Under the pieces are notes generated by a model. That model searched no databases and was not told the origin of the DNA. It was given only the letters and a program-made list of their open reading frames with translations. Shown here one piece after another: positions 1-64,000 of a stretch of DNA of 64,000 nt. Within the stretch, counting starts at the first letter, position 1; each line of letters starts with the position of its first letter. The stretch covers positions 124,001 to 188,000 of IMG/VR virus record IMGVR_UViG_3300020473_000010; one strand, given 5' to 3'. The translations under genes were made by a program, and so were the position numbers.

Positions 1-159
1 TAAAGGTTTGTTAGAATTTAAAAATGAATTTATTAATTCCTGTAGCTCTAAAGCATATTCGGAATTTAATAAATTCATTTCTTTTGCCATGGATCGAGTA
101 TTTTTCACCATTCTAGCGGAAGAAACTAGTCGTTTTTTTGATACTCGAGATAATCCCAC
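1..159 (-). CDS. hypothetical protein, runs off the window start (not in ORF track)
   Basis: AGGAG SD 7 nt before GTG at 159; frame open to position 1 (VGLSRVSKKRLVSSARM...). Confidence 0.55.
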   Translation of the reverse strand, partial: MGLSRVSKKRLVSSARMVKNTRSMAKEMNLLNSEYALELQELINSFLNSNKPL

Positions 160-169
160 ATTTTATCTC

Positions 170-403
170 CTAATCAAACAACGTTTGTTTTTTAGAAGAT
201 TGTTGTTCTTGAAGCTCTACAAGCATCTTTTGTAAATTAGTCTCAAATTGACTGGAATATTCCGGAGAGATTTCAATATTTCCATCTTGTACAACAAACT
301 GAATTTGCCTAAGATGGTCGACGATATCTGTTCCAGTTAAAATAGCTACCTGAAGACATTTTGCGATTTGGGCGATTGTTTGATCTGTAAATTTTGAATT
401 CAT
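170..403 (-). CDS. hypothetical protein
   Basis: 77-aa ORF tightly packed between neighbours, GGAG SD. Confidence 0.75.
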   Translation of the reverse strand: MNSKFTDQTIAQIAKCLQVAILTGTDIVDHLRQIQFVVQDGNIEISPEYSSQFETNLQKMLVELQEQQSSKKQTLFD

Positions 404-409
404 AATATT

Positions 410-754
410 TTACTCCACTTTTTCTGATTTAGCTAACAAGGGATATCCTTGCGATCTAAAGAACTTTACCACGTTAGATGATTTTGTATCCGCAATTTCT
501 TTAGAATATGGTCCTCCAGCGATTCCTTTTCCTTTTTTGTGTACTGACATCATGATTGTTGTTGCTGATTCTATTGAATGATGAAAAAAATGACACAATG
601 AAATTGTAACTAAATCCATAGGTGTATAATCATCATTATAATAAATAACCTGATATTTAGAAGGTGGCTGTATTTTATTTTTAGACTTTTCTCGATCTAA
701 TAAATCAACACCGGCTCCTGAATTGTTTTTTGTATCTTTCTTTTTTTGAGGCAT
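410..754 (-). CDS. clpS: ClpS N-degron adaptor protein (start probably MPQKK at 754)
   Basis: YQVIYYNDDYTPMDLV and MMSVHKKGKGIAG match the ClpS signature NDDYTPMEFV...VHxxGKA. Confidence 0.9.
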   Translation of the reverse strand: MPQKKKDTKNNSGAGVDLLDREKSKNKIQPPSKYQVIYYNDDYTPMDLVTISLCHFFHHSIESATTIMMSVHKKGKGIAGGPYSKEIADTKSSNVVKFFRSQGYPLLAKSEKVE

Positions 755-759
755 ATATT

Positions 760-969
760 TTAAACGTCTTGATTGAAACAATGCACAACGGCATCTCTAT
801 AGAACAAGACTTTTTCTCCTTCTTTGGGGCTACAAAGGGAAGTTTCTTGTAAAATAATCATTGTTTCGACTGTATTCCCTAAGGTAAATTCAACGATTAT
901 TTTATCACCAACAACATCATCGACTGTTCCTAGCATAAGCAAACCAGCTATCATCATTTCATTAATCAT
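760..969 (-). CDS. small hypothetical protein, possible beta-barrel
   Basis: 69-aa ORF overlapping the fpg stop (TAATG). Confidence 0.6.
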   Translation of the reverse strand: MINEMMIAGLLMLGTVDDVVGDKIIVEFTLGNTVETMIILQETSLCSPKEGEKVLFYRDAVVHCFNQDV

Positions 970-1742
970 TATTTCTGAACCTTTGGTACCCAGTATGTTG
1001 ATCTTTTATCATTTGTTTCTTCTTTTATTACTTCGTTTCCATCCGGATCTTCTTGTTTTCCATATATAAGAAACTTTGAAGGGCTGTCAGCATAAGTTTC
1101 GTTAACTTGATATGATTCTTTCATTACTTGCTTAATTGATCTATTAAGTACTGCTAATTCTCCATCTGATAAATCCCCAACATGGCGGTGAGGTGAAATT
1201 TGGGCTAGCCATAAAGAATCAGCTTTTATATAATTCCCTATTCCAGAAACTATGGATTGATCCATTAAAGCCTTGGTAATACCCCATGAGTCTTTATTTC
1301 GTAATCTTGCTATAAAATCTTTGTCCGATAAATCTTCTGAAAGCATATCAGGACCTAAAGATTTTAGCTTATTTATCATGTTGTGTTTACCGCGGACAAA
1401 TTTCAAAGTACCAAAATTACGTTGGTCATTAAAAAATACTTTGGTTTTATCTGATAAAACAAATTTTATTCTAGAATGGTTCGTTTGAGAGTTTGACCAA
1501 AAACCTGTCATGCCAAACGTAGAATATATAAATGTTTCTTTTTCACAAATCCAGTAACAAAATTTTCCATGGACTCCAGGTCCAATGATTTTTAACGGCA
1601 ATTGTTTAAGAAAATCCTCATATCCTGAAGGGGATTTCTTACTGTATCTTCCAGAAAGTATTTCTATAGAAATTATTGTTTTTCCGGAAATTTGAGAAGC
1701 TAATTGTTCTCCGTTTCTTTTAACCTCTGGTCCTTCTGGCAT
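969..1742 (-). CDS. Fpg/Nei family DNA glycosylase/AP lyase without zinc finger
   Basis: N-terminal MPEGPEV, HGKF, FGMTG, DQRNFG, LGPD, H2TH motif LMDQSIVSGIGNYIKAD; C-terminal RSTYWVPKVQK lacks CxxC. Confidence 0.92.
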   Translation of the reverse strand: MPEGPEVKRNGEQLASQISGKTIISIEILSGRYSKKSPSGYEDFLKQLPLKIIGPGVHGKFCYWICEKETFIYSTFGMTGFWSNSQTNHSRIKFVLSDKTKVFFNDQRNFGTLKFVRGKHNMINKLKSLGPDMLSEDLSDKDFIARLRNKDSWGITKALMDQSIVSGIGNYIKADSLWLAQISPHRHVGDLSDGELAVLNRSIKQVMKESYQVNETYADSPSKFLIYGKQEDPDGNEVIKEETNDKRSTYWVPKVQK

Positions 1743-1768
1743 GATTTCTCCGAGTTGCTATTATTTAA

Positions 1769-1797
1769 ATTATAATGAAAAATATCTAAATTTACAA
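1769..1797 (-). promoter_or_regulatory. sigma70-like promoter for fpg-clpS block
   Basis: TTGTAA-17 nt-TATAAT. Confidence 0.7.
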
Positions 1798-1811
1798 CTA
1801 GTTTTTTCAAA

Positions 1812-1838
1812 TCAAAAGAGGGTTTCTAACCCCTTTTC
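1812..1838 (-). terminator. probable intrinsic terminator
   Basis: AAGGGGTT-AGA-AACCCTCTTTT imperfect hairpin followed by T-rich tail. Confidence 0.55.
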
Positions 1839-1913
1839 ATTTCCACGATATTTGCACCCTTAAAGTGCCCTTCTATAATTATGGAAGTCCAGAGAACCCT
1901 ACAAATTTGAAAT

Positions 1914-2237
1914 TTATATCATTTTTAAAAGACCAAGCGCAATTCCCATTGCGAACTGTACAACCATAAATATGGTAACCGCTTTGGTTTTAAACATTTT
2001 CAGGTGTTCTATGTCGTTTTTCAGTTCTTGCATTTGGACTGGAGATACAACATCATCAATCCTTTCTTTCCATTTTACAAGCTCTTGCACTTTATCTTCT
2101 CTTGCCTGAATTAAAGCAATTTCCTGTTTTAATTCAGTAACCTGCTGTTGCAATTGTTGAATTCCTAATGCGAGAGTTTCTAATTCTTTTAAAACTAATT
2201 TAGAATATTCTCCCCACCCATTTTCGCCAGACGCCAT
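1914..2237 (-). CDS. coiled-coil protein with C-terminal transmembrane helix (possible lysis/membrane protein)
   Basis: heptad-rich core, hydrophobic C-terminus AVTIFMVVQFAMGIALGLL, AAGGAG SD, late-type motif at 2307-2314. Confidence 0.7.
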   Translation of the reverse strand: MASGENGWGEYSKLVLKELETLALGIQQLQQQVTELKQEIALIQAREDKVQELVKWKERIDDVVSPVQMQELKNDIEHLKMFKTKAVTIFMVVQFAMGIALGLLKMI

Positions 2238-2315
2238 CTTAGTCTCCTTTCACTAACTCGTGATCTGAAAAGTTTCAAACTAAAAACAACACTGACAAAC
2301 TTAACCATAAGTATG

Positions 2316-3038
2316 TTAAAGAGACGGAATATTCGGAAGATTTTTAAGCTGACGATAACTGTCAATAGATGAAGGCCATAAAGAATTTGCAATGACGAGG
2401 CAAGCCTCTGCTACTCTTTGGATTTCCCATTGTGCACCACTATGGGTTCTAAGGTTAATAAATTTAATTAAATTATTTAGATTGCAAGTTCCGTAATATT
2501 CGGTATACATATTTTGGGGCAAAACTCCGCGGGCTTGTTCACGGCATACACCAGCTTTCATTAAGTCGTTATACAATTTTACAGACGCTTGATTATGTTG
2601 ACAAACAATTGTTGATGCCTTTAGTCCAAATTCAGTATCTGCAAGATCTGGTACCATAACTGGATCTATTAAGCTCTCCGTGTTTGAGGCTTGACGATTA
2701 CTTTTATGCTGCGTTCTAAAAGACTTTGGTTCATAAAACCTTAGATTTTCAGCAGTGTAGCGACGACTAATTTCATTATAAGACCAAGTACGATGACGAT
2801 GGTGCTGACTCCGAACAAACAAAGGAACAACAAAACGGAATGTAACCACATTATGCTCAAGCGTTGAAGTGTGTTGATGTTTAATAAGATATTTAACCAA
2901 TTTTTCATCTTTCTCATCCATTGATTCTTTTTGTTTTCCAAAAGATACTCTTGCTGCATTAACAATTGTAATATCTTCTCCCATGTGTTGAACATATTCA
3001 ACGCAACCAATTCCATCTTTATATAAATCTATTTTCAC
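2316..3038 (-). CDS. thyX: flavin-dependent thymidylate synthase
   Basis: NAARVSF, HTSTLEH, RHRTWSYNEISRRY (RHRx7SxR), EQARGVLP, AQWEI. Confidence 0.95.
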   Translation of the reverse strand: MKIDLYKDGIGCVEYVQHMGEDITIVNAARVSFGKQKESMDEKDEKLVKYLIKHQHTSTLEHNVVTFRFVVPLFVRSQHHRHRTWSYNEISRRYTAENLRFYEPKSFRTQHKSNRQASNTESLIDPVMVPDLADTEFGLKASTIVCQHNQASVKLYNDLMKAGVCREQARGVLPQNMYTEYYGTCNLNNLIKFINLRTHSGAQWEIQRVAEACLVIANSLWPSSIDSYRQLKNLPNIPSL

Positions 3039-3163
3039 ATTTCCTCCTTTGGGAGAGTTTTATCATGAATCCAAATAGCTAATTTTTTCAAACCAAGCAA
3101 ATTACATACTTCCATCAAAGGGTGTCCAAATATATTATGGATAGTATATTTAAATTTTTTCAT
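3035..3163 (-). CDS. 42-aa hypothetical protein (not in ORF track)
   Basis: MKKFKYTIHNIFGHPLMEVCNLLGLKKLAIWIHDKTLPKEEM; 4-nt overlaps with both neighbours. Confidence 0.65.
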   Translation of the reverse strand: MKKFKYTIHNIFGHPLMEVCNLLGLKKLAIWIHDKTLPKEEM

Positions 3164-4014
3164 TTAGATTTGTCCTCAAAAAATTCTTTATATAAATCTA
3201 TATTTTTGTTTATTTCTTCGTCAGCCCAAGTCTTTATAAAATCGGGAACTCTATTTTCATAATATTCCATATTTTTTCGTTGAGATTTAATAGTTTTATT
3301 GTGAATAAAATCGTAAAGATCAAATGATTGAGCCCTGAAAAAATCTATGTTTTCTATAAATGAATTAACAAGAGACTCTTCTGCATTAACAAATTTGCCT
3401 AAATCGCCAAAGAATTTTTGAGGATTGTTTTTAAGATCTTCAAATCTTAAAATAATTTTTTTTCCTGTATGAGACTTGTAGTATTTTAAATTGCTAAAAT
3501 ATTCCGGAAAGAAATTTTGGAAAACATTTGATTCTCCTCTGAGGGTGCGAACTGTGTATTCTCTATAAAATAATTCTCTTGGATTTCTTAAAATCATGAT
3601 AATATTATCTTTTTCTGGATCGAATGGCCAGTCGCCAATGTTTTTGTCGGATTCTACAATATGCCTTTTGAAAATTGGTTTTCCATAAAAAAACCCTTCC
3701 CGGTCAATCCATGGAAAATTATTGTCCGGAGTTAAAAGCAACAAAGGGCCGTCTAAACCATCTCCTTCAGCAGACAATACTTCATTTGTATAAGGGTCTA
3801 GCTGAACCATAAAATATCCCCATGTTGGCCTACGAGTAACTATCTCTAAAAAATAACGAGTAAACGTATTTCCCGAATGAGGAAATGATAACAATATATC
3901 GTTATTTTCTTTTCGTACTTTTGGATACACAGTTAGATTAAATCTAATCTTTGGTCTAGATTGTGTTGGAGAATCTGTTTTGTATTCAAAATTTAGTGGT
4001 TTAGTTTTAGCCAT
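3160..4014 (-). CDS. sulfotransferase-like protein
   Basis: 5'-PSB loop LLSFPHSGNTFTRYFL, 3'-PB motif ILRNPRE, LRFEDL. Confidence 0.7.
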   Translation of the reverse strand: MAKTKPLNFEYKTDSPTQSRPKIRFNLTVYPKVRKENNDILLSFPHSGNTFTRYFLEIVTRRPTWGYFMVQLDPYTNEVLSAEGDGLDGPLLLLTPDNNFPWIDREGFFYGKPIFKRHIVESDKNIGDWPFDPEKDNIIMILRNPRELFYREYTVRTLRGESNVFQNFFPEYFSNLKYYKSHTGKKIILRFEDLKNNPQKFFGDLGKFVNAEESLVNSFIENIDFFRAQSFDLYDFIHNKTIKSQRKNMEYYENRVPDFIKTWADEEINKNIDLYKEFFEDKSK

Positions 4015-4026
4015 GTATAATCTCCC

Positions 4027-5001
4027 CTAATAATTCTTAATTAAAACTTCAATTGAATTTGCGCCAGTTCCATGGTTGTGCCGGCCGGCAGTATATTTTA
4101 CTTTGTGATATTTGCAACTAAAATCATCATTAAATTTATCAGCAAACCAACCCTGGGTTATTGTACCCTGATCGGCAACCCAGTTATTTGGAAAAACCTC
4201 TCTGTTACTTAGAGCGACAAGACATTCGGCTTTATGCGCGTCGTTTAAAAAATCACACAAACGGATTTGATCGGTATCACTAAAAACTCCTGCAGAATTA
4301 TATTTCGCGAAAGATCGCCTATATGGAGGATCTGCATAAAACCAATTTCCTTTCCCGAAAAAAGCTTGGGTTTTTTCAAAATCTCCAGACATAAGAATAC
4401 ATGTATCAATAAACTCTGCAAACTTTTTTAATTTTGATATATCAAATAATTTCCCCGGGTGTTTCCAGGTCATTAACCCTGCTGGAGAAGCATAGCGAAA
4501 ATTAAAGTTAGATGACGTTTGCCAAATTCCGTTAAACCCTGTCTGTAATAAATAAAACAAAGCTGCAGCTTGTTCTGTTGGGCTCATAGAATATGGATGA
4601 AGAGCATACTGGTTCCTTAAATCGTAATAATATTTTTTCCTATCGGCAGGTGTTGATTGATTTGCATAACCTTTTAAAACATGATCTAGATACTCTTTTT
4701 CAAAAGTATTATAATGAGCCTTTTTCATTCCTTGGTACATTATTATAAGTTCTTCACAACCTTCATTAAGAACAATGTTTGTATTTGGATAATTTTTCTT
4801 TACCCACTGAGCTACGCACCCAGAGCCGGCAAACATATCAATGAATAGATCTGGTTCTTCATTAGGAAAAAAACCGGACAGGTGGTATTTTTTAAACATT
4901 CTGTTTTTACCACCTGCCCATTTAAAAGGCGGTCTATCTGATTTTATAATATTTTTAATCTGAACCGAAGTATTCGTCTTCAGGTAATCCCAAGTCTTCA
5001 T
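4027..5001 (-). CDS. Dam-family (D12 class) DNA N6-adenine methyltransferase
   Basis: PFKWAGGK, DMFAGSG, GFNG, YADPPY; GGAG SD supports a start at 5001 overlapping the glutamine synthetase end. Confidence 0.9.
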   Translation of the reverse strand: MKTWDYLKTNTSVQIKNIIKSDRPPFKWAGGKNRMFKKYHLSGFFPNEEPDLFIDMFAGSGCVAQWVKKNYPNTNIVLNEGCEELIIMYQGMKKAHYNTFEKEYLDHVLKGYANQSTPADRKKYYYDLRNQYALHPYSMSPTEQAAALFYLLQTGFNGIWQTSSNFNFRYASPAGLMTWKHPGKLFDISKLKKFAEFIDTCILMSGDFEKTQAFFGKGNWFYADPPYRRSFAKYNSAGVFSDTDQIRLCDFLNDAHKAECLVALSNREVFPNNWVADQGTITQGWFADKFNDDFSCKYHKVKYTAGRHNHGTGANSIEVLIKNY

Positions 5002-6013
5002 ATGTCGTTGTCTCCGTAATAAGATATGCCACGACATATGGATCTATATTGGATGCCGGGCGTCTATCTTCAATATACCCTTTCCAATCATTTTGTTCAA
5101 CACTATTTGGGATTCTTATTGATGCTCCACGGTCGCCTACACCATATGAAAATTTACTAATATGCTGAGTTTCATGTTGGCCTGTAAGTCTTTTGTGGTT
5201 ATCTTGACCGTACCCTTGGATATGTTCGTTATGGCGCTGGTGAAACTTATCCATTAACTGAAGCATTTTATCCTTTGACCAATTTTTCCTCATATCTTTA
5301 GTACTAAAATTTGTGTGGCAGCCGCTTCCGTTCCAGTCTCCCGTGACAGGTTTTGGAGTAATATCTATGTCCCAACCTTGTTTTTCAGCTAGTCGATATA
5401 AGAGATATCTTGACATCCATAAGTCATCACATGCTTTGAGTGTATCTTTTGCGAAACACTGATATTCCCATTGTCCTACAGCTACCTCTGCATTAATACC
5501 GGTTAACTCTATTCCCATTGTTAGACACCAATGCAGGTGGCTTTGCACAAACTCTCTACCGACGACTTGGTTTCCACCGACTCCACAATAATATAACCCT
5601 TGAGGTCGAGGATATCCACCTGTTGGAAACCCAAGAGGGGCAAAGTCTTTTGTAATAAAATATTCTTGTTCAAATCCCCACCAAAATTTTTGAGATTTTG
5701 TGTTGTTGTAAATATCTTTTAATTTTGCACGAGTATTTGTTTCGTGGGGAGTTCCGTCGGGATTTAATACTTCACAAAAAACATAAACAGTGTTTGTTCC
5801 GTCGTTATAACACCGAACTGGTTTTAAAAGACATTCTGATGAAGATCCTGGAGCTTGTTGGGTTGATGACCCATCAAAATTCCATACCGGCAAATCTTCC
5901 GGTTTTGGAAACGTATCTTCTAATTCCATTACCTTTAGTTTAGACCGAAGATTTGGGGTTTCATACCCGTCTAACCAAATATATTCTAACCAAACTTTAT
6001 CACTCATTTTCAT
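4955..6013 (-). CDS. glutamine synthetase type II
   Basis: EYIWLDG, WNFDGSSTQQAPG, GFEQEY, PQGLYYCGVG, INAEVAVGQWEYQ, DWNGSGCHTNFS, RLTGQHET, RGASIRIP, GYIEDRRPASNIDPY; ~350 aa GSII size. Confidence 0.95.
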   Translation of the reverse strand: MKMSDKVWLEYIWLDGYETPNLRSKLKVMELEDTFPKPEDLPVWNFDGSSTQQAPGSSSECLLKPVRCYNDGTNTVYVFCEVLNPDGTPHETNTRAKLKDIYNNTKSQKFWWGFEQEYFITKDFAPLGFPTGGYPRPQGLYYCGVGGNQVVGREFVQSHLHWCLTMGIELTGINAEVAVGQWEYQCFAKDTLKACDDLWMSRYLLYRLAEKQGWDIDITPKPVTGDWNGSGCHTNFSTKDMRKNWSKDKMLQLMDKFHQRHNEHIQGYGQDNHKRLTGQHETQHISKFSYGVGDRGASIRIPNSVEQNDWKGYIEDRRPASNIDPYVVAYLITETTTYEDLGLPEDEYFGSD

Positions 6014-6419
6014 TCCTTTTTATTTTATTGTGAACGTGAGGTGCTATTGGAACTGGTTCTCCATCTCCATCAATCCTCACAAAAGTCATTATGCAATCGC
6101 AAATTAATTTTTGAGTACCATTATAAACGCTGTGTCTTCTAGCTTCTAGAGCAATTTGTACTGAAGTTTTTCCTATTTTCACAACTTTCCCATACACTTT
6201 AATTATTTGCCCAGGTCTAGAAGGTGCTGTAAATGATATATCAGAGATGTGTCTTGTCACAACCCTTCCTGTGTCTGCTACTTGAGCAGCAAGAGCCGCT
6301 CCAGCTTCATCAAGCCAAGCTAACATTACTCCGCCAAATAAATTTCCATGAGTTCCCACATCTTTTGTTTTGCATATATGTGTAGAAATTAATTGATGTT
6401 CATACCAGTGAAGAGGCAT
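6000..6419 (-). CDS. hotdog-fold acyl-CoA thioesterase (YciA-like)
   Basis: DVGTHGNLFGGVMLAWLDEAG, VVKIGKTS, TFVRIDGDGEPVPI. Confidence 0.85.
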   Translation of the reverse strand: MPLHWYEHQLISTHICKTKDVGTHGNLFGGVMLAWLDEAGAALAAQVADTGRVVTRHISDISFTAPSRPGQIIKVYGKVVKIGKTSVQIALEARRHSVYNGTQKLICDCIMTFVRIDGDGEPVPIAPHVHNKIKRNENE

Positions 6420-6422
6420 TAA

Positions 6423-7322
6423 TTATCCCTTTAATTGCTCGAGCATTTCTGCTATATCTAATCCACCGACGTCGATTTTTCTTTTCGAACAATGATAATG
6501 GCTCATAAACCCTCTAAAAGAACCTTTGGCGCATTCGGGGTCATAAGCCCATTTCGTAGATGGCGCCTCTAGAGGAATTCCGCATCCTTCATGGACTGCT
6601 TTCCATAAGGCTTTTAATGCCTCGAGTTGCTCTGGATAAAACCAAGTAAACGTATCTAATTCTTTATTTTGCGCTAATGCACCGGTCATTAATGGACGCT
6701 TTTTTCCAAGGTTTTTTAAATACCATCCTTGGTATTTTTCATAATATGCATTAGATATTTCTACACCAATAGAATATTTGTTAACATTTCTATTTCCTGC
6801 ATGCCAACAAGAATCATTTAAATCGTGTAACTGAATGATTGATCCATCATTGTCTATACAGAAGTGCACAGAGACCCCACGTTTCGCGAGAACCTTTGCG
6901 CAACTCATACTACTTAGGCAAACATCCCAATGGTTTACAAATGACTTTATGGTGCGTTTACGGCTGTTCTTAGTAACGCCAGTACTGATTGGATAAGGAA
7001 ACCCAGGATCTTTGAAAGTATGGACTTTATCTGAAGGCCAGTCAATTTTAATAGGGGTGTCTCTCCACCAAATTACATCTGAAGAATCTGTAACCCACCC
7101 TGTTTTTTCTAGATCTCTTTTTGCCTCTTGATCTGAGTTTATATGTCTAAATGTTCCTGGCCCACAAAGACCATCTGCTGTCAATTTTCTAGATTTTTGA
7201 TATTTCCTAATTGCAGCTGTAAGCTTGTTGTCAAAAAGTTTGTGGCCGGGAATAAACCAATTAGGTTCCCAGCCAAGTTTTGAAGCCGAAGCTTCATTAT
7301 AAAATTCTCTATCGATAGCCAT
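6423..7322 (-). CDS. endolysin: peptidoglycan-binding domain plus N-acetylmuramoyl-L-alanine amidase (Amidase_2)
   Basis: AAIRKYQ...LTADGLCGPGT; NHWD, SVHFCID, WHAG...NKYSIGVEI, SHYH...KIDVG. Confidence 0.85.
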   Translation of the reverse strand: MAIDREFYNEASASKLGWEPNWFIPGHKLFDNKLTAAIRKYQKSRKLTADGLCGPGTFRHINSDQEAKRDLEKTGWVTDSSDVIWWRDTPIKIDWPSDKVHTFKDPGFPYPISTGVTKNSRKRTIKSFVNHWDVCLSSMSCAKVLAKRGVSVHFCIDNDGSIIQLHDLNDSCWHAGNRNVNKYSIGVEISNAYYEKYQGWYLKNLGKKRPLMTGALAQNKELDTFTWFYPEQLEALKALWKAVHEGCGIPLEAPSTKWAYDPECAKGSFRGFMSHYHCSKRKIDVGGLDIAEMLEQLKG

Positions 7323-7334
7323 TAGTTTTCTCCT

Positions 7335-7952
7335 CTAACTCTCCTCTGGAATTGCTAGATTTATATCAACAGATACATCAACTTGTAAAATTGGCATGCC
7401 TATTTTATCAGCGATTCCGAGTTTTTTAGCTTTCTTTGGTGTGACAAACCAATCTGCTCTGCCTCGTCTTTGGACTTCTTTATAAAAATAATCACGAGGT
7501 TTCTTACAGTTGTCTGATAGAATCTCATAAATCTTTTTATTTAACCTTTTTGTTTCTTTAGCTGAAGCTTGGATTTCTTCATTTTTCCCCCAAGCTCCAC
7601 TAGATACATCATGTATCATCAATGTTGCTTCAGAGGTAATAAACCTTAACCCTTCTGTTCCACAGGAAAAGAGGATTACTCCACAACTCATTGCTTTTCC
7701 TTCTACTATAGTTGCAACCGGTAAGGTGGATGATTTGATAGCAGAAATCATGCTCATCAATGAATATACTTGCCCGCCATAGCTGTCAATAACAACTGGG
7801 ATAACTGACTGCCCTGTATTTTGAGCTAATGCCATTTTTGCAGCGAATTCATCGGCAGATTGTTCATCGAATTTATTAACCCTAATAATAACTGGATTAT
7901 GCCTTAATTCTAGTTCTTTAATCTTGGGATCCATATTTGTTAACCAATGCAT
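7335..7952 (-). CDS. ClpP-like serine protease (S14)
   Basis: IDSYGG, VEGKAMSCG (Ser), LMIHDVS (His), DWFVTPKKAKKLGIADKI (Asp). Confidence 0.85.
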   Translation of the reverse strand: MHWLTNMDPKIKELELRHNPVIIRVNKFDEQSADEFAAKMALAQNTGQSVIPVVIDSYGGQVYSLMSMISAIKSSTLPVATIVEGKAMSCGVILFSCGTEGLRFITSEATLMIHDVSSGAWGKNEEIQASAKETKRLNKKIYEILSDNCKKPRDYFYKEVQRRGRADWFVTPKKAKKLGIADKIGMPILQVDVSVDINLAIPEES

Positions 7953-7961
7953 TTTTTCTCC

Positions 7962-10475
7962 TTATCCGCATGCGCCAAAGCCGCATGCAGTACATGTTTG
8001 ACAACCTTCTTGATAAATGATTGTACCTTCAGCACCACAATTTGTACATGTATTAACTGAAGCTTTTGTTCCATCTGCTATATATTTTTTTAAACATCGA
8101 GCGATTACTTTAGAGAAAGAAAACATATCTGCTTCTTTATCTTTTTGAATTTGTTCCACTAAATACTGGACTGGGGCGCCATGGCGTAATGCCAAACTAA
8201 TTGTTCTCGTATATCCTGCATAATTTGGATTATCGAAAACGCTAACAACATCCTTGATAGCCAATGCGTCGTCGTCTTCTCCAATTCTTAAATCGTATTT
8301 ATTTGCTGTAGTTTTATACGATCTTTTAGTGAGGCTTCCAAATTTGTGTTTGCGAGGTACCTCAATTAGCTCTGCTTTTCCACCTATAACTTCATATGGC
8401 CGGCCGTCTAGCAATCCAACAAGAACAACCCATTTGTCATCTTTGACAGCTGTATGGTATATATCACAATCAAGAGTTTCAGGGCGCTTAGGAGCATGTC
8501 TTATTTTTATTTTTTCAGGCTGAGGCTTTTTGTTGGATTCAACTAAAACTCCAGATCTAGATCCATCTCTATAAATAGTAATTCCTTTACATCCAGATTC
8601 CCACCCTGCTTCATAAACTTTTTTAACTGTTTCAACGTCTATATCTTCTGGAAGATTAGTAGTGTTTGATATTGCATGACATACCCATTTTTGGGCTGCA
8701 GCTTGAATCCAAACCTTATTAACCCAATCAATTTCATTGGCTGTTGCCCCAGAATAAGGGCTAATGTTTACCAAGTGTTCATCATCGTACTCTATTTGCG
8801 TATTCATTTCACCAGCGTTAATCTGTGAATCCATCCATTCTTTAAATCTATGGTGATAAACCGTATACTCTTGCCATTTGTCGCCTAAGTCATCAGTGAA
8901 ATCTACTCTAACATCACCATCTTGTGGGTTTATTTTCCTTCGTCGTGTGTAATGCAACATAAATGCTGGTTCAATCCCGGAAGTTGTTTGTGTTAAACAA
9001 GAAACAGATCCAGCTGGAGCAGTTGTCGTGTTGGCAATATTTCTTCGTCCATAAATTTTATAATTGTTATATGTTTCTTCATCTAATTCGTTAAGAATTC
9101 TTTGTAAAAACGGGTGCTCTTTTTCTTTAGATGGATCACAGATTGGAAAACATCCTCTTTCTTTTGCTAGGTTTATTGATTCCGTATAAGATCCTATAGC
9201 TAAATTTTTATAAAAATGTTCAACTATAGAAATACTTTTTTCTGACCCATAAGTTACTCCTAACATAGCAATTGCGTCGCCGACTCCGGTAACACCTAAT
9301 CCCGTTCTTCTTCCTTGGATCGCTCTATCTCGAATAAAAAGCCACAAATCTTTTTCTATTTTCTTTATGTTTTCAGATTCCGGATCTGAATCTAGTTTTT
9401 CTAGAATTTTATCGATCTGCTCTAATTCTAAATCTATCATATCGTCCATTAAGCGTTGACCTTTTTTGACGATGTTTAAATATTTTTTGGTATTAAATTT
9501 GGCTTTATTTGTCCATGGGTGATCAATAAACGCAGTAAGATTTATTAACATTAATCGACAAGAATCGCCTGGGGATAATATTATTTCTCCACAAGGGTTG
9601 GTTGATGTAGAGCCAAAACCTTCATCTGAATAAATGTCTGATGGGGTATTTTTAATTGCAGTATCCCAAAAAAGAATTCCTGGCTCTGCACTTTTGTGTG
9701 CAGATTCTATAATTTCGTTCCATACCTCTTTGGCATTTACCATTGATGTAATTTTTGGTGATTCCGATTCAACAGGCCAGCGGAGCTGATATTCCTCTCC
9801 TGTTTTGACGGCTTTCATAAATTCGTCACTTACCCTAACCGAAATATTAGCACCTGTTACTTTTTTTAGATCTCGTTTAATTTTAACAAAATCTAAAACT
9901 TGTGGATGGTGTACCGAAATTGAAAGCATTAGGGCACCGCGGCGGCCGCCTTGTGCAACTTCTCGACAGGAATTCGAAAATCTTTCCATGAATAACTCTA
10001 TTCCATCGGTAGTTCTAGCAGCGTTTTTGCATGTTACTCCGCGGGGGCGGATATTTGATATATCAAACCCAACACCTCCTCTTCTTTTCATAATCTGAAC
10101 TTGTTGTTGGTCTGTATAAAGGATTCCGCCATAAGAATCTTGTGGAGAATCTATTACAAAACAATTTGATAATGATTGGACCTGGAATGGATTTCCAATT
10201 CCAGACATAGGTGAACCTTGTGGGACAATTTGCTTAAAACCAGAAAACAAATCATAGATTTCTTGGCGAGATAAAGGGTTTGGATATTTTTCTTCAATTC
10301 TAGCGAATTCTGTTGCTAATCTTTTATGCATATCATCCGGATTTAATTCATAATAATTATCATCCAGGTCTCTTAAGGCATATTTGGTAACCCACACGTT
10401 TGTGGCTAATTCATCTCCTCCAAAATATTCTAGCGTGAAATTTTTCACCTCTTCCTTTGTGTAAGTTTTTGGCAT
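7962..10475 (-). CDS. nrdJ: class II (adenosylcobalamin-dependent) ribonucleotide reductase
   Basis: KYALRD, LSNCFV, GGVGFD, QGGRRGA, TNPCGEI, RRTGLG, TTAPAG, SGIEP, CKGITIYRDGSR; C-terminal TSCPD-like region with CxxC...EGCxxCxxCG; no R2 gene adjacent. Confidence 0.88.
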   Translation of the reverse strand: MPKTYTKEEVKNFTLEYFGGDELATNVWVTKYALRDLDDNYYELNPDDMHKRLATEFARIEEKYPNPLSRQEIYDLFSGFKQIVPQGSPMSGIGNPFQVQSLSNCFVIDSPQDSYGGILYTDQQQVQIMKRRGGVGFDISNIRPRGVTCKNAARTTDGIELFMERFSNSCREVAQGGRRGALMLSISVHHPQVLDFVKIKRDLKKVTGANISVRVSDEFMKAVKTGEEYQLRWPVESESPKITSMVNAKEVWNEIIESAHKSAEPGILFWDTAIKNTPSDIYSDEGFGSTSTNPCGEIILSPGDSCRLMLINLTAFIDHPWTNKAKFNTKKYLNIVKKGQRLMDDMIDLELEQIDKILEKLDSDPESENIKKIEKDLWLFIRDRAIQGRRTGLGVTGVGDAIAMLGVTYGSEKSISIVEHFYKNLAIGSYTESINLAKERGCFPICDPSKEKEHPFLQRILNELDEETYNNYKIYGRRNIANTTTAPAGSVSCLTQTTSGIEPAFMLHYTRRRKINPQDGDVRVDFTDDLGDKWQEYTVYHHRFKEWMDSQINAGEMNTQIEYDDEHLVNISPYSGATANEIDWVNKVWIQAAAQKWVCHAISNTTNLPEDIDVETVKKVYEAGWESGCKGITIYRDGSRSGVLVESNKKPQPEKIKIRHAPKRPETLDCDIYHTAVKDDKWVVLVGLLDGRPYEVIGGKAELIEVPRKHKFGSLTKRSYKTTANKYDLRIGEDDDALAIKDVVSVFDNPNYAGYTRTISLALRHGAPVQYLVEQIQKDKEADMFSFSKVIARCLKKYIADGTKASVNTCTNCGAEGTIIYQEGCQTCTACGFGACG

Positions 10476-11878
10476 TAAATATCCTCCTTGGCTGCTTTAA
10501 CTCTCTCCCAAACTTCATTAAGTTTCTTTTTAGGGTTTGTTACGGTTTCGAAATGATCTAGTTCTTCATCTTTTAAGATTTTAAATTTTGATTGGGCTGT
10601 ATTAATTTTAACCGCCCATCGTAGGCCGTCCATACCTGCTCGATTCTTTGCTAAGAACAACCTTCCAAATCCTGTTGCTTTTTCTTCTGGCTTTCTGCTA
10701 AGGCCAACAACAACATCGGAAACTTGGGCCTTTCCATAAGCTTCACCCATGTTTTCTAGCCCAATGATTTCTTCTTTTGCCCCGGCTCGGTTAGACTGAC
10801 TGGCAGTCCAGATTGGAACGTTAAAATCCGCTGCTAGTTGTCTTAGTTCTTCATAAATAAGCTGCAGCTCTAATCTTAACGCGTCATATTGCCGTGTAGA
10901 CTTCATTACATCCGCGTAATCAATTATAACAACTGATGGCCAATAATTTCTTAATTTTAATTTTTCTAAATGGTTTCTAATAGTGTTGACGCTTGCTGTT
11001 CTTGTCGGATAATATTTAATAATTAATTTTCCGTATTCACCATTTTCATATGTAGAAATTACTTTTTCTTTATTATCCATTAAGTCAGAACAATCAATAT
11101 CACAGATATTCGCATCATATCTTTTTCCAGTAAGTGTTTCAGAAAGCTCAAAAGTATAGTGGACAACTGTTTTACCTCTTTTGAGTGCTTCACACCCCAT
11201 TGCAACTAGCCAATGGGATTTTCCAACGCCGGTTGGGGCAACGACAACACCTAATTCTCCTCTTCCTAGCCCACCATCTAAAACTTCTTTTGCATCTAAA
11301 TCTGATATTCCTGTTGGAGTTGTAATTCTTTGGATATCTTGAAATCTTGCTTCAACATCTTCAAAAAACTCATGGCCAATGGAAGAGGGCATTCCTACGG
11401 AAACAGCTTTCCTCATGAGATCAACAACCGGATCAAATTGGTCTCCCTGGACTAATTCAACAGCTTGAGTTAAAGCCTCTTTAAACGCTTGTCTTTTACA
11501 AAAATCTAAAGCTTTATCTTTTACATATGGCAAATCTTGAGGGTTTTTGTTTGCTCTCATCCTTTGAATAAATTGGACAATTTGATCCTTTAAGATTTTT
11601 TCAGAATGTTCTCCTTTTAAATCTTCTCTAATGATTTGGATAAGGAGTTGCATTGTTGGAAAACATCTATATTCTTCAAAATAGCCAAAATATTTTGTAC
11701 AGATATATTGTAAATATTTCAAATCAAAGAATAACGGATTCATTACTTCAATCATTTGTTGAGCCCATTCTTTATCTGTGGCTAAACCTTGAAAGATCTT
11801 TTCTTGAAAACTTTTTCCATATTGACTAAAATTAGTAGTACTGCCAGTTGGTGGCTGGATTCTTAAAGCAGCTGACAT
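10475..11878 (-). CDS. replicative DnaB-like helicase (T4 gp41-like)
   Basis: GGLGRGELGVVVAPTGVGKS, TFELSE, IIDYAD, WTASQSNR, AKNRAG. Confidence 0.92.
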   Translation of the reverse strand: MSAALRIQPPTGSTTNFSQYGKSFQEKIFQGLATDKEWAQQMIEVMNPLFFDLKYLQYICTKYFGYFEEYRCFPTMQLLIQIIREDLKGEHSEKILKDQIVQFIQRMRANKNPQDLPYVKDKALDFCKRQAFKEALTQAVELVQGDQFDPVVDLMRKAVSVGMPSSIGHEFFEDVEARFQDIQRITTPTGISDLDAKEVLDGGLGRGELGVVVAPTGVGKSHWLVAMGCEALKRGKTVVHYTFELSETLTGKRYDANICDIDCSDLMDNKEKVISTYENGEYGKLIIKYYPTRTASVNTIRNHLEKLKLRNYWPSVVIIDYADVMKSTRQYDALRLELQLIYEELRQLAADFNVPIWTASQSNRAGAKEEIIGLENMGEAYGKAQVSDVVVGLSRKPEEKATGFGRLFLAKNRAGMDGLRWAVKINTAQSKFKILKDEELDHFETVTNPKKKLNEVWERVKAAKEDI

Positions 11879-11891
11879 TTTGACTCCGTTT

Positions 11892-12866
11892 TTATTTTGC
11901 TATTGAAGAATTTAGGTTCATAAAAAATACATCGGCATTGAAAGCCCGGGGCATGTCGACACCCTCTGCAACTAAGGCTTTTACTAATCCAAATTTATCT
12001 CTTTTTGTATCTGCGGTATCTATAGAATACTCGAGTCTTTGAATGTGATCTGCGGATAAATTACTAATATCTAATTGCATAATTTTCCAATTTCTTCTGG
12101 CAACATCTGAATTCTCTAACATATTCTTGTACATCTTTAACTGTTTTTGCTTATAACGCTCTTTACATAAACTAAGTATGTCATCCACACTTACAAATTC
12201 TTCAGAGCCTAATTCCGGAAATCGTTTAACTAATGATTTAAAACCACATCCTTTTATACCAGGTATGCCATCAGATGTATCACCAATAAATGTCCGAGCG
12301 GTAATAAAATTTTGAACACTTACTCCATATCTTTCTAGGACATAATTCGAGTCCAATATTTTTTTGCTAGCAGGACTATATTGAACACAATTTTCTGATA
12401 AACATTGGTGCAAATCTTGGTCCATTGAGCAAATAATTTTTTTGTGATTTGGATATTTGTATCTTGCTATATATGCAATGATATCATCAGCTTCACATTG
12501 TTCTACGTACATCTGTTCAACCGGGATGTGCTTTAATAGATTCGTTGTTAAAGCCACCTGGTATAGGAAATTTTCTTCCGTATCAGGGATATCCTCATAG
12601 ATATCGGATCTATTTAGTTTAATTGGTTTTCTATTTAGTTTATACTCAGGAAGGATTGCGCGGCGGCGGGCGGAACCTCCGCCTTCCCAACAAACAATAA
12701 TTTTTGATGGCCTGAATTTTTTTGTAAGCATTCCTAAAGATTTCATGAACCCAACAGCGCCTCCAAGCTGATGACCATGAGATGACATAATTGGAACAAC
12801 GCAATATGCTCTGGCAAAAATATTATATGCGTCGATAAGTAAAATAGGTTTTTCTTCTGTTAGCAT
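11892..12866 (-). CDS. 5'-3' exonuclease / flap endonuclease (T4 RNase H-like)
   Basis: LLIDAYN, YKLNR, EADDIIA, SMDQDLHQ, GDTSDGIPGIKGCG. Confidence 0.9.
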   Translation of the reverse strand: MLTEEKPILLIDAYNIFARAYCVVPIMSSHGHQLGGAVGFMKSLGMLTKKFRPSKIIVCWEGGGSARRRAILPEYKLNRKPIKLNRSDIYEDIPDTEENFLYQVALTTNLLKHIPVEQMYVEQCEADDIIAYIARYKYPNHKKIICSMDQDLHQCLSENCVQYSPASKKILDSNYVLERYGVSVQNFITARTFIGDTSDGIPGIKGCGFKSLVKRFPELGSEEFVSVDDILSLCKERYKQKQLKMYKNMLENSDVARRNWKIMQLDISNLSADHIQRLEYSIDTADTKRDKFGLVKALVAEGVDMPRAFNADVFFMNLNSSIAK

Positions 12867-12875
12867 GGTACTCCT

Positions 12876-14072
12876 TTATGCTTCTGGATCAAAATAATCA
12901 TCATCTAAATTCATTGCGACTTGTCTTACTTCTTCGTAGCTTTCCGGATTTATATCAACCTGATCTGTTTTTCCCATCAAATTTGCAAAAGCAGCATTAA
13001 AAACTACCTCAACATATGGCCCATATTGAGGGCTGTTCCAAACTTCTCCAAAATCAGCTTTATAGAATTTTTTTTCTTCAATTAATTCCCCTGTTTTGCT
13101 ATTACAGACATTAAGTGTTTTCCAGGCGCCGGTGCCCTCAATGGAAATTGCATTATCTTCCCAAATTGTTGGACCGTTATCTTTTGAATATCTTCGAAGA
13201 ACATCGAATGCTTGCTCGTGTTCAATAATTCCTTTTCCAAAATGAATTTCAAAAAGACAAGTTCTAAACGGAGGAGCAACTTTGTTTTTTATTGTTTTCG
13301 CCGAAACATTAATCCCGATAATATTCCCTTTCTTGTCTTTGATTTGTTGTCCTGCACCCAATTTGATTCGTACAGATGAGTGAAAAGGGATTGCCTTACC
13401 CCCGGGTGTAGTAGTAGGATCTCCATACAGAACTCCAACTTTAGTTCTTATTTGGTTTAGGCATACTAGCAAAACATTTTCATTTGCAATAACACCAGTG
13501 ATTTTTCTCATTCCTTTAGATATTACCCGGGCATTTAAACCTATAGTTTCTTTATCATAATCTCCGATTAATTCTGCTTTAGGAGATGTAGCTGCTACAG
13601 AGTCCCAAATAATTGTAATAGGAACATCTTTTTTAAGGGCTTTTGCTTTCAAAATAGTTTTTTCAGCAATTGAAAGAACTTCTTCTGTGCAATGTGTATC
13701 GACATAGACGAAACGATGTTCAATATCAACCCCTAGAGCGTCTAGGTTCTCTACAGAGGTAGCATTTTCAGTATCGATATATACAACTATGCCTCCAGCT
13801 TCTTGCGTGCTCTTCGCGATCTGGATGGCTATATGAGACTTTCCTATCGAAGGTGGACCAAATATTTCAACAATTCTTCCTTCAGGTAAACCGCCTTTTG
13901 TTTTTCCCGATACTATATAATCTAACTGTCTTGAACCAGTTCGAATCCATCTTTTTACATGAGTTGGGGAATCATCAACAGATAGGTTGTATGCAACACG
14001 AGCACCATGATCTTTGTTGAGAGATTTAATTAGGTCCGCGGTGAAATCATCATCTTTTTTCTTTTTAGCCAT
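12876..14072 (-). CDS. RecA/UvsX recombinase
   Basis: GGLPEGRIVEIFGPPSIGKS, YIDTENA, WDSVAA, LNQIRTKVG, TTPGGKAIPFHSSVRI, KNKVAPPF. Confidence 0.95.
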   Translation of the reverse strand: MAKKKKDDDFTADLIKSLNKDHGARVAYNLSVDDSPTHVKRWIRTGSRQLDYIVSGKTKGGLPEGRIVEIFGPPSIGKSHIAIQIAKSTQEAGGIVVYIDTENATSVENLDALGVDIEHRFVYVDTHCTEEVLSIAEKTILKAKALKKDVPITIIWDSVAATSPKAELIGDYDKETIGLNARVISKGMRKITGVIANENVLLVCLNQIRTKVGVLYGDPTTTPGGKAIPFHSSVRIKLGAGQQIKDKKGNIIGINVSAKTIKNKVAPPFRTCLFEIHFGKGIIEHEQAFDVLRRYSKDNGPTIWEDNAISIEGTGAWKTLNVCNSKTGELIEEKKFYKADFGEVWNSPQYGPYVEVVFNAAFANLMGKTDQVDINPESYEEVRQVAMNLDDDYFDPEA

Positions 14073-14104
14073 TTAAACTTACCTCTTAGTTTATCTTCAT
14101 AGTA

Positions 14105-14133
14105 AAATTACGCAATTTTTTTCATTTTTACAA
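14105..14133 (-). promoter_or_regulatory. sigma70-like promoter for recA operon
   Basis: TTGTAA-17 nt-TAATTT directly after a terminator. Confidence 0.55.
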
Positions 14134-14134
14134 T

Positions 14135-14166
14135 AAAAAATGGGGGGGGATTTTCGTCCCCCCCCT
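14135..14166 (-). terminator. intrinsic terminator after SSB gene
   Basis: G8A-CGAAAA-TC8 hairpin followed by ATTTTTT. Confidence 0.85.
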
Positions 14167-14190
14167 GCGCATGCTAAGTTCTACATAGGC

Positions 14191-15003
14191 CTAAAATCCA
14201 ATGTCGCCCTCGAGATCTGCAAACGCATCATCAATATCATCGAAAGACTTTTTAGTATCACCTGATTTTTTTGTTTGAGTCTTTTTCGGAACCTCTGTAT
14301 TTCGAGTGGTGTATGAGGAATTTGTTTCTGATGTATCATTTTCCTCTCCGTCGTCTCCTGTTAGCCAATTATTAACAATTGTCTCAAGCTGCTCATAACT
14401 CTTCATTGTATAAAGATCATCCAAATTAGGAATATTGTTTGTCCATTCTTTGATTTGAGTTTTTGTACCAAGTTCAGTTGTTTTTGGGCGAGGCATTACC
14501 TCGGTCATCGCAAACATTTTGCCTGGAGGCTTTGAACATGTAACTTTTACATCGTGCCCTTCATATACATCGGTGATATCACCATAGTCCGGATCTAGCA
14601 TAATATTAAGCAGAGACTGATAAACAGTTTTGCCAAAAGCCCAAAGTTTTACACCTTCCGACTCTTCACCGCGGACGACTACAGCAGCATATGTTCTCAT
14701 CTTTGGATAAAGCTTTTTAGCCATTTCATAAGATTCTTTGGTTCCTTCATCTTTTAGTTTTTGAATCAGTTCATTAATAGGATCTGGTTTTCCAAATTGA
14801 TAAGGAGCCAAAAGACCCGGGTTATTTCCAATGTTATAATAAAACCAACGTTCCTTAAATGGATTTCCATCGTTGTCAGTAAAACCCAGAATTCTTACTG
14901 TTGCAGTTTCTCCTTCTGGTGGGCGCCACATAGTTCTACGTTTTGAATTTGCTCCTGAAAGCTGGTTTAGTTTTTTGCGAATTGCATCAAAATCAATAGC
15001 CAT
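14191..15003 (-). CDS. single-stranded DNA-binding protein (T4 gp32-like)
   Basis: WRP...VRIL, NPFKERWFYY, GVKLWAFGKTVY, YGDITD..EGHD, acidic C-terminus DDIDDAFADL. Confidence 0.88.
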   Translation of the reverse strand: MAIDFDAIRKKLNQLSGANSKRRTMWRPPEGETATVRILGFTDNDGNPFKERWFYYNIGNNPGLLAPYQFGKPDPINELIQKLKDEGTKESYEMAKKLYPKMRTYAAVVVRGEESEGVKLWAFGKTVYQSLLNIMLDPDYGDITDVYEGHDVKVTCSKPPGKMFAMTEVMPRPKTTELGTKTQIKEWTNNIPNLDDLYTMKSYEQLETIVNNWLTGDDGEENDTSETNSSYTTRNTEVPKKTQTKKSGDTKKSFDDIDDAFADLEGDIGF

Positions 15004-15098
15004 TTTTTTCTCCTAAATGTTTAAATTTTTAATTGTTTTAATGATGTTTGTTACCGAAGTAACATTAATAATATACTGGTTTTTATTTAAATTTATAA
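15004..15098 (-). promoter_or_regulatory. SSB promoter and candidate translational operator
   Basis: TTATAA-17-TATATT (15098-15070); 5' hairpin TGTTAC-TTCG-GTAACA (15049-15064); A/U-rich TTAAA repeats before AGGAG. Confidence 0.55.
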
Positions 15099-15100
15099 AT

Positions 15101-15469
15101 TTATTTTTTTGATTTTTTCTTTTTCTTTGATGATTTTTTATATGATGGTCTTTCCGGATCATAAGGATTAGGCGAACCTTTTCCGCCATCTGAACCAGTA
15201 CCAAGAGGTGTCATTGGACCAGAAACTCCGCCGGCTGCTAAGGCATTCATTTCGTCTAATTCTTTACATGCATTCTTGGGTTTTGGTGGAGGCGGTTTTG
15301 GAGCAAATGATAGAAATTCATCTTGAGATCTACTTTTTTCATTAGTTTGATCAGGCTCTCCTAAGAGATCATCGTTGTCATCTTTCTTTTTTCCTTCACA
15401 GCCTTCTACTTCTAATATTAAGTTGCTAATATATTTTCTCAACATTGCTTCATATAAAGCTTTTGACAT
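15101..15469 (-). CDS. hypothetical, probable late/virion-internal protein
   Basis: AGGAG SD; late motif 15496-15510; N-terminal LRKYISNLILE segment. Confidence 0.7.
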   Translation of the reverse strand: MSKALYEAMLRKYISNLILEVEGCEGKKKDDNDDLLGEPDQTNEKSRSQDEFLSFAPKPPPPKPKNACKELDEMNALAAGGVSGPMTPLGTGSDGGKGSPNPYDPERPSYKKSSKKKKKSKK

Positions 15470-15534
15470 TATAATCTCCTCTTTTAAGTCTTAGTATAAC
15501 TATTAATTATCTTCAAAGTAGGGGATTTTCATAT

Positions 15535-16068
15535 CTAATTTGACAAAAGTCTAGAAGCTAACAAAAGTTTTCCCATATGGTTTAACGGCTTATTTAAATA
15601 AACACTTTGAATTGCGTTGTATTCTTCCTCTGTTAATTTAACTCCAAATGCTGTTAACAATTGAAATGTAAATTGAATTGAGTTAAATTCATATAAGCTT
15701 TGATTTTTTTTGTAATGCATTCCTAATTTTTCATAGTGCCAATCGCTGTCTTGGGGTAAGCATAAATCTTCTGATAGTGTACCAACTCTTCCAATGTCAT
15801 GCAATAAAGCAACCTTAAACAAACTTTTTGGTTCGCACTGTTTTCCTGTTGCTGCATTAAGTTTTCTCATCATCGTAAGAGTGTTCAAGATAGATACCAA
15901 TAATCCACCATCCTCGCATCCATACTCATCCTTCTGCGGGTTTGCGGGAGCTATGGCTAGTCTCTCACCAATTCCCTCGAGGAGATCCTTTAGATTGTCA
16001 TCTTCAAACCTTTCAATAATCTCCGTATATTGTTCGAAGTTCTGTTTTATATTTTCAAACTCAGCCAT
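15535..16068 (-). CDS. HD-domain-like protein, degenerate active site
   Basis: APA...GGL...ALLHDIGRVG...LPQDSDWH; GGAG SD before ATG 16068; promoter TTATAA-17-TAGAAT at 16137-16109. Confidence 0.7.
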   Translation of the reverse strand: MAEFENIKQNFEQYTEIIERFEDDNLKDLLEGIGERLAIAPANPQKDEYGCEDGGLLVSILNTLTMMRKLNAATGKQCEPKSLFKVALLHDIGRVGTLSEDLCLPQDSDWHYEKLGMHYKKNQSLYEFNSIQFTFQLLTAFGVKLTEEEYNAIQSVYLNKPLNHMGKLLLASRLLSN

Positions 16069-16141
16069 TTGCTTCTCCACTAGTAGTATTGTTTAATAAT
16101 CTTATAATATTCTACTAGGGAAAAGATTGGTTTATAAATGT

Positions 16142-16708
16142 TTATAAATTCCAAGTACCTGATCTACCATTCTTTGAGAAATATACTAATATACTATCTC
16201 CGGAGACTTCTACCTCTAAAGCTGAATTAATATCTGATTTTGTTACTTGGGCTGCTTGTCCAGAAATAACAGCTGCTATACATAAATTTTTTATCCAAAA
16301 ACAACATATTCGCTTTGATTGTTGTGGTAAAGGTTGACCTTTTTTGTTGAGTACCCCTTGCTGCCAAAGAGGAGTACATTGTATTAAAACCCCTTTATTG
16401 CTTCCAGCATTGTTTGATACTAAAGTTGCTGAGTCAAATACTTTTGATGGATTATCTGAACCTATGAATTGCTGGCAAATTTTACTTAAATCGGTGATGC
16501 AATTATCTTTTCCTTTTCCCGATGGAGTGCCGGCTATTCCAAATGAGGCCATAATTTTTTGGGCACCGTCTACTGTTACGGCTAAAGATTTGTATTCTTT
16601 TTGTTCGTCAGAATATCTAATTCCTCTAAATATTGATTGGGTTTCTAAATCAATACGAGGCAAGTCTTTAGATTCAGATAGTAAGATATGTTCCCATAAA
16701 GATTTCAT
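16142..16708 (-). CDS. hypothetical protein
   Basis: 188-aa ORF abutting the polymerase stop codon. Confidence 0.7.
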   Translation of the reverse strand: MKSLWEHILLSESKDLPRIDLETQSIFRGIRYSDEQKEYKSLAVTVDGAQKIMASFGIAGTPSGKGKDNCITDLSKICQQFIGSDNPSKVFDSATLVSNNAGSNKGVLIQCTPLWQQGVLNKKGQPLPQQSKRICCFWIKNLCIAAVISGQAAQVTKSDINSALEVEVSGDSILVYFSKNGRSGTWNL

Positions 16709-17752
16709 TTATAACTCCGATACCGTAACTGGTAATTCAATTCCTTCAATTATTTGCAGCTTGTCTGGAATTTTGCCGCTACCACTAATTATGAGGCCAT
16801 CATGAATAACCCAGTGAGGAATTATATCATTTGATGATTCAACAAGATTTGCGAACCCTAAAAGAGAGGCGTCGACGGCTGTACTTTGTAGCCACAAAGC
16901 TAATAATTTCCGACCTATAGTTTTTTTTACCTCAATTGGTCTCCCAAAATAATTTTCTATCCAACCATCACTTACTTCAGATTCAAGTTGCGAAACCCAT
17001 TCATCTAAAGCAAAAAGCCTAGAAATTTCCGGAACAACTCTACTTCCATACATACTAGAAATTATTGAAACTTTTATATATGACCTGTCACCATTAATGT
17101 TTAATTCTTTAGCAGCCCAATCATAGAGATCACCATCAACCGTTTTTCCTATAAGGGCTAATAGCAATCTAGGTTCCATCGAAGAAAAATCTATAGACTT
17201 TCCTTTAATTACATTTCTGTGTTCTGATTTCATTGTTAAACAATTTGGGCCTGAGGCTACAGTTAATCTTCCGGTTTTTGTATGTGCACGATTATATTTT
17301 ACTTTAGGGAATTTTCCATTTTTTAAAATAAAACCTGGATAATTTATATTCATTGCCTCTAGAGATCGAAACCTTGTAATGTTTGCTATTGCTGGCTGCA
17401 GGGAGTATAAAAAGTCTTGAGTTTTTTTATAGGTAGGAATATATTTGTGGTTTTCTATTTTTTTATAAAAGTCAAATATGTTTGGGATTATTTCTTTTAG
17501 CCTTTTTTTATATGGTAATCCTATTAAGCCAAAATAATATGGATTGTTCAAGCCTAAAACATTGGCCATTTTTTGATATTTTTCTTCGACAAGAAAAGGA
17601 GGTTGTTCTCCAAACATTTTCATTAATGGATCGATAGAATATTTATGATCACCAAAAACTAAATCATCTTCTTGTATTTCTTTCCAAGAAAATGTTCCAT
17701 CATACCCTAGATGGTTTTCGGAACCAAGATATTTTCCATTTACAACTAACAT
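16709..17752 (-). CDS. minimal family A DNA polymerase (polymerase domain only)
   Basis: TKTGRL...GPN, motif A DFSSMEPRLL, motif B RSYIKVSIISSMYG, NYFGR, LQSTAVD, motif C IHDG. Confidence 0.8.
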   Translation of the reverse strand: MLVVNGKYLGSENHLGYDGTFSWKEIQEDDLVFGDHKYSIDPLMKMFGEQPPFLVEEKYQKMANVLGLNNPYYFGLIGLPYKKRLKEIIPNIFDFYKKIENHKYIPTYKKTQDFLYSLQPAIANITRFRSLEAMNINYPGFILKNGKFPKVKYNRAHTKTGRLTVASGPNCLTMKSEHRNVIKGKSIDFSSMEPRLLLALIGKTVDGDLYDWAAKELNINGDRSYIKVSIISSMYGSRVVPEISRLFALDEWVSQLESEVSDGWIENYFGRPIEVKKTIGRKLLALWLQSTAVDASLLGFANLVESSNDIIPHWVIHDGLIISGSGKIPDKLQIIEGIELPVTVSEL

Positions 17753-17758
17753 AAATAA

Positions 17759-17787
17759 ATTATAGGTTTAAAATTGTAATTTTACAT
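17759..17787 (-). promoter_or_regulatory. sigma70-like promoter, predicted leaderless transcript
   Basis: ATGTAA-17-TATAAT-6 nt-ATG, no SD. Confidence 0.65.
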
Positions 17788-20700
17788 TAAAATTGTTTAC
17801 CTAATTTTGTAGAGAGATCGGAAGATGCTTGGATACCTTTTGTAAGGTTTTCAACCAGAGAATTAAATTGACCTGACTTATTAAGCGGAACTAATTCAAA
17901 GCTTGTTTTGAATTCTCCCGGACTTAATTTATGACTAACAGATGACACTAAATAAACATCATCGATTGTGGTACCTGTTTGAAAATCAACAAAAAACTGT
18001 TGACCAAAATTTAACATAGGACACCCGAAGGAATCCATTGAAAGTTTCACAGGGAAAACTCTGAGTGGTAAACCATCATCATGATCGTTTACTGGTGCTT
18101 CTGATGATCTGTTTTTTTGGCGCTTCATATGAATGACTTGCATTTGAGGATTTGAATTGGTTGCTAATGAAGCGTTTAAGATTGCCGAGTATTCTGTACC
18201 AAATTTAATTGTTGGCATGTATTTTGTAAACATATACCGCAGACCGTTTGGGCCGCCTTTTATCCGAAAATATTTCTTTTGAAGATTTGTGTTAATTTCT
18301 TCGTTTGTACTAACAGAAGGTTTTGATTCAACCATTTCTACAATATTTAAGGCCTCTAGTACCTCTAGTTGTTTTGAAAATAATTCTGCATATTGAGAAT
18401 CAGAGTCTCTTTGGGGATCTGTGTTTGTTTTATCTTTGGTAGAAGAAGAACCCATAATTTCTTTATTTATTAATCCAAATGAATCATTTTTAATAGAATT
18501 CCACATTTCTGCAAATCCTGGATATGCCGTTGCTGATTTATCGAAAAAATGGACTCTGCAAATTGTTTTTGCAGGATCTTTGGTTGCTGGTACACACTCA
18601 ATATAAATTGAAATAGATGGTTTTTTAAATCTATATTCTGCATTAGGGTTTTTATATGCTTTTTTGAGAACACCCTCTTTTACAGATGGCAATGTTAGTT
18701 TAAAAGCGGCATCCTTTTTTTCATTTTTGTGTTTAATTAATGTTGCTTTCCCTGTCTTTTCATCCCGGGAATATATGGATCCAAAGCCGTATGCATGCGC
18801 CGCCGTATTACTAAAAAATTCTCTGTTCATAAACCCTATAAATTGTCCAATAGTAAACGTTTTGGAAGATTTCATTTTTTTCAAAATAGCGGATTTAAAA
18901 TACTTTAATTCTATTGGAAAGGATCCAACATCGTCGTCACGAGCAAATGATGCAAACTCATTCATTGGATAGAAAATCATTTGTACTTCATCAAAATTAT
19001 GGGTTGCTGCTAATGGGGAGCCAATAAAATTACACGCTATTTTCGCAAATGACGCATATTTTGCAGGACTGTCATCTGGATCAATTTTCTGTTCGGAATT
19101 TTTTTTGAGGAAAGGATCATTTCCATCTGTACATCTTTTGATTTTTTCTCGTGATATTTTTTCTATTCTTGCACGGTAACTTTTTAATCCACCATTTGCA
19201 GTTGATGACCCAGAACCTTTTGACCCATTAACAGCCGAAAGTAATGCATCTGATAATTCAGACATTGCATCGCCGTCAGCTTTTGAGGCTTTATGGATTT
19301 TTTTCTGAATTTCCATTAATTTTTTAATATCTTCATCCGACATTGACAACATAGAAGATACACTATTAACTTTTCCTAAAACTTCTCCACCAGAAACAAT
19401 GTCAGAAAGACTTTTAAATCCAAGTGATTTTAGTTTTTTTCGAACAGAATTAATGGTTTTTACACATTCTTGAATATGGTCTAGAGCATTTCCAGCATCG
19501 TCATCCGTAATTAATTTATATGCTGTTTCTCTAGATCCTTTTGAATATAGTTTTAGATTAACTTTTACTTCCCCATTTGGATCAAAAGAATAAGAACTGT
19601 TCATTACACCGAATTTTTCCTTGCTTCTCATTGAGTTTAATAACATTCCATACGGAGATTCTTTGTTTGGGTGAGACCATCCAAATTCTACTAATATTTC
19701 AATATCCCCTAAGCCTCCCGGGGTAACAAGCTGTGTAATTTCATGTAATCTGCTTCTGTCGTGTAGTATAAAAGACATTTCAGCTGTCTTAGTTGACAAG
19801 GTACCGACTGAAGGCAAAACTTTTATATTAAATGATTGCAGTGTCATAAACGGTCTAAATTTATCAATGACTGATGTTCCGCGATTAGGGATTATTGTTC
19901 CTGCCGTTGTTGAAATTGGGGGGCCAATATCTTGATATGGCTCATTTCCATTAACTAGCGTTTGGGGTGCTGTAAAGACTTCCATTCCAGCAAGCGTTTT
20001 TTCACTTTCGTCGTCTTGGGTTGCTAATAAGCTAGCCGATTCTTTTTTTACTGGCTTTCCGGAAAGAAAATCAGCTATATTTTTATCTACTTTAGAATTT
20101 CCATCTAAAAACCTAAATAAAGAAATTCCTTGGCCAATTATATCATCATCTAAAACCGGGGTATTTGTAATTAATTGTACATCCAAATATGGAACACATT
20201 GGCTGATTTCTATAGATGGGAGAGCACTCATAAATATTGATACAGCGCCTGTATATCTGTTTGCAAAATTTAATGCAGCTGAATGGAATTGAACTATAGC
20301 CAAAGATGGTAATTCTTTAGACGGATCTGCCGTATGACTATTGAGTGTGGATTCTGGTGAAATTAAATCTGTAATACTTATGTCTTTACAAACGTGTGGG
20401 GCTGTTATTGGATTATAGGCGGACTTGTCCGCTGTTACTGTGAATAACCGATTATTCCCTGTTGTCTTGCTGCCTGCGATCGCAGTTGCAACGGCAGTAC
20501 CTTGGGCTTTCGTCATAAAAGAAGAAACTCGATTATTAAATTCTGAAATGAACAATCCTCCATCTGTTAATCCTAATATTCCGCTAGTAAGAAAGTTAAT
20601 AGGATCTTCAGCATCTGTTGAGGCTTTTTTTACAATATCCGCTGAAGGATTTGCTTTAATCGTAGATTTTCCATTAAGCATGTCTGCTTCAACTTGCTGT

Positions 20701-20831
20701 GTTGTAGCGGCAAACCCTAAAAGTTTTGCCATAAACTCACTTGAGCTTGTAATACCATACATTCTCCCTAATTGGGCTATAGCCTCTTCGAGCTCTGTTG
20801 CTGTTGGAGCATTTGAATCTGTTGATATCAT
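17787..20831 (-). CDS. baseplate hub-like tail protein
   Basis: 1014 aa after LysM-like gene; ILVEFGWS, C-terminal FGCPMLNFGQQFFVDF...YLVSSVSHKLSPGEFKT resembles hub (gp27/gpD-like) ends. Confidence 0.55.
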   Translation of the reverse strand: MISTDSNAPTATELEEAIAQLGRMYGITSSSEFMAKLLGFAATTQQVEADMLNGKSTIKANPSADIVKKASTDAEDPINFLTSGILGLTDGGLFISEFNNRVSSFMTKAQGTAVATAIAGSKTTGNNRLFTVTADKSAYNPITAPHVCKDISITDLISPESTLNSHTADPSKELPSLAIVQFHSAALNFANRYTGAVSIFMSALPSIEISQCVPYLDVQLITNTPVLDDDIIGQGISLFRFLDGNSKVDKNIADFLSGKPVKKESASLLATQDDESEKTLAGMEVFTAPQTLVNGNEPYQDIGPPISTTAGTIIPNRGTSVIDKFRPFMTLQSFNIKVLPSVGTLSTKTAEMSFILHDRSRLHEITQLVTPGGLGDIEILVEFGWSHPNKESPYGMLLNSMRSKEKFGVMNSSYSFDPNGEVKVNLKLYSKGSRETAYKLITDDDAGNALDHIQECVKTINSVRKKLKSLGFKSLSDIVSGGEVLGKVNSVSSMLSMSDEDIKKLMEIQKKIHKASKADGDAMSELSDALLSAVNGSKGSGSSTANGGLKSYRARIEKISREKIKRCTDGNDPFLKKNSEQKIDPDDSPAKYASFAKIACNFIGSPLAATHNFDEVQMIFYPMNEFASFARDDDVGSFPIELKYFKSAILKKMKSSKTFTIGQFIGFMNREFFSNTAAHAYGFGSIYSRDEKTGKATLIKHKNEKKDAAFKLTLPSVKEGVLKKAYKNPNAEYRFKKPSISIYIECVPATKDPAKTICRVHFFDKSATAYPGFAEMWNSIKNDSFGLINKEIMGSSSTKDKTNTDPQRDSDSQYAELFSKQLEVLEALNIVEMVESKPSVSTNEEINTNLQKKYFRIKGGPNGLRYMFTKYMPTIKFGTEYSAILNASLATNSNPQMQVIHMKRQKNRSSEAPVNDHDDGLPLRVFPVKLSMDSFGCPMLNFGQQFFVDFQTGTTIDDVYLVSSVSHKLSPGEFKTSFELVPLNKSGQFNSLVENLTKGIQASSDLSTKLGKQF

Positions 20832-21121
20832 CCGACATAACCTTTAATTTGTTGCATATCTAACGGTATAATTAATCTTGTTCCGGGTGGAACCTGTAAA
20901 CTCCAGCCTATTCCAGACAATGCAGCGATCACCCACCACTTAGAAGCGTCACCATAATATCTTCCGGCTAAAATATCTAAACGGTCACCATCTCTTGAAA
21001 CTTCAGTTCGGGTTTTAATTTTTCCTTGTTCGTAAGCTAGCCTTAATTGCGGAAGGGTTTTAGAAGTAGATAAACCTTTCCCACCTGCGATTAAAAAATT
21101 TCTCCCATATCTTCTAGCCAT
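20828..21121 (-). CDS. LysM-like baseplate wedge protein (gp53/P2 gpX-like)
   Basis: GDRLDILAGRYYGDASKWWVIAALSGI...VPPGTRLIIP. Confidence 0.8.
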   Translation of the reverse strand: MARRYGRNFLIAGGKGLSTSKTLPQLRLAYEQGKIKTRTEVSRDGDRLDILAGRYYGDASKWWVIAALSGIGWSLQVPPGTRLIIPLDMQQIKGYVG

Positions 21122-21133
21122 CTGTTTTTTCCT

Positions 21134-24100
21134 TTAGTCTTTGCCTGGAATACCGGCTTTCGTTGTAGGTGTTACATCACCTTTTGCCTTTTCGCCATTG
21201 ATTGTTTTTAGATGCTCATTATAATCTTTGGTTGCCATCCAAAAATCACCTTGTAATTGCCGGTTTATATCACCAATTCCGTATACTGGGGCCCTGTTAA
21301 ATCCGTCTGCGTCAAGGCCTGGAGTGATATCGTGGATTGGAACACAACTAATGGATATTTCACACCCTGTAGGCCCGCGTTTTCCCGGGGTGGTTTCCCA
21401 TAATGTGCTATTAAGCTTCCAATCAATTCCTAATCCAGAGATTGCACATGCTAAACCTCTACCTCCGGAAGATCTAAAACTTCTGATTATTGGATTTCCT
21501 TTATCAGTTCCGTCAAAAAGAAATGATCTCCCGGGCGAGCCAAAACTTGGGAGGAAAACATCAGCAAACGCTGTAATTGACCCGGCTGGATCTATGTTTG
21601 TAATATTTTTCTGTTTAATTTTTACTAATGATGGTTCTCCAGCTTCGGTATTTGCATCATTTATAAACATCCAGTATTGGCCGTCCTGCAGGTCGCTTGG
21701 TTTTAGACCTTTATATCTACTAGCTAAATCTCCTGCTTCTGCAAAACCGTTTTTAGTAATAAAAACATAGCCAGTTAACTTCATTCTTCTTTTCATTTTT
21801 CCACCTTTGATACCAAAGAATGCGTCAGAACCCCGGGGTGCTACAAAATCTGCTTTACCAAAAAACGGAAGAATTCCTTTGTTTTTTGCAAGCTCTTTGT
21901 TCCATGCATTTACTGCTTCAACAGTAGCTTCTGTTACTAGGTTATCCAATAAATCTCCCCCGCCTTTTCCATCATAAACGAATTCAGGATCTCCAGCTCC
22001 CATCATTCTTCCTAAAGTTTGGTCTGAATAATTACTTCTGAATAAATCTCCTATTCTGATTCTTACCAAAGGAGATGCTGTAGGAACCTGAGAAAAAGGA
22101 ATAACAAATTTATTCGAATCTGTTTCCATCATGGTCCCTCGAGAATATTGAGGATATACTAATGTTGTTAATTTGTTAATTTTATAATACATCTCATCCA
22201 TATCAGCTGGAGACATTGCTTGAAGAATAAAATTAAACGAAATTGATCTTGAGGCGCCGCCATATATTTGGGCAGCTTCTATTCTTCCGAACCCTTTTTG
22301 CGCGCTCCATTCTGCACTGAAACCATCCGAAAGGGAAGAAAGAAAAGCATTAAAAGAAATAATTTCATTTGTTCTTAAATCATGGAAGTAGAATGGCATA
22401 TATTCTGCCTCTAGCATATCTTCCATTGCTTTTACTTCTTCTTCTGAAAATCTATTATTTGTAGCCTCGTTTGGGTGGCCGAGCTTGGAGCGTATTGCAC
22501 CGTTTAATTTTTTTGCTACTGGATCATTTTTTAAGAAATTCTCTACAAATTCATTGTTTGCGGTATTTGGAGTTAAACCTATTTTGTGGAGACCATTATC
22601 TAGCCCTAAATTTTCCATTGTAATTGCGGCGCGCTGCAGAGATCTAGGAAGTAGCATCATCGATGGAGTTGATGAAACACTAACTATAGATTTTCCGGAA
22701 AAGTCTCTATGTTTTGCAACTCTGTTAACACCGGTATCAGGAAGTAAATCGATTGGTACATCGTTTTCTGAATATAGATATTTTCCAAAAAACCCTGCTG
22801 CTACAGATATCTCACCAAGGGTTGAAAGGATTTGGACAAATCTCATGAGTTTGTTTTCTTTCATTTTGCGAAAATACGCAATTAGATCGACTTGGTCTCC
22901 GCTAGAAGAGTATGTGTCTAGATAAACCCTATTCCTTTGAAGGCTTCTCAAAATGCTAGCATAGTATCCTGAACTTGCTCCTAAATCTGCTAGCTGGCCT
23001 ACAACTAGAGTAATCCACCCATAAGCTATAGACTGTGTGAACGGGATTATGAGAGCGCGAGCAACTGATTTATCTTCTGCTAAAGCCTGCATAACAAAAG
23101 CCGGCTTTCTAACCTCCAAGAAATCTAAGAAATCTTCTAGAAGATTAACAACTCTTGCTCCAACCTGACCGGTAATTCCCGGGGCGCCTCCAATTGCGAA
23201 TTCTGGCAATTGGTATTTTTGTCTAGTTCGGGATTGTCCTTTGTTTAGCCTTACTGTACTAGCTGCTGGGCCAGCAAAAATAGCATCGTTTGGAGTTTTC
23301 TTTCCGGTGAGAGAAACTAACATATTTACGCCGTTGGTTGCCAACAAGAGAGCTTCGGCAATTAACCAATATTGAATAGCCATCCCCAAAGATGAAAACA
23401 TACCTGCGATAGCTTGGTCAAACATTGCTCGACTGGAGAAATCTTCCATATAGGAATTTAATTGCCCATAAGATTCTGAAGTATAATCTGAAAATTTTAT
23501 ATCATCATCTGAAAAATCTTCATCGGTTTTATCTTGATTAAAAGAGTGGAGATCTTCAACAGGGATTCTTTTTGTTCCCAAAGGCACAGCGCCTAATCCA
23601 TCTCCAAACGTTACGGAGCCCAATGCTGCTTTGGCTACAATTCCATTGAATCCTCCAAACCCTTGGTTTGATGACACTGTATCTTCAGCGTCTTCTACTT
23701 TTGTACCGGGTTTTCGGTCTCCAGTAGCTGATAGCATTAATGATCTTCCAATTCTGGCTAATCTTTTAAATTCATCTGGGGACGTTGTGTTATATGAACC
23801 ATCAGGTCTAGCACTGATATCTTGGAAATCTCCAAATTGACTTTGAGAAAATCTAGTGCGCACTGTTCCAGAATCATCTTTTGTAAACCTGTTGTGTTTT
23901 AAGATACTAGAGATTGGATTTTCTTCTTTTAAATTTCTTAATAAATGATGACCACTAACTTGATCATTTTTGTTAATAATGCTGTCAACATCTTCGAATG
24001 TCCCTGAAATATTTTCTGGACCTGGAGTACCACCATTGGATAAATTATTAAAAATATTAACAGCTTCTGATTCTAGGTTTTGAACTTCTTTTAAATAATG

Positions 24101-24388
24101 GTTCTGTGAACTATTAGGGGTTGTTAATTCAGAAGGGAGCCCTGAAATCCTGTCATATAATTCGATTTCTTGCGATCCTGCAACATACGATACAGGGTAA
24201 GGATTATTTGAAGCCTCTATGCCCTGCTCATTTCTTCCATAGTCATAATTTGTAGCATTTCCTCGAGTAAGTTCAGATAAATAACCTCCCAAAGTTTCTT
24301 TTCTCTCTTGCGAAAGATCGGCATTATCTATGATTATAGGGTGCGGTACCGGAGATACGTTTTCGTTAGGATCGTTTGCCATTTTCAA
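21134..24388 (-). CDS. baseplate/tube-initiator-like structural protein
   Basis: FYFHDLRT...FNAFLSSLSDGFSAEW...GRIEAAQIYGGASRSISFNF...PLVRIRIGD; lies between tape measure and LysM gene. Confidence 0.55.
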   Translation of the reverse strand: MKMANDPNENVSPVPHPIIIDNADLSQERKETLGGYLSELTRGNATNYDYGRNEQGIEASNNPYPVSYVAGSQEIELYDRISGLPSELTTPNSSQNHYLKEVQNLESEAVNIFNNLSNGGTPGPENISGTFEDVDSIINKNDQVSGHHLLRNLKEENPISSILKHNRFTKDDSGTVRTRFSQSQFGDFQDISARPDGSYNTTSPDEFKRLARIGRSLMLSATGDRKPGTKVEDAEDTVSSNQGFGGFNGIVAKAALGSVTFGDGLGAVPLGTKRIPVEDLHSFNQDKTDEDFSDDDIKFSDYTSESYGQLNSYMEDFSSRAMFDQAIAGMFSSLGMAIQYWLIAEALLLATNGVNMLVSLTGKKTPNDAIFAGPAASTVRLNKGQSRTRQKYQLPEFAIGGAPGITGQVGARVVNLLEDFLDFLEVRKPAFVMQALAEDKSVARALIIPFTQSIAYGWITLVVGQLADLGASSGYYASILRSLQRNRVYLDTYSSSGDQVDLIAYFRKMKENKLMRFVQILSTLGEISVAAGFFGKYLYSENDVPIDLLPDTGVNRVAKHRDFSGKSIVSVSSTPSMMLLPRSLQRAAITMENLGLDNGLHKIGLTPNTANNEFVENFLKNDPVAKKLNGAIRSKLGHPNEATNNRFSEEEVKAMEDMLEAEYMPFYFHDLRTNEIISFNAFLSSLSDGFSAEWSAQKGFGRIEAAQIYGGASRSISFNFILQAMSPADMDEMYYKINKLTTLVYPQYSRGTMMETDSNKFVIPFSQVPTASPLVRIRIGDLFRSNYSDQTLGRMMGAGDPEFVYDGKGGGDLLDNLVTEATVEAVNAWNKELAKNKGILPFFGKADFVAPRGSDAFFGIKGGKMKRRMKLTGYVFITKNGFAEAGDLASRYKGLKPSDLQDGQYWMFINDANTEAGEPSLVKIKQKNITNIDPAGSITAFADVFLPSFGSPGRSFLFDGTDKGNPIIRSFRSSGGRGLACAISGLGIDWKLNSTLWETTPGKRGPTGCEISISCVPIHDITPGLDADGFNRAPVYGIGDINRQLQGDFWMATKDYNEHLKTINGEKAKGDVTPTTKAGIPGKD

Positions 24389-24620
24389 CTAATTCCTTAA
24401 TGATATTTTGGGCTTTTTCTTGTGTAAGATTCTTTTTAAAGTTATTTACATCTTTTTGTAGCTCGTTAGAAAGCCCCAAAATATAAGAAAGCATTTCTTC
24501 TCTTTTGTTTTCCTCTAGTTTCGAAAGTGCTAAATGAGTCTCTGGTAAAGACATAATAATATTATAAATACTGAAGTGCTCTTTTTCTTCTGGGATATTT
24601 TTTACTGTTTTTTCAGCCAT
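24366..24620 (-). CDS. hypothetical tail-region protein
   Basis: 84 aa, AGGAG SD, packed after tape measure. Confidence 0.7.
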   Translation of the reverse strand: MAEKTVKNIPEEKEHFSIYNIIMSLPETHLALSKLEENKREEMLSYILGLSNELQKDVNNFKKNLTQEKAQNIIKELVENGKRS

Positions 24621-24630
24621 TTATTTACTC

Positions 24631-27600
24631 CTAGTGATTTTCCATATAAGACCATACTCTTTCGTCTGGATTCATTTCGAAATATGAATCTCCATTGAAG
24701 CCTTTGGAGAGAATGGATGCAACATCTCGTGAGTCCATACTAACATTTAGGCTTAGTTTAACATTAACTCCTTTGGCAGTTACTGTAACCTCATTTCCAT
24801 CTTTGTTATTGACCCCTAAAATATTTCCGTATTTTTTAATTAAGTGCGTGCTCGTTTCTCCCAGGTCAACGTCACCCATTAATCTAGCAACCTCAGATGC
24901 CTCGTAAAGAATCTCTTCCGCGATATAAGAAGGAGTGGAAAAGGTATCCCATGCTTTATTATACTGTTTTACAAAGGCTGCTGTACCTTCAAAAAGAGCA
25001 TTAATTTTACCAACTTTAAAGATTTTAGTAAATGTTTCAGTTGCTTTGTCGATGAATTCTAATCCTCTCATACCGCCTTCAAATAATGTTTGGTTTGTTT
25101 GAACATCTTGAAATACTTTTGCCATTTCGCAGATATATGCTGATACTACCATAAAGGCATAGCGTATTTTAGTTAAGCTTGGGAGTTCTGCTTTTGCTAC
25201 ACCTTGAATACCTGCCGTGATTCCAGGAATCATTCCGACGGCATCAAGAGCGGCGCCGACACCTTCTTTTTTAACAGTAATAGAATTTGCAATTGTTTCC
25301 ATTCCTTTAAAAATTGTTTTCATTTGGCGGAGAAATGATCCTTGGAAAAGAGTAGACATTAATGCCAAAGCGTCTTTAAGTTTTTGCCCACCTTTGTCAA
25401 ACGTTTCTACTTCGACCTGTTCATATGTGTATGCATCATTGATCATTCCTTCTTCGTATCCGGAAATCCTAGATTCTAATTTCTTACCAGTCATCATTGC
25501 CATCACTTGCCCAATTCCGCTAAATAGCTGAGCTAGTGCACTCATTGCAGCGACAACCATATCCATTTTTGGCTTTAATTCTTTTGGATTTTTAATTCCT
25601 TTAGCAATATTAATAACTTTGTTAATAATATCTTTCATATTATCGCCAACAGAGTCTAGTATCATTTTAACTGCATCACCCATGGCTCGAGCAATTTCAG
25701 CAACATCTGCTCCTCCTTCAAAAGCTTCTTTTGGTAGCTTAGAGATAGATGCCATTGGTCCAATCATCCCTGCAGCTAATTTAGAAACGGCACCGAGAAT
25801 ATCAGCAACAACAGACATTTTTTCCATTTGTTCAGGGGTCATTCCAGCGAATACAGTGATTAAATCTTTAATAGAGTCAATAACCCCTTTTACAGATTTT
25901 AGTACTCCTGTTGTAAAGTCCTGAATTTTATCCATGATTTTACCCATCTTTTTAGTATCGGTTTTTTTCCATGGACCCCACCCAGTAGATGCGTTTCTTT
26001 CTGCAAACTCTGCTGCTCTCATTCCAACATCGACCATTGGCATCATTGCTTTCATAATTTTTTCTAGAACAGTGACTTTTGTTTCAAGCGATTTTGGATC
26101 TGCTACTTTAATATCATTTATTTTCTTTAAAACGTCTAATAACATAGGAAATGCTTTCTTGAAGAAAAGATGAAGCATTGCATATCCTGCGATTGCGGTA
26201 GCGCCAAATGCAACTGCAGATAATGGATTAGTAAAAAATGCGCCAACTTTTACAGAAGCCCATAACATCCCAACCATTACTAATAAAACCTGACCTACAA
26301 GGGGCAACAGTTTTTCAAGCAGATCAAAATTTAAGTCTGCTTTTTCTGCTGCTTTCTGTACAACCCATAAACCGCCCACCATTACTGGCATTCCGAGAAC
26401 TAATGCAGCAGCAAGAGCAACAAAGCCGGCGCCTATAACTGCTAATTGAGGGCCCATTACCAAAGCACCTACGCCAAGTGATGCAAGAATTAATCCACCA
26501 GCTGCCGTAACAGCGACTCCCAATCCAGCCATGGCTTCACCTATTTGGGCCCAATCTAGATTCATTTTTGATACTGCTATTCCAAATAACTTGAGGGCTA
26601 ACACTAGTGCCGAAGCGCCGATTGCTATTGCAACTGCAAGGCCGGCAAGGCCGGCAAGAATGATTGCCAGTTGAGGACCTGAAACTAATGGCCCTACTAA
26701 AGCTGCGGCCCCGATCATTAAGCCGCCGGCGATAACCGCAATGATTAGTCCAGCCATGGCTTCACCTATTTGGAGCCAATCAAGGTTTAATTTTGAGACG
26801 GCATAACCAAATACAGCTAATGCAGCAACAAATACAGGGGCTGCTAAGGCAATCACACCCGCCGCGGCGGCAAGGCCAATTGCCGCTTGGCCATAAGCAG
26901 ATTTAGGGATCTCTCCAATCTTTTCACCACCTTTGATCATTGCATAAGCGCCCACCATTGCTGCAGCGATTTGAATCATTACTAACCCCATTAGCAACCA
27001 TTCTGCTGGACCTAAGCCGGTTGCTGCGATTGCACCGAAGAAAACCGTACCCATAACTAGTACAACTGCGGCGGCGGCAGTAACAAAACCAGCCCCCATT
27101 AATGCTAAGTTAACAGTTGCTTTCATAATATCTTTAGGGTTAATGTCTGCAAGGGCCGTAATAAAACTTCCTTGTCCTTCTGCTGCTGCGCCCAGGTTTC
27201 CAGTACCGGCAGGGGGTTTTGGAGGTGCTCCTACTTGAGCAACTTGACCAGAAAATTTCTTAGCTAGCAATTCAATACCAGCCTTGACACCAGCAGAAGC
27301 CAGTGATGCAGCCATTGCTGTTACCATACCTTTAGTAATCATGAATAGGAACATTTTTGTAACAATAGGCATTACAATCGGTTTTGCTAAGTCCCATAAT
27401 ACTCCAAAAAGTGAACCAATTGCAGGAAGGAGCTGCTCAACAACTACTGGCTTGATTTTATTGAAAGCTTCAACTAGGGCACCGCCGATTCCTTCTCCGG
27501 CTGCATTAACAGCACCGCCTTCCTGGAAGGCTCCTCCTAAAGCATCGGCAAATTGCTGGATATATTTTGCGGCGCCGGAGAGAATTTTTGGTGCCAAGTC

Positions 27601-29481
27601 GCCAACAATTTTAATTGCAGCAATTAGACCATTTTTTAATCCTTCCACTAATTCTCCACCGGGGCCTCCCATTCCTCCCATCCATTCTGTAAATGCTTCT
27701 TTAATTTTGTTAAGAAAATTTTCTACTGCCTTTCCAGGATCGGTTTTTAATTCTTCGACCAGCGTACTAAATGCTCCCTCGACTTTTGATAGAAATGCAC
27801 CTATCTTTTCTAGGGAAAGCAATTCTTTAAAGGCTTTAACCATGTTTCCAAAAGGGCCTGACTCTTCAAATAATTTCCCTAATATCTTTCCAACTCTTCG
27901 ACCTGATTTGTAAAAAGCCTTCATGGCCTTTCCAACAGTTTTTAGAATATCTCTAAACCCTTTTGATTTCGAAAGACCATCTCCTACACCTTTTTTCCAA
28001 TTAGCCCAGAAGCCGCCGTCAGATAACTGAGACATGGCCTTGGTTAACTTTTTAATATTATCACCAAGAGACTTCATGGCTTCTTCTGGTGAAATCTGTT
28101 CTTGAGCCGCTTCAGCTTCAGCAGCAATTTCATCAAAGTTCATATCGTCTGTTGGCATTGCCAATGCGTTTTTAAGTTGATCTACTGGCATGCCGCCTAG
28201 AGAATCCGACATAGCTTTTAATTCATGACGATTTAAATCTCCAACTGATTTTCCTGTTTCTTCAAATGCTTTCCGGATCATATCCATTCTTTCGGCTGGA
28301 TTGTCGGCATGCATCATTTCCATGGTATCGATATTCATGCCTAACATTTCGTTTAATTTTCCAGCGGCTTCAGCGGCACCTTCAAACGTGTCAAATTTAT
28401 CCATCAATCCAGTTAACGCTTTGACTTCGACACCTAATTTGGCTGCATAAGTCGAAACAGAAAGAAGAGTTTTAGGAGCAAGATGGCCAAAATTCTCTGT
28501 ATCTTTAGTCATCTCATCGAAGCCTTTGCCAATTGTTTTTGCTGAAACGTCAAACTTCTTTGAGAGACCAACGGTTACTGAGGCAACAGTACCTAATTCT
28601 TTACCCATGTCTTTACCGGTTCTTTTTGCTTCGGCTGCCATTTTTGTCATTGCTTCTGCTGAAATGCCTGTAGCTTTTTGCATATAAGCCATTTCCATTC
28701 CGTTCTCAGCAATTATGTCTTTTAGTAACGTAAATTCGTGTCCAGCACCTTTCGCTATTTCGGCGGCGGCTTTTAATCTATCTGCTAAATTGCCAAAAGT
28801 ACCGTAGACACTTCTCCCGGATTTGGCTAATAACCCTCCAGATTTTGCCATTCCTTTTTGGATATCGAGAACAGCTTTACCTTCGTTGCTAGCCAAAGAA
28901 CCAAATTCTTCTCTAATTCCTTCATATGCTTCTCTTATTTGGGAGCTGCCTTGGTATAATTTATTTGCTGCTTTTGTTAGACCACCCCAAATACCCAAAA
29001 CAGCACCGACAGCCGCTTTCGAAATATCCCATACAGATGTGATTGCGGATGAAACCATATTAAACGATGATTTCATTCCTGCCAAAGCTCCGTTAAGCCC
29101 TGCATAGGCCGCTGAAGCAGCAGCGGCCGCGCCGGCAGACTTCTTAAGCCCTTTGTTCATTGAATTTGTAGATTTACCGGCTGCGGTTGCATTTCCCTGT
29201 AAGGCTTTTATTGCATCATTTAATTCTTGAGTTTTGTCTTTTGATTTACCGGCTTGGTCAGCGGCTTCTTCTAAAGATCCGGCGAAATTCTTAGCACTAC
29301 CGGTACTGGATTCAAACAAGCCTGCTAAGGCTTGGTTTAAAGCATTTGCATTTTGAGATTGACGGCCCATGGCATCCGCGGCGCGGTTACCACTACTGGC
29401 AGAACTTTCCAACAATTTATTAATTGCTGCTAGAAGCTCTGCTTGTTTACCTAGTTCTTCACTATTTTGATTATTAGCCAC
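24631..29481 (-). CDS. tail tape measure protein
   Basis: 1616 aa, Ala/Gly/Lys-rich helical, long hydrophobic central region, FDTFEGAAEAAGKLN, position between tube/chaperones and baseplate. Confidence 0.85.
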   Translation of the reverse strand: MANNQNSEELGKQAELLAAINKLLESSASSGNRAADAMGRQSQNANALNQALAGLFESSTGSAKNFAGSLEEAADQAGKSKDKTQELNDAIKALQGNATAAGKSTNSMNKGLKKSAGAAAAASAAYAGLNGALAGMKSSFNMVSSAITSVWDISKAAVGAVLGIWGGLTKAANKLYQGSSQIREAYEGIREEFGSLASNEGKAVLDIQKGMAKSGGLLAKSGRSVYGTFGNLADRLKAAAEIAKGAGHEFTLLKDIIAENGMEMAYMQKATGISAEAMTKMAAEAKRTGKDMGKELGTVASVTVGLSKKFDVSAKTIGKGFDEMTKDTENFGHLAPKTLLSVSTYAAKLGVEVKALTGLMDKFDTFEGAAEAAGKLNEMLGMNIDTMEMMHADNPAERMDMIRKAFEETGKSVGDLNRHELKAMSDSLGGMPVDQLKNALAMPTDDMNFDEIAAEAEAAQEQISPEEAMKSLGDNIKKLTKAMSQLSDGGFWANWKKGVGDGLSKSKGFRDILKTVGKAMKAFYKSGRRVGKILGKLFEESGPFGNMVKAFKELLSLEKIGAFLSKVEGAFSTLVEELKTDPGKAVENFLNKIKEAFTEWMGGMGGPGGELVEGLKNGLIAAIKIVGDLAPKILSGAAKYIQQFADALGGAFQEGGAVNAAGEGIGGALVEAFNKIKPVVVEQLLPAIGSLFGVLWDLAKPIVMPIVTKMFLFMITKGMVTAMAASLASAGVKAGIELLAKKFSGQVAQVGAPPKPPAGTGNLGAAAEGQGSFITALADINPKDIMKATVNLALMGAGFVTAAAAVVLVMGTVFFGAIAATGLGPAEWLLMGLVMIQIAAAMVGAYAMIKGGEKIGEIPKSAYGQAAIGLAAAAGVIALAAPVFVAALAVFGYAVSKLNLDWLQIGEAMAGLIIAVIAGGLMIGAAALVGPLVSGPQLAIILAGLAGLAVAIAIGASALVLALKLFGIAVSKMNLDWAQIGEAMAGLGVAVTAAGGLILASLGVGALVMGPQLAVIGAGFVALAAALVLGMPVMVGGLWVVQKAAEKADLNFDLLEKLLPLVGQVLLVMVGMLWASVKVGAFFTNPLSAVAFGATAIAGYAMLHLFFKKAFPMLLDVLKKINDIKVADPKSLETKVTVLEKIMKAMMPMVDVGMRAAEFAERNASTGWGPWKKTDTKKMGKIMDKIQDFTTGVLKSVKGVIDSIKDLITVFAGMTPEQMEKMSVVADILGAVSKLAAGMIGPMASISKLPKEAFEGGADVAEIARAMGDAVKMILDSVGDNMKDIINKVINIAKGIKNPKELKPKMDMVVAAMSALAQLFSGIGQVMAMMTGKKLESRISGYEEGMINDAYTYEQVEVETFDKGGQKLKDALALMSTLFQGSFLRQMKTIFKGMETIANSITVKKEGVGAALDAVGMIPGITAGIQGVAKAELPSLTKIRYAFMVVSAYICEMAKVFQDVQTNQTLFEGGMRGLEFIDKATETFTKIFKVGKINALFEGTAAFVKQYNKAWDTFSTPSYIAEEILYEASEVARLMGDVDLGETSTHLIKKYGNILGVNNKDGNEVTVTAKGVNVKLSLNVSMDSRDVASILSKGFNGDSYFEMNPDERVWSYMENH
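26524..26773. repeat. 25-bp direct repeat (26524-26548 and 26749-26773) marking a 75-aa internal repeat in the tape measure
   Basis: tccagccatggcttcacctatttgg twice, 225 bp apart; protein NLDWxQIGEAMAGL twice. Confidence 0.85.
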
Positions 29482-29556
29482 TTAACGATCCCAAATACAA
29501 AAAAGACTCACTAGATAAATATCTGTGAGCAGAAAATTCCTTAATATTAGTTAATA

Positions 29557-29799
29557 TTATAGCGGCCAGGTTTTACCTGTTTCTTCCTTGTATTTTTTTG
29601 CGGAGAAGTTTTTTGCTTCTACTAATCTTTCGATTTCAACTAGTTTTATTTTTGGATCGTTTAGTCCTTCGTAAAGTTTTTTGCTTGCTACTAGTACCTT
29701 TACGAATGATTCTGCTAGTTTTTTTGGACCGTTGAGAGTTAGTTTTTCTCTTCTTCCTGTGATGAACATCACACTTTCTTTCATCAGGCTTTTTTTCAT
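29557..29799 (-). CDS. hypothetical protein
   Basis: GGAGG SD inside upstream ORF; ends GKTWPL. Confidence 0.7.
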   Translation of the reverse strand: MKKSLMKESVMFITGRREKLTLNGPKKLAESFVKVLVASKKLYEGLNDPKIKLVEIERLVEAKNFSAKKYKEETGKTWPL

Positions 29800-30046
29800 T
29801 TGGATCCTCCGGAATATCTCGATGATAATTATGCGGTTTCTCCCATTTTTGCCCTTTTAATTCTTTTTCTTCCCAAGCAGCGTTGTTTTCCCAGACAATA
29901 TAAAATTTTGAATCAGCTGATTCCATTACTTGAACCGCTGATTCTCTAGGGTGGACTGCAGTAATTGTGCCATATTTTGGCTTAGATTCTCCACGGAGAA
30001 GAAAATAACAACAATCTCCAATATCTGCTTCTAAACTATTAATCAT
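29636..30046 (-). CDS. SH3/KOW-like small protein, predicted leaderless
   Basis: ADIGDCCYF...KYGTITAV; ATGAAC-17-TATAAT-6 nt-ATG. Confidence 0.6.
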   Translation of the reverse strand: MINSLEADIGDCCYFLLRGESKPKYGTITAVHPRESAVQVMESADSKFYIVWENNAAWEEKELKGQKWEKPHNYHRDIPEDPNEKKPDERKCDVHHRKKRKTNSQRSKKTSRIIRKGTSSKQKTLRRTKRSKNKTS

Positions 30047-30077
30047 GTATATATTATACTAGCACTTATTTGAATGT

Positions 30078-30335
30078 TCATGCTGATTTTTTATTAGAAC
30101 AATTTGAGTCTGTAATAACTTCATGGTTTCTTCTGAAATCAGATTGTTTATATGTTCTTTCCGTGCCATCATCATGCCAACATACACGAATAGCTGTGGC
30201 AGCAGTAGCATAATCTCCACCACCATATCTCATTGCTTCCCAGTCTGAAGCATCTCTGAACAACTTTGTAAAGATGTTCATGATTGTTCCGGTTTTTCCG
30301 GAATGTTTATGTTTTACTAAATCACCGATTTTCAT
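30078..30335 (-). CDS. SH3/KOW-like small protein
   Basis: MKIGDLVKHKHSGKTGTI...IRVCWHDDG; AGGAG SD. Confidence 0.7.
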   Translation of the reverse strand: MKIGDLVKHKHSGKTGTIMNIFTKLFRDASDWEAMRYGGGDYATAATAIRVCWHDDGTERTYKQSDFRRNHEVITDSNCSNKKSA

Positions 30336-30349
30336 TTTTTACTCCTAAA

Positions 30350-30427
30350 TTATTTTGTAGTTGATGAGTCTTCTAGTTTTCCAAAGAACCAATAGAAAAA
30401 GACAAAGAGAAGAAACCAAAGTATCAT
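30350..30427 (-). CDS. 25-aa membrane micropeptide (not in ORF track)
   Basis: MILWFLLFVFFYWFFGKLEDSSTTK; ATGA overlap with upstream gene, fills the gap exactly. Confidence 0.5.
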   Translation of the reverse strand: MILWFLLFVFFYWFFGKLEDSSTTK

Positions 30428-30579
30428 TTTCTATTCCTGGTTGCAAGTTTTTTCTTATCTTGGTATGTTTCGTAAATACAGAATATCCCTAGCATAAGAA
30501 AAGCCGGCCAAAAATTATAGGCTATTAAAGCCAAAGCCTTAAGAACAATTATAAGATTTTCTATTGTCATATTTTCCAT
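30424..30579 (-). CDS. small membrane protein
   Basis: MENMTIENLIIVLKALALIAYNFWPAFLMLGIFCIY; TAATG coupling, GAGG SD. Confidence 0.6.
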   Translation of the reverse strand: MENMTIENLIIVLKALALIAYNFWPAFLMLGIFCIYETYQDKKKLATRNRK

Positions 30580-31052
30580 TAAGATACCCTCATTGTGTTG
30601 GTCCAGATGCATTCTCTTCGGCCATATCTGTCAGGCTCTCCAAGAGTATAAGCAACTCCATGCCAAAGACCATCTCGGCAGTATCCGGGCCAGCCAGAGC
30701 CATCTGGAGCCATCATAAAATCTGAGTTAGCTTCCATAATACCATATCCATGCCGGTTTCCACAGCGAACTCTGGTACCATCGGGATTAGTATAATCCAG
30801 AAACTCAAAGTCAATATAAACATCACCTCGGCCTTCATGATCATAACTGGCATTCAAGGTTGTCTCCTTCACAGAAAGAAGCCGAACTCTTGCGCCTGCA
30901 GGAATAGTCATCTCTTCATAGCCGCAATATCCATAACGATTAGCTATAACCTCTCTGGCGGTATGGACAATATCCCCCACCTTAAATCCGTACTTATTAT
31001 CGTCGTTGACGCCGTGATTGTAGAGGGAAAGATATTTTTTTGTATTAAACAC
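30579..31052 (-). CDS. hypothetical protein with SH3-like segment (start probably GTG 31052)
   Basis: FKVGDIVHT; GGAG SD; ORF-track start overlaps the promoter at 31073-31111. Confidence 0.65.
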   Translation of the reverse strand: MFNTKKYLSLYNHGVNDDNKYGFKVGDIVHTAREVIANRYGYCGYEEMTIPAGARVRLLSVKETTLNASYDHEGRGDVYIDFEFLDYTNPDGTRVRCGNRHGYGIMEANSDFMMAPDGSGWPGYCRDGLWHGVAYTLGEPDRYGRRECIWTNTMRVS

Positions 31053-31072
31053 ATATGCTCCGTGGTTGGTAG

Positions 31073-31113
31073 TTACATATATAATGTATCCCATTAATGG
31101 GTTGACTACACAG
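31073..31113 (-). promoter_or_regulatory. repeated early promoter, copy 2
   Basis: TGTGTAG-17-TACATTATATATGTAA, same elements as 32044-32083. Confidence 0.7.
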
Positions 31114-31127
31114 GTTTTAAGATTTTA

Positions 31128-31337
31128 TTATTCAATAATTTCGTACTGCTGGAGTAACGCTTTTCCTTTTCCTGTAATATAAATTCGATTATCTTTTTCT
31201 TCATCAACTAAAAATTCTGCCAATTTAATATCGATGAGATATTCAACAATTTCAATAGAATATTTTTCTTCGATATCTTCAATGTAAGGTAGTTCTTCAA
31301 TATAAATTTCCTCTAGAGCGTTGAGAGCTTGTTTCAT
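31128..31337 (-). CDS. small hypothetical, possible winged helix
   Basis: IYITGKGKALL. Confidence 0.6.
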   Translation of the reverse strand: MKQALNALEEIYIEELPYIEDIEEKYSIEIVEYLIDIKLAEFLVDEEKDNRIYITGKGKALLQQYEIIE

Positions 31338-31509
31338 TTTTTTCCTTTCGTTTAATAGTTTCTATGAGGTTTGATTGAATTGTTGAAATTTTATTTTCTG
31401 GATACCACATCACTTCAGAGCATGTGTATTTTTTATCGAATGTTCTGTATCCAATAAACATTCCATATTTTTGGGTTGTTTTGTTTTTAATTAGATCACC
31501 TGGCTTCAT
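31297..31509 (-). CDS. SH3/KOW-like small protein
   Basis: MKPGDLIKNK...YGMFIG...EVMWY. Confidence 0.65.
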   Translation of the reverse strand: MKPGDLIKNKTTQKYGMFIGYRTFDKKYTCSEVMWYPENKISTIQSNLIETIKRKEKNETSSQRSRGNLY

Positions 31510-31684
31510 TAATTATCTCTAAGCTTCTTGCCATTTTAGTTCTTATCTTGCCATCGCTGAAAAGTATTCTAAATGCTTTCCCTTTATTATGTGTTGTTCT
31601 CGAGAAGTCTTCTAGCACAACTCCAATCATTCCTGGGTGAGAATGATGCTCATTTTTAACTTTTACAATATCACCGACTTTCAT
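31496..31684 (-). CDS. SH3/KOW-like small protein
   Basis: MKVGDIVKVK...GMIGVVLE...FRILFSDG...SLEII. Confidence 0.7.
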   Translation of the reverse strand: MKVGDIVKVKNEHHSHPGMIGVVLEDFSRTTHNKGKAFRILFSDGKIRTKMARSLEIINEAR

Positions 31685-31799
31685 CTTTTCTTTCCAAATT
31701 GATTATTAGGTGTCTATTTTTTTTAGTAATCCGGATGGCATTTTTGTTTATTGACTCTTGGATATCCCAAAGAATCATCAATTTTTCAAATTTACTCAT
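31671..31799 (-). CDS. 42-aa hypothetical protein (not in ORF track)
   Basis: MSKFEKLMILWDIQESINKNAIRITKKNRHLIINLERKDESR; TAATG coupling to upstream gene. Confidence 0.45.
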   Translation of the reverse strand: MSKFEKLMILWDIQESINKNAIRITKKNRHLIINLERKDESR

Positions 31800-32023
31800 T
31801 ATTCTAAAAGTCCTTCTTTGCGGGCCCATTTTACAAAGCGTTTCTTGCCAGCTGTTGTTATTATAAGGCCCCTGTTTTTATTTTCGTTATTTGTCCTCTT
31901 GATAGCTCCAACTTGCGTCAAGGCAACCAAATCAAAAGGGTCCATTTCTCTCTTGAGGAGTTTTTCGTTGTTAATTAACTTGACAAGGATGATTGCATGT
32001 TGGTGAGTCATTGGGAATCGCAT
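31799..32023 (-). CDS. small hypothetical, possible winged helix
   Basis: LIITTAGKKRF; directly downstream of repeated promoter. Confidence 0.6.
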   Translation of the reverse strand: MRFPMTHQHAIILVKLINNEKLLKREMDPFDLVALTQVGAIKRTNNENKNRGLIITTAGKKRFVKWARKEGLLE

Positions 32024-32043
32024 AATAGTTCCTTTGTTTTTTC

Positions 32044-32083
32044 TTACATATATAATGTAACCCTCTAGAGTGTTTTCTACACA
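32044..32083 (-). promoter_or_regulatory. repeated early promoter, copy 1
   Basis: TGTGTAG-17-TACATTATATATGTAA. Confidence 0.7.
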
Positions 32084-32096
32084 TATTTTTAGAATT

Positions 32097-32123
32097 AAAA
32101 AACGCGGGCAGAGCCCGCGTTTT
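32097..32123. terminator. intrinsic terminator (potentially bidirectional)
   Basis: AAAACGCGGGC-AGA-GCCCGCGTTTT. Confidence 0.9.
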
Positions 32124-32145
32124 AAAATAGAACTATCTTATTTTT

Positions 32146-32388
32146 TTAAGAATTAAGAGTTTTTCCTAGGAAGGCATAAAGAGCTTTGGCTTCCTTTACA
32201 GTCATAGTAACTGTTCCTGGAACTTCATTTGCTTGAAAGCTATAGCCACGACCAGATGTGTCATAATCCTTAGATCGGATTGTTACAGTATTGGCGGCAG
32301 CTTGATGTGAACGAGGGTTACGGTTAACGTGGAAATCGAAACGCTTAGTGGACTTCTTACGATTGATAGTTTTTGCTGGTGTACTCAT
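32146..32388 (-). CDS. stand-alone small basic protein, possible nucleic-acid binder
   Basis: own promoter TTGTAA-17-TAATAT (32462-32434), AGGAG SD, own terminator. Confidence 0.75.
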   Translation of the reverse strand: MSTPAKTINRKKSTKRFDFHVNRNPRSHQAAANTVTIRSKDYDTSGRGYSFQANEVPGTVTMTVKEAKALYAFLGKTLNS

Positions 32389-32480
32389 TTGTTCTCCTAA
32401 ATAAACATGAATAGTCCGTCGTTGGACATTAATATATTACATAGATTAGCTGGTGTTTACAAATGTTTTTTAAAATATTT

Positions 32481-32687
32481 TTAATTATTATCTATTATTT
32501 TTTCTAGCTTGTCTAGAGCGCGCTGAACGCTTTGTAGCGAGAGACATATATCATTGTGTATGGATTCTCCTAAAGTGTTGAGGCGTTGGCGGAGGAGTGT
32601 TCTTTCAACGCCTTTTAATGCTAAGAAGGACTTACTTGCTTCTTCTTTGGTCATATGCCACCTTATCTCTAATATAACGCCAGACAA
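32481..32687 (-). CDS. hypothetical protein
   Basis: helical ORF; start probably internal MTKEE. Confidence 0.55.
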   Translation of the reverse strand: MSGVILEIRWHMTKEEASKSFLALKGVERTLLRQRLNTLGESIHNDICLSLQSVQRALDKLEKIIDNN

Positions 32688-33003
32688 TCCATTTTCTATT
32701 TTTCATTTGAATTGGAGATGGGTTTGCGTTTTTGGCGCCATAAAGATTGTTAAAGTTCTTTTTTGGTATATGGGAACAATATTTTTTTGATGCCTTTCGC
32801 CATTGTTTACGAAACTTTCTCTTTGTATTTCGATCTTCTTTGTGAATCACTTCATTTAAAGGTTGGGTTTTTTTATTAGGAAAAAAAGGAACCAATCCTA
32901 GTCTAAGGTATTCTAGAACAACTAATCCGTCTAATGTTCTTTGATCCATGATTCCGCCGGGAAAGTTACTTAATTGGCCCTTCGAACCCAGCCAATTGTT
33001 CAC
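32632..33003 (-). CDS. basic hypothetical protein
   Basis: K/R-rich, KRKFRKQWRK. Confidence 0.6.
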   Translation of the reverse strand: MNNWLGSKGQLSNFPGGIMDQRTLDGLVVLEYLRLGLVPFFPNKKTQPLNEVIHKEDRNTKRKFRKQWRKASKKYCSHIPKKNFNNLYGAKNANPSPIQMKNRKWIVWRYIRDKVAYDQRRSK

Positions 33004-33114
33004 CTATGTAGTTTTATTAATAATAATGTTATCTATTTATTTTTTTAACTGATGTTAAAAAGAAATATTCGAAGTAATTTAAATTTATCCTTTTAAATAA
33101 ATATGTACAAATTA

Positions 33115-33333
33115 TTACGTAAACCTTCTCAATTTAGCCGGTACTTGCGACCTATGTCTCCCCATCATTTCTCTAGCGGATGATTGATTGTGATGAGCTG
33201 CCCTTGATGGTGCTTCATGACCTTTATCTTGCGATCTTTTAATTTCGTCATTTAAACGTGTAATAAACCATTTTCTTTGCCAGATAGGAATATTATATGC
33301 TTCTTTATAGGTAAAGCCCATATAGTACATCAT
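33115..33333 (-). CDS. tail/baseplate assembly chaperone, second ORF (probably reached by frameshift)
   Basis: GFTYKEAYNIPIWQRKWFI; frame open upstream through the U7 run at 33382-33388; no good SD. Confidence 0.75.
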   Translation of the reverse strand: MMYYMGFTYKEAYNIPIWQRKWFITRLNDEIKRSQDKGHEAPSRAAHHNQSSAREMMGRHRSQVPAKLRRFT

Positions 33334-33364
33334 TAAGAAAATATGCTCTAGATAAATTTCTTTA

Positions 33365-34225
33365 TCAGTCGGCCTCAGGCCAAAAAAACGATGCCCCTAG
33401 CGGCATGCCCACCTCCGATTCCTCGAAACAGTGAGGGCATTGCATGCGGGCTTTCATCTCAATACCTGGTTCATTATCGTCCATATGTTTTCTAAGTGCT
33501 CTAGAGATTCTAGTTGGCATTTTTTGTACAAACATAGAGATTTTTGTTCGATCTGTGATATCATTAACAGCTACTACTTGGTTTAAATACCTTGTAGTAA
33601 TTAAATTATCTGACTGAAAACCTTGTTTCTTTTTTCTTTCAGTTGCTTGCGTAATTGCGGCCTCGTCAGCACCGGTTAGATATCGATATCGAATAGTAAT
33701 TTTATCATCGATCTTGCATTCGAATACATTTGCTCCATCAGCAATCGGTGGAGATTTTAATCTATTAATTGGTAATTCTGACAGATTAAAATCTTGTTTT
33801 GATTTTTCTCCGCAAGAAGGGCAACCTACTTCAACCTGATAAGAAGCACCATAGCCAGTAATTCTCAATGCTGTCATAATTGCATTTCGATCACCAATAA
33901 GCAAATCTTGAGGATTTACTCTTTTATCAACAATGCATGACCTTAAAAGTTCAGTAATAACTGTACCTTTTTTAATTAAAGCCTTACTGGTAAGAATATC
34001 TTCTTCTCGAGCAGTCATTGCTCTGATTTCAACTGTTTCCTGATTATAAAGAGGATGGTCAGCTTGATAGACTGCTCCTTTACTTGGTAAAGGTACAGAC
34101 TCTGTAGGTATATCAAGACCGAATTCGTCTTTCATTATATTTCCGACTGGTCCTGCCCAGCCTTGGGCTTGAGATTCCCCCGAGGAACCTTGGAAAACGT
34201 CATTTCCTTTTCGTTTCTTGGCCAT
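33365..34225 (-). CDS. tail assembly chaperone / T4 gp26-like hub assembly protein
   Basis: VPLPSKG, MTAREEDILTS, DLLIGDRNAI, two CxxC motifs, ends SFFWP; follows tail tube. Confidence 0.8.
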   Translation of the reverse strand: MAKKRKGNDVFQGSSGESQAQGWAGPVGNIMKDEFGLDIPTESVPLPSKGAVYQADHPLYNQETVEIRAMTAREEDILTSKALIKKGTVITELLRSCIVDKRVNPQDLLIGDRNAIMTALRITGYGASYQVEVGCPSCGEKSKQDFNLSELPINRLKSPPIADGANVFECKIDDKITIRYRYLTGADEAAITQATERKKKQGFQSDNLITTRYLNQVVAVNDITDRTKISMFVQKMPTRISRALRKHMDDNEPGIEMKARMQCPHCFEESEVGMPLGASFFWPEAD

Positions 34226-34302
34226 TATTTCTCCATAACTTTTTTTTAACGAAATTAATTTTTTTAACTAAACTGAACTGATACTAATAAGTATGCATGA
34301 AT

Positions 34303-34333
34303 AAAAAATCCCTATAGTCAATCTATAGGGATA
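34303..34333 (-). terminator. intrinsic terminator after tail tube
   Basis: ATCCCTATAG-ATTGA-CTATAGGGAT-TTTTT. Confidence 0.85.
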
Positions 34334-34430
34334 ATTCATATTTGTATACAAATGATTGGAAAAAATTGAAATATGTACAGCAGTGGTATTAAACCAACTG
34401 CTGAACTTGTTTTTTATTATTTCAATTTTA

Positions 34431-34919
34431 TTAGTATTGAAGGACGCAATTATCGAATCTAATAGACAAACTAATTTCCATAGGTGCGCCATCCTCATAG
34501 GAAAGATCACCGAAAGAAGCGTTTGTCAAGAAACAACCTTTGATGTCCCAAAGTTCAATTACTGTTCCAATAGGATCAACTAATTTAAGTTGGCAGTCTC
34601 TTTTGTAAAAGTCTGCATAACCAGCTCGACCTGATACAGATTCGTAATGAGTACGAACCCACTCCATCACCTGTTGAGCTCCAGATGGAGCAATAGGATC
34701 GTGAAGAGTCACACTCAAGGCATCAAAGTTAGCCTTTCCTGCGACATATCGTCTACTGTTCATAAATTGAATTTCTTGTTCTTCAATTGTAATATTAGGA
34801 CGTGCAGCAGTTTTGATCAAGAAAGAATCCAGACCTTCGATGGCGAAGATCCACCTATTCTTTCTTTTAGGTTCAAATTTGTTGGGTAGCATGTCCTGTA
34901 CGGATAAAGTTTCAGCCAT
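34431..34919 (-). CDS. tail tube protein (gp19-like)
   Basis: FEPKRKNRW, ARPNI, LHDPIAPSGAQQVMEW, GYADFYKRD, WDIKGCF; follows sheaths. Confidence 0.88.
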   Translation of the reverse strand: MAETLSVQDMLPNKFEPKRKNRWIFAIEGLDSFLIKTAARPNITIEEQEIQFMNSRRYVAGKANFDALSVTLHDPIAPSGAQQVMEWVRTHYESVSGRAGYADFYKRDCQLKLVDPIGTVIELWDIKGCFLTNASFGDLSYEDGAPMEISLSIRFDNCVLQY

Positions 34920-34963
34920 TTTTTAACTCCTGTCAATATGCTTTATAATAACTATTACGTTCC

Positions 34964-37900
34964 TTAAATCTCTGTACCGGCATTTGTAACAACAAAGTCG
35001 AGTGAGATGAATTCTACCGCGCGAGTCGGTTGTAGAAAGATTTTTCCACGTACTGTATTGTTTTCCACGTCCTGTTGAGAAGTAGTTGTTGTATCGATAA
35101 CAACTTTAAATCTATCTAATCCTTGCTGAGCTTGGATCGTTGTAAGGATCGGCTGTACAGCTGCAGAAAATCTAGCTAAGGTTGATTCACGATTTGGTTC
35201 AAAAAGGATAGTGTTTGCAACCTTTTTAACTTTTCTTCGAATGTCAATAAGAAGTCTTCTTACATTAACCCGATCAAGCGAAGATTGCGCCTGAAGAAGG
35301 GTTTTTTGTCCAAACACGACAACACCTTCGGAAGTTGGGAACGATGTAATTGGATTAATGTCAACTTCATAAAGTGCATCCATATTAACTCTGCTTAATT
35401 TAACCTGAGATTCAACAGCGTTAGCTAAAGCACCTCGAGAGAAACCTGCAGGAGCGAACCATGGATGTGCCACTGAATCATTTAGTGAAAAGGCGCCTAA
35501 AACCGCAACGGAAGGAGGTACCTGAACATTTGAGCCAGTATCCTGATCAGTCATAACGACATCTGGGAAATAAGAGGCGGCGAAAGAAGTATCTAAGTTT
35601 CTATCTTGCAATACTCCAACAGTATTTGTAACACTGATTTCTTGAAGGGAACCAGTAAGAATATTTGAAGCTAATTGACCCGCATGTTCACATTCTTCAA
35701 TGTCCATAATATAGAGGGCATCAAAACGTTCTTCTGTCTTATCGATTGCATAATCAGTAACACCTGGCTCTCTAATTCCTGGGATAGCTAATAATTGGAT
35801 ATCAACATCAGATTTTTCTGCCATGATATCTAAGGCTTTCCTATAAGCGGCAACTGTTGAAGCTGCTGCACCCAATTGGGTTGTTGCATACCTCATTTCT
35901 CTGTGGGCTGCTGCGCCATTCATTTCAGATATATCTTTACTAAGAATATTTAATCCATCATAACCACCTTGCATAAAGAAGGTGTATTTATAATATCTTC
36001 GAGAAGCTTGTTGAGCAAAGTCTTTTGCAACGTTTAAGAAACGATATCCAGTAGTAGATAATTTCTTAGTTTCTCCATCATTTTCGAGATAGTCTCCATC
36101 TTTTGGAGCAGAGCCAGATCTAATATAAACTGCTTCATCCCATTCTCTGGGGTCTACAGCAGATGCTAAATTTGCGTCTTTACATTTAACCAAAACTCTC
36201 TCGAGAGAAAATAAGTTTTGATTGTATCTATCAGCATCAAGCACTGAACTGTTAGAATCAGCTGTTCCTGTATTATCTCCGACATAAGCTGGGAAAGATC
36301 CAAATGATGGGAAATATTTTGTGAAGTTTGCAATAAGGGAATCATGCTCTGTTGACTTATTTCTTTCTGTAGCATCCGTTTGTTTTTCAAACTGGACTCC
36401 CCAGAAATATCTAGAATCTACTTTTGCAGTATTTCCTGATCCTTGTGTTAAATTCTTTCGGAATGGTACCGGTGGTTCATAAATCTTAGAAGCCAAAGTA
36501 TGTTCCGCAATTCCAGTACCAGTATTGTTATCCAGTGGAGATAGAGGCTTTGTTCCATCTAGAACAAGATGCTTTTTACCTCTAAACCCGAGTGGTAGTG
36601 CTGTTGGTTCCATTACTGCATTTTCGATATCATCAACGACTTCGACTCTAACATAAAGGGACCGGTTTGGATACAATCCGTCGATTACTAATTTCTGATT
36701 TGCAGTTTGTTTTTCGAAGTCAAAATATACATTTTGTGTTCCAATAATTCTTCCGATATAACGATCCGAAGCTGGGTTTAAATCAATTCCGATATATTTT
36801 TCTAAAATCTGCATATCTTCATCTGAGTCTTTAAACTTACGGATATACACATCAAATGTACCGTAATCAGAAACAGGGTCTGTAGATTTTTTAATATTTG
36901 CAATAGAAATCTTATACTGAGTATTTCCAGCAACACCAGCATCCAAAGCATGGAAACGGAAAAGATTTTTGACAGCCGTACCCAATGTTTGAGAAATCAC
37001 ATATGGGGAAACAGCGTGAGCAAATCGATCTTGGAAACCTTCAAAGTTTGGAAGATAATCTGTTCCGGAAGTTGTAAAAGTATTTCTTGCTGCAGACCCT
37101 GAAAGAAGCAAAAGACGATGGTAGACATCAGACGCTTTATCATCGGCATGATCAGTGATTCCACTATTTGTTTTTTGGGCATCTTCTGGTGCAATTTGTG
37201 CAATTTGAGGATGTATATCATAATACGTGTATAGATAATGTCCTTGTTCTTCGATTTTTGTTGGATCGGTGTTAAACACTTTTGGGAAGTAATTCGGGCT
37301 TAATGGACTCATCGACGCAGTTAAAATAGCCGAGTAATCTGTAGTATTGGAAAAACCATTTAAAAACATTACAAAGTTTTCATCACCATTAGCTCTTAAG
37401 TCAACTGTTCCAACTTGGGATCCAGCATCTAGAGTGGCGCCAAAGTCATCAAAGGCATAATCGGATACGCTTGCAAGCCTAGATCCACCCCAGCCTGATA
37501 AGGCAGGAACGACTCCAGAAGGAATCATTAAACAACCTCTTAAGATAGCATTGGCTCCTGGTGTTCCAAGACCAGCATCAAAAAGATAACCAGATTCGTT
37601 AGAATCTTCCATAACCGCGGCCAAGAAATATGTTCTTCCTAAAGCTGCAGCGAATGAAGTAGCATCTGCCTCAGACAATGTAAGGGCTGTGGATCCGGCT
37701 GTTTGTTGTTCAATGTTAACAACTCCGGCAACCCATTCGGCTGTATAGGTTGAGGCGCCTGAACTCCATGCAGATTGATATGTGGTTCCATTTGCTCGAG
37801 CAAGAGCCGCTGTTGAGTATCCTAATCTTAAAGTCGTATTTGCGACGGCCGTTGGGGTACTTTCATTAACGCTGGCATTTGCAAGATGATCTACAACTGC

Positions 37901-39565
37901 TTTTGCTACATGAGCGACGGTTGTTGCACCAGAAATATCAATCATTCCGGAATCAGTTCCAAAACAATAAAAGTGATCCGTTGTTCCATCTGTGATTTGA
38001 AGTGTATCTCCCTCTAGAGGAACTGAAGTAAATGTCCACTTAGATTTTCTTTTTATAGCATCAGCGCCACCTTCTAAAGGATAATTTTGTGCAGCAGTAG
38101 GATTAGAGTGGGAACCTCCATCATTAAGTGATAACCAGGTATTATTGTTTACTTGGACCTTATGAGTACTGTTTGCTGCGACTCCAGCGGTTGTAGCTTT
38201 AATATCGACATCAGGGGTTGAGGCGGTTACAGTAAACGCTCCGTGGTCATTTAAAGAGGCGGCAATGTTTGCAGCATTAGTCGCTATACTACCAACAATC
38301 CAGCCTTTGTTAGCAACTGTGTCATTTGCTTTATATGTTGTTGTTGTAGAGCCATCCGTAATCGTGATTGATGTAGCATCAGTAGTTGTACCGGCTGTAT
38401 GAGCGTCTGCAGTTGCCGTAGTATGGCAAGCAGTATTTGCTGAACCGTCTGTAGCGATGGACATAATACTGTCAGCGACTGCAGTACATCGAGGACCACC
38501 ATAAATCCCATGGTTTTGGAGATAATTTGCAGTATCATCTCCTTGAGATCCACGGAAAGTTAATTTAACACCTTGGTTATCGCCTCCAGCTCCGTCAGTT
38601 GCAATAAATACACTGGCTATATCACCGCTGGCGGTGGAAGAGGATAATTGCCAACCGCTACCCCATTTGATAGATTGGTTTTCGGCTCTTCCAGAATATG
38701 AAGTACCAAAAGTATAATCAAAGCCAGAATCTCGTTTAAAAGCCTGGATTATTGTTTGGGCAATATGAACAGCTGTCATATTGCCACCAGTATGGTTTGC
38801 GGAGTTGATAATACACTCTGTGGCCCCTGGGGTACGGCCGGCATCTCTGAAGGTTCCACCAGTTTGACTCGAGAATGTAATTGTATGGTTTGCTAAAGGA
38901 GTAACTCCATCAGACGCCAGAAATCCCGTAGCGGCAAGCGCTAATGTAATTGTTACTTTCGTGGTGGCTCCTGATGCATAATCTCCGTGAGAAGCCGTTT
39001 TCATATAAAGACCACCTGGAGCGTCATTCACTCCATTTGAAACAACTCCACCAGCACCAGTTTTAAGGTTTGTCCCTGTGACACCTGATTCTAAAACCCT
39101 TAATTCTAGATCGGCTGTTACAGCGGCGGAATACGTAGCAAGTTCTGCAGCTGCAATATCACTAGCGGAGCCAGCTTTTGTTGCGGTTGCATTAGGATTG
39201 TGCCCTAAGTCACCATCAGCCTGTACTAACTGTTGACCAACTGCAAAACCAGCGTTTGTAACTGATGAATTTGTTGTATTTCTTCTTTTTCCATCACCAA
39301 TACCAAGAACCCTTAAGTAGGTTCCGGCCCTTGCGTTGGACATCCACTCCGAAACAGCCATTGGACCGAACAGCTTACCGTCCGTTCCTCCGAATTTTGT
39401 TACGAAGTCCTTGTATGTCGCAAATGTCACTGGGACAAAGGCAGGGCCCTTTTGGGCCGTTCCAATAACACCTGCAGGGATTCCCTGAGGTGATACTGTG
39501 CCAGGCCCTGTGAGGTCAATTTCTCTGGTAGTAACACCTGGACTTTTAAAAACTTGTTCAGCCAT
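34964..39565 (-). CDS. tail sheath protein 2 with large insertion
   Basis: SPGVTTREID, GTAQKGPAFVP, PWFAPAGFSRG, INPI, FGQKTL, LDRVNVRRLL, PTRAVEFISLDF. Confidence 0.92.
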   Translation of the reverse strand: MAEQVFKSPGVTTREIDLTGPGTVSPQGIPAGVIGTAQKGPAFVPVTFATYKDFVTKFGGTDGKLFGPMAVSEWMSNARAGTYLRVLGIGDGKRRNTTNSSVTNAGFAVGQQLVQADGDLGHNPNATATKAGSASDIAAAELATYSAAVTADLELRVLESGVTGTNLKTGAGGVVSNGVNDAPGGLYMKTASHGDYASGATTKVTITLALAATGFLASDGVTPLANHTITFSSQTGGTFRDAGRTPGATECIINSANHTGGNMTAVHIAQTIIQAFKRDSGFDYTFGTSYSGRAENQSIKWGSGWQLSSSTASGDIASVFIATDGAGGDNQGVKLTFRGSQGDDTANYLQNHGIYGGPRCTAVADSIMSIATDGSANTACHTTATADAHTAGTTTDATSITITDGSTTTTYKANDTVANKGWIVGSIATNAANIAASLNDHGAFTVTASTPDVDIKATTAGVAANSTHKVQVNNNTWLSLNDGGSHSNPTAAQNYPLEGGADAIKRKSKWTFTSVPLEGDTLQITDGTTDHFYCFGTDSGMIDISGATTVAHVAKAVVDHLANASVNESTPTAVANTTLRLGYSTAALARANGTTYQSAWSSGASTYTAEWVAGVVNIEQQTAGSTALTLSEADATSFAAALGRTYFLAAVMEDSNESGYLFDAGLGTPGANAILRGCLMIPSGVVPALSGWGGSRLASVSDYAFDDFGATLDAGSQVGTVDLRANGDENFVMFLNGFSNTTDYSAILTASMSPLSPNYFPKVFNTDPTKIEEQGHYLYTYYDIHPQIAQIAPEDAQKTNSGITDHADDKASDVYHRLLLLSGSAARNTFTTSGTDYLPNFEGFQDRFAHAVSPYVISQTLGTAVKNLFRFHALDAGVAGNTQYKISIANIKKSTDPVSDYGTFDVYIRKFKDSDEDMQILEKYIGIDLNPASDRYIGRIIGTQNVYFDFEKQTANQKLVIDGLYPNRSLYVRVEVVDDIENAVMEPTALPLGFRGKKHLVLDGTKPLSPLDNNTGTGIAEHTLASKIYEPPVPFRKNLTQGSGNTAKVDSRYFWGVQFEKQTDATERNKSTEHDSLIANFTKYFPSFGSFPAYVGDNTGTADSNSSVLDADRYNQNLFSLERVLVKCKDANLASAVDPREWDEAVYIRSGSAPKDGDYLENDGETKKLSTTGYRFLNVAKDFAQQASRRYYKYTFFMQGGYDGLNILSKDISEMNGAAAHREMRYATTQLGAAASTVAAYRKALDIMAEKSDVDIQLLAIPGIREPGVTDYAIDKTEERFDALYIMDIEECEHAGQLASNILTGSLQEISVTNTVGVLQDRNLDTSFAASYFPDVVMTDQDTGSNVQVPPSVAVLGAFSLNDSVAHPWFAPAGFSRGALANAVESQVKLSRVNMDALYEVDINPITSFPTSEGVVVFGQKTLLQAQSSLDRVNVRRLLIDIRRKVKKVANTILFEPNRESTLARFSAAVQPILTTIQAQQGLDRFKVVIDTTTTSQQDVENNTVRGKIFLQPTRAVEFISLDFVVTNAGTEI

Positions 39566-39596
39566 AATTTAAGCTCCTATATCTGTTTCATAAGTA

Positions 39597-42500
39597 TTAT
39601 TCAAAAGCAACACCCGCATTAGTAATGATGAAATCTATTGAAATAAATTCAATTGCTCTTGTCGGGACAACAACGATTTTACCATTTAAACGGTTTTCTT
39701 CTCTATCTTGTTCTGTATTATTTGTATCATCCATGATTACCTTGAATGATTCTATTCCAGCCTGAGCTTGAATAAGCGCAAGTCTTGGGGCGGCGAGATT
39801 AATAAATCTTTGCCTTGTTTCGGGGGTGTTTTGCTCAAAAAGCACGAGATTAGCAATCTCAATAATTTGTCTTTTAACTTCAAGCAATAATCTTCTCACA
39901 TTTACACGATCGAGCGCGGATTTTGTCATTTGAAGTGTTTTTTGTCCAAAGATTACAAATCCACCATCTGGGAATGTAGCAATTGGATTAATTCTAGATT
40001 CATAAAGTGTATCTCTATCAGCCGATGACAATCTTACCTTGACATTTTCAACAAACTCAAGTCCGCCGCGGTTGAATCCTGCAGGAGCAAACCATGGATA
40101 TGACACAGAGTCGTTGTATCCTAAGGCTCCTAATGCAGCAATCGATGGAGGCACTAGGACGCGACGATTGTTGACTGGATCAGTAATATAGACATCAGGG
40201 AAATAAGTCGCTGTATAATTGTTGTCAAAGACTCTTCCTTCCAGAGATTCTGCAGTTTGATCAACATCAGGGACAGCAGAGGAAGCATCAATAAATAATC
40301 GATTACCATCTTCATCATAAGATGGAACATCCATAAGATACATTGCCATAGAATAATCTCTTGTTCTATTCGAAGCATGGTTCGTAATATAAGGATCTCT
40401 AATATTTGGAACCGCTAATAGATTTGTATTCACTGTCATAGGATCTGTCATGATTTCGATTGCTTTTCGATATGATGCAACGATGTTATTATGTTTTCCA
40501 GCGCCGCTTAAGAGAGCGTCATGAGAACCAGAAACTCCTAATCCGCCAGTTATATCATTTCCAGCTTTTCCACCGGATGCATTTTCTGTTGATGCAGATT
40601 GGTCATTTAATCTCGAGATGTCTCCATCAAGAATATTAAGACCATCAAAGCCACCATGGAAAATATTATTAAACTTTGCAAACTGTGTAAATCTATTAAA
40701 CACAACTGAAGAAGAGTTTAACAATGTCGCCAAAGTAATTCTATCAGCATCCGATACTGGATCTTTAACCGTATACGTTTTTGCGTCAACAACACCGTTT
40801 CTCAAATAGGCGGATTCTAACATATGCTCAGCAGCTGAACCGGTAATCTGAGTTATATGACCGGTTGTTGTTAACTCGTTATATAAAGCAACTTTTGCTA
40901 ACGAGAACTTATTGTTGTTGAATGTGTCTGCTTCTGCTTCATCATGAAGAGTGTCTAGCTTTGCAATTCCATGGAATTTTGTATATGCTTTTACTAAAGG
41001 ATTAGGTTTTTGAGTTACATTTGCGTTAAGAACATCTGTTCCAACTTTTTCAAACATTACTCCCCAATAAAGCCGTGAATCAATTCTTTCCTTGGATCCT
41101 TTAGCACCAACGTATGTTGGTGTTGAAGAAATAGCACTCTTAGATGTTTTAAACCTCATTGGAAGAGGAGGAAGGATTGCACCTTTATGTTCGTCTGTAA
41201 TGCTAGCTCCAGCTAATCTCTCGCTTGATATTCCGGAAGAAGCATAGATTCCTGTAGGGTTAGTTTTGAGTACCGGAACACCTTTGAACCCAAAAGGCAG
41301 AGCTTCATGGGGGACTTCATCGCGATAAACAGCATCGTTGATTACAACCCTTATTCTTAAAGACCGGTTGGGATATTTCCCAGAGATGACTAATCTCCTT
41401 TCATCTTCATCGGCAGCATCAAAATTGTATCGTACTTTCTTATCTCCAATTACTCTTCCAATAAATCTATCATCGTTTGGATCAAGGGTTAAAAGAGGGT
41501 ATCTTTCTAAGATTTCTGGATTTTGGTCGGTATCTGACCAGTTTCTCAATTGTACCTCGAAAGAACCATACTTGTTATTTGGATCAGTTGACGCTCTAAG
41601 GTTTGCAATAGAGATTTTGAATTTTGAATTTGCGTATTCACCATCACTTAAACATTCAAAATGGAACAAATTAAATTCAGTTTTACCAAAAGGTTGTGAA
41701 ATGAATTTTGAAGTTTTTGGTGCTTGATATCTTGTATCAAATCTTCCAAAAAGTTCTCTAAAATTATCTCCATTTGCTCCGTTGTTTAATGATCCGGATA
41801 CAATAGCAACTTTGTCTACAGTTGTTTTGACTGTAGCTACGCTATCTTCAACAGGAAGATCTAAATAAAGTAAATGTTGCTCTCTTTGAAACAATTTAGG
41901 ATCTGTATTTAATACTTTTCCAATATAGTGTACGTCTTCAGGGTCCAAACTAGCTGAAAAGACTTTTGATTTAGCTAGTTCTTCAGAGCTTCCACCAAAC
42001 CCAGTATCTTTTGAGCATAGGATTAATTTAAATGCCTTTGACATATGACCAGTGGCTGTATCTAAATTATAACGTGCTGTGCAATTTGCTGGATGGTTTG
42101 CAGTTCCGGAAAGATCTACATTATAATCTTCAGCGTAGAAGACGCTTCCGGTAGTTGTAAAAAGTACAGCTCTAATAAGGCCGATATCGTCTGTTGTGGG
42201 GGTGCTACTATTTTCTCTTACATCTGGAAAAGAATCATTATCAGTAAAGATTGGGAACCCGGCGTCAGCGTTAGCCGGAACTGTATGGATTGCTGTAATA
42301 AATTGTACATTTCCACCGCACTCTTTGTTTGTAACACCTAATAAGTGACCTACGTTAATATTGTTGTTGGCGCCATTTGTTCCAGTGCTCATTCCAATCT
42401 TGAAACCAGCATTTTTTACAAACCCATATTCAATTGTATTTGTAATATCTGATTCTGTGGCATTAGCTCCTGCGCCGAGGACGCGCATAAAAGTTACTGC

Positions 42501-42734
42501 ATCTTTGTTTTTCAAAAACTCTCTTACCGCGTAAGGACCAAATAAATCTGGATCTAATGTCCCAAAACGGTTTTCGAAATCCCTAAAGGATCCGATTGTA
42601 ACCGGGACAAAGGCAGGGCCATATTGTGACGATCCTACAATTCCAGCAGGGGTGCCAGTTGGCGATTGCTGTTGTACAGCTAGATCGATTTCCTGCTCGA
42701 AAAATCCCGGTGATTTAAATGTTTGTTCAGCCAT
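39597..42734 (-). CDS. tail sheath protein 1
   Basis: SPGFFEQEID, GPAFVP, PWFAPAGFNRG, FGQKTL, LDRVNVRRLL, PTRAIEFISIDF. Confidence 0.92.
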   Translation of the reverse strand: MAEQTFKSPGFFEQEIDLAVQQQSPTGTPAGIVGSSQYGPAFVPVTIGSFRDFENRFGTLDPDLFGPYAVREFLKNKDAVTFMRVLGAGANATESDITNTIEYGFVKNAGFKIGMSTGTNGANNNINVGHLLGVTNKECGGNVQFITAIHTVPANADAGFPIFTDNDSFPDVRENSSTPTTDDIGLIRAVLFTTTGSVFYAEDYNVDLSGTANHPANCTARYNLDTATGHMSKAFKLILCSKDTGFGGSSEELAKSKVFSASLDPEDVHYIGKVLNTDPKLFQREQHLLYLDLPVEDSVATVKTTVDKVAIVSGSLNNGANGDNFRELFGRFDTRYQAPKTSKFISQPFGKTEFNLFHFECLSDGEYANSKFKISIANLRASTDPNNKYGSFEVQLRNWSDTDQNPEILERYPLLTLDPNDDRFIGRVIGDKKVRYNFDAADEDERRLVISGKYPNRSLRIRVVINDAVYRDEVPHEALPFGFKGVPVLKTNPTGIYASSGISSERLAGASITDEHKGAILPPLPMRFKTSKSAISSTPTYVGAKGSKERIDSRLYWGVMFEKVGTDVLNANVTQKPNPLVKAYTKFHGIAKLDTLHDEAEADTFNNNKFSLAKVALYNELTTTGHITQITGSAAEHMLESAYLRNGVVDAKTYTVKDPVSDADRITLATLLNSSSVVFNRFTQFAKFNNIFHGGFDGLNILDGDISRLNDQSASTENASGGKAGNDITGGLGVSGSHDALLSGAGKHNNIVASYRKAIEIMTDPMTVNTNLLAVPNIRDPYITNHASNRTRDYSMAMYLMDVPSYDEDGNRLFIDASSAVPDVDQTAESLEGRVFDNNYTATYFPDVYITDPVNNRRVLVPPSIAALGALGYNDSVSYPWFAPAGFNRGGLEFVENVKVRLSSADRDTLYESRINPIATFPDGGFVIFGQKTLQMTKSALDRVNVRRLLLEVKRQIIEIANLVLFEQNTPETRQRFINLAAPRLALIQAQAGIESFKVIMDDTNNTEQDREENRLNGKIVVVPTRAIEFISIDFIITNAGVAFE

Positions 42735-42773
42735 AATGCTTCTCCTAATATTCTCATATTAAATATGTTGTTC

Positions 42774-43961
42774 TTAGCCCAAAGTCCAAAGTCTAGTATA
42801 AACGGTTTCGCCTTTTCTTTTGTTTTTGGTCTTCACAGCTACCTTTACTTTCTTGGTTTTGTCTGTAAAGGGGTCTTTAATTGTCCTTATTAAATGTTGA
42901 TCTCGATCCGTGGATTTACCTCCAATATTACTATCTGCACTATTTCCATTGTTGTGTTGAAAACCACTTGCGCTCCCTGGATATGGATCTTTTTCTGATG
43001 ATAAATCTTCTAAAACGTATTTGTTTGGATCCGAAGAAGGTATTGGAGTTGTAGGGGGAGTATAAATTTCCTCGAACGGCATTTCGAAACTTACTTTGGG
43101 AGCTGAGATATAACGCCTAATTGAAGATTGAGCGCCTGGAAATTGCGGATTAATAATATATCCCGTAACACTTAGCGTGAAAGTTGATTTAACGATACGT
43201 TCATTATCTTCGAACCCATCGAAGTTAGCACCGCTAGATAAACTAGACTCAACATGCGCAACAAACCAGTACCCTTTGTCGCTTTCTATTCTAAAAGTTT
43301 TTGCAGGGTTTAAATTGTAGCTTGACATTAATGCTTCTTGCATGTTGTTCATCTGTTGTAAATATTGACTCCAAAACGTAACTTCATAAGTTGCCGTAAA
43401 AAATCTAGGAGATGGGATTGTAATAATCTCATAAATATTTTTTGTTTGTATTTCCAAATTTATGTCAGAAGTGTTTCCGCGGAAAGATCTTGTGCTTGGA
43501 CCTTTATGTTTATCAACTGTTCCAACACCTTCTTGATTTTCTAAACCTTCTAAATTATTTAATCTTCTATAGGCGTCGTTGTCTTTTGAAAGTCGCTTTT
43601 TAATGACTAATTCCCCAGAACCCGGGCCGACACCTTGGCCATCTTTTGGGTCTTGTTCAATACCGCTTCTTAAAATTGATACCATGGGCAAAATTAAGGC
43701 GCCTTGACGATCTCGTAGAGGTTCTTTTCTTCTTAAAATAAATGCTCTTTCACCAGTTGCAAAAATAACTGGGATTCTTTTTGTTTCACCTTCAGATTCA
43801 TACACTATTGGTAATTCTTCATCAAATAATTTAAATAAAGCCCTGTCGACGTCTTCAATTCCGCAAGACGGTAATTTAAAGTCATCAGGTATGTCCATAT
43901 TGTCATACGAGGTACCCCAGTTTGCTCCTCTAACGCCTTTTGTGTTGTATCTAGTAGACAT
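42774..43961 (-). CDS. tail terminator/sheath stabiliser (gp15-like)
   Basis: IPVIFATGER, LILPMVSI, YEVTFW, ERIVKSTFTL; lies between neck and sheath. Confidence 0.65.
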   Translation of the reverse strand: MSTRYNTKGVRGANWGTSYDNMDIPDDFKLPSCGIEDVDRALFKLFDEELPIVYESEGETKRIPVIFATGERAFILRRKEPLRDRQGALILPMVSILRSGIEQDPKDGQGVGPGSGELVIKKRLSKDNDAYRRLNNLEGLENQEGVGTVDKHKGPSTRSFRGNTSDINLEIQTKNIYEIITIPSPRFFTATYEVTFWSQYLQQMNNMQEALMSSYNLNPAKTFRIESDKGYWFVAHVESSLSSGANFDGFEDNERIVKSTFTLSVTGYIINPQFPGAQSSIRRYISAPKVSFEMPFEEIYTPPTTPIPSSDPNKYVLEDLSSEKDPYPGSASGFQHNNGNSADSNIGGKSTDRDQHLIRTIKDPFTDKTKKVKVAVKTKNKRKGETVYTRLWTLG

Positions 43962-44617
43962 TAGCAGTCATCTCCATAAAATGAAGAATCCGGGTTATTC
44001 TGGATCTTTCTTGGTTGGGAAATTGGGGCATCTAATTTGCCGTTTTCTTGTAATTCGCGTTTGTCGTTTGTTTCACCTTGCGAATTTTTTGCGAAACCTC
44101 TTTGTTGTTCCCATTCTTCTTGAACGGCATCCGGATCTGTATATTGTTTTCCAGTAGGCCCAAGCGGTTTGGAGGTATTGATCTGACCTTTTCTTGCTTG
44201 TTTGCCTGTGCATATATATCCGGAAACATGCTCTACTTGACCAAACATAATTTTGTCAAATTTGAGAGATGTGATTTCAAAATAGTGGGTACCAAAAGAA
44301 AAATAATCTCCTTCTTGCAATACAATATTTTTATCAATAATATCCCTAAAATGGAAATAAACTTCCATTGTTGATATTCCTTCATATCCGAATCTATCTG
44401 TCTTGATTTCTCTTGGATTCCATTGGACCCTTGCATCTATTTCAACCGGAGGGTCAAAGACTTTTTCTAAGGCTTCTTCATAAATTTCGTGTACTTCTGA
44501 GACATCTTCCCTAACTTTGTAATAATACACCTTTTGGCCAATTACATCTTTTGTGATTTCTTTTGTGATATCACTGATATAATCCATTTCTCTTGGTGTT
44601 ATAAATAATCTAGCCAC
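43961..44617 (-). CDS. neck/head-closure protein (gp14-like)
   Basis: VIGQKVYYY, IYEEA..KVF, EGDYF..YFEI; synteny. Confidence 0.7.
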   Translation of the reverse strand: MARLFITPREMDYISDITKEITKDVIGQKVYYYKVREDVSEVHEIYEEALEKVFDPPVEIDARVQWNPREIKTDRFGYEGISTMEVYFHFRDIIDKNIVLQEGDYFSFGTHYFEITSLKFDKIMFGQVEHVSGYICTGKQARKGQINTSKPLGPTGKQYTDPDAVQEEWEQQRGFAKNSQGETNDKRELQENGKLDAPISQPRKIQNNPDSSFYGDDC

Positions 44618-44630
44618 ATTATTTCTCCAT

Positions 44631-45809
44631 TCATCCTATTAATATTGCTTTACCTAATGGAATTGGGATTGTCTTTAAAACTCTTTGAACGTTTTCAGAC
44701 TCGGTGGCTTGAGTCTCTATTAACTTGTCATATGTTAAGGATTCTAACATCTCTTTTAATTCTGTTCTTAACTTGTCTTTTTCATCTTTTCCAGCACTAA
44801 CTAAATCAGTACCGTTTAATTGTAGATCGCCATTGGGGATAGGAACACTTCCAAATTTTGACCTAATAAGACCTAAAACTTCTTTTGATCCTGCTAACGT
44901 ATACTGTCTAATCCATTGACGCCCCATGGAATTAATTGTACTATATTCAAGATTGTCATAGGGAATATTATTAAGCCCTGATACACCATAAATAGAATCA
45001 TCTGCTACTGCAGGGTTCATTGCATCCATTGGGAGGCCATAATTTATCCATAAACTGCCTGAAACTGAGGGTTTAGGATATAGACGGATTTTTGTTCCTT
45101 GGATTTGATAAGAATAATTTGATCTTCTTACTCTGTTTGAAATATCCATCTGGCCGGCTCTTAATACATCTTCAAAAACTGGCAATACATAAAAAACAGT
45201 TTCTGGAGTAAACGATTCAAATGAAAATTCATTATTTAAATAATTTATAGCCGAAGTTGTATCAAAAAAGCGATATGCGGCTTGTGGAGAAAAATGATAT
45301 ACATCAAAGATTCGAATTTTACCACGAGATCCTTCAGGTAGATTAGCATATGCAATCGTATCAGTTGAGGAGCTCATTTCAGTATAGATATCATAATCTT
45401 GGCGGCCGACTTCAAGAGATATAGACCCTGAATGGTTATTCCATAATCCTCCTAATCCAGCATGAGCAGCATAAGGTTCAGCTTTCCTAGTTAGAAATTC
45501 TAAAGTTTCTCTTGGAAGTTTTCCTTCAACACCTTTTGGGCCCGTTGTTTCATTTGACCCTGTTTGGGAACCTAAAAGGTTTCCTAATTGGCTTTTTGCT
45601 TGATATTCGTTTATAAATTTACTATATTCAAATACACTTTCTTCAAAACAAGCCCAAATTTGTTTTTTCGTTAATTCAACTGAAAGTATATCATCACCGA
45701 GCTTGCGCTTAACAAATGTAACCATCCTATCAGCCTCAGCAATAAACTGAGTATCTGAATCGAAAATACTAAAAGGTGTAGGGTTTGTTGTTGTTGAGAA
45801 AGTGGCCAT
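44631..45809 (-). CDS. neck/adaptor protein (gp13-like)
   Basis: RKLGDDILSVELT, WIRQYTLA..KEVLGLIRSKF..VPIP..LQLNG; GGAG SD before ATG 45809. Confidence 0.8.
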   Translation of the reverse strand: MATFSTTTNPTPFSIFDSDTQFIAEADRMVTFVKRKLGDDILSVELTKKQIWACFEESVFEYSKFINEYQAKSQLGNLLGSQTGSNETTGPKGVEGKLPRETLEFLTRKAEPYAAHAGLGGLWNNHSGSISLEVGRQDYDIYTEMSSSTDTIAYANLPEGSRGKIRIFDVYHFSPQAAYRFFDTTSAINYLNNEFSFESFTPETVFYVLPVFEDVLRAGQMDISNRVRRSNYSYQIQGTKIRLYPKPSVSGSLWINYGLPMDAMNPAVADDSIYGVSGLNNIPYDNLEYSTINSMGRQWIRQYTLAGSKEVLGLIRSKFGSVPIPNGDLQLNGTDLVSAGKDEKDKLRTELKEMLESLTYDKLIETQATESENVQRVLKTIPIPLGKAILIG

Positions 45810-45877
45810 CAAAATTCTCCGAGCATCCACTTATAAATATGGAGGAGAAAGGCATAAGTCCTTTACCAGCTTTGGAA

Positions 45878-45911
45878 TAAAAAAACGCCCGGACATATAT
45901 AATACGGGCGA
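45878..45911 (-). terminator. intrinsic terminator
   Basis: CGCCCG...CGGGCG stem followed by a T run. Confidence 0.65.
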
Positions 45912-45980
45912 TTAACTATTGTCATAGATAGATTATTTTAATTTTTTTATTTTAATACTCTGGATTATTGCGTGTAACGT

Positions 45981-46301
45981 TTACACATCATCGAAAGTAG
46001 GCCAAGACATTCTTCCGCCAGCATTCGAAGTATTTAACTTACAAATTGTGTTGATTGCACTTTTAATCTCGCGGATGTCGTTGTCATTATTCGAAGAATT
46101 TGTAGAATTTGAGTCCCGGAAAAGTTGATCAAGCTTCTGATTGACTGTTGTTAATTGAGTTGTCAGGGTATTCACAGTATTCTGTAATGTAGTAACTGTG
46201 TTTTTTAAATTGTTGTGTTCTTCAACTGTTACCGTTGGAGTCGTTGTTGCTTTTTTGGAAGAAGTGCTAGTAGTCTTCTTTGTAGTAGATGTTGTAGCCA
46301 T
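45981..46301 (-). CDS. Thr/Ser-rich coiled-coil late protein
   Basis: own late motif, SD and terminator. Confidence 0.75.
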   Translation of the reverse strand: MATTSTTKKTTSTSSKKATTTPTVTVEEHNNLKNTVTTLQNTVNTLTTQLTTVNQKLDQLFRDSNSTNSSNNDNDIREIKSAINTICKLNTSNAGGRMSWPTFDDV

Positions 46302-46362
46302 AATTATTTCTCCTATATGTTCATCTATTTAATAATAAGTATGCTGCTGATGAAAGTAAAAC

Positions 46363-46393
46363 AAAAAATGTCGCCAGAATAAACTGGCGACAT
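46363..46393 (-). terminator. intrinsic terminator after decoration genes
   Basis: ATGTCGCCAG-TTTATT-CTGGCGACAT-TTTTT. Confidence 0.9.
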
Positions 46394-46425
46394 ATTAATT
46401 AAAAATTAAGAGGCTGAAGGATTTT

Positions 46426-47304
46426 TTAAGTATTTACTGTAAATCCACCGGTGTGTGCAAACCACCATTTTCCTTCACCAACCCATATAAGGTGGGCAAG
46501 GTGAACTGCGGTATTATCTGAGGTGGTTGCGTTTGTTCCTGCTGAGGCGTCTGCTTTATAGAACGTACCGGTTAAGGTAAGAGGAACACTCGCACCTAGC
46601 GCTGCTGCTGTAATAAATTTTTCTTGACCAATAGCAGTACCATCAGGGATTGCAATTTGAGAATCTACTGTTGCAACCTTTAGACTCTGCACAATCGTTG
46701 TATGGGTTGATCCAGCATTTATTGTACCGCTACCAACACCATCACTGGTTAATACAAACGTACAGTCTGTAATACCACCAGCCGCGGCTTGAACATCTCC
46801 GCCTGTTGTATTATCGGTTGTATTGGTTTCAGGGTAATTTGCTAAATACCCAGTTGCAAGAACATAAATATCAACAACACCGGCTGTTGCAATTGCGAAG
46901 AATTTTTTCGCTGACTTTGTTCCACTATTGACTGCAAGGGCCAGTGCAGTTGCTATATCTGCTTCACCTTTATCCGCATTGTTGCCCAAAATGACGGGAG
47001 AAACTTCTTCTGCGCTCAGATCCGTCACTACAGTGGGAGTTGAATCAGATGTTGCTTTTCTAAACCAGAAAGCATAAACTTTTCCATCTCTATCTTCAAT
47101 TGTTAAATATTTATTATCGTAGGCTTCAGCTGGTGCGCCGGCGCCGCCGCCGTTATGATCGACGACGAAAGTTGCTTTATATACAGCACTGGCGTGAGTT
47201 GAATCTCCATCAGCCGAGGGAATAATGGGAGCATCATTAACCTGGAATGCTTGTCCAGAATCTTGAAACAGCCCTTTTGTTTCATTATAAGTTACTTTTG
47301 GCAT
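46426..47304 (-). CDS. head decoration/fibre-like protein B
   Basis: N-terminus paralogous to 47319-47726; Ala/Thr/Gly-rich beta protein; follows major capsid. Confidence 0.6.
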   Translation of the reverse strand: MPKVTYNETKGLFQDSGQAFQVNDAPIIPSADGDSTHASAVYKATFVVDHNGGGAGAPAEAYDNKYLTIEDRDGKVYAFWFRKATSDSTPTVVTDLSAEEVSPVILGNNADKGEADIATALALAVNSGTKSAKKFFAIATAGVVDIYVLATGYLANYPETNTTDNTTGGDVQAAAGGITDCTFVLTSDGVGSGTINAGSTHTTIVQSLKVATVDSQIAIPDGTAIGQEKFITAAALGASVPLTLTGTFYKADASAGTNATTSDNTAVHLAHLIWVGEGKWWFAHTGGFTVNT

Positions 47305-47318
47305 AATCTACCCTCCTA

Positions 47319-47726
47319 TTATCCTTCTGTCGATTCTAATTTAGCAACGTGACACCATTTGTCGCCATTTGAAATTAAGACAGAAGTTTCGCCAGCTGCA
47401 TCGAATGTCAAAGTGGCCAAACCAGTCCCATTTAACCTAATACCGCCGCCTGTTAAGGTAATTGCACAGGAGCCGCCACTTCGAGACGCACACGTAATTA
47501 CTTTTTTTGTTCCAGCAGGCTCTGAAGAAGTTGGTGCGGCAAGTGTCGCAGTGGGTGTTCCGGATGTAAGCGCAAGTGTTGTAACACCGTATGGATTGAG
47601 GGCTCCCAAGGCGCCAGTTCCTGAAAGTTCTTGGATTTCCTCTAAGATGGGGACATCATTAACTTGAAAACCCGATCCTGATTCTTGGTAAAGGCCCTTT
47701 GCGGCCGAATAGATTACTTTAGGCAT
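47319..47726 (-). CDS. head decoration/fibre-like protein A
   Basis: MPKVIYSAAKGLYQESGSGFQVND; C-terminal TLTFDAAGETSVLISNGDKW. Confidence 0.6.
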   Translation of the reverse strand: MPKVIYSAAKGLYQESGSGFQVNDVPILEEIQELSGTGALGALNPYGVTTLALTSGTPTATLAAPTSSEPAGTKKVITCASRSGGSCAITLTGGGIRLNGTGLATLTFDAAGETSVLISNGDKWCHVAKLESTEG

Positions 47727-47759
47727 AATTTTTCTCCTTAAAATTTATATGTTAGAGTT

Positions 47760-47822
47760 ACTTGTCCACATGATTCCGGTGCGGGCGTGTGGGGTCCGCT
47801 ATTATGCATGCACCGGGCTTGA
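47760..47822 (-). ncRNA. candidate structured cis-regulatory leader RNA
   Basis: ~60% GC island between late motif and SD; CCGGTGC/GCACCGG stem plus CCACA/TGTGG pseudoknot pairing. Confidence 0.5.
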
Positions 47823-47879
47823 CTATAAGTATGCAGTATTATATCCAATTTATAAAGATTGTAACGTTTTTTCCGGAAA

Positions 47880-47910
47880 TTAAAATGGGCGGCCACTTGG
47901 ACCGCCCATG
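47880..47910 (-). terminator. intrinsic terminator after major capsid gene
   Basis: ATGGGCGGTC-CAAGT-GGCCGCCCAT-TTT. Confidence 0.85.
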
Positions 47911-47933
47911 ACATCGTAAGGATGAAACCTTTA

Positions 47934-49898
47934 TTAGATGATGTTCAGATCGAGAACTGTAACAGTACCGTAGAAGTCAGAGCGAACCATCTTCTTACCA
48001 TATCGGGTCATGACACCCTTACGAGGAGTGAAGTCCTCAGGAGCAAAGATAGTAGGAGTAACAATCAGAGGCACATAAGGTGCATACACGTATCCTGTTT
48101 CAAGATAGCTTCCGCCCTTGTAACCGATAAGAATCTTGTTACGTGGGAAGTAAGGATCTTTGTAAACCGTGAAACGATTACTAAGAGAACCAACTTTTTC
48201 AGCACCGATTGTCATCGGGTTACCAACCTGTCCGTCACCGTCAAGGCTATAAACTGGCTTGTACATTACAGAAGATTCTAAGATCGTAGCAACATCAGGT
48301 CCGACAACGACGAAGTTGGCAGAACCACGAAGGGTTTTACGATGGATTGTATTAGCAGCATCGATGATGGTCTCTGCAAGAGTCTCATACCACTCGCGAA
48401 CTGTACCTGTGAAAGCAGGACCAGGGCGAAGGGAAGAACCACGTGCGATTGCAACACCGGTTTCCTTATTAACAAACTGACCTGGACTACGTGACCAATA
48501 AAGATTAGCACCGTTAGCTTGGGTCAAGAGATCATTCAAGATTTCACGATCAAGCTCTAGAGCGATTTGCTCAGAAAGGATTTGAGTAAGCTCAACTTCA
48601 GCATCTAAACTGTGATAAGCGTTCAAGTCCTGAGCAAGTTCTGGGGTCCAGCGAGCACGAAGCTTTCTGGTAGCCGCAGTAACACTGATTGACTCAATCT
48701 TAATATCAATCTCTGGAATAACAGGCTTGTTGCTAGCGCCAGCCAAAAGATTTGATTCAAACGAAGGAACTACAACAGAATCGCCGGAATCTCCTCCAAC
48801 ACGATCTGGACCAATTGCAAAACTAAGGTCAAGAATTGTGGCGCCAGTTGCGTCATTCATATTAGAAATATCAACGCTAGCGTTACCTCGGCAAACCGTA
48901 AGTACATAAGCATTTGTATCACCAATAGCAGCCAAAGGTGCTGCAGTCGGAAGACCAGAACCATCCCAAGTAACCAATTGGTTTAATCGACGAAGATTGA
49001 AAATGTTTAATCCACCTTGGAAATCTTCTCCCCAATCGACGAAATCATCATGCTCACCAGCGGCGCCGGTGGATGCATCAGGTGTAATAGCAATATCTTT
49101 AATCAGTGTTAAATCAGCGGCTCGAGACTGAGCATCGTTGAAATACGTAGTATTGGCTGGAATCATAGCAAAGAAAAGTTGCTTAAGAACAGCATCTTCA
49201 AGCCCTTTCTTAACTTGTGGATCAAATTGCATCCATTTTGCGTTAGAACCAGTAAACTGTGCTACAGCTGTGATGTGCGCATCGTCAGTAGCTTTCCAAG
49301 CGTTGGAATCATCCCAACATCCATATGCAATACCAGCTGTTTCGCCAGAAGTCAGTGCATTGAATGAGTGTCTTCTAGAAAATCCAGCACCAGCCAAGTC
49401 ATATTGACCACCAGTTGCTAAAGAACCAGATCGAACACCAGCACCACTTGGGTTATTATAAATAGATTGTCCACCATCATAAACTGCAGAAGCGGCGCCG
49501 GAACCAGCTTCTTGACCACCAACGTCATTGCCATATGTGTAATCAAGGTAGAAAAGCAATCCAGCAGGAAGGCTCATGGGTTGAATAGAAACAAGATCAT
49601 TTGCAACTAATCCACCGAATACACGACGAACGATTGGAAATGCAATGTTTTGGAAACCTCTGATATCACCGCTGGCTGATGGGCCAGTTCCGGTAGTACC
49701 TGAAGCACCTAAAGTATTTGCTTCGCGAAGAAGCTGAGCAGCCTGATTCTCTAAGAGAACAGACATATTTTCACGAGATTGACCTTCAAGACCACGAAGT
49801 AAACCAGTTCGGTTCCACTTCTCTGTAAGTCTTTGATGTTGAGCACCCATATTGCGTTGGCGAATGCCCTCGGTCAACTTATCTAAAGTAAATGACAT
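47934..49898 (-). CDS. major capsid protein (T4 gp23-like)
   Basis: LLENQ, FPIVRRVF, VSIQPM..PAGLLFYL, RKLRARWTPELAQDLNAYH, DAEVELT, EIDRE-like ELDREI, YAPYVPL, FTPRKGVMTRY. Confidence 0.95.
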   Translation of the reverse strand: MSFTLDKLTEGIRQRNMGAQHQRLTEKWNRTGLLRGLEGQSRENMSVLLENQAAQLLREANTLGASGTTGTGPSASGDIRGFQNIAFPIVRRVFGGLVANDLVSIQPMSLPAGLLFYLDYTYGNDVGGQEAGSGAASAVYDGGQSIYNNPSGAGVRSGSLATGGQYDLAGAGFSRRHSFNALTSGETAGIAYGCWDDSNAWKATDDAHITAVAQFTGSNAKWMQFDPQVKKGLEDAVLKQLFFAMIPANTTYFNDAQSRAADLTLIKDIAITPDASTGAAGEHDDFVDWGEDFQGGLNIFNLRRLNQLVTWDGSGLPTAAPLAAIGDTNAYVLTVCRGNASVDISNMNDATGATILDLSFAIGPDRVGGDSGDSVVVPSFESNLLAGASNKPVIPEIDIKIESISVTAATRKLRARWTPELAQDLNAYHSLDAEVELTQILSEQIALELDREILNDLLTQANGANLYWSRSPGQFVNKETGVAIARGSSLRPGPAFTGTVREWYETLAETIIDAANTIHRKTLRGSANFVVVGPDVATILESSVMYKPVYSLDGDGQVGNPMTIGAEKVGSLSNRFTVYKDPYFPRNKILIGYKGGSYLETGYVYAPYVPLIVTPTIFAPEDFTPRKGVMTRYGKKMVRSDFYGTVTVLDLNII

Positions 49899-49941
49899 TT
49901 TTATGTCTCCTTATAAAGTTTTTTAAGTTAAAAATTCGGGC

Positions 49942-51672
49942 TTACTTCTTATTAAGACCAGCCAACTTTGCCCATCGATTAAGCTCAACATTAGTTTTGG
50001 CAGGAGCACTGCTTCTTGTTGATGTGCTGGATCGACCAGACAAGACTCTGCTTTCGTTAAGCTTTCCGCTGCCCGAAGTGGAGCGGCGCTTACGAAGAGA
50101 ATCAGTAAGGCTCGTATATAGAAGTTTTGCTTCGCGTAACGTCTTGGCATTATCAAGGGCCTCAACAATGGCACGCTGTTGCTTTGTGTTTAAGTCATGC
50201 TGTTGCATCAATTTGTTTACATACAACAATTTAGCATTAAATAAATTTGATTCTTTCAATTCTTTTTGTGCAGAAGCAGCTTTTCTTTCAGCTAACTGAA
50301 TACGCTTTTGAATAGCGTTTCGTTTTTTAGATTCTGCAAGACGAAGTTGTTTTCTTCGGTTGGCTACATATCTTGCTCGACGGCGTCTTTCTTGGACGGC
50401 GCCTTTTTGAACTGAACCACCACCGAAGTTATCGGCAGATTTTAAAGCGTTTCCGCCTTTTTCAGCATTTGCATCAGAGCCAAGTTCTTCAGCCAAAGCG
50501 TTGATGAGAGTTTCTTCATCAACTTCAATCACTGATCCGCCATGATTTAAAGATGGATCAGCAGCTTTTGCTTCACTTTCAAACATTCTGCGTCTTCTAG
50601 AAGTAGGTCGACGGCTTCTGCGTCTTTTCGATTCACGGACTGGGCGTCGACGGTTACGACGCATTTTCATTAACTCTCTACGTAACGCAGCTTCGTTAAT
50701 TTCAACAACTTCACCTTCATCAGCGTCGTCGGCTTCATCAGCATCGCCTTCGTACATTTCATCGAGTTCAAGAGCTAATTCATCATCAGCTTCTTCATCT
50801 TCAAGTCCTTCTTCATCTTCAAGCCCTTCAAGATCTTCTTCTCCTTCTTCTTCTTCACCGCCAACTTGAACATCTAATCCAAGGGCAGCTCCCAAATCTT
50901 CAAGAGCAGAAGAAGCAGCGTCAACATCGACGTCGCCTTCTTCTTCTAGGCCTTCTTCTTCTTCACCTTCAAGACCTTCGTCTTCTAGGCCAAGATCATC
51001 GTCGCCGGCTTCCTCTTCGCCTTCGAAGAGCCACCAGGCATTTTCATTTAGCCGGCGGGTGGACCGGCGCGTTCTTCTTGACATATTATTCTCCTTAAGT
51101 ACGCTTAAAATTTTGCGGCCTAATTTAACTTCGGCCTTATTATTACTAGTTATGCATTCTTTTTGTAATTTTACCATTTCAGATAAAATTTTCTTTCGCT
51201 TTGCAACAGAGCGACATTCTCTTAATTGAGAAATCAATTGAGCAAAGCGGTTTTTCTTTTGGGTAAAACGTCTTGCGTTTAATCTTTTATGAGCTGTTTT
51301 GGTAGCAGACTCAACAGTAACGTTAATTGTAACATTTTTATCGTCATCTTCTGAATCTTCATCATCTGGTACGACTAACTCATCTTCAACAGGTAGAGCA
51401 TCAACAGATGGCGGAGGTAATGGAGATGGAATTTCTTCAGAATCTGGAAGTCCTTCTAATTCATCTTCAAGTGGGATAATTTCTTCACCTGAATCTCCTG
51501 GCTCATCCAGCATAGCGGCTTCCAATTCATCGTCGCCTGCTAATTCTGCTTCAATTAACCTTCGAATCCGAGGGGTAACTGCCTCAATGATTTTGTTTTT
51601 GGCGTTTTGCTCTGCAACTTCACGAAGTTTTTTTGCTTCAGCAATAGCCTCTTGATAAATATTTGAACCCAT
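49942..51672 (-). CDS. prohead core/scaffold protein
   Basis: very acidic; C-terminal LKESNLFNAKLLYVNKL...REAKLLY...RWAKLAG; immediately upstream of capsid. Confidence 0.8.
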   Translation of the reverse strand: MGSNIYQEAIAEAKKLREVAEQNAKNKIIEAVTPRIRRLIEAELAGDDELEAAMLDEPGDSGEEIIPLEDELEGLPDSEEIPSPLPPPSVDALPVEDELVVPDDEDSEDDDKNVTINVTVESATKTAHKRLNARRFTQKKNRFAQLISQLRECRSVAKRKKILSEMVKLQKECITSNNKAEVKLGRKILSVLKENNMSRRTRRSTRRLNENAWWLFEGEEEAGDDDLGLEDEGLEGEEEEGLEEEGDVDVDAASSALEDLGAALGLDVQVGGEEEEGEEDLEGLEDEEGLEDEEADDELALELDEMYEGDADEADDADEGEVVEINEAALRRELMKMRRNRRRPVRESKRRRSRRPTSRRRRMFESEAKAADPSLNHGGSVIEVDEETLINALAEELGSDANAEKGGNALKSADNFGGGSVQKGAVQERRRRARYVANRRKQLRLAESKKRNAIQKRIQLAERKAASAQKELKESNLFNAKLLYVNKLMQQHDLNTKQQRAIVEALDNAKTLREAKLLYTSLTDSLRKRRSTSGSGKLNESRVLSGRSSTSTRSSAPAKTNVELNRWAKLAGLNKK

Positions 51673-51727
51673 ATTTTAAACTCCTAAATCAACACTGATA
51701 AGTATTCACCATCTTAGCAAAAATCCT

Positions 51728-51955
51728 TTATGATCTCTTTCTTTGGGCGCGCCGTTTTCCTAAATGGCGTTTTTTTCTTTCTTTCATCCCTTTTGTTCTG
51801 GGATATTCTTTTTCTTTTAATTCTTTTAGAATACCACTTTTTTTCCATTTTCGCATGAATTTTTTTACAAGAATATTGTTATTTTCTTCAATTGATCTTT
51901 TATTCTGTTGTTTTGGATTTAATTTAACTCCAAAATTGTACTTGCCGGAACTCAT
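51728..51955 (-). CDS. rpsU: ribosomal protein bS21-like protein
   Basis: ILVKKFMRKWKKSGILKELKEKEY aligns with bS21 ALRRFKRxxxKxGxLxExRxREF; basic C-terminal helix. Confidence 0.7.
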   Translation of the reverse strand: MSSGKYNFGVKLNPKQQNKRSIEENNNILVKKFMRKWKKSGILKELKEKEYPRTKGMKERKKRHLGKRRAQRKRS

Positions 51956-52497
51956 AGTATCCTCTTAAGTGTTAGTCTGATCCATTCTCGCAAATCTTCC
52001 TCGGATTGCTTTTTTGCAAGATCGCTTAAATTAAATATGCGGCTTTCGTCTTCTTCTCCAGTTTCTGGTAAATAAGACCAACCTTTTTTATCTCCTGGGC
52101 TAAAACGTTTCCACCCATGGTGGTTTCGGGTTGTTCTGGCGCCTGTGGGAGGCTTATCTAATTCCCCTGAAGATATTTTGTGTAAACCCGGGATAGCTCC
52201 AATGCTTTTCGAAACACGTTCAGATAATTTTGTATTACCGGCGACATAATAAAAAGGATCATAATGATCTCCTTTATCGTAATCAAACATTTGAGGAGTT
52301 TTTTTCATTACAGCTTCGACAGACTCATCTGAGACTTCAACATCCGATATATCCTCATCCTCTTCTTCATATGGATATGTAGAAGCACCTAAAGTTTTAT
52401 GTACATGGAATTTAGGATCGGAACGACCATATCCCAGGTCGTTCCGTCCATCTAAGTGAGACTTAGGAAAATTACCACCGGCAAATTTGCTTGGCAT
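51952..52497 (-). CDS. hypothetical head-region protein
   Basis: 181 aa; ends LREWIRLTL. Confidence 0.7.
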   Translation of the reverse strand: MPSKFAGGNFPKSHLDGRNDLGYGRSDPKFHVHKTLGASTYPYEEEDEDISDVEVSDESVEAVMKKTPQMFDYDKGDHYDPFYYVAGNTKLSERVSKSIGAIPGLHKISSGELDKPPTGARTTRNHHGWKRFSPGDKKGWSYLPETGEEDESRIFNLSDLAKKQSEEDLREWIRLTLKRIL

Positions 52498-52499
52498 TA

Positions 52500-52970
52500 T
52501 TAACTAGTAGTCCCGGGACCCTTACCAAGAGCGTAATCTCCGGCTTTCATCGTAGAATGGACTGCCGAAGCTTGTTTTGGTTGTAATTTACTTCCTACTC
52601 CAGTTCCCCAATTATCTGCTCTGTTTTGACCAAATCCATCGGGTGGAGCGGGAACATCAGCTGGATTGAGGGATCCGGCGCCGGGAGATGAAGGATTAGG
52701 AACATACCCTGAAGGTAAATTGTGTTTGCCAGTATCGACAGCATCGATATCTGGTGCGTTAGAATAATCCCGATCGACGGAATCGAAACAAAATCCATTC
52801 TTCACAGTCCCATCCATTACTTTTTCCTGAAATAATTTTACTAAATCAGCATCTGTAATTTTGGGAGTACCCGGATAAGCAGCCGAAATTCTTGCAGAGT
52901 CACTGGAACCTAAAGCATAGGTTGTAGTAGAATCTGCTCTATTAATAGTACCGTATTTATGAGTTGGCAT
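52500..52970 (-). CDS. hypothetical Pro/Gly-rich head-region protein
   Basis: 156 aa, GGAG SD. Confidence 0.7.
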   Translation of the reverse strand: MPTHKYGTINRADSTTTYALGSSDSARISAAYPGTPKITDADLVKLFQEKVMDGTVKNGFCFDSVDRDYSNAPDIDAVDTGKHNLPSGYVPNPSSPGAGSLNPADVPAPPDGFGQNRADNWGTGVGSKLQPKQASAVHSTMKAGDYALGKGPGTTS

Positions 52971-52984
52971 ATTATATTCTCCAA

Positions 52985-53302
52985 TTAAATGTTTTTAATG
53001 ATTCTTTTACGTAACTTAGCTTTTCTTTCCTGTAACTTTTTCATTTTTTTAACTAAATTCTTGTGTTGTTTGGTTAATTTATTCTCTTGAATTTTTAACG
53101 CTTTAATAAAATCTATATCTTGCTCTAGAGCGTCTCCGTTAGCCCATCCTTCTTCTTTTGCTTTTACATCTTCAACAGAAGCGATTTTTCCAGATAAACT
53201 TTCTTTTTGCAGTTTTTTGGCTTCCGCCAAAACTAAAGCACGAAGCGCTGAGCTACTAATTTTTCTTGTAGATCTACGTCTAGTATTTGCTCTTTTTTTC
53301 AT
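52985..53302 (-). CDS. hypothetical basic coiled-coil head-region protein (start 53302)
   Basis: AAGGAG SD and late motif 53334-53341 lie within the ORF-track 5' extension. Confidence 0.7.
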   Translation of the reverse strand: MKKRANTRRRSTRKISSSALRALVLAEAKKLQKESLSGKIASVEDVKAKEEGWANGDALEQDIDFIKALKIQENKLTKQHKNLVKKMKKLQERKAKLRKRIIKNI

Positions 53303-53363
53303 AACTGAAATCTCCTTAATTTGCACTACATTATTAAGTATGCAGTACCTCATTAGTAATTAT

Positions 53364-53771
53364 TCAGTTGTTTGGCTTTCCGGAAGAAAATGCTAATTGA
53401 GCCCAATTATTTGACCCTTCAAATAAGTCGGTTAGTTCCGAATCTTGAACTAAACGAGCAGCGGAATCTGCTGGAACATATGCACCTCGAGCATCATTTT
53501 TCATTCCTTGATTAGCCAGTGTCGTAGCAGCTGTATCAGCAAATATATCTGACATAATCGAATCTCCTCCAGAAACTTCATGAATTGCTGCTTCAGATAC
53601 TATTTTGCGAGGAGGAGATTTGGATAAAGTCTTTTTTGTTTTTGGTTTTGGGGCGATGCTTTCAAATAAGTGATCTTCATCTTCTTCGGAATTAAGCCCT
53701 TCTACAAGAATCTCGACAAGACATTCTTTAACAATTTCTTTTAATAATGAACGTGTAACTTTTTTTGGCAT
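53364..53771 (-). CDS. hypothetical head-region protein
   Basis: LLKEIVKECLVEILVEG. Confidence 0.7.
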   Translation of the reverse strand: MPKKVTRSLLKEIVKECLVEILVEGLNSEEDEDHLFESIAPKPKTKKTLSKSPPRKIVSEAAIHEVSGGDSIMSDIFADTAATTLANQGMKNDARGAYVPADSAARLVQDSELTDLFEGSNNWAQLAFSSGKPNN

Positions 53772-53774
53772 GAT

Positions 53775-54317
53775 TTATCCTACGTCTGAGCCGGACAATA
53801 CAGGCATGGCATTGCGATGAATATTTGTTAATCCAACCATTAACGTACAGCCGGCTCTGTTGTTGTTGTCAATATATATTTCTGAACACTTTATTGGAAT
53901 TGCTTGAGTATAGGCGCCATTTTTAATATTCATTCTACTAGTCATGGTCGTAAGTCGGGTGGGAGTATGTATCCCGGGATCGCCGTCGGTGAAATTCGAA
54001 GAGATAGATGCCAAGGAAAAATCTGTGGCGGCGGTTTGCTTAGGTTTTGAAGCTGCTCCACTCGGAGTGAAAGAAATAAAGACATCCTGGGAGTGGGTAC
54101 AGGCGTTGGTTATCATAATCCATTGAGTTACATATGGAAACTGAATCCTTACTGGGTTAGAAGATGCTGGTATTTCATAAACAGCGGGATAACCTGCTAC
54201 TTGATACTCTGGTGCAAAATTTATATGAGGGGCAGGGTGGTTCATTGCTGCAGCGGTGGACGCGTTTGAGGTCGCCTGGTTCTTTTTGTCATAGTCTCTA
54301 TAATAATTATTACCCAT
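53775..54317 (-). CDS. hypothetical structural protein
   Basis: EYQVAGYP, IQFPYVTQWIMITN; coupled to protease stop. Confidence 0.7.
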   Translation of the reverse strand: MGNNYYRDYDKKNQATSNASTAAAMNHPAPHINFAPEYQVAGYPAVYEIPASSNPVRIQFPYVTQWIMITNACTHSQDVFISFTPSGAASKPKQTAATDFSLASISSNFTDGDPGIHTPTRLTTMTSRMNIKNGAYTQAIPIKCSEIYIDNNNRAGCTLMVGLTNIHRNAMPVLSGSDVG

Positions 54318-54931
54318 TATTCATTACTCCAATCTAGTATGTCATTAAATATTCTATCAACTCTATCTGATTTATTAAACACTTCTTTTAATTCTTTTTC
54401 AGAAATTTCTCTTCCTTCTTTCATCATAAATGCGCCTGGTGTTGAAGGTTCAGATACAAAGTCCCAACAAATTAGCTGAAAATCATCCTGCACTACTTGA
54501 TGATCACCTTCTCGTCTAGTTGAACCAACACCTCTAGAAGAAATGCCTAAAGTAACGCCAGAATCAACGAGAGACTTAAGTATTTTACCGCTAGGGGTAT
54601 CTAAAATCTCAACTGTACCGTAACATATATCTCCATCCATATAGGCCTCACGGACAATATGGGATGAATTTTTAAGTTCTACTACAGATGAATCCGGATG
54701 ATCTAATTCTCCAAGTGCCCTATTTTCGGCAATAAATTTTTGATAGTTTCGGACTTCTCTTTCTAAAATTTCTATAGGATATATTCTTCCATTCTGATTT
54801 AAAGTATTTGCTTTTTGGAGAATACCTTTCATTGTATATCTCCCTCCGGAAGAATCTCTTTCCTGAAGCATTTTTTCTCTATCAAATTCCCATGCGCTGA
54901 ATTCAGTTAATAATTTCATAGTCTTTTTCAT
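54317..54931 (-). CDS. prohead core protease (T4 gp21-like)
   Basis: NQNGRIYP, RALGELDHP, SHIV, LGISSRGVGS, WDFVSEPSTPGA. Confidence 0.95.
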   Translation of the reverse strand: MKKTMKLLTEFSAWEFDREKMLQERDSSGGRYTMKGILQKANTLNQNGRIYPIEILEREVRNYQKFIAENRALGELDHPDSSVVELKNSSHIVREAYMDGDICYGTVEILDTPSGKILKSLVDSGVTLGISSRGVGSTRREGDHQVVQDDFQLICWDFVSEPSTPGAFMMKEGREISEKELKEVFNKSDRVDRIFNDILDWSNE

Positions 54932-55779
54932 CGGTCGTCTCCCATAAGTTCGCGCTGAAGCTGGCAGACAGTTAAAAACTTTGATATGGTTTCATCGTTA
55001 ATTTCAGTAATGTTTAGGTCTGAAACTTCTTTTAGAACCGGTTCTATTTTACTTTTTACAAAATCATTATCACATGCTGCTTGAAATCTTGTTAATTCAT
55101 TGATGGTTTTGTCTTTAATAGATTTTAACGTTGATTCAAATCTGCTGGGGTTTTTATCCATGGAAAAAATATATTCTTTAATTAAAGTCTGTTGTTGATC
55201 ATTAAACCTAGTACCATATTTTTTATTGAACTTTTCTGTCATAATTTTAAGTACTAGTTTATCAATGGTTCCATCATGTTGTTCTTCTAAATTAATTAAG
55301 TTCTCTTCTCTCAAAAGCATTTCATGGACCTTGGTTTCGTATTCTACTATTCTACCAAAATCCCCTCGTTGGCGCCAGTCGTTTAACAAAGTTTGGACAG
55401 TGGCGAAATCTTTATATTCTGAAATGTGTCTTTTATAAAAATTTGGATCCTTAAGTTTATAATTTATTTCTTTGATAAGTTTAGATTTTTCTCTTTCCAA
55501 ACGGCGAGTATTGTGACTTCTCGCACCATATTTTGCCTCTTCGATTATCTTTGTTGCTAAAGATCCATCTTTGATTCTTGTTGTTACTAGTGCGTTGAAA
55601 AGTCTGTGCTCTTTATAAAGCTCTGTTCCTTGTTGGAAATATTTTTTTATTATCATTTTTGCAGTTGCAGCAGTTTGTTCATCATTGTTAACTAACGATT
55701 CCGAAATAACTCTTAACAATTGCTCATAGATAATCCCGACATTTCGTTTTTTATTGTGGGATCTTTTAGTCATTGTCAT
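54928..55779 (-). CDS. hypothetical protein between portal and protease
   Basis: HNKKRNVGIIYEQL; helical 283 aa. Confidence 0.75.
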   Translation of the reverse strand: MTMTKRSHNKKRNVGIIYEQLLRVISESLVNNDEQTAATAKMIIKKYFQQGTELYKEHRLFNALVTTRIKDGSLATKIIEEAKYGARSHNTRRLEREKSKLIKEINYKLKDPNFYKRHISEYKDFATVQTLLNDWRQRGDFGRIVEYETKVHEMLLREENLINLEEQHDGTIDKLVLKIMTEKFNKKYGTRFNDQQQTLIKEYIFSMDKNPSRFESTLKSIKDKTINELTRFQAACDNDFVKSKIEPVLKEVSDLNITEINDETISKFLTVCQLQRELMGDDR

Positions 55780-57793
55780 CCTCCAAATCTAGATCAAATT
55801 CCTCGTCTAAATCATAGTTTTCATTAATTATCTTTTTAATACCTAATTTTCCTTGCATTTTCTCTAACATGCCTTTCATTTCAAAGGACATAGCGGGGCG
55901 ATACCCAGAATATTCCTGTGTTTCTTCTTCTAGTCCTATAATATAATCAGCCAAAGATTGTTTTTTACCTTCTCCGAAAGAATTTCCGAATGGGTTTGAT
56001 AAGAAATCTTCATCATAAGGTTTTCGTAAAGTATCTTGAGAACGTCCAGCTTTTCCAGTTAATACCATTTTCTTAAGGTCTGGCATATGAGTAGAACCAG
56101 GTCCTGATCTCACTTTTCTATCACGCTTCTTACGAAGCGGGGTACCCCAAACATTCTTTTTAGATGGGGATGATGAAGGTTTTATACCATCTCCAAGTTC
56201 TCCTTGGATTTTTTCTAAATCTATTTCATCCAAATCTTCTTCATCAAAAGATTGTTCTTCATCTAATTCTAATAGTCCATCTGATTCTGTGGCCTGTATG
56301 GGATTTCCATCTAGAATTTGATCGTTTGAAGGAAGATCACCTGCGAATAATCCTCCGCCTTCATCTCCTCCAGCCTCATCCCCGCCACCTTCTTCTTCAG
56401 CTCCGGCAGCTTCTAGTTCTGTATCATTAAGTTTATCTTCTATTTTTTCTCTTTGCAATCTAAGAATTTCGTCTCTACTGAACCCAAAAATATTTTTATA
56501 AATCCAATTTCTACTAACCATTCCTTCGGGGGCGCCTCCTGCAATCTCAAATCTAGTCCGAATTAGTTCTAGTTTTTGTTGTTGCGCTAAACTAGAAGGG
56601 TTTGAAAGCTGTAATCCAAAATCTAGTAAATCTTCACTTTCAAATCCATGGGCAAAAAGGTGGATCATTGCAATCTTGTTTAATTCTGCTACAATTGTTT
56701 TTTGGATCCTAGATATTGTTCTAGAAAACCTAATATCTTCTTGTGCAAGAGTCGCTTTTGCACCGATATCTTCATCGTATCCTAAATACGCTTTTGGAAT
56801 TTTGAGAGCAGCAAATAATTTTTTCTGGACATATTCAACATCTTCAATAGCTGATGTGTTTTGTCCACCCGCTAGATTTTCTATTCTTGTCCCAGAATCT
56901 CCACCTCTAACCGGTATAAAATAATCTTCGTCGACCGATAAGGGATTATACCTTAAATCGACGTTTCCGGTACCCTTTTGTACGACCATGTTTTTCTTGA
57001 GGCTAGTTTTTGCTTGTTCTAAATAGTTTGCTACATCTTCCGGGGGCACGTTCCCCACATCAATATAGAATACACGCCGCTCAGGACTACGAATGACACG
57101 ATATACAAGCATTGCATCTTCAATAAGAATAAGTTGCCGCCAAATGCGTCGTGCAGACTCAAGTACAGAAGAACCGTAAGGAAGGAAAGCATCATTGCCA
57201 AGCAAACGAAAATGAGTAATTTGCCAATTTTCGAGAACTTGGTTTCCTTGGGTGATCCACCTAAAACGAACTGCAGAAGGGTCACTAGAATCATATCCTT
57301 CTTCTCTTTCCATTTCTGTAATTGGGATGGGGTAGGCATTAATTACTCCAAATTCAGGGTGAACATCGTTAAATAAGAAGAAATCACCGTATTTACACAA
57401 ATTTCTTATCCACATTACTAAATTAAAATTAATATTTAATGTATCATAAAAAAGAGTTTCTAAAAGTTCTCTTATTTTTCGATTATCGGAAGTTATATGA
57501 AGGCACCTACCTTCTACATCGGGGCTAACACACTCTTCGGCATATATGTCTAATGCAGAAGCAATTTCAGGAGTTGATTCCATTTCGCTAAAATCAGAAT
57601 ATCTAGCCATCCTATCAAAAGTTCCGTACGCAGACAAGGTCGAATTATATACATCACTATGGTGCTTCTTAAACAGTTCAACTGCAGAAGATGCATTTTT
57701 ATCTGATTTTGTGTAATTTCTGACCTTCCTTTTTATAGTTGGGCCGGACCTAAACAATTTTGTTAAGCGCCTAAATAGTGACTCATCAGCCAT
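55766..57793 (-). CDS. portal protein (T4 gp20-like)
   Basis: PEIASALDI, CKYGDFF, LIEDAMLVYRVIRSPERRVFYIDVGN, EDYFIPVRG, LFAALKIP, EDIRF. Confidence 0.95.
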   Translation of the reverse strand: MADESLFRRLTKLFRSGPTIKRKVRNYTKSDKNASSAVELFKKHHSDVYNSTLSAYGTFDRMARYSDFSEMESTPEIASALDIYAEECVSPDVEGRCLHITSDNRKIRELLETLFYDTLNINFNLVMWIRNLCKYGDFFLFNDVHPEFGVINAYPIPITEMEREEGYDSSDPSAVRFRWITQGNQVLENWQITHFRLLGNDAFLPYGSSVLESARRIWRQLILIEDAMLVYRVIRSPERRVFYIDVGNVPPEDVANYLEQAKTSLKKNMVVQKGTGNVDLRYNPLSVDEDYFIPVRGGDSGTRIENLAGGQNTSAIEDVEYVQKKLFAALKIPKAYLGYDEDIGAKATLAQEDIRFSRTISRIQKTIVAELNKIAMIHLFAHGFESEDLLDFGLQLSNPSSLAQQQKLELIRTRFEIAGGAPEGMVSRNWIYKNIFGFSRDEILRLQREKIEDKLNDTELEAAGAEEEGGGDEAGGDEGGGLFAGDLPSNDQILDGNPIQATESDGLLELDEEQSFDEEDLDEIDLEKIQGELGDGIKPSSSPSKKNVWGTPLRKKRDRKVRSGPGSTHMPDLKKMVLTGKAGRSQDTLRKPYDEDFLSNPFGNSFGEGKKQSLADYIIGLEEETQEYSGYRPAMSFEMKGMLEKMQGKLGIKKIINENYDLDEEFDLDLEDDND

Positions 57794-57832
57794 AGATTTT
57801 CACCTCGTAAACATATATTAAGTATGTTGAAA

Positions 57833-59416
57833 CTATTTTACTAACCAAGTAAAATCTGTATATGGGTTATTGCTGCCTGGCCAAGATTTTTTCTTGCCTT
57901 TAGTTGGTTCATTTGTTTGAATCGTTGCATCGGGGATTACGGTATCCTCTATTTTTGTTGAATTTACTGCAAATGCTGCAAGCATTGCCGCATTTAAATC
58001 AGTAGAGTGCTTATTAAGTTGGGGGGATGTGTCGTATAACCAAACCCCGATAGCTAAAGCCATAATTAGATCATCATTTTGACCTTTTTGGGCTTGGGCT
58101 TTACCGTTTTTCCATACAAACGTCTTTAATTCTTCGTATAAACGACTAGATTTTACCATCACTTGTTTTGTTCGTAAAACTTCTTCTAATTTTGTTAAAA
58201 TCTGGTTTCTTGTTTTTGCATTAGTTTGAAAACCTATCTTCCCTATGTCACCATTCCCATATAAGAAAGCAAATCGGTCTTTTTCTGATTGAAAATAGAG
58301 GTTTCTATAATCCATTTCATTTAATTTCATAACAACTGCATATCCATAAGAATTATTTTCAGGACAAATCAGAGCGTCATTATACCTTCGCCCAGCTTCA
58401 GCCAAAATTTGGGCAAATTTATCCGGGGGGAGTTTTCCTCTATATTCTGCTACAACTGCTGATGCGTCTGTGTCAATAATATGAAAAGTTGAATAATCTG
58501 AAGCATCTCCTCGTGAAACATCGGCTGAAATTATATATTTCTTGCCAGAATGCGGATAATCCCAAACCCAAACGCCCATATCTGGGCCCCATTTATCAAT
58601 AGGGTTGCGAATCCAGCCTCTTAAATATTCAATGTCTTCAACCTGCAGGAAAGTGTCGCCAGAAGCCGCAAAATCGCAGAGTAATTCTTGGGCAATCTGT
58701 TTTTGAGACATATTTTTAGTTTCTTCTTTAAACCACTGATCGTCCCTTTCTGGGTGGACATCCCATGGGAGCTTAATAGCATTAAAGATGTTTTCTCCAT
58801 CTTCAGCTTGTTTCCAGATATCGTAATATTGACCACCAACACCATTTGGAGTAGATAATACAATCGCTCTTCCCCCAGTTGATAGAGTGGGATACAAACC
58901 AGTCCATAAAGTATCAAAATTTCTTACAAACGCTGCTTCGTCTACAATTAACAATGTTAATGCTTCGGATCGACCAGCATCTTCAGAAGTTGGGATAGCC
59001 TTTATTGTTGACCCATTAGAAAATTCAAGAGCTTGCTTATTATTGTTGATAATTGCCGGCAATAATAGCCATTTTGGCATAGATTGAATAACAAATTTTA
59101 CTTTTCTAATAAAATTTTGTGCTACTGATAATTTTGTAGCAATAACTAGAATATTTTTATCTTTGTGGAATATACCAAGCCAGGCAGCGTATGCAGCTGT
59201 AATTGTCGATAAACCTAATTGTCTAGATTTTAATATTACATTAAACCTGTGTTCTACGAAAGCATCAACACAATCATTTTGAAACCCATATGTCTTAAAT
59301 GGAATGGCGCCTTTAATTGGATGTTGGATTTTAACATATCGATTAAAGAAATATTGTGGATTTTTACCACATTTTACTATTTCTTTTACTTGGCGCTGCT
59401 TTTGAGTTACTGACAT
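57833..59416 (-). CDS. terminase large subunit (gp17-like)
   Basis: KSRQLGLST, LIVDEAAF, LSTPNG, ADVSRG..DYS, ENNSYG, DDLIMA. Confidence 0.95.
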   Translation of the reverse strand: MSVTQKQRQVKEIVKCGKNPQYFFNRYVKIQHPIKGAIPFKTYGFQNDCVDAFVEHRFNVILKSRQLGLSTITAAYAAWLGIFHKDKNILVIATKLSVAQNFIRKVKFVIQSMPKWLLLPAIINNNKQALEFSNGSTIKAIPTSEDAGRSEALTLLIVDEAAFVRNFDTLWTGLYPTLSTGGRAIVLSTPNGVGGQYYDIWKQAEDGENIFNAIKLPWDVHPERDDQWFKEETKNMSQKQIAQELLCDFAASGDTFLQVEDIEYLRGWIRNPIDKWGPDMGVWVWDYPHSGKKYIISADVSRGDASDYSTFHIIDTDASAVVAEYRGKLPPDKFAQILAEAGRRYNDALICPENNSYGYAVVMKLNEMDYRNLYFQSEKDRFAFLYGNGDIGKIGFQTNAKTRNQILTKLEEVLRTKQVMVKSSRLYEELKTFVWKNGKAQAQKGQNDDLIMALAIGVWLYDTSPQLNKHSTDLNAAMLAAFAVNSTKIEDTVIPDATIQTNEPTKGKKKSWPGSNNPYTDFTWLVK

Positions 59417-59820
59417 TATACATAGAACTCATAATTGATTATACGTGAGTATCTAGCACGGACAAGAGAAACATTGTGGCTTATATGGTCTACAGTGGGC
59501 TCAGCTGCCGGCAGTTCTTTACACTTTAAAGACTGGCCTGATAAGATTTTAAACTCTTTTTTTATTTCGTTAATTTTATCCCCAATCATTTTTATACTTG
59601 TTTTATCAAGGTCTTTTCTTTGGTCTTTCATTCCATGGCGTGGGTTGAAATTAACAATAGTTTCAAATTTAATTTCTAATACGGGATTTAATTCTTCTTC
59701 TGACCCAGTTGTTCCAGCTAAAAAGGCTTTGACTCCGTATCCGGAATCCCTAATTGAAGAACGACCGAAAGTTGAATCAATTAATGATCCTAAAATATTT
59801 ATATGCTCTGAATTAATCAT
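59416..59820 (-). CDS. hypothetical protein upstream of terminase
   Basis: AGGAG SD, late motif 59843-59850, coupled to terL. Confidence 0.7.
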   Translation of the reverse strand: MINSEHINILGSLIDSTFGRSSIRDSGYGVKAFLAGTTGSEEELNPVLEIKFETIVNFNPRHGMKDQRKDLDKTSIKMIGDKINEIKKEFKILSGQSLKCKELPAAEPTVDHISHNVSLVRARYSRIINYEFYV

Positions 59821-60094
59821 TATTACTCTCCTGAGATTTAATATAATTATGTTGTTTAGAGGTGTTTTTCTCTGAATTATCGGGGCGCCATCCAGTGGCC
59901 CACTTTTCTTTGTTTGGTATTCGATACGTATCGTTACAGTCTAGACAACATCCAAAAGATTTAAAATTTGATATATCAGACATATCTCTAAAAGAAAACC
60001 CGCAAATTGGGCAATCTAACGGAGTTGGTGACCAATCTTTTGGGATAATTATATTAATATTGTCTATAGATTTGTATGTTTTTAGATCATCCAT
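59813..60094 (-). CDS. small zinc-finger protein
   Basis: CPICG...CCLDC...GWRP. Confidence 0.65.
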   Translation of the reverse strand: MDDLKTYKSIDNINIIIPKDWSPTPLDCPICGFSFRDMSDISNFKSFGCCLDCNDTYRIPNKEKWATGWRPDNSEKNTSKQHNYIKSQESNND

Positions 60095-63000
60095 ATACCA
60101 CCAAGCTGTCTGGGCCTTTTTTAGTTATTTCTATAACTTCATCGACAACATCTTTTACTACATCTACATGAGAAATAATTAGAATTTGTTTATAGAATTT
60201 CTTTAATCGGTGAAGGAGGCTAGTTACTGCTTCAACATTTTGAGGATCTAAAGTTCCAAATCCTTCATCGACTATAAACATGTCTGATTTATTAAGATGA
60301 GAAACATTGCTTAAAGCTACTCTCAAAGCTAATGATGAAACCATTTTTTCCATACCGCTAGCACACTCTATTGGGCGTCGAGAGTCTCCATAATTTAAAA
60401 ATACATCCGTGTTTCTTTCATCTACTTCCAATTCTATAGTAAATCCTGTAGTGTCTTGTAGAATAGTAGATAATTCAGCGTTAATAACCGGGATTTGTTT
60501 ACTCATAATGTATGTTGGAATCCCACGCCAGGAAGTTGCCTTAATTAAGAAATCATAAACCTTCCATTCAACTTGCAGTCTATCATATTCTGTTTGTTCC
60601 CGCCTTAATTGGGATATCATACTTCTAGAACGACCGGTTTGCTCGGCATTCGAGACAATTTCAGTGTTTATTTCGTTAATTTTCTCTGTAATTAACTTCA
60701 TTTGTCGGCGGATGTTCAACAATTCTTCATTTTCGTTGTTAGAGGCTCTTAATTTAAGTTCACTTAGTTCTTTTTTGTTGGATGCAATTTCTTGCTCCAA
60801 TATAGTCATCCTAGTATTTTTATCTGTAAGATCAGATTCAAGTCTAACCAAAGATAATCGATCTGAAGATTCTTTATTGAGCATAGAAGCATATTTGTCT
60901 ATTTTGTTTCTTAATCCTTCTGATTCTAATTCTTCTACATTAGATTCAGATGATAAGACTGACTCATTTAGGTCGTTAACTAGGTTTCTTTGATCCTCAA
61001 TTAGTGATTTGTTTTTATGAGAATCTTTAATAAATTTGCATGTTGGGAAATTATCTCCGCAGGGTACCTCAGCTAACAAGCGAACAGATTTTGTTTGCGA
61101 TGAGAGCAACCTTTTTTCTGAATTTAATCTTGCTTTCATTGTAGAGAGACTTAATTTTAACTCATCTAGATTTTTTAGCCTTCTTTTTAGTCCCTCAATT
61201 GGAAATTGTTGCTTTATGATTTCATATTTTTCGATCCTTTCTTCAATTAATTCTATAGATTCTTCAATTGTTAATACAGAATCACCTAAATCAGAATATT
61301 GACGTTGTTTAGTAATCAACGTTCTTTCTTTTGAGGAAATTAATCTAGGATCAACAAAAGAATCTGTATAATCTCTTTCAGCAATATCTTTTAACTCATT
61401 ATAATTGGATTTTTGTTGCTCGAGTTCAGCTTGGAGTTCTTCTCGGCGGTCAGCTTGGGATTTTATCTCTATTCTTTTATTCCTAATTTCTTGTACCCAG
61501 TCTTTAACCTGTAGTCTCTTAAGCATTACCTTAATTCCGGTCGCTTCTTCCTTTACTAAGGAATGAAGACTGTCGAAAACATCTAATCCTAAAAAATTAC
61601 TTAATATTCTTTTTCTTTCAGTTGATCCCTTTGAAATAAAAGCGTTCATATTTCCTTGGGCTGCAAACGACGTCATCATAAATTCATCTGAAGTACCTAT
61701 TAATTTTCGGATCGATTCTTCTGTTTCTCGGCGTTGTTCACCAGAAAGATCTTTTAAAATAGAGCCATCTTCATCGACTTCATAAAGGTTTAAATGTGTT
61801 ACAGTAGTTTCTGCTCTTTTTTTTGCTTTATGGCGGACAGTTTGCCTTTCTAATCTGTATAGTTTTCCATTGACTGAAAAGGTAACCTCGGCGGCGCAAA
61901 AAGGTTTTCTTGTATTAACTACATGAAGAAGAGAAGAAATACCTCTATCATTTGTGTTATATAGGCCATACATTAAAGTACCCGGAATACTTGATTTTCC
62001 GCAGCGGTTTTTACCAAATATTCCAATAATTCCGTTTAATTTTGTAAAATCGACAGAATTATCTGATCCATAACCAAATGTATTGTCAAAAGTCATACGC
62101 TGAACGGACCATGAATTTCCTTTTATTTCTGTACCGGAAGCTTTTGGCACAATATCATCCAATATTTTATCAACTTCTTCCCAAAATTCGTTAGATTCTG
62201 TTTCTTCGCCGTAATATTCTCGCAAAAGATTCTTATGGGTTTCAGATTTAGATAAATTTTCTATTCTTACCTTGTTTGCAGTGGCTTCGTCTATTCCAAG
62301 GTCATTAGAAGATTTTGGATCGATTTTAAAAACTACTTCATCTGCAGATTTTACTCTTCTTAATACTGTCGACAATTTTCTTTGTGTTTTTGGATCCAGT
62401 TGTTTATAAGACCGGATCCGGAAACGGGATCCATCCGGCCATTTGTCACATTCCTTTACTGTCGCTTGGATATTTTCTAGAAAGTCAACAGTAACAAAGG
62501 GATTATGATGTGTAACAGGGTAAAAATCAACAGACCAATCATTAACCCCACTAATATCCCAAAGTAAAAAGCCTTTTTCTCCAGATTCGCCATAATTTTG
62601 CTGAATCGTCGATCCACAATACCAAATCCTCCCATCTGCATCAATCTGCTGTCTTTTGTGGATATCACCTAACATTGTAAAGTCAAATGTTTTAAATAAA
62701 TCCATCTTACAATCACCGTCGAGCATCCAGTCAGTATCAGTATGAGAACCCCAGACAGCTCCGTGATAAAGGGCAATATTAATTTTTCCGGGAGTGGGCT
62801 TAATTGATGACCACCCATCTAGATCAAACGGGCTGAAAACACACCAATTAATATTTTCTCCTTCTGGATCCGGATAAACGGCGGATTTTCTATAGAGGTG
62901 TACATTTCTTAAATTTAATGCGCGCAAAATCGGTGAAATTGCGTCCTGGCGATCTGTATTAAGCACTAATCCATCATGATTTCCTAACATAACATGGACC

Positions 63001-63218
63001 GGTGCTATGGAAGACATTTCAGTAAACCACCAATTAAGACAGTCAATAAGTTCTGGGGATATCCCTTGAGTTTTTGAATGTACAATATCACCTGCGATGA
63101 CGAAACAATCTGGGTTTATATCTCGACACTGTTCGAACATGTCGGTAAATGAGCGTCTGTATTCTGCATGTCGAGTTAATCCTCTCCAATGCACGTCCGC
63201 AATGTGTACTATTTTCAT
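60087..63218 (-). CDS. fused Mre11/SbcD nuclease-Rad50/SbcC ATPase (gp47-gp46 fusion)
   Basis: ADVH, AGDIVH, GNHD, GDIH; Walker A GKNRCGKS, Q-loop AQG, coiled coil, signature SGMEK, IVDEGFGTLD, ISH. Confidence 0.92.
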   Translation of the reverse strand: MKIVHIADVHWRGLTRHAEYRRSFTDMFEQCRDINPDCFVIAGDIVHSKTQGISPELIDCLNWWFTEMSSIAPVHVMLGNHDGLVLNTDRQDAISPILRALNLRNVHLYRKSAVYPDPEGENINWCVFSPFDLDGWSSIKPTPGKINIALYHGAVWGSHTDTDWMLDGDCKMDLFKTFDFTMLGDIHKRQQIDADGRIWYCGSTIQQNYGESGEKGFLLWDISGVNDWSVDFYPVTHHNPFVTVDFLENIQATVKECDKWPDGSRFRIRSYKQLDPKTQRKLSTVLRRVKSADEVVFKIDPKSSNDLGIDEATANKVRIENLSKSETHKNLLREYYGEETESNEFWEEVDKILDDIVPKASGTEIKGNSWSVQRMTFDNTFGYGSDNSVDFTKLNGIIGIFGKNRCGKSSIPGTLMYGLYNTNDRGISSLLHVVNTRKPFCAAEVTFSVNGKLYRLERQTVRHKAKKRAETTVTHLNLYEVDEDGSILKDLSGEQRRETEESIRKLIGTSDEFMMTSFAAQGNMNAFISKGSTERKRILSNFLGLDVFDSLHSLVKEEATGIKVMLKRLQVKDWVQEIRNKRIEIKSQADRREELQAELEQQKSNYNELKDIAERDYTDSFVDPRLISSKERTLITKQRQYSDLGDSVLTIEESIELIEERIEKYEIIKQQFPIEGLKRRLKNLDELKLSLSTMKARLNSEKRLLSSQTKSVRLLAEVPCGDNFPTCKFIKDSHKNKSLIEDQRNLVNDLNESVLSSESNVEELESEGLRNKIDKYASMLNKESSDRLSLVRLESDLTDKNTRMTILEQEIASNKKELSELKLRASNNENEELLNIRRQMKLITEKINEINTEIVSNAEQTGRSRSMISQLRREQTEYDRLQVEWKVYDFLIKATSWRGIPTYIMSKQIPVINAELSTILQDTTGFTIELEVDERNTDVFLNYGDSRRPIECASGMEKMVSSLALRVALSNVSHLNKSDMFIVDEGFGTLDPQNVEAVTSLLHRLKKFYKQILIISHVDVVKDVVDEVIEITKKGPDSLVVYG

Positions 63219-64000
63219 AGTTCTTGTATCCTGTTTAATAGGTTGGAATTCTCATTCCATTTTACTGGCTTTGAGACCAAATGTACAACTTCTTTTGGGC
63301 TTAGGTCACCAACGTCACCTTCCGTTAAATTTAAATAAGAAACTTCTAGATTATAACTAGCCAAAAGATCAGCAATATTGTCTTGTTTTTTCTTGGCGTC
63401 CGGATCTAAACATAAAATAACCGGAGTATTATTGGCGGCTAATTCATAAAACAATAAAGAGTTTTCAGACAAAGAAGATCCAAGTAAACATGTTGAATTA
63501 AGATTGATACACTTGACTAAATCTAGGGGACCTTCAACAAGATATACCGGTTGAGTAAAATCTAGATCGATTTCGTTAAATATGATAGCGACCTTAGGGG
63601 CCTTTGCGTTAACGTATTTAATATAAGCGTCGGAATCGATAGCCCGGGCGACCCAATAATTAATATCTCCGGAAGAGTCAAAAGAAGGAATGATTAATCG
63701 GCGCCGGAGTTTCCAATCATCAGAATATCCGATACGGTATCTCCAAAGCATTTGATCTGTAATTCCCCGAGAGTGGGCGTATTTGCGGATCGCAATTGCG
63801 TCTGGATCATGGAGAGATTCCATGATAAGATTAAATCCTTCAGGTAATACGATAGGATCGAATTCGGGTATAGAAAGGGAATTGTTGTAGGTGAAGCCGG
63901 CTGGTTTGAAACGCTGCATGTATTCAGAAACCAAATTTGGTTTCTTCATCTGAATTAGCTTTGCGACATTTCTTCCTCTGATGTTGCATACCCAGCAGTG
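63215..64000 (-). CDS. DNA primase (gp61/DnaG-like), N-terminus beyond the window
   Basis: frame open to 64000 and reads HCWVCNIRG (zinc ribbon) into MKKP; SRGI, RLIIP, YWVAR, KY.N, TOPRIM VEGPLD, CLDPDA. Confidence 0.9.
   Translation of the reverse strand, partial: HCWVCNIRGRNVAKLIQMKKPNLVSEYMQRFKPAGFTYNNSLSIPEFDPIVLPEGFNLIMESLHDPDAIAIRKYAHSRGITDQMLWRYRIGYSDDWKLRRRLIIPSFDSSGDINYWVARAIDSDAYIKYVNAKAPKVAIIFNEIDLDFTQPVYLVEGPLDLVKCINLNSTCLLGSSLSENSLLFYELAANNTPVILCLDPDAKKKQDNIADLLASYNLEVSYLNLTEGDVGDLSPKEVVHLVSKPVKWNENSNLLNRIQEL

What the first reader, a model, noticed from the sequence alone, without database searches (positions are those of the whole stretch)
1875..59850. Late-promoter motif oriented opposite to the T4 TATAAATA box
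Seen: 16 copies of an 8-mer reading ATA(C/T/G/A)TTA(T/A) on the coding strand, often CATACTTAT. They precede portal, scaffold, decoration, neck, both sheaths, tube, chaperone, tape measure and the pre-terminase gene, with no recognisable -35. At 45832-45839 the template strand reads exactly TATAAATA. Established: T4 gp55 promoters are TATAAATA on the coding strand. Inference: a distinct phage late sigma or activator with a near-palindromic, apparently inverted recognition element. The factor is not encoded in this window.
Basis: partly seen in the sequence, partly recalled or inferred. Interest (0 to 1): 0.6.

Follow-up and report, generated by a model that had tools for sequence, protein, structure and literature searches.

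The report
Variant T4-type late promoter box
A short A/T box (ATAnTTA) sits just ahead of the virion genes of this marine jumbo phage and hundreds of its relatives; it is most likely their version of the phage T4 late promoter, pointing the same way as T4's box, and read by a distant gp55-like sigma factor encoded elsewhere in the genome.

Summary
The motif is real. In this window, part of a 288.7-kb far-T4-like marine phage, ATAnTTA(W) lies on the coding (-) strand 21-34 nt before the start codons of portal, both sheaths, tube, adaptor and tape measure. It lies 62-99 nt before two further virion-block genes. No -35 element is conserved.

Its raw count is at chance level. The signal is in strand, position and conservation:
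- Boxes precede 10 of 11 structural-gene upstream regions against 3 of 16 others.
- Counts in the -48..-13 interval exceed shuffles (z 4.5 genome-wide, z 26 in 80 related loci).
- It is the top de novo motif in the relatives.

The genome also has a separate bipartite promoter class, never found on the same genes.

Outside the window lies a 241-aa sigma whose N-terminal domain best matches T4 gp55 (Z 11.2). Its -12 pocket tyrosine is conserved, while the -9/-8 pocket residues differ. It also carries an extra sigma-4-like domain.

The "inverted" reading is not supported: xATAnTTA aligns co-directionally with TATAAATA. No transcription start data, gp33 or clamp were found. I rate it a new variant of a known kind.

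The parts
59843..59850 (-). Box ATAATTAT, 23 nt before the ATG (59820) of the 134-aa ORF that overlaps and precedes TerL (57833-59416)
57818..57825 (-). Box ATACTTAA, 25 nt before the portal ATG (gene 55766-57793)
   Evidence: A box at the same place is present in about 50 of 77 related loci.
54345..54352 (-). Box ATATTTAA inside the 3' end of the prohead protease gene, 28 nt before the 180-aa gene (53775-54317)
53334..53341 (-). Box ATACTTAA, 32 nt before an internal ATG with an SD (about 53302) of the ORF 52985-53353
51698..51705 (-). Box ATACTTAT, 26 nt before the 576-aa gene (49942-51672). The MCP (47934-49898) follows this gene and has no box of its own.
47825..47832 (-). Box ATACTTAT (full CATACTTAT), 99 nt before the 135-aa gene (47319-47726)
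   Evidence: The leader shows no unusual fold.
46335..46342 (-). Box ATACTTAT (full CATACTTAT), 34 nt before the 106-aa gene (45981-46301)
45833..45840 (-). Box ATATTTAT, 21 nt before the ATG at 45812 of the head-tail adaptor-like gene. The opposite strand reads TATAAATA at 45832-45839.
42759..42766 (-). Box ATATTTAA, 25 nt before the tail sheath paralogue of 1045 aa (39597-42734)
39590..39597 (-). Box ATACTTAT, 25 nt before the tail sheath paralogue of 1533 aa (34964-39565)
34948..34955 (-). Box ATAGTTAT, 29 nt before the tail tube gene (34431-34919)
34287..34294 (-). Box ATACTTAT (full CATACTTAT), 62 nt before the baseplate-hub-like gene (33365-34225)
29515..29522 (-). Box ATATTTAT, 34 nt before the GTG start of the tape-measure-like gene (24631-29481)
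15496..15510 (-). Two overlapping boxes (ATAATTAA and ATAGTTAT), 34 and 27 nt before the 122-aa gene (15101-15469). Function of the gene is unknown.
2307..2314 (-). Box ATACTTAT (full CATACTTAT), 70 nt before the 107-aa gene (1914-2237). Weaker candidate because of the distance.
1875..1882 (-). Palindromic ATAATTAT, 133 nt before the 257-aa gene (969-1742). Probably not a working box; a sigma-70-type TTGTAA-N17-TATAAT lies closer to that gene.

Best explanation
ATAnTTA, often (C/A)ATAnTTA(T/A), is the -10-type promoter box for the virion (late) genes of this far-T4-like marine jumbo phage and its clade.

Proposed mechanism:
- The box is read on the non-template (coding) strand, in the direction of the genes.
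- It needs no -35 element, as with T4 late promoters.
- The N-terminal domain of that sigma is gp55-like.
- Aligned with T4's TATAAATA (-13 to -6), the box keeps A-12, T-11, A-10, T-7 and A-6. It replaces A-9 A-8 by n-T.
- Transcription would then start about 6 nt after the box, giving 5' leaders of about 15-30 nt that hold the Shine-Dalgarno site.

Shown:
- The box, its strand, its position and its conservation.
- Its association with structural genes.
- The sigma fold and the residue pattern.
- Co-occurrence of box and sigma in relatives.

Inferred:
- That the box is a promoter.
- That this sigma reads it.
- The register of the alignment with T4.
- The 'late' timing.
For: Position and strand:
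- ATANTTA start positions peak at -41..-25 before start codons genome-wide.
- In 80 related loci, 174 of 336 occurrences fall at -40..-21.
- Dinucleotide shuffles of the -48..-13 segments give 40 observed against 19.9 +/- 4.4 in this genome, and 198 against 37.9 +/- 6.1 in relatives. The opposite strand holds only 16 and 49.

Association with virion genes:
- In the window, boxes precede 10 of 11 structural-gene upstream regions against 3 of 16 others (Fisher p = 3e-4).
- Replication and nucleotide-metabolism genes lack well-placed boxes.

Conservation:
- Unbiased EM recovers ATAnTTA as the top motif in relatives, at about 27% of gene starts.
- A box persists before the portal gene while its flanks diverge.

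Architecture and contrast with other promoters:
- No -35 element is conserved. Positions +6 to +8 after the box are purine-rich.
- A separate bipartite promoter class (A-tract, cTGTGTAGa, N14-15, TAAATTATAT) occupies other genes and never the same ones.

The sigma:
- It matches phrog_234 (late sigma) at E = 8e-5.
- BLASTP against T4 gp55 aligns in register.
- The AF2 model has pLDDT 81.
- 7d7c_F (T4 gp55) scores Z 11.2, rmsd 4.0 A, 121 of 137 residues, 19% identity. It is the best single-domain hit.
- Pocket residues, taken from PMC7892883 section 8: Y97, the -12 pocket residue, is the invariant Y99 here. The -9 and -8 pocket residues H95 and T99 are invariant F97 and N101.

Co-occurrence:
- By tblastn this sigma is found only in Flavobacterium phage immuto, Microcystis phage Mel-JY01 and one uncultured phage.
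- Immuto and Mel-JY01 also carry oriented TATTTAT boxes ahead of their head genes.
- Both have no Sigma70_r2 match in their complete records.
Against: - No transcription start data exist. The only RNA runs found hold contigs of relatives' capsid genes.
- The box has only six specified A/T positions. Its raw count is at chance level, and more than half of the copies lie inside genes.
- Well-placed boxes also occur before genes of unknown or non-structural function in the 0-124 kb part of the genome.
- Sequence similarity to gp55 is marginal: E about 1e-3 to 1e-4 over about 45 residues, hhalign probability is low, and a PDB profile search found nothing.
- The sigma carries a sigma-4-like C-terminal domain, yet no -35 motif is seen.
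- No gp33, gp45, clamp loader or beta clamp was detected.
- This genome and five large relatives also encode a sigma-70-family protein that could read cATAnT as a -10 element.
Confidence: 0.6

Rival explanations
1. The box is a -10 element (c-12 A-11 T-10 A-9 n-8 T-7) read by the phage's own sigma-70-family protein. That protein is 245 aa, lies at genome 94,111-94,848, and has regions 1.2, 2 and 3 but no region 4.2. It could therefore work without a -35 element.
For: - Sigma70_r2, r1_2 and r3 hits with no region 4.
- The A and T that sigma-70-type factors flip out can be placed on the box.
- This sigma is present in all five large related contigs.
Against: - The complete genomes of Mel-JY01 and immuto keep oriented boxes ahead of head genes but have no Sigma70_r2 match.
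- The bipartite class A promoters fit a sigma-70-type reader better. They have a -35-like (T/G)TGTA(G/A), a spacer of about 17 bp and a TA(A/C)AT(T) -10. One of them precedes this sigma gene itself.
- No T-12 or TG extension is conserved in the box.
Confidence: 0.13
2. The box is not a promoter but an RNA-level or compositional feature of translation-initiation regions. It could be an AU-rich leader element, a processing site or a translational enhancer. Or it may simply reflect AT-rich DNA before start codons.
For: - The spacing to the SD and ATG is tight.
- The raw count of the degenerate 8-mer is at chance level.
- The box is low in information.
Against: - Dinucleotide-preserving shuffles of the same upstream segments, and the opposite strand of those segments, hold far fewer boxes.
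- Reverse-complement and reversed patterns show no comparable peak.
- The box is absent before most tightly packed operon-internal genes and before the replication genes. A general translation signal would not show that pattern.
- Exactly four positions of identity are kept while the central base is free, across phages 57-94% identical in portal protein.
Confidence: 0.12
3. One reading: a late factor recognises an element that is the T4 TATAAATA box turned round, so that the T4-like sequence lies on the template strand.
For: - The n = T variant ATATTTAT is the reverse complement of ATAAATAT.
- The + strand at 45832-45839 reads TATAAATA.
- Cultured relatives use TATTTAT.
Against: - The commonest variant before the window's virion genes is ATACTTA. 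Its complement, TAAGTAT, is not T4-like.
- Sigma region-2 domains, gp55 included, read the non-template strand directionally (PMC7892883). An inverted box would therefore drive antisense transcription, and no genes lie on that strand.
- A co-directional alignment, xATAnTTA against TATAAATA, keeps 5 of 8 positions and matches the pattern of conserved and changed pocket residues.
- TATAAATA itself is not positioned before genes: 13 copies on the coding strand, of which 1 is well placed.
Confidence: 0.03

Closest known systems
Phage T4 late promoters and the gp55 / gp33 / gp45 late transcription system (reviewed in PMC2988020; structure in PMC7892883)
   Same: - A single short A/T box where a -10 element would sit, with no -35 conservation.
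- Placed shortly before virion genes, including sites inside upstream coding sequence.
- The phage sigma has a gp55-like sigma-R2 domain plus the following helices, and ends in a hydrophobic C-terminal tail.
- The clade shares T4-type portal, capsid, protease, sheath and terminase genes.
   Different: - The consensus is ATAnTTA, not TATAAATA. The two A's that gp55 buries at -9 and -8 are n-T here.
- The sigma is 241 aa and has an added sigma-4-like C-terminal domain.
- No gp33, gp45 or clamp loader was found.
- The replication module is not T4-like for these parts.
Variant late promoter consensus of Aeromonas phage Aeh1 (a/gC at -13/-12; cited in PMC2988020)
   Same: It shows that the late box can drift within the T4 superfamily while the system is kept.
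   Different: Aeh1 changes the upstream edge of the box. Here the core (-9/-8) is changed, and the sigma is far more diverged.
Group 4 (ECF) sigma factors
   Same: Two-domain sigma-2 plus sigma-4 architecture of about 200-240 aa. The top Foldseek and VIA matches over both domains are sigma-H, sigma-E and sigma-W.
   Different: ECF sigmas need a specific -35 element and a GC-containing -10. Here there is no -35 motif, the box is A/T only, and no Pfam sigma domain is detected by sequence.
Phage Mu late transcription using the host beta clamp (PMC12867686, seen)
   Same: It is a precedent for a phage without its own clamp coupling late transcription to the host clamp. That could explain the hydrophobic C-terminal tails seen here.
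   Different: Mu uses the MuC activator with sigma-70. Nothing here was tested for clamp binding.

Membership tests
T4-type late promoter | Consensus TATAAATA on the non-template strand | tested here: not met
   The box is ATAnTTA. TATAAATA occurs 13 times on the coding strand of the genome, and only 1 copy lies 10-45 nt before a start codon.
T4-type late promoter | No conserved -35 element | tested here: met
   Information content is below 0.25 bit at all positions -45..-2 in 58 sites of this genome. No signal appears in the 12 nt upstream of the box (the span examined) at 190 sites of relatives.
T4-type late promoter | Box centred about one helical turn upstream of the transcription start | not testable with these tools
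   No raw RNA reads are available; only metatranscriptome contigs of relatives were found. The box-to-ATG distance of 14-34 nt and the purine enrichment 6-8 nt after the box are compatible with this feature.
T4-type late promoter | Serves virion (late) genes | tested here: met
   In the window, 10 of 11 structural-gene upstream regions have a box against 3 of 16 others, p = 3e-4. Timing of expression was not tested.
T4-type late promoter | gp33 co-activator and gp45 sliding clamp with clamp loader in the genome | tested here: not met
   - T4 gp45 and gp44 proteins and the families PF09116, PF02916 and PF02768 all found nothing.
- The conserved 118-aa neighbour shows no gp33 similarity.
- These are single-sequence or Pfam searches, so distant homologues are not excluded.
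gp55 late sigma family (phrog_234) | Sigma-R2 homology domain followed by a helix-loop-helix | tested here: met
   VIA alignment to 7d7c_F gives Z 11.2, rmsd 4.0 A, 121 of 137 residues. Model residues 16-143 match chain residues 10-146.
gp55 late sigma family (phrog_234) | Significant match to the family profile | tested here: inconclusive
   E = 8e-5 (genome search) and 9e-4 (hmmscan) over about 45 residues only. hhalign against T4 gp55 gives E = 0.0085 with low probability.
gp55 late sigma family (phrog_234) | DNA-pocket residues (N13, L54, R57, F86, H95, Y97, T99, R114 of T4 gp55) | tested here: inconclusive
   L54, F86 and Y97 are kept. R114 becomes K. N13, R57, H95 and T99 are replaced, and F97 and N101 are invariant in the family. 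The mapping rests on an alignment at 19% identity.
gp55 late sigma family (phrog_234) | Single-domain sigma without region 4 | tested here: not met
   Residues 148-231 form a conserved helical domain. It aligns with region 4 of ECF and other sigmas in whole-chain matches.
Sigma-70-type -10 element read by a sigma-70-family protein | The box co-occurs with a sigma-70-family gene across the clade | tested here: not met
   Mel-JY01 and immuto have boxes but no Sigma70_r2 match in their whole records.

The most novel reading that the evidence does not exclude
A very widespread marine clade of far-T4 jumbo phages runs late transcription with an intermediate form between ordinary two-domain sigma factors and T4 gp55. 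More than 500 portal relatives and more than 2,500 sigma homologues were found. In this reading:
- The factor has a gp55-type sigma-2 domain with changed base pockets that reads ATAnTTA.
- It is still fused to a sigma-4-like domain, so no gp33 is needed.
- It works without a -35 element.
- It may be tethered to the host beta clamp through conserved hydrophobic C-terminal tails, ...FDIL on the sigma and ...DDLF..I on its 118-aa neighbour.
Probability: 0.2. Interest if true: 0.65.

Novelty: new variant of a known kind. Interest (0 to 1): 0.42.

Why it matters
It would give a usable late-promoter rule (ATAnTTA, 15-35 nt before the start codon) for annotating operons in an abundant, almost unannotated group of marine phages, including cultured Flavobacterium and Microcystis phages.

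It would also assign a function to a protein now labelled hypothetical in all of them.

The pairing of a changed box (A-9 A-8 to n-T) with changed pocket residues (H95 to F, T99 to N) is a natural specificity swap that could be tested directly against the solved gp55 complex.

The extra sigma-4-like domain bears on how gp55 evolved from ordinary sigma factors.

Tried and rejected
- Nucleotide search of the phage collection found no close relative.
- The raw count of the degenerate 8-mer was tested as evidence and rejected, because it is at chance level.
- The first EM runs were dominated by the Shine-Dalgarno site and by AT-rich mismatch neighbourhoods. These were solved by masking the last 16 nt.
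- T4 gp55 as a single-protein query found nothing in the genome, and phrog_12791 found nothing.
- A PDB sequence-profile search with the sigma alignment gave only spurious designed-protein hits.
- gp33 hypothesis for the 118-aa neighbour: hhalign E = 0.5. The model has pLDDT 68 and only generic helical matches of Mediator Med11/22 type. The protein atlas returned only viral hypothetical clusters. No support.
- Searches for a clamp and clamp loader found nothing.
- RNA evidence: the only runs are marine metatranscriptome contigs covering pieces of relatives' capsid genes at 85-95% identity. They give no 5'-end information.
- Rfam scan of the window gave no hit. The 99-nt leader after the box at 47825 folds no better than shuffles.
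- The 91-aa ORF after the sigma-70-like gene looked like region 4.2 by eye but has no Pfam, PHROG or PDB match.
Full report
WHAT THE WINDOW IS

The window is bases 124,001-188,000 of a single 288,697-bp virus record, 96% complete by CheckV, with 36% G+C. Nearly all genes are on the - strand.

PHROG scans identify the following genes:
- an SbcC/gp46-like nuclease (60087-63218)
- the large terminase (57833-59416)
- the portal (55766-57793)
- the prohead protease (54317-54931)
- the major capsid protein (47934-49898)
- a head-tail adaptor (44631-45830)
- two tandem tail-sheath paralogues (39597-42734 and 34964-39565)
- the tail tube (34431-34919)
- a hub-like protein (33365-34225)
- a tape-measure-like protein (24631-29481)

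The low-coordinate end of the window holds other functions: a gp32-like SSB, RecA/UvsX, a 5'-3' exonuclease, a DnaB-like helicase, ribonucleotide reductase, ClpP, an amidase, glutamine synthetase and a Dam-type methylase.

The closest cultured relatives by portal protein are Microcystis phage Mel-JY01 (42%), Flavobacterium phage immuto (39%) and Rhodothermus phage RM378 (35%), followed by thousands of T4-like phages. The phage is therefore a distant member of the T4 superfamily. IMG/VR holds 506 relatives of the portal.

THE OBSERVATION

ATANTTAW occurs 42 times on the - strand and 20 times on the + strand. CATACTTAT occurs 4 times, against 0.56 expected.

Boxes lie at these distances before start codons:
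- 21-34 nt before the 134-aa ORF ahead of TerL, the portal, the 576-aa gene ahead of the capsid gene, the 106-aa gene, the adaptor (true start probably the ATG at 45812), both sheaths, the tube and the tape measure
- 62 nt before the hub-like gene
- 99 nt before the 135-aa gene

The + strand at 45832-45839 reads TATAAATA.

The overall count of the degenerate 8-mer is not above chance: 62 against 54 +/- 7.6. The case therefore has to rest on other measures.

MORE THAN CHANCE

- Genome-wide, CATANTTA has 29 of its 73 copies in the 5.5% of DNA that is intergenic, and 52 copies lie on the coding strand.
- ATANTTA start positions peak at -41..-25 before start codons. Its reverse complement and its reversed form do not peak there.
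- Dinucleotide-preserving shuffles of the -48..-13 segments give 19.9 +/- 4.4 copies against 40 observed. The opposite strand of the same segments holds 16.
- In the window, a box lies within 100 nt upstream of 10 of 11 structural genes that have an intergenic region, against 3 of 16 other genes (p = 3e-4).
- No position upstream of the box carries information, so there is no -35 element.

CONSERVATION

- In 80 related loci (1.1 Mb, 1,057 gene starts), 174 of 336 ATANTTA occurrences start at -40..-21.
- Shuffles of those loci give 37.9 +/- 6.1 copies against 198 observed (z = 26).
- An EM search seeded only with frequent 7-mers returns ATAnTTA as the best motif, at about 27% of starts.
- Before the portal gene, a box 15-27 nt from the ATG persists in about 50 of 77 loci although the flanks are unalignable. 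More distant relatives show variants such as CTAATTAG.
- In annotated records of cultured relatives, TATTTAT lies 19-49 nt before coding sequences in 7 of 14 copies (Mel-JY01) and 9 of 12 copies (immuto). Those upstream windows make up only 5% of the DNA. The opposite orientation, ATAAATA, does so in 1 of 12 and 2 of 9 copies.

OTHER PROMOTERS IN THE SAME GENOME

The strongest non-SD motif in this genome is a different, bipartite element. It consists of:
- an A-tract
- cTGTGTAGa
- 14-15 nt of spacer
- GTTAAATTATATATGTAA, which is often palindromic

It has about 30 copies. These are confined to 0-124 kb and 280-288 kb, plus the small-ORF island at window positions 31.1 and 32.1 kb. It never sits on a gene that has a box. 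It fits a sigma-70-type layout with a -35-like element, a spacer of about 17 bp and a TAnnnT -10. I take it for the early or middle promoter class.

THE FACTOR

Neither sigma candidate is in the window.

(a) A sigma-70-family protein of 245 aa lies at genome 94,111-94,848. It has regions 1.2, 2 and 3 but no region 4.2.

(b) A 241-aa protein lies at genome 236,461-237,186.
- It is the only place in the genome that rings the gp55 family phrog_234, at E = 8e-5.
- BLASTP against T4 gp55 aligns residues 85-117 with 83-115, in register.
- It has 2,531 homologues, almost all unnamed.
- An AF2 model from 22 homologues has pLDDT 81.
- Foldseek returns sigma factors only.
- In the VIA second look, T4 gp55 (7d7c_F) scores Z 11.2 at rmsd 4.0 A over 121 of its 137 residues. 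It has the highest identity (19%) and the fullest coverage of any single-domain match.
- Residues 148-231 form a second conserved domain. It aligns with region 4 in whole-chain matches to sigma-E and sigma-H.

WHICH SIGMA READS THE BOX

Both sigmas are present in five large related contigs. Two results separate them:
- tblastn finds the gp55-like protein in the phage collection only in immuto, Mel-JY01 and one uncultured phage. Immuto and Mel-JY01 were checked and carry the box.
- The complete Mel-JY01 and immuto records have no Sigma70_r2 match at all.

The box therefore travels with the gp55-like sigma.

ORIENTATION AND REGISTER

According to the gp55 open-complex structure (PMC7892883, section 8):
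- gp55 reads the non-template strand.
- It buries A-12 against Y97.
- It buries A-9 between N13 and H95.
- It buries A-8 against T99.

Written as x-A-T-A-n-T-T-A against T-A-T-A-A-A-T-A, the new box keeps A-12, T-11, A-10, T-7 and A-6, and changes -9/-8 from AA to nT.

In the alignment of the new family with gp55:
- Y97 corresponds to an invariant Y99.
- L54 and F86 are also kept.
- H95 and T99 are replaced by invariant F97 and N101.
- N13 is replaced by T19.

So the pocket for the conserved base is kept, and the pockets for the changed bases are changed. This is an inference from an alignment at 19% identity, not a demonstration. It does explain the data without any inversion.

In this register the start would be the sixth base after the box. 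That position is A in 55% of sites in this genome, and positions +6 to +8 are purine-rich in relatives. T4's own TATAAATA is not positioned before genes here.

The commonest form before the window's virion genes, ATACTTA, has no T4-like complement.

WHAT IS MISSING

- There are no transcription start data. The only public RNA runs found are marine metatranscriptome contigs covering pieces of relatives' capsid genes.
- No gp33 was found. The conserved 118-aa gene next to the sigma has a conserved ...DDLF..I C-terminus but no detectable similarity or informative fold.
- No gp45, clamp loader or beta clamp was found.
- Whether the hydrophobic tail of the sigma (...FDIL / ...YDIF) binds a host clamp is open.
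- 'Late' timing is inferred from gene content only. Well-placed boxes also precede genes of unknown function elsewhere in the genome.

COMPARISON AND VERDICT

In function the box looks like a T4 late promoter: a single A/T box, no -35, ahead of virion genes, with a gp55-type reader. By the membership tests it is not a T4 late promoter in the strict sense:
- The consensus differs.
- gp33 and gp45 were not found.
- The sigma has an extra domain.

The review of T4 late transcription records only near-identical boxes in KVP40, 44RR and S-PM2 and an edge variant in Aeh1 (PMC2988020). No paper in the searchable library describes promoters of immuto or Mel-JY01.

I rate it a new variant of a known kind, of moderate interest. 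My confidence is about 0.8 that it is a promoter element and about 0.6 that it is read by the gp55-like sigma in the register proposed.

Noticed in passing
window about 31070-31126 and 32041-32097 (- strand); about 30 copies genome-wide: There is a second, much more information-rich promoter-like element. It consists of an A-tract, cTGTGTAGa, 14-15 nt of spacer, and GTTAAATTATATATGTAA. The downstream half is often a perfect inverted repeat (TTACAT..ATGTAA). It precedes small-ORF clusters and replication-side genes, and never genes with the ATAnTTA box.
   Followed up: partly
genome 94,111-94,848 (L002:1090-1827, - strand) and the next ORF L002:815-1090: The phage encodes a sigma-70-family protein with regions 1.2, 2 and 3 that stops just after the start of region 4. 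It is preceded by a class A promoter. The overlapping 91-aa ORF looks like a region 4.2 helix-turn-helix by eye, which would suggest a split sigma. It has no Pfam, PHROG or PDB match.
   Followed up: partly
L003:776-1132 (- strand), genome 236,108-236,464: A 118-aa helical protein lies immediately after the gp55-like sigma. The synteny is conserved in three relatives. It has an invariant C-terminal DD(L/I)F..I tail that resembles clamp-binding peptides. No known family or fold was found.
   Followed up: partly
window 34964-39565 and 39597-42734 (- strand): There are two tandem tail-sheath paralogues, of 1533 and 1045 aa. Each has its own box 25 nt upstream. Only their C-terminal 350-450 residues match sheath families, so each carries a large unexplained N-terminal part.
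   Followed up: no
window 47934-49898 (- strand): The major capsid protein is 654 aa, but only residues 390-636 match the T4-type capsid family. There is no box in the 43 nt before it, so it is probably co-transcribed with the 576-aa gene upstream.
   Followed up: no
window 4027-15003 (- strand): This block encodes glutamine synthetase, ClpP, a Dam-type methylase, an amidase, class I/II ribonucleotide reductase with a TSCPD domain, a DnaB-like helicase, a 5'-3' exonuclease, RecA/UvsX and a gp32-like SSB. No T4-type clamp or clamp loader occurs anywhere in the genome.
   Followed up: partly
L002:2112-3083 (- strand), genome about 95,133-96,104: A 323-aa ORF next to the sigma-70-like gene reads like the C-terminal two thirds of a GroEL-type chaperonin. 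This is by eye only.
   Followed up: no
window 47933-48713 and 50709-50955: Marine metatranscriptome contigs from three runs of one study match pieces of the capsid gene and the 576-aa gene. One 209-nt piece of the 576-aa gene matches exactly. The rest, including all capsid pieces, match at about 85-95% identity. This shows that relatives are transcribed in the sea, but says nothing about transcription starts.
   Followed up: yes
L045, L047, L052, L055 and L041-L044, upstream of portal: More distant relatives replace the portal box by other A/T boxes: ATAAATAcTAT or ATAGATATTATTA in one group, and CTAATTAG in another. This hints that the box and its reader co-vary across the clade.
   Followed up: no

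What the first reader, a model, noticed from the sequence alone, without database searches (positions are those of the whole stretch)
16709..17752. 347-aa minimal family A polymerase with Ile at the 762 position
Seen: all PolA polymerase motifs are present in order within ~200 C-terminal residues, with no recognisable exonuclease domain and a much shortened thumb/fingers. Motif B RSYIKVSIISSMYG places Ile at the E. coli F762 position (F, Y or L are the usual phage states). Motif C is HDG rather than HDE. The neighbouring replisome is T4-type (gp32, gp41, primase), which usually pairs with a family B enzyme. Inference: a stripped gap-filling or accessory polymerase, or one whose missing domains are supplied in trans.
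Basis: partly seen in the sequence, partly recalled or inferred. Interest (0 to 1): 0.65.

Follow-up and report, generated by a model that had tools for sequence, protein, structure and literature searches.

The report
Miniature family A polymerase, jumbo phage
This gene encodes a real but unusually small (347-residue) DNA polymerase of the Pol I family that lacks a proofreading domain, and it is conserved in a group of uncultured aquatic jumbo phages whose main replicase is a bacterial-type DnaE enzyme, so it is most likely their gap-filling helper polymerase.

Summary
Window 16709-17752 (-) is an intact 347-aa ORF carrying the TGR motif and motifs A, B, 6 and C of family A polymerases in order. 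It has Ile at the E. coli F762 position and HDG in place of HDE.

Pfam, PHROGs and PDB sequence searches miss the protein itself. It is linked (phmmer E 1e-15 to 1e-30) to ~400-aa relatives that score on PF00476. Its AlphaFold model (pLDDT 93.9) superposes on KlenTaq and Bst Pol I (Z ~20-21).

In 121 distinct relatives both catalytic Asp, the Glu steric gate, and the R, K, Y, Q and H residues are invariant. The 762 position is always I, L or M. The 883 position is A, G or S in 119, so HDG is a family trait and not decay.

The genome is a 288.7-kb marine phage record. It has no PolB and no DEDD exonuclease hit. It does have a 1195-aa DnaE just outside the window, a DnaB helicase, a DnaG-like primase, a gp32-like SSB, RecA and a stand-alone FEN.

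DnaE was found in 13 of 15 related large phage contigs and FEN in 15 of 15.

Best reading: an active, proofreading-less, low-processivity accessory polymerase acting as a "split Pol I" with FEN. No description of this PolA subfamily was found.

The parts
16709..17752 (-). Gene for the 347-aa miniature family A DNA polymerase (P0001), stop codon included
   Evidence: ORF. About 90 homologs, of which the ~400-aa ones carry PF00476. AF2 pLDDT 93.9. KlenTaq Z 20.9.
17264..17275 (-). TGRL motif (T160-L163; R162 = Klenow R668)
   Evidence: G and R are invariant in 121/121 relatives, T in 119/121. Aligned to Taq TGRLS.
17168..17191 (-). Motif A, DFSSMEPR (D188 = D705 catalytic Asp; E193 = E710 steric gate)
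   Evidence: D and E are invariant in 121/121. Aligned to Taq DYSQIELR.
17045..17086 (-). Motif B / O-helix, RSYIKVSIISSMYG (R223, K227, I231 = F762 position, Y235, G236)
   Evidence: K, Y and G are 121/121 and R is 120/121. The 762 position is I 80, L 27, M 14 and never F or Y. Aligned to Taq RRAAKTINFGVLYG.
16871..16888 (-). Motif 6, QSTAVD (Q289 = Q849)
   Evidence: Q is invariant in 121/121. Aligned to Taq QGTAAD.
16796..16804 (-). Motif C, HDG (H317 = H881, D318 = D882 catalytic Asp, G319 at the E883 position)
   Evidence: H and D are 121/121. The third position is A 100, G 16, S 3, C 1, E 1. Aligned to Taq HDE.
16142..16708 (-). 188-aa protein of unknown function. Its ATG directly follows the polymerase TAA (TAAATG). 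It is a conserved downstream neighbour.
   Evidence: Junction sequence. The family lies immediately downstream of the polymerase in 31 of 45 related loci that had a downstream ORF. AF2 pLDDT 91.1, alpha/beta sandwich, no PDB match at E<=1e-3.
15535..16080 (-). HD-domain protein (181 aa), a conserved member of the same gene string
   Evidence: Weak Pfam HD hit here (E 0.0044); clear in the L006 ortholog (E 3e-7). It lies directly downstream of the polymerase in 9 related loci.
14191..15003 (-). gp32-like single-strand DNA-binding protein, followed by a strong terminator-like hairpin at 14142-14165 (-)
   Evidence: PF08804 E 1.5e-10 and phrog_1192 E 1.3e-27. Hairpin of 9 pairs (8 GC) plus a T run.
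12876..14072 (-). RecA/UvsX-type recombinase
   Evidence: PF00154 E 1.3e-62 and phrog_97.
11892..12866 (-). Stand-alone 5'-3' exonuclease / flap endonuclease (FEN), the proposed working partner
   Evidence: PF02739 E 9.8e-29 and PF01367. Present in 15 of 15 related large contigs and in every inspected neighbourhood.
10475..11878 (-). DnaB-family replicative helicase
   Evidence: PF03796 E 1.7e-16 and phrog_19 E 6e-70.
63215..64000 (-). DnaG-like primase (open frame of 321 aa that runs past the window end)
   Evidence: PF08275 match at G000:C1:187599-187820, 32.5 bits summed.
969..1742 (-). Fpg/Nei-type DNA glycosylase. A base-excision step that would create gaps for a small polymerase to fill.
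   Evidence: PF01149, PF06831 and PF21025.

Best explanation
The gene encodes a catalytically active, proofreading-less, miniature family A (Pol I-type) DNA polymerase. It keeps the palm, the dNTP-binding O-helix, the Glu steric gate and both metal-binding Asp residues. The 3'-5' exonuclease domain is reduced to a ~55-residue N-terminal stub, and the thumb and fingers are shortened.

It is not the phage's replicase. A 1195-aa DnaE (family C) is encoded 835 bases before the window start, and the phage also has DnaB, a DnaG-like primase, a gp32-like SSB and RecA. I propose the mini-PolA is the phage's own 'split Pol I': a distributive short-patch polymerase. It would fill the gaps left when the separately encoded FEN removes RNA primers on the lagging strand, and the gaps left by recombination or base-excision repair.

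Shown: homology, fold, residue conservation, gene context and co-occurrence. Inferred: catalytic activity, low processivity, dNTP specificity and the gap-filling role.
For: Homology
- phmmer links the protein to ~400-aa relatives at E 1e-15 to 1e-30.
- Those relatives score E 1e-19 on PF00476.
- The family profile hits KlenTaq at E 3e-4 over profile positions 129-345.
- 29 of the 30 nearest ESM Atlas clusters carry PF00476.

Fold
- The AF2 model has pLDDT 93.9 and pTM 0.91.
- All listed Foldseek matches are family A polymerases.
- VIA-align gives Z 20.9, rmsd 4.1 A and 320 aligned residues to KlenTaq 304-827; Bst large fragment gives Z ~20.

Constraint
- In 121 distinct relatives at 27-73% identity, the equivalents of R668, D705, E710, K758, Y766, Q849, H881 and D882 are 121/121.

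Accessory status
- The genome has no PolB hit and no PF00476 hit at all. In three related genomes the only PF00476 hit is the mini-PolA itself.
- It has a full DnaE with PHP, alpha, finger and HhH domains.
- DnaE is present in 13 of 15 related 100-298 kb records, including two 100% complete DTR genomes.

FEN link
- A stand-alone FEN lies 3.8 kb away in the same strand-wise gene string and in 15 of 15 related records.
- The order mini-PolA, HD protein, gp32, RecA, FEN, DnaB, RNR is conserved.

Other points
- A terminator-like hairpin follows gp32, so the polymerase may be co-transcribed with the SSB.
- An Fpg/Nei glycosylase is present.
- T7 RNA polymerase, of the same fold superfamily, works with HDS at motif C and Met at the 762-equivalent position. 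Loss of the third carboxylate therefore need not abolish catalysis.
- Background: bacteria need a FEN activity almost universally, and Pol I orthologs without active proofreading are common (PMC12926913).
Against: - No biochemical data exist.
- Klenow E883 is listed among the conserved catalytic residues (PMC10520511). It is absent here, so activity could be low or altered.
- The N845 equivalent is also lost in the 347-aa subgroup (A or S).
- PolAs are reported to need at least an inactive exonuclease domain for stability (PMC10201439). That makes a stand-alone 347-aa enzyme surprising and leaves room for an unrecognised partner.
- No phage ligase (PF01653, PF01068) or beta-clamp domain (PF02768) was found, so the maturation pathway would be incomplete without host factors.
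- The polymerase and FEN are in the same module but not adjacent.
- No RNA run holds the gene.
Confidence: 0.55

Rival explanations
1. It is an obligatory second replisome polymerase rather than a repair or maturation enzyme. For example, it could be a dedicated primer-extension or lagging-strand polymerase that hands off to DnaE. This would be analogous to two-polymerase replisomes such as B. subtilis DnaE/PolC.
For: Linkage to the replication module is strict and lineage-wide. DnaE co-occurs with it. It may be co-transcribed with gp32.
Against: The shortened thumb and missing exonuclease stub argue against long synthesis. No clamp or clamp-binding evidence was found. Nothing distinguishes this reading from gap filling in silico.
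Confidence: 0.15
2. It is a specialised repair or lesion-tolerance polymerase, for example short-patch base-excision repair after the phage Fpg/Nei glycosylase. Alternatively it is a polymerase adapted to an altered nucleotide pool set by the neighbouring HD phosphohydrolase and the thymidylate-synthase-like genes.
For: An Fpg/Nei glycosylase lies in the window. A conserved HD-domain neighbour is present. ThyX and a second, divergent ThyA-like gene are present. The family lacks proofreading and has an unusual active site: I/L/M at position 762, A/G/S at 883, and N845 lost in the short subgroup.
Against: The glycosylase is 15 kb away, and I did not test whether it is conserved in the lineage. 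The HD protein has no assigned specificity. There is no evidence of base modification. This reading overlaps with the best explanation rather than excluding it.
Confidence: 0.15
3. It is the catalytic subunit of a PolA-plus-small-partner DNA primase like CcPol-MP of SCCmec elements, with the tightly abutting 188-aa downstream gene as the partner.
For: It is an N-terminally truncated PolA followed directly (TAAATG) by a small conserved protein, in 31 of 45 related loci. CcPol-MP and related pairs are truncated PolAs that gain priming activity from a small neighbour (PMC7581432, PMC10061031, PMC10201439).
Against: The phage has a DnaG-like primase. The 188-aa protein is predicted to be an alpha/beta sandwich, not an OB fold, and has no PDB match. 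It is absent from about a third of related loci, where the HD gene follows instead. The family profile's closest solved relative is Taq Pol I; no CcPol comparison was made.
Confidence: 0.05
4. It is a catalytically dead relic or an eroding fragment of a polA gene, or a split polymerase whose exonuclease and thumb parts are encoded elsewhere.
For: The third active-site carboxylate is missing (HDG). Pfam does not recognise the protein.
Against: The ORF is intact, with a conserved start and length in about 120 relatives. All dNTP-binding and metal-binding residues are invariant at 27-73% identity. The whole chain folds confidently as one compact unit. There is no DEDD exonuclease hit in the genome and no PolA-like piece in the flanking genes.
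Confidence: 0.05

Closest known systems
Bacterial DNA polymerase I large fragment (KlenTaq, Bst LF, Klenow)
   Same: Same palm-fingers-thumb fold (Z 20-21). The TGR motif and motifs A, B, 6 and C are in the same order, with the same catalytic Asp pair, Glu steric gate, and O-helix Arg, Lys and Tyr. Among NCBIfam models, Pol I (PRK05755, TIGR00593) scores best for the ~400-aa relatives.
   Different: 347 aa against ~540-600. There is no 3'-5' exonuclease domain, only a ~55-residue stub. Thumb and fingers are shortened. Motif C is HD[A/G/S], not HDE. The 762 position is I, L or M. N845 is lost in the short subgroup. The 5'-3' exonuclease is a separate gene. The protein itself scores below Pfam and NCBIfam thresholds.
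CcPol-MP / PolA-SSB primases of Bacillota mobile elements (PMC7581432, PMC10061031)
   Same: A family A polymerase with a truncated N-terminal exonuclease region, encoded directly upstream of a small protein with no recognisable sequence family, on a mobile genome.
   Different: The partner here is not an OB fold and is not universal in the lineage. A DnaG-like primase is present. The host genomes are 270-300 kb aquatic phages, not SCC-type elements. No priming evidence exists.
Split T7-like PolA of S-SBP1-type cyanophages (PMC10201439)
   Same: A phage polymerase gene that corresponds to the pol domain only.
   Different: In those phages the exonuclease gene sits next to pol, and together they rebuild a normal T7-like enzyme that is the replicase. 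Here no exonuclease gene was found in the genome and the replicase is DnaE.
Virioplankton PolA classes defined by residue 762 (Phe, Tyr, Leu; PMC6302109)
   Same: Marine viral PolA. Leu762 occurs in 27 of 121 family members.
   Different: Most members have Ile (80) or Met (14), states that the paper's three classes do not include. The genes are too short to span the I547-Q926 region used there. They sit in DnaE-type jumbo genomes, not in PolA-replicated phages.
T7-like single-subunit RNA polymerases
   Same: Motif C lacks the third carboxylate (T7 RNAP HDS). The 762-equivalent residue is aliphatic or thioether (Met635). Motif B reads RSVTKRSVMTLAYG in T7 RNAP against RSYIKVSIISSMYG here.
   Different: Motif A here is the DNA-polymerase type with the Glu steric gate, and TGR is present. 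All structural matches are DNA polymerases. The profile score to T7 RNAP is negligible. This is a resemblance of two positions only, not membership.

Membership tests
Family A DNA polymerase (Pol I-like, PF00476) | Motif A with catalytic Asp (Klenow D705) and Glu710 | tested here: met
   D188 and E193 are invariant in 121/121 relatives and align to Taq DYSQIELR.
Family A DNA polymerase (Pol I-like, PF00476) | Motif B, R...K...[F/Y/L]...YG on the O-helix | tested here: met
   R223, K227, Y235 and G236 are conserved. The variable B3 position is Ile here and I, L or M across the family.
Family A DNA polymerase (Pol I-like, PF00476) | Motif C, HDE, with the second catalytic Asp and the adjacent Glu | tested here: inconclusive
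   H317 and D318 are invariant. The Glu is replaced by G here and by A, G or S in 119 of 121 relatives. The two metal-ligand Asp residues are present; the third carboxylate is not.
Family A DNA polymerase (Pol I-like, PF00476) | TGR motif and motif 6 Gln | tested here: met
   T160, G161, R162 and Q289.
Family A DNA polymerase (Pol I-like, PF00476) | Score above the Pfam gathering threshold | tested here: not met
   No Pfam hit for the protein, even at E 10, or in six-frame search of the genome. Relatives at 27-33% identity pass (70.6 bits against a 34.3 cut-off) and are linked to the query at E 1e-15 to 1e-30.
Family A DNA polymerase (Pol I-like, PF00476) | Right-hand palm/fingers/thumb fold of Pol I | tested here: met
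   AF2 pLDDT 93.9. KlenTaq Z 20.9 with 320 of 347 residues aligned. Only PolA chains appear in the top lists.
Klenow-like core (exonuclease plus polymerase domains) as in the 19 PolA clusters of PMC10201439 | A 3'-5' exonuclease domain, active or vestigial, N-terminal to the pol domain | tested here: not met
   Only ~55 beta-rich residues precede the helical region. No PF01612 or PF00929 hit in the genome. Whether the stub is a remnant of that domain was not resolved residue by residue.
Bacterial Pol I orthologs (PolA1) | Fused N-terminal 5'-3' exonuclease (FEN) domain | tested here: not met
   FEN is a separate 324-aa gene at 11892-12866.
CcPol-MP / PolA-SSB primase | Adjacent small OB-fold (SSB-like) partner | tested here: not met
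   The 188-aa neighbour is predicted as an alpha/beta sandwich (pLDDT 91) with no significant PDB match.
CcPol-MP / PolA-SSB primase | Primer-independent DNA synthesis; stands in for a conventional primase | not testable with these tools
   Needs biochemistry. A DnaG-like primase is present in the genome.
Split T7-like PolA | Neighbouring gene encoding the matching 3'-5' exonuclease | tested here: not met
   The flanking genes have no exonuclease family hit. None was found in the genome.

The most novel reading that the evidence does not exclude
This is an undescribed subfamily of the smallest natural family A DNA polymerases (347-410 aa). These enzymes would fold and work without an exonuclease domain, a thumb tip or the third active-site carboxylate.

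They would form the fixed second polymerase of a DnaE-based replisome in a widespread lineage of 270-300 kb aquatic jumbo phages. Their active-site state resembles T7 RNA polymerase at two positions (HD[A/G/S], and I/L/M at 762). That state might give them unusual substrate behaviour, such as relaxed nucleotide selectivity, lesion bypass or initiation with the help of the abutting 188-aa protein.
Probability: 0.15. Interest if true: 0.75.

Novelty: new variant of a known kind. Interest (0 to 1): 0.55.

Why it matters
- Current classification of family A polymerases lists 19 clusters, all built on an exonuclease-plus-polymerase core, and states that the exonuclease domain is needed for stability (PMC10201439). 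A conserved clade of 347-410-aa enzymes without that domain would be a natural counter-example. IMG/VR holds 454 matching stretches.
- It would also be a compact scaffold of possible biotechnological interest.
- It shows that DnaE-type jumbo phages, a large and mostly uncultured marine group (PMC9123017), carry their own Pol I substitute in two pieces: FEN plus mini-PolA. This bears on how independent of the host their lagging-strand synthesis is.
- It extends the known states of the ecologically used 762 marker to Ile and Met.
- It shows that Pfam-based PolA surveys miss part of this clade.

Tried and rejected
- Direct family scans of the protein gave nothing. Pfam at E 10, PHROGs at E 1, PDB by single sequence, and tblastn against 50,697 phage records all failed. 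NCBIfam gave only a 13.6-bit partial hit.
- The DnaE has no close cultured relative (28% identity or less), so no named phage group could be assigned.
- The 'moraphage' jumbo lineage (PMC12619734) is a PolB lineage and unrelated.
- A complex prediction of the polymerase with the 188-aa neighbour returned no verdict (scores 0.45, 0.01, 0.02). It is not used either way.
- The 188-aa protein showed no BLAST similarity to the 344-aa gene that occupies its place in L006. It has no PDB fold match at E<=1e-3.
- The sigma-70-type promoter scan was at chance level (27 found, 25.9 expected).
- No ligase (PF01653, PF01068), beta-clamp domain 3 (PF02768), Prim-Pol or Toprim_2 hit was found in the genome. 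For divergent phage proteins these absences are weak evidence.
- No RNA run holds the gene.
- The contig-based loci L004, L006 and L008 could not be searched as whole records.
- The large representative-protein search was not run. The word search and family scans had already settled what the protein is.
- A rooted phylogeny against the 19 published PolA clusters was not attempted, because no reference set was at hand.
- Per-residue structural mapping of the N-terminal stub to the exonuclease domain was not available.
Full report
**1. The observation**

Window 16709-17752 (-) is an uninterrupted ATG-to-TAA frame of 347 codons. The start is credible: 39 aligned homologs begin at the same Met and are co-linear from residue 1.

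- TGRL at residues 160-163
- Motif A, DFSSMEPR, at 188-195
- Motif B, RSYIKVSIISSMYG, at 223-236
- Motif 6, QSTAVD, at 289-294
- Motif C, HDG, at 317-319

A profile built from the family aligns to KlenTaq at E 3e-4 over profile positions 129-345. It pairs motif A with DYSQIELR, motif B with RRAAKTINFGVLYG, motif 6 with QGTAAD and motif C with HDE. Ile231 is therefore the Taq F667 / Klenow F762 position, and Gly319 is the E883 position. The Taq-to-Klenow residue equivalences are from established literature, not from a tool.

**2. Is it a family A polymerase?**

The protein itself is invisible to Pfam (E up to 10), PHROGs, a single-sequence PDB search and tblastn against 50,697 phage records. 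A six-frame PF00476 search of the whole genome also finds nothing.

The word-index search gave 90 proteins:
- About 60 of 345-357 aa with no Pfam domain, mostly from marine assemblies (Tara, ENA, JGI), at 33-73% identity.
- A second tier of about 380-410 aa at 27-33% identity (E 1e-15 to 1e-30) that carries PF00476. I confirmed this directly (E 1e-19, 70.6 bits against a cut-off of 34.3).

NCBIfam ranks DNA polymerase I models first for that second tier. 29 of the 30 nearest ESM Atlas clusters carry PF00476.

An AlphaFold2 model made with the 39-row alignment has mean pLDDT 93.9 and pTM 0.91, with no low-confidence segment. All listed Foldseek matches are family A polymerases: KlenTaq, Klenow, Bst, Pol nu, M. 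smegmatis Pol1 and apicoplast Pol (best E 2.5e-8). VIA-align gives Z 20.9, rmsd 4.1 A and 320 aligned residues against KlenTaq residues 304-827. It gives Z about 20 against the Bst large fragment.

**3. Anatomy**

Sequence homology to Taq starts near residue 120-130. Upstream of that, the model has:
- four short strands and a helix in residues 1-46
- short helices at 57-77
- two antiparallel helices at 79-99 and 104-116

The whole model superposes on a 524-residue span of KlenTaq that begins inside its vestigial exonuclease domain. I infer that residues 1-55 are a stub of that domain and that the two helices are a thumb without its tip. I had no per-residue structural alignment, so this is inference.

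Spacing between motifs is compressed:
- Motif A to motif C is 130 residues, against 177 in Klenow.
- The 347-aa subgroup lacks about 20 residues after motif B that the ~400-aa subgroup retains.

**4. Conservation**

I aligned 121 distinct relatives of at least 300 aa.

Invariant in 121/121 are the equivalents of R668, D705, E710, K758, Y766, G767, Q849, H881 and D882. R754 is 120/121.

| Position (Klenow) | States in 121 relatives |
|---|---|
| 762 | Ile 80, Leu 27, Met 14; never Phe or Tyr |
| 883 | Ala 100, Gly 16, Ser 3, Cys 1, Glu 1 |
| N845 equivalent | Asn 47, Ser 40, Ala 33, Pro 1 |

The Asn at 845 is seen in the ~400-aa members aligned, and Ala or Ser in the 347-aa subgroup.

HDG and Ile762 are therefore stable family characters under purifying selection, not signs of erosion.

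E883 is normally counted among the conserved catalytic residues (PMC10520511), and the 19 published PolA clusters are described as strictly conserving the catalytic residues (PMC10201439). The family is therefore atypical at this site.

I checked the T7 record. T7 DNA polymerase has VHDE and Tyr at B3. T7 RNA polymerase, of the same fold superfamily, has IHDS and RSVTKRSVMTLAYG with Met at that position. The third carboxylate is thus not indispensable in this superfamily. The invariant Glu steric gate and the TGR motif keep the present enzyme on the DNA-polymerase side.

**5. Genome context**

The window is bases 124001-188000 of a 288,697-bp virus record, estimated 96% complete.

Not found in six-frame family searches:
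- PolB
- PolA-type or DnaQ-type exonuclease
- Prim-Pol
- Ligase
- Beta-clamp domain 3

Found in the genome:
- A 1195-aa DnaE at C1:119578-123165 (-) with PHP, pol III alpha, fingers and HhH domains. It ends 835 bases before the window start.
- A DnaG-like primase core at the far end of the window.

Downstream of the polymerase on the minus strand lie, in order:
1. the 188-aa protein
2. an HD-domain protein
3. a 122-aa acidic/basic protein
4. a gp32-like SSB
5. RecA
6. a stand-alone FEN
7. a DnaB helicase
8. class I/II RNR

A strong terminator-like hairpin follows gp32. Further on are ClpP, an amidase, a glutamine-synthetase-like gene, a Dam methylase, ThyX and an Fpg/Nei glycosylase.

Upstream are a 1014-aa protein with no family, a LysM-like 97-aa protein and very large ORFs, which are probably structural.

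**6. Distribution**

IMG/VR holds 454 stretches that encode a relative. Many are on contigs of 100-298 kb.

The gene order is conserved in all neighbourhoods inspected: a ~1000-aa protein, the mini-PolA, the 188-aa family and/or the HD protein, gp32, RecA, FEN, DnaB, RNR.

Across 15 related large records:
- DnaE is present in 13. The two without it are fragments of 32-36% completeness.
- FEN is present in 15.
- In three near-complete relatives (two of them 100% complete, with terminal repeats) the only PF00476 hit is the mini-PolA itself.

No cultured phage is close: DnaE identity is 28% or less. Marine jumbo-phage surveys describe a mostly metagenomic cluster in which about half the genomes carry PF07733 (PMC9123017). 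I found no mention there of a small PolA.

The DNA is held by marine metagenome runs from several samples. No RNA run holds it.

**7. Mechanism**

Shown here:
- A constrained, complete Pol I-type active site minus the third carboxylate.
- No proofreading module.
- A reduced thumb.
- A separate replicase.
- A separate FEN in the same module.

Inferred:
- The enzyme extends primers with dNTPs, given the steric-gate Glu.
- It is distributive and error-prone relative to DnaE.
- Together with FEN it does what bacterial Pol I does in one polypeptide: primer removal and gap filling on the lagging strand.
- It also carries out repair synthesis after recombination (RecA) or base excision (Fpg).

Background supports the weight given to FEN. 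A FEN activity is near-universal in bacteria, while Pol I's own proofreading is often inactive (PMC12926913).

I put about 0.9 on 'a genuine PolA-fold enzyme under selection for catalysis'. I put about 0.8 on 'accessory, not the replicase', and about 0.55 on the specific split-Pol I role.

**8. Rivals**

*Obligatory second replisome polymerase.* This cannot be separated from gap filling in silico.

*Repair or altered-pool specialist.* The conserved HD neighbour, the Fpg gene and the two thymidylate-synthase-type genes suggest it. It overlaps with the main reading.

*CcPol-MP-like primase (PMC7581432, PMC10061031).*
- For: the truncated PolA directly abuts a small conserved gene (TAAATG), and that family follows the polymerase in 31 of 45 loci.
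- Against: the partner is predicted to be an alpha/beta sandwich with no PDB match rather than an OB fold. It is missing from a third of loci. The phage also has a DnaG-like primase.
- The complex prediction gave no verdict and is not counted.

*Dead relic or split gene.* Sections 4 and 5 contradict both.

**9. Comparison and novelty**

The protein works like, and is homologous to, the polymerase domain of bacterial Pol I.

It fails membership of three groups:
- The Klenow-like exonuclease-plus-polymerase core that defines the 19 published clusters.
- Pol I orthologs, because there is no fused FEN.
- The CcPol-MP pair and the split T7-like pair.

In the papers searched I found no description of a 350-400-aa PolA clade, of Ile or Met at position 762, or of HD[A/G/S] at motif C. 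Database names for the family are 'hypothetical protein', apart from one automatic 'DNA polymerase-1'.

I rate it a new variant of a known kind: interesting to polymerase and phage-replication specialists, but not a new principle.

Noticed in passing
G000:C1:119578-123165 (-), ending 835 bases before the window start (locus L002:15581-19165): A full-length DnaE-type family C polymerase (1195 aa) with PHP, pol III alpha, fingers and HhH domains. No DnaQ-type exonuclease was found in the genome, so proofreading would depend on the PHP domain or on host factors. The PHP metal ligands were not checked.
   Followed up: partly
window 16142-16708 (-): A 188-aa protein whose ATG directly follows the polymerase stop codon. 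It is a fast-evolving family (19% mean column identity) found right after the polymerase in 31 of 45 related loci. It is confidently predicted as an alpha/beta sandwich with no PDB match. Function unknown.
   Followed up: partly
window 15101-15469 (-); L057:11197-12003 and L071:10146-10910: The 122-aa acidic/lysine-rich ORF shares the motifs LLGEPD and TPLGTG.DGGKG with the C-terminal extensions of the 188-aa-family proteins in L057 and L071. The two genes are therefore fused in some relatives and separate here.
   Followed up: no
window 17787-20831 (-): A 1014-aa protein with no Pfam, PHROG or NCBIfam hit lies immediately upstream of the mini-PolA in nearly every related locus (phmmer E down to 1e-227). 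It follows a LysM-like 97-aa protein (20828-21121) and very large ORFs, so it is probably a tail or baseplate component.
   Followed up: partly
window 15535-16080 (-); L006:12146-12736: A small HD-domain phosphohydrolase is conserved next to the polymerase across the lineage. Its specificity is unknown. The placement recalls nucleotide-pool enzymes that sit beside phage polymerases, which is my own recollection and was not tested.
   Followed up: partly
window 969-1742 (-): A complete Fpg/Nei-type DNA glycosylase (N-terminal, H2TH and C-terminal domains). This is an uncommon base-excision repair gene for a phage.
   Followed up: no
window 2316-3038 (-) and L002:14646-15524 (-): Two thymidylate-synthase-type genes: ThyX (E 5e-48) and a divergent ThyA-like protein (E 2e-14). 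The second could be a dNMP hydroxymethylase, which would hint at modified bases.
   Followed up: no
window 4955-6013, 6000-6419, 7335-7952 (-); L002:7040-7732 and 12653-13645: Auxiliary genes: a glutamine-synthetase-like gene, a 4HBT thioesterase, a ClpP protease, an Fe/Mn superoxide dismutase and an NAD-dependent sugar epimerase/dehydratase.
   Followed up: no
window 14142-14165 (-): A G8/C8 hairpin followed by a T run, directly after the gp32-like gene. It is the strongest terminator-like site in the region and probably ends the transcription unit that contains the polymerase.
   Followed up: no
G004:C1:186143-187345 and G011:C1:57265-60755 (records behind L084 and L043): In two related phages the DnaE match is interrupted. 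In one it is a single 1341-aa frame with a gap between the two halves of the Pfam match. In the other it is two frames (693 and 246 aa) about 2.7 kb apart. This suggests an intein, an intron or a homing-endonuclease insertion.
   Followed up: no
G009 (record behind L089, 160 kb): IMG/VR classes this relative as a provirus, unlike the others (linear or with direct terminal repeats). This was not examined.
   Followed up: no

Follow-up and report, generated by a model that had tools for sequence, protein, structure and literature searches.

The region analysed here is a 64-kb stretch (the window) of a 288.7-kb IMG/VR virus record with a GC content of 36%; among public runs, the DNA sources that carry the sequence of this record are marine metagenomes. 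Around the leader described below the genes run on the minus strand, and the leader itself sits within a 207-nt gap between a capsid gene and a 135-residue open reading frame (ORF). The genes and transcription signals of the locus are:

47934-49898, minus strand: Gp23-type capsid gene, identified by a profile match
47885-47909, minus strand: intrinsic terminator of the capsid operon, a 10-bp stem followed by a T run (sequence and terminator search)
47838-47865, minus strand: sigma-70-like promoter, GTTACA-16-TATAAT, with 10 of 12 matches (upstream alignment)
47826-47833, minus strand: T4-late-like promoter motif, CATACTTA (invariant columns and genome-wide positional peak)
47820, minus strand: predicted transcription start (T4 late spacing rule and a conserved A at this column)
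47319-47726, minus strand: first gene, encoding a 135-residue all-beta protein with the conserved N-terminus MPKVxxTxxKGLxQExGxG (ORF, model and homologues)
46368-47304, minus strand: second gene (292 residues, 46426-47304) and the terminator of the operon (46393-46368) (ORF list and terminator search)

The closest capsid proteins from cultured phages, those of Flavobacterium phage immuto (43.5% identity), Microcystis phage Mel-JY01 and Rhodothermus phage RM378, are only 35-47% identical to that of the window, and the virus therefore belongs, as judged from sequence, with uncultured marine relatives of the distant-T4 group. The best Gp23 profile match covers only residues 389-644 of the 654-residue capsid protein, implying that its N-terminal half is extra or strongly diverged.

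The 135-residue product of the first gene has no match in Pfam or PHROG. Its AlphaFold model (mean pLDDT 79) is all-beta, and the fold matches are to tailspike N-terminal domains, a phage capsid spike and the N-domain of T4 gp9/10, together with a cluster carrying Phage_cement_2. Across the family to which it belongs (the MPKV family), some 20 N-terminal residues are conserved and the remainder is highly variable, with lengths from 75 to about 320 residues; by sequence, its members resemble exchangeable surface proteins held by a constant anchor. The N-terminal module is joined to very different C-terminal parts, and tandem paralogues are frequent. With the capsid gene on one side and a gp13-like gene on the other, the gene fits a head or neck accessory protein. 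Its position beside Gp23-type capsid and gp13-like genes and the fold similarity of the modelled protein suggest a link to head assembly, and the name of decoration gene, given to it in a preliminary description of this DNA, is plausible as a candidate label. In two relatives a Lys/Pro/Glu-rich protein of about 145 residues is encoded between the leader and the MPKV gene (L171, 2038-2466, minus strand; L214, 1026-1475).

Both the capsid terminator (47909-47885, 10 bp) and the late promoter motif (47833-47826, CATACTTA) that the preliminary description had pointed out are present. The late-type motif lies upstream of the leader in every aligned homologue, with its TA..TA positions invariant throughout, and most of its positions agree with those of the T4 late promoter, TATAAATA. 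It is one form of a CATA[ACT]TTA family that, genome-wide and on the gene strand, is concentrated 18-36 nt ahead of start codons; that of the leader, 99 nt from the start codon, is a clear outlier, in agreement with the earlier remark that other late leaders are short. T4 late transcription starts at the sixth base past the motif, and by this spacing the transcript would begin at about A47820, 3-4 nt ahead of the first helix, with the 5' end AAGC leading directly into it. These 5' bases (AAGC or AGGC) might pair with a GCC after the AUG, both sides of this candidate pairing being invariant. The sigma-70-like promoter, which precedes the late-type motif by about 5 nt, has TGnTATAAT-like versions restricted to close relatives; it may be an optional second promoter of the leader. 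The metatranscriptome contigs found in public runs comprised conserved capsid pieces of relatives only, none of them reaching the leader.

On the mRNA (minus) strand, positions 47820-47723 form four helices, termed H1, H2, PK and H4. The first 59 nt (47820-47762) have a GC content of 59%, against 37% for the window, and correspond to the block described earlier as about 60% GC. The elements of this core, all identified by alignment, are:

47810-47816, minus strand: 5' strand of H1, CCGGUGC
47796-47799, minus strand: 5' strand of H2, GCGG
47789-47795, minus strand: 7-nt loop, ACCCCAC, the last four bases of which (47792-47789) are the 5' strand of PK
47785-47788, minus strand: 3' strand of H2, ACGC
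47776-47782, minus strand: 3' strand of H1, GCACCGG
47770-47775, minus strand: conserved linker AAUCAU (consensus AA-n-C-n-U)
47762-47769, minus strand: 3' strand of PK, GUGG (47769-47766), followed by conserved ACAA

Homologues of the leader were collected through the capsid gene, which retrieved 80 loci at 60-77% capsid identity; many of these contain the leader by blastn and nhmmer, at 71-90% nucleotide identity. A covariance model (R1) gave 41 matches in the first 85 sources, every one in the orientation of the gene, and other loci and independent ENA/JGI contigs supplied more. A loose DNA pattern scan yielded mostly chance matches, its only new loci being L166, L171, L181, L185, L187 and L201, since L100 repeated the L013 contig. 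In its final form the alignment (A5) comprises 43 distinct sequences from marine phage contigs.

Across these 43 homologues H1 is 99% paired with compensatory changes in four of its seven pairs, the short H2 hairpin is 93% paired with changes in all four, and PK is 100% paired, again with changes in all four. For the three helices together 97.7% of cells are paired, compared with 70.5% in shuffled and at most 42% in slid controls; 12 of the 15 pairs show compensatory changes, and the covariation score is 0.74 versus 0.18. The junction, loop and linker of the core contain invariant unpaired bases. The window itself carries a mismatch in H2 (G47796 against A47788), and folding of the single sequence is not significant on either strand (MFE z = -0.28 sense, -1.31 antisense).

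The comparison bears out the CCGGUGC/GCACCGG stem proposed in the preliminary description (47816-47810 with 47782-47776, H1) and its loop pseudoknot, in which CCAC(A) (47792-47789) is complementary to (U)GUGG (47769-47766) ahead of ACAA. An alternative GCGG/CCGC helix proposed alongside them finds no support, the conserved inner hairpin being 47799-47796 with 47788-47785. Doubt had also been voiced over which strand folds, and this is settled in favour of the mRNA sense strand because the alignment contains about 30 G-U cells on that strand and because the promoter, Shine-Dalgarno (SD) sequence and AUG belong to the same unit; a fold of the opposite strand was rejected, as the G-U cells would there become A-C. 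A real, conserved RNA fold is well supported by these sequence comparisons.

The fourth helix, which goes beyond the features noted before, pairs the internal loop between H1 and H2 with the start-codon region of the first gene. It and the neighbouring elements of the initiation region are:

47801-47807, minus strand: 5' strand of H4, GCAUAAU, within the internal loop J1/2 (47809-47800) (complementarity and covariation)
47740-47761, minus strand: G-free spacer, present in "long" variants only, with CUCU at 47757-47754 (alignment)
47734-47739, minus strand: Shine-Dalgarno AAGGAG, in the loop between PK and H4 (sequence)
47723-47729, minus strand: 3' strand of H4, AUUAUGC, including the start codon (47726-47724) (complementarity and covariation)

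H4 spans -8 to +5 about the AUG, so that the structure encloses both initiation signals of the first cistron, with the SD between PK and H4 and the AUG within H4. The mean duplex energy of H4 is -6.45 kcal/mol; the 18 coding bases that follow give -1.83. Compared with shuffled loops its z-score is -3.15, with 39 of 43 sequences beating 95% of their own shuffles, and cognate pairs outdo permuted non-cognate pairs in 5000 of 5000 permutations, a figure inflated by the relatedness of the sequences. The two strands change together among the homologues: AUAAUC/GAUUAU, GUGAUC/GAUCAC, GUGAAC/GUUCAC, UUGAUC/GAUCAA and CAUAAC/GUUAUG, like GCAUAAU/AUUAUGC of the window, are among several independent compensatory switches, and AUAGUC/GAUUAU, UUGUGAUC/GAUCACAA and GGUAUAA/UUAUGCC also occur. 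In the two relatives in which the Lys-rich gene has been inserted first (L171 and L214), the H4 strand matches the start region of that gene, indicating that H4 is tied to whichever start codon comes first in the operon and not to a particular protein. Comparison of the homologues establishes the four helices, their conservation, and a fixed position relative to the promoter motif and to the first start codon.

The loop from PK to H4 is about 10-12 nt in short variants; long variants, including that of the window, add the G-free spacer, giving 20-35 nt between core and SD. This A/U/C spacer, with AAGGAG (47739-47734) and AUG (47726-47724) behind it, is the unstructured tract and start signal of the preliminary description, whose span (47727-47832) holds the features reported for it and ends too early, the element reaching 47723. 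The spacer bears a CUCU or UCUC tract complementary to the SD and may pair with it, the SD being invariant so that this pairing could not covary. No alternative, mutually exclusive structure was found for the leader.

The element is abundant in ocean viromes. It stands at the 5' end of one operon type, that of the small beta-sandwich proteins with the MPKV N-terminus, and it is this operon that accompanies it, the capsid gene not always being beside the leader in relatives. The covariance-model matches (E 1e-6 to 1e-16) lie in a single orientation before this operon type, with one copy per genome in the genome of the window and in five relatives of 132-273 kb. Everywhere except in L081 an MPKV-type gene in the capsid locus is preceded by the leader RNA; second tandem paralogues inside the operon have no such leader. 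The motif is absent from the records of five other relatives, three of which also lack the gene. In L210 (1331-1500) the gene has a diverged leader fold that keeps H1-like and H4-like pairings, and in L211 a gene of the same family (at 1905, minus strand) has a plain 5' hairpin upstream and an open start region. A blastn search of the leader region against cultured phages gave no match, and the element was not found within 5 kb in the phages with the closest capsids, immuto, Mel-JY01 and the uncultured LR756508.

The preservation of a start-codon helix by compensatory change, and its retargeting when the first gene is replaced, point to control of initiation. We therefore favour, tentatively and with somewhat less than even confidence, the view that the leader is a cis-acting translational gate for the first gene of a small head-accessory operon, with a protein effector on the model of the S4 operator of the alpha operon, T4 gene 32 and the P22 scaffold. 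In such a gate the late-type promoter would fire a few bases ahead of H1, and H1, H2 and the loop-to-tail pseudoknot would fold first into a three-way core. The internal loop of the core would then pair around the AUG to form H4, leaving the SD in the bridging loop or, in long variants such as that of the window, opposite the CUCU tract. This closed form would bar the 30S subunit from placing the start codon, and output would be set by whatever opens or locks H4. The putative effector is most likely a protein, either the operon's own product in its unassembled state or a different late factor, and synthesis would in that way be linked to assembly of the head. Probably this 5'-terminal fold has a second role in shielding the message from decay. 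Against the gate, H4 is short and AU-rich, and a constitutive weak helix might tune translation and not switch it; the plain hairpin and open start of L211 fit a stabilising role at least as well.

The E. coli alpha-operon (rpsM) leader, which controls initiation of the whole operon, is a nested pseudoknot operator bound by ribosomal protein S4. Both it and the phage leader form a multi-helix nested pseudoknot around the ribosome-binding region of the first cistron, a likeness in how they would work. There is no sequence or model similarity between them; the phage leader is phage-encoded and precedes a structural-type gene, and its repressor is a proposed one. The T4 gene 32 leader combines a 5' pseudoknot with an unstructured A/U tract and serves both autogenous repression and mRNA stabilisation. 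The likeness here lies in a T4-type phage message that begins with a pseudoknot, in the unstructured tract leading to a strong SD in the long variants, and in the idea that the pool of free protein sets translation. In contrast to gene 32, the gene downstream of our leader encodes no single-stranded DNA-binding protein but an all-beta sandwich like cement and spike N-domains, and the leader has four helices, one pairing the AUG directly, with short variants lacking the tract. For T4 soc and e (lysozyme), start regions are masked by RNA structure in some transcripts, and soc, like the first gene here, is a late capsid-accessory gene of a T4-type phage with an initiation region sequestered by mRNA structure. 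In soc and e the late promoter lies inside the hairpin, leaving late transcripts open, whereas the conserved promoter of the leader is upstream of the entire fold; a soc-type mechanism, with the promoter inside the hairpin, was rejected.

The leader might instead be mainly a 5'-terminal protective knot that guards an abundant late message against 5'-end-dependent RNase E or a 5'-to-3' exonuclease, with H4 merely keeping the AU-rich start region out of the way whenever translation of it is not under way. The predicted start 3-4 nt before H1, the location of the element at the 5' end of the operon and its absence before internal paralogues are all in keeping with protection, as are the simple 5' hairpin that substitutes for it in L211 and the T4 gene 32 leader, a known stabiliser. 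We consider it unlikely, though a serious contender, because a stabiliser has no need of the many invariant unpaired bases, the pseudoknot or a covarying start-codon helix, and the 5' end on which it depends is one predicted from the promoter motif.

A small-molecule riboswitch, in which the three-way core would bind a metabolite and thereby stabilise or prevent H4, is improbable, though it too is a serious contender. The compact pseudoknotted core is aptamer-like, with invariant unpaired bases in junction, loop and linker, and is coupled to an expression platform that overlaps the start codon and initiation region. The preQ1-II, SAM-II/V and guanidine-III riboswitches likewise have a small pseudoknotted domain that buries part of the initiation region; the leader matches none of these, pairs the start codon and not the SD, and has a structural and unique gene context. 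The lack of a match to any known family would suit a new riboswitch. However, recurrence before the synthesis or transport genes of one metabolite was not seen: the leader occurs with a single operon type, once per genome, beside structural and not metabolic or transport genes, in long variants it is separated from the SD by 20-35 nt, and there is no candidate ligand.

We scanned three variants (that of the window, L067 and L049) with the covariance models of Rfam 15 and obtained nothing relevant at E<=10, in line with the earlier failure to match the leader to known families by eye. The topology of the leader is one otherwise known from folds of the HDV and glmS ribozyme type. H1, H4, H2 and PK follow the strand order of the HDV nested double pseudoknot, H1a-H4a-H2a-loop-H2b-H1b-PKb-...-H4b corresponding to P1-P2-P3-L3-P3-P1-P1.1-...-P2. 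The resemblance to HDV-like ribozymes, minimal and theta forms included, extends to a 7-bp outer helix (H1) and an inner hairpin of 3-4 bp with a 7-nt loop (H2). An HDV-like self-cleaving ribozyme would cut read-through transcripts immediately ahead of H1, so that the message began with a 5'-OH, and minimal HDV-like ribozymes lacking P4 are known in phages (PMC10879173). The defining features of the class that could be checked by sequence are, however, absent. HDV-like ribozymes pair the start of L3 with the bases directly 3' of P1 to form P1.1; the leader has no such pairing, its AA after H1 being invariant, its loop positions 2-3 varying (CC, CA, AC, UC, AA) without compensation, and the 3' half of its loop pairing 6 nt further on. 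The cytosine essential to HDV-like ribozymes, which opens J4/2 immediately ahead of the 3' strand of P2 (PMC10879173), is also missing: the corresponding segment, AAGGAG(A)n, is a purine-rich SD without cytosine, and the C of ACAA, the one conserved cytosine in the vicinity, is replaced by U in L006 and L007. The counterpart of P2 is moreover the start-codon region of an mRNA, the conserved promoter lies only about 4 nt upstream of the supposed cleavage site, and no HDV model matched at E<=10. Membership of the HDV-like class was rejected on the absence of P1.1, the J4/2 cytosine and a model match, and self-cleavage of this kind is highly improbable. A broader proposal, that the leader founds a new RNA class with an HDV-like nested double pseudoknot, either a ligand-sensing riboswitch or a catalytic RNA, the first dedicated to a capsid-accessory operon and widespread among uncultured marine T4-related phages, strikes us as speculative but worth bearing in mind.

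We give hardly any credence to the absence of an RNA element, with a small ORF, a DNA-level packaging or protein-binding site or chance complementarity in its place: a 58-residue ORF (47738-47914) does overlap the region and single-sequence folding is no better than shuffles, but the ORF was rejected as coding since it crosses the terminator and promoter and its homologues differ by indels of 1-2 nt, while compensatory changes keep RNA pairs, sense-strand G-U included, and covariance-model matches fall in one orientation before one operon.

The earlier interpretation of the leader as an undescribed cis-regulatory RNA agrees with a fold that covaries, is tied to the downstream start region and has no Rfam match in three variants; of its other options, a ribozyme is improbable, a packaging or DNA-level element is not supported, given the sense-strand G-U pairs and the AUG within the pairing, and protein binding is a putative function. 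To our knowledge, few structured leaders control phage structural genes, T4 gene 32, T4 soc and e, and the P22 scaffold being the standard examples. The leader would fall within the known class of structured cis-regulatory mRNA leaders, with its function a predicted one. A literature search did not find it described, and it is apparently new, though it may be listed in a catalogue of >10,000 viral candidate RNAs (PMC10690425). At about 100 nt the RNA is compact, its four helices are backed by covariation, and it is joined directly to a start codon. Were it to respond to a protein or metabolite, it would reveal how capsid and capsid accessory proteins are kept in proportion in large marine phages, and a small new regulatory part would be on offer; if it stabilises mRNA alone, it would still be a clear case of a knot standing in for a 5' cap.

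Further CATA[ACT]TTA copies precede other genes, for example at window positions 39591, 42760, 45834, 46336, 51699, 57819 and 59844 (minus strand). Some copies have unusually long leaders of 62-122 nt, at window positions 34288 and 2308 (minus strand) and genome positions 21347, 58285, 114819 and 211880; that at genome position 21347 is C-rich. Such long leaders could conceal more leader structures.
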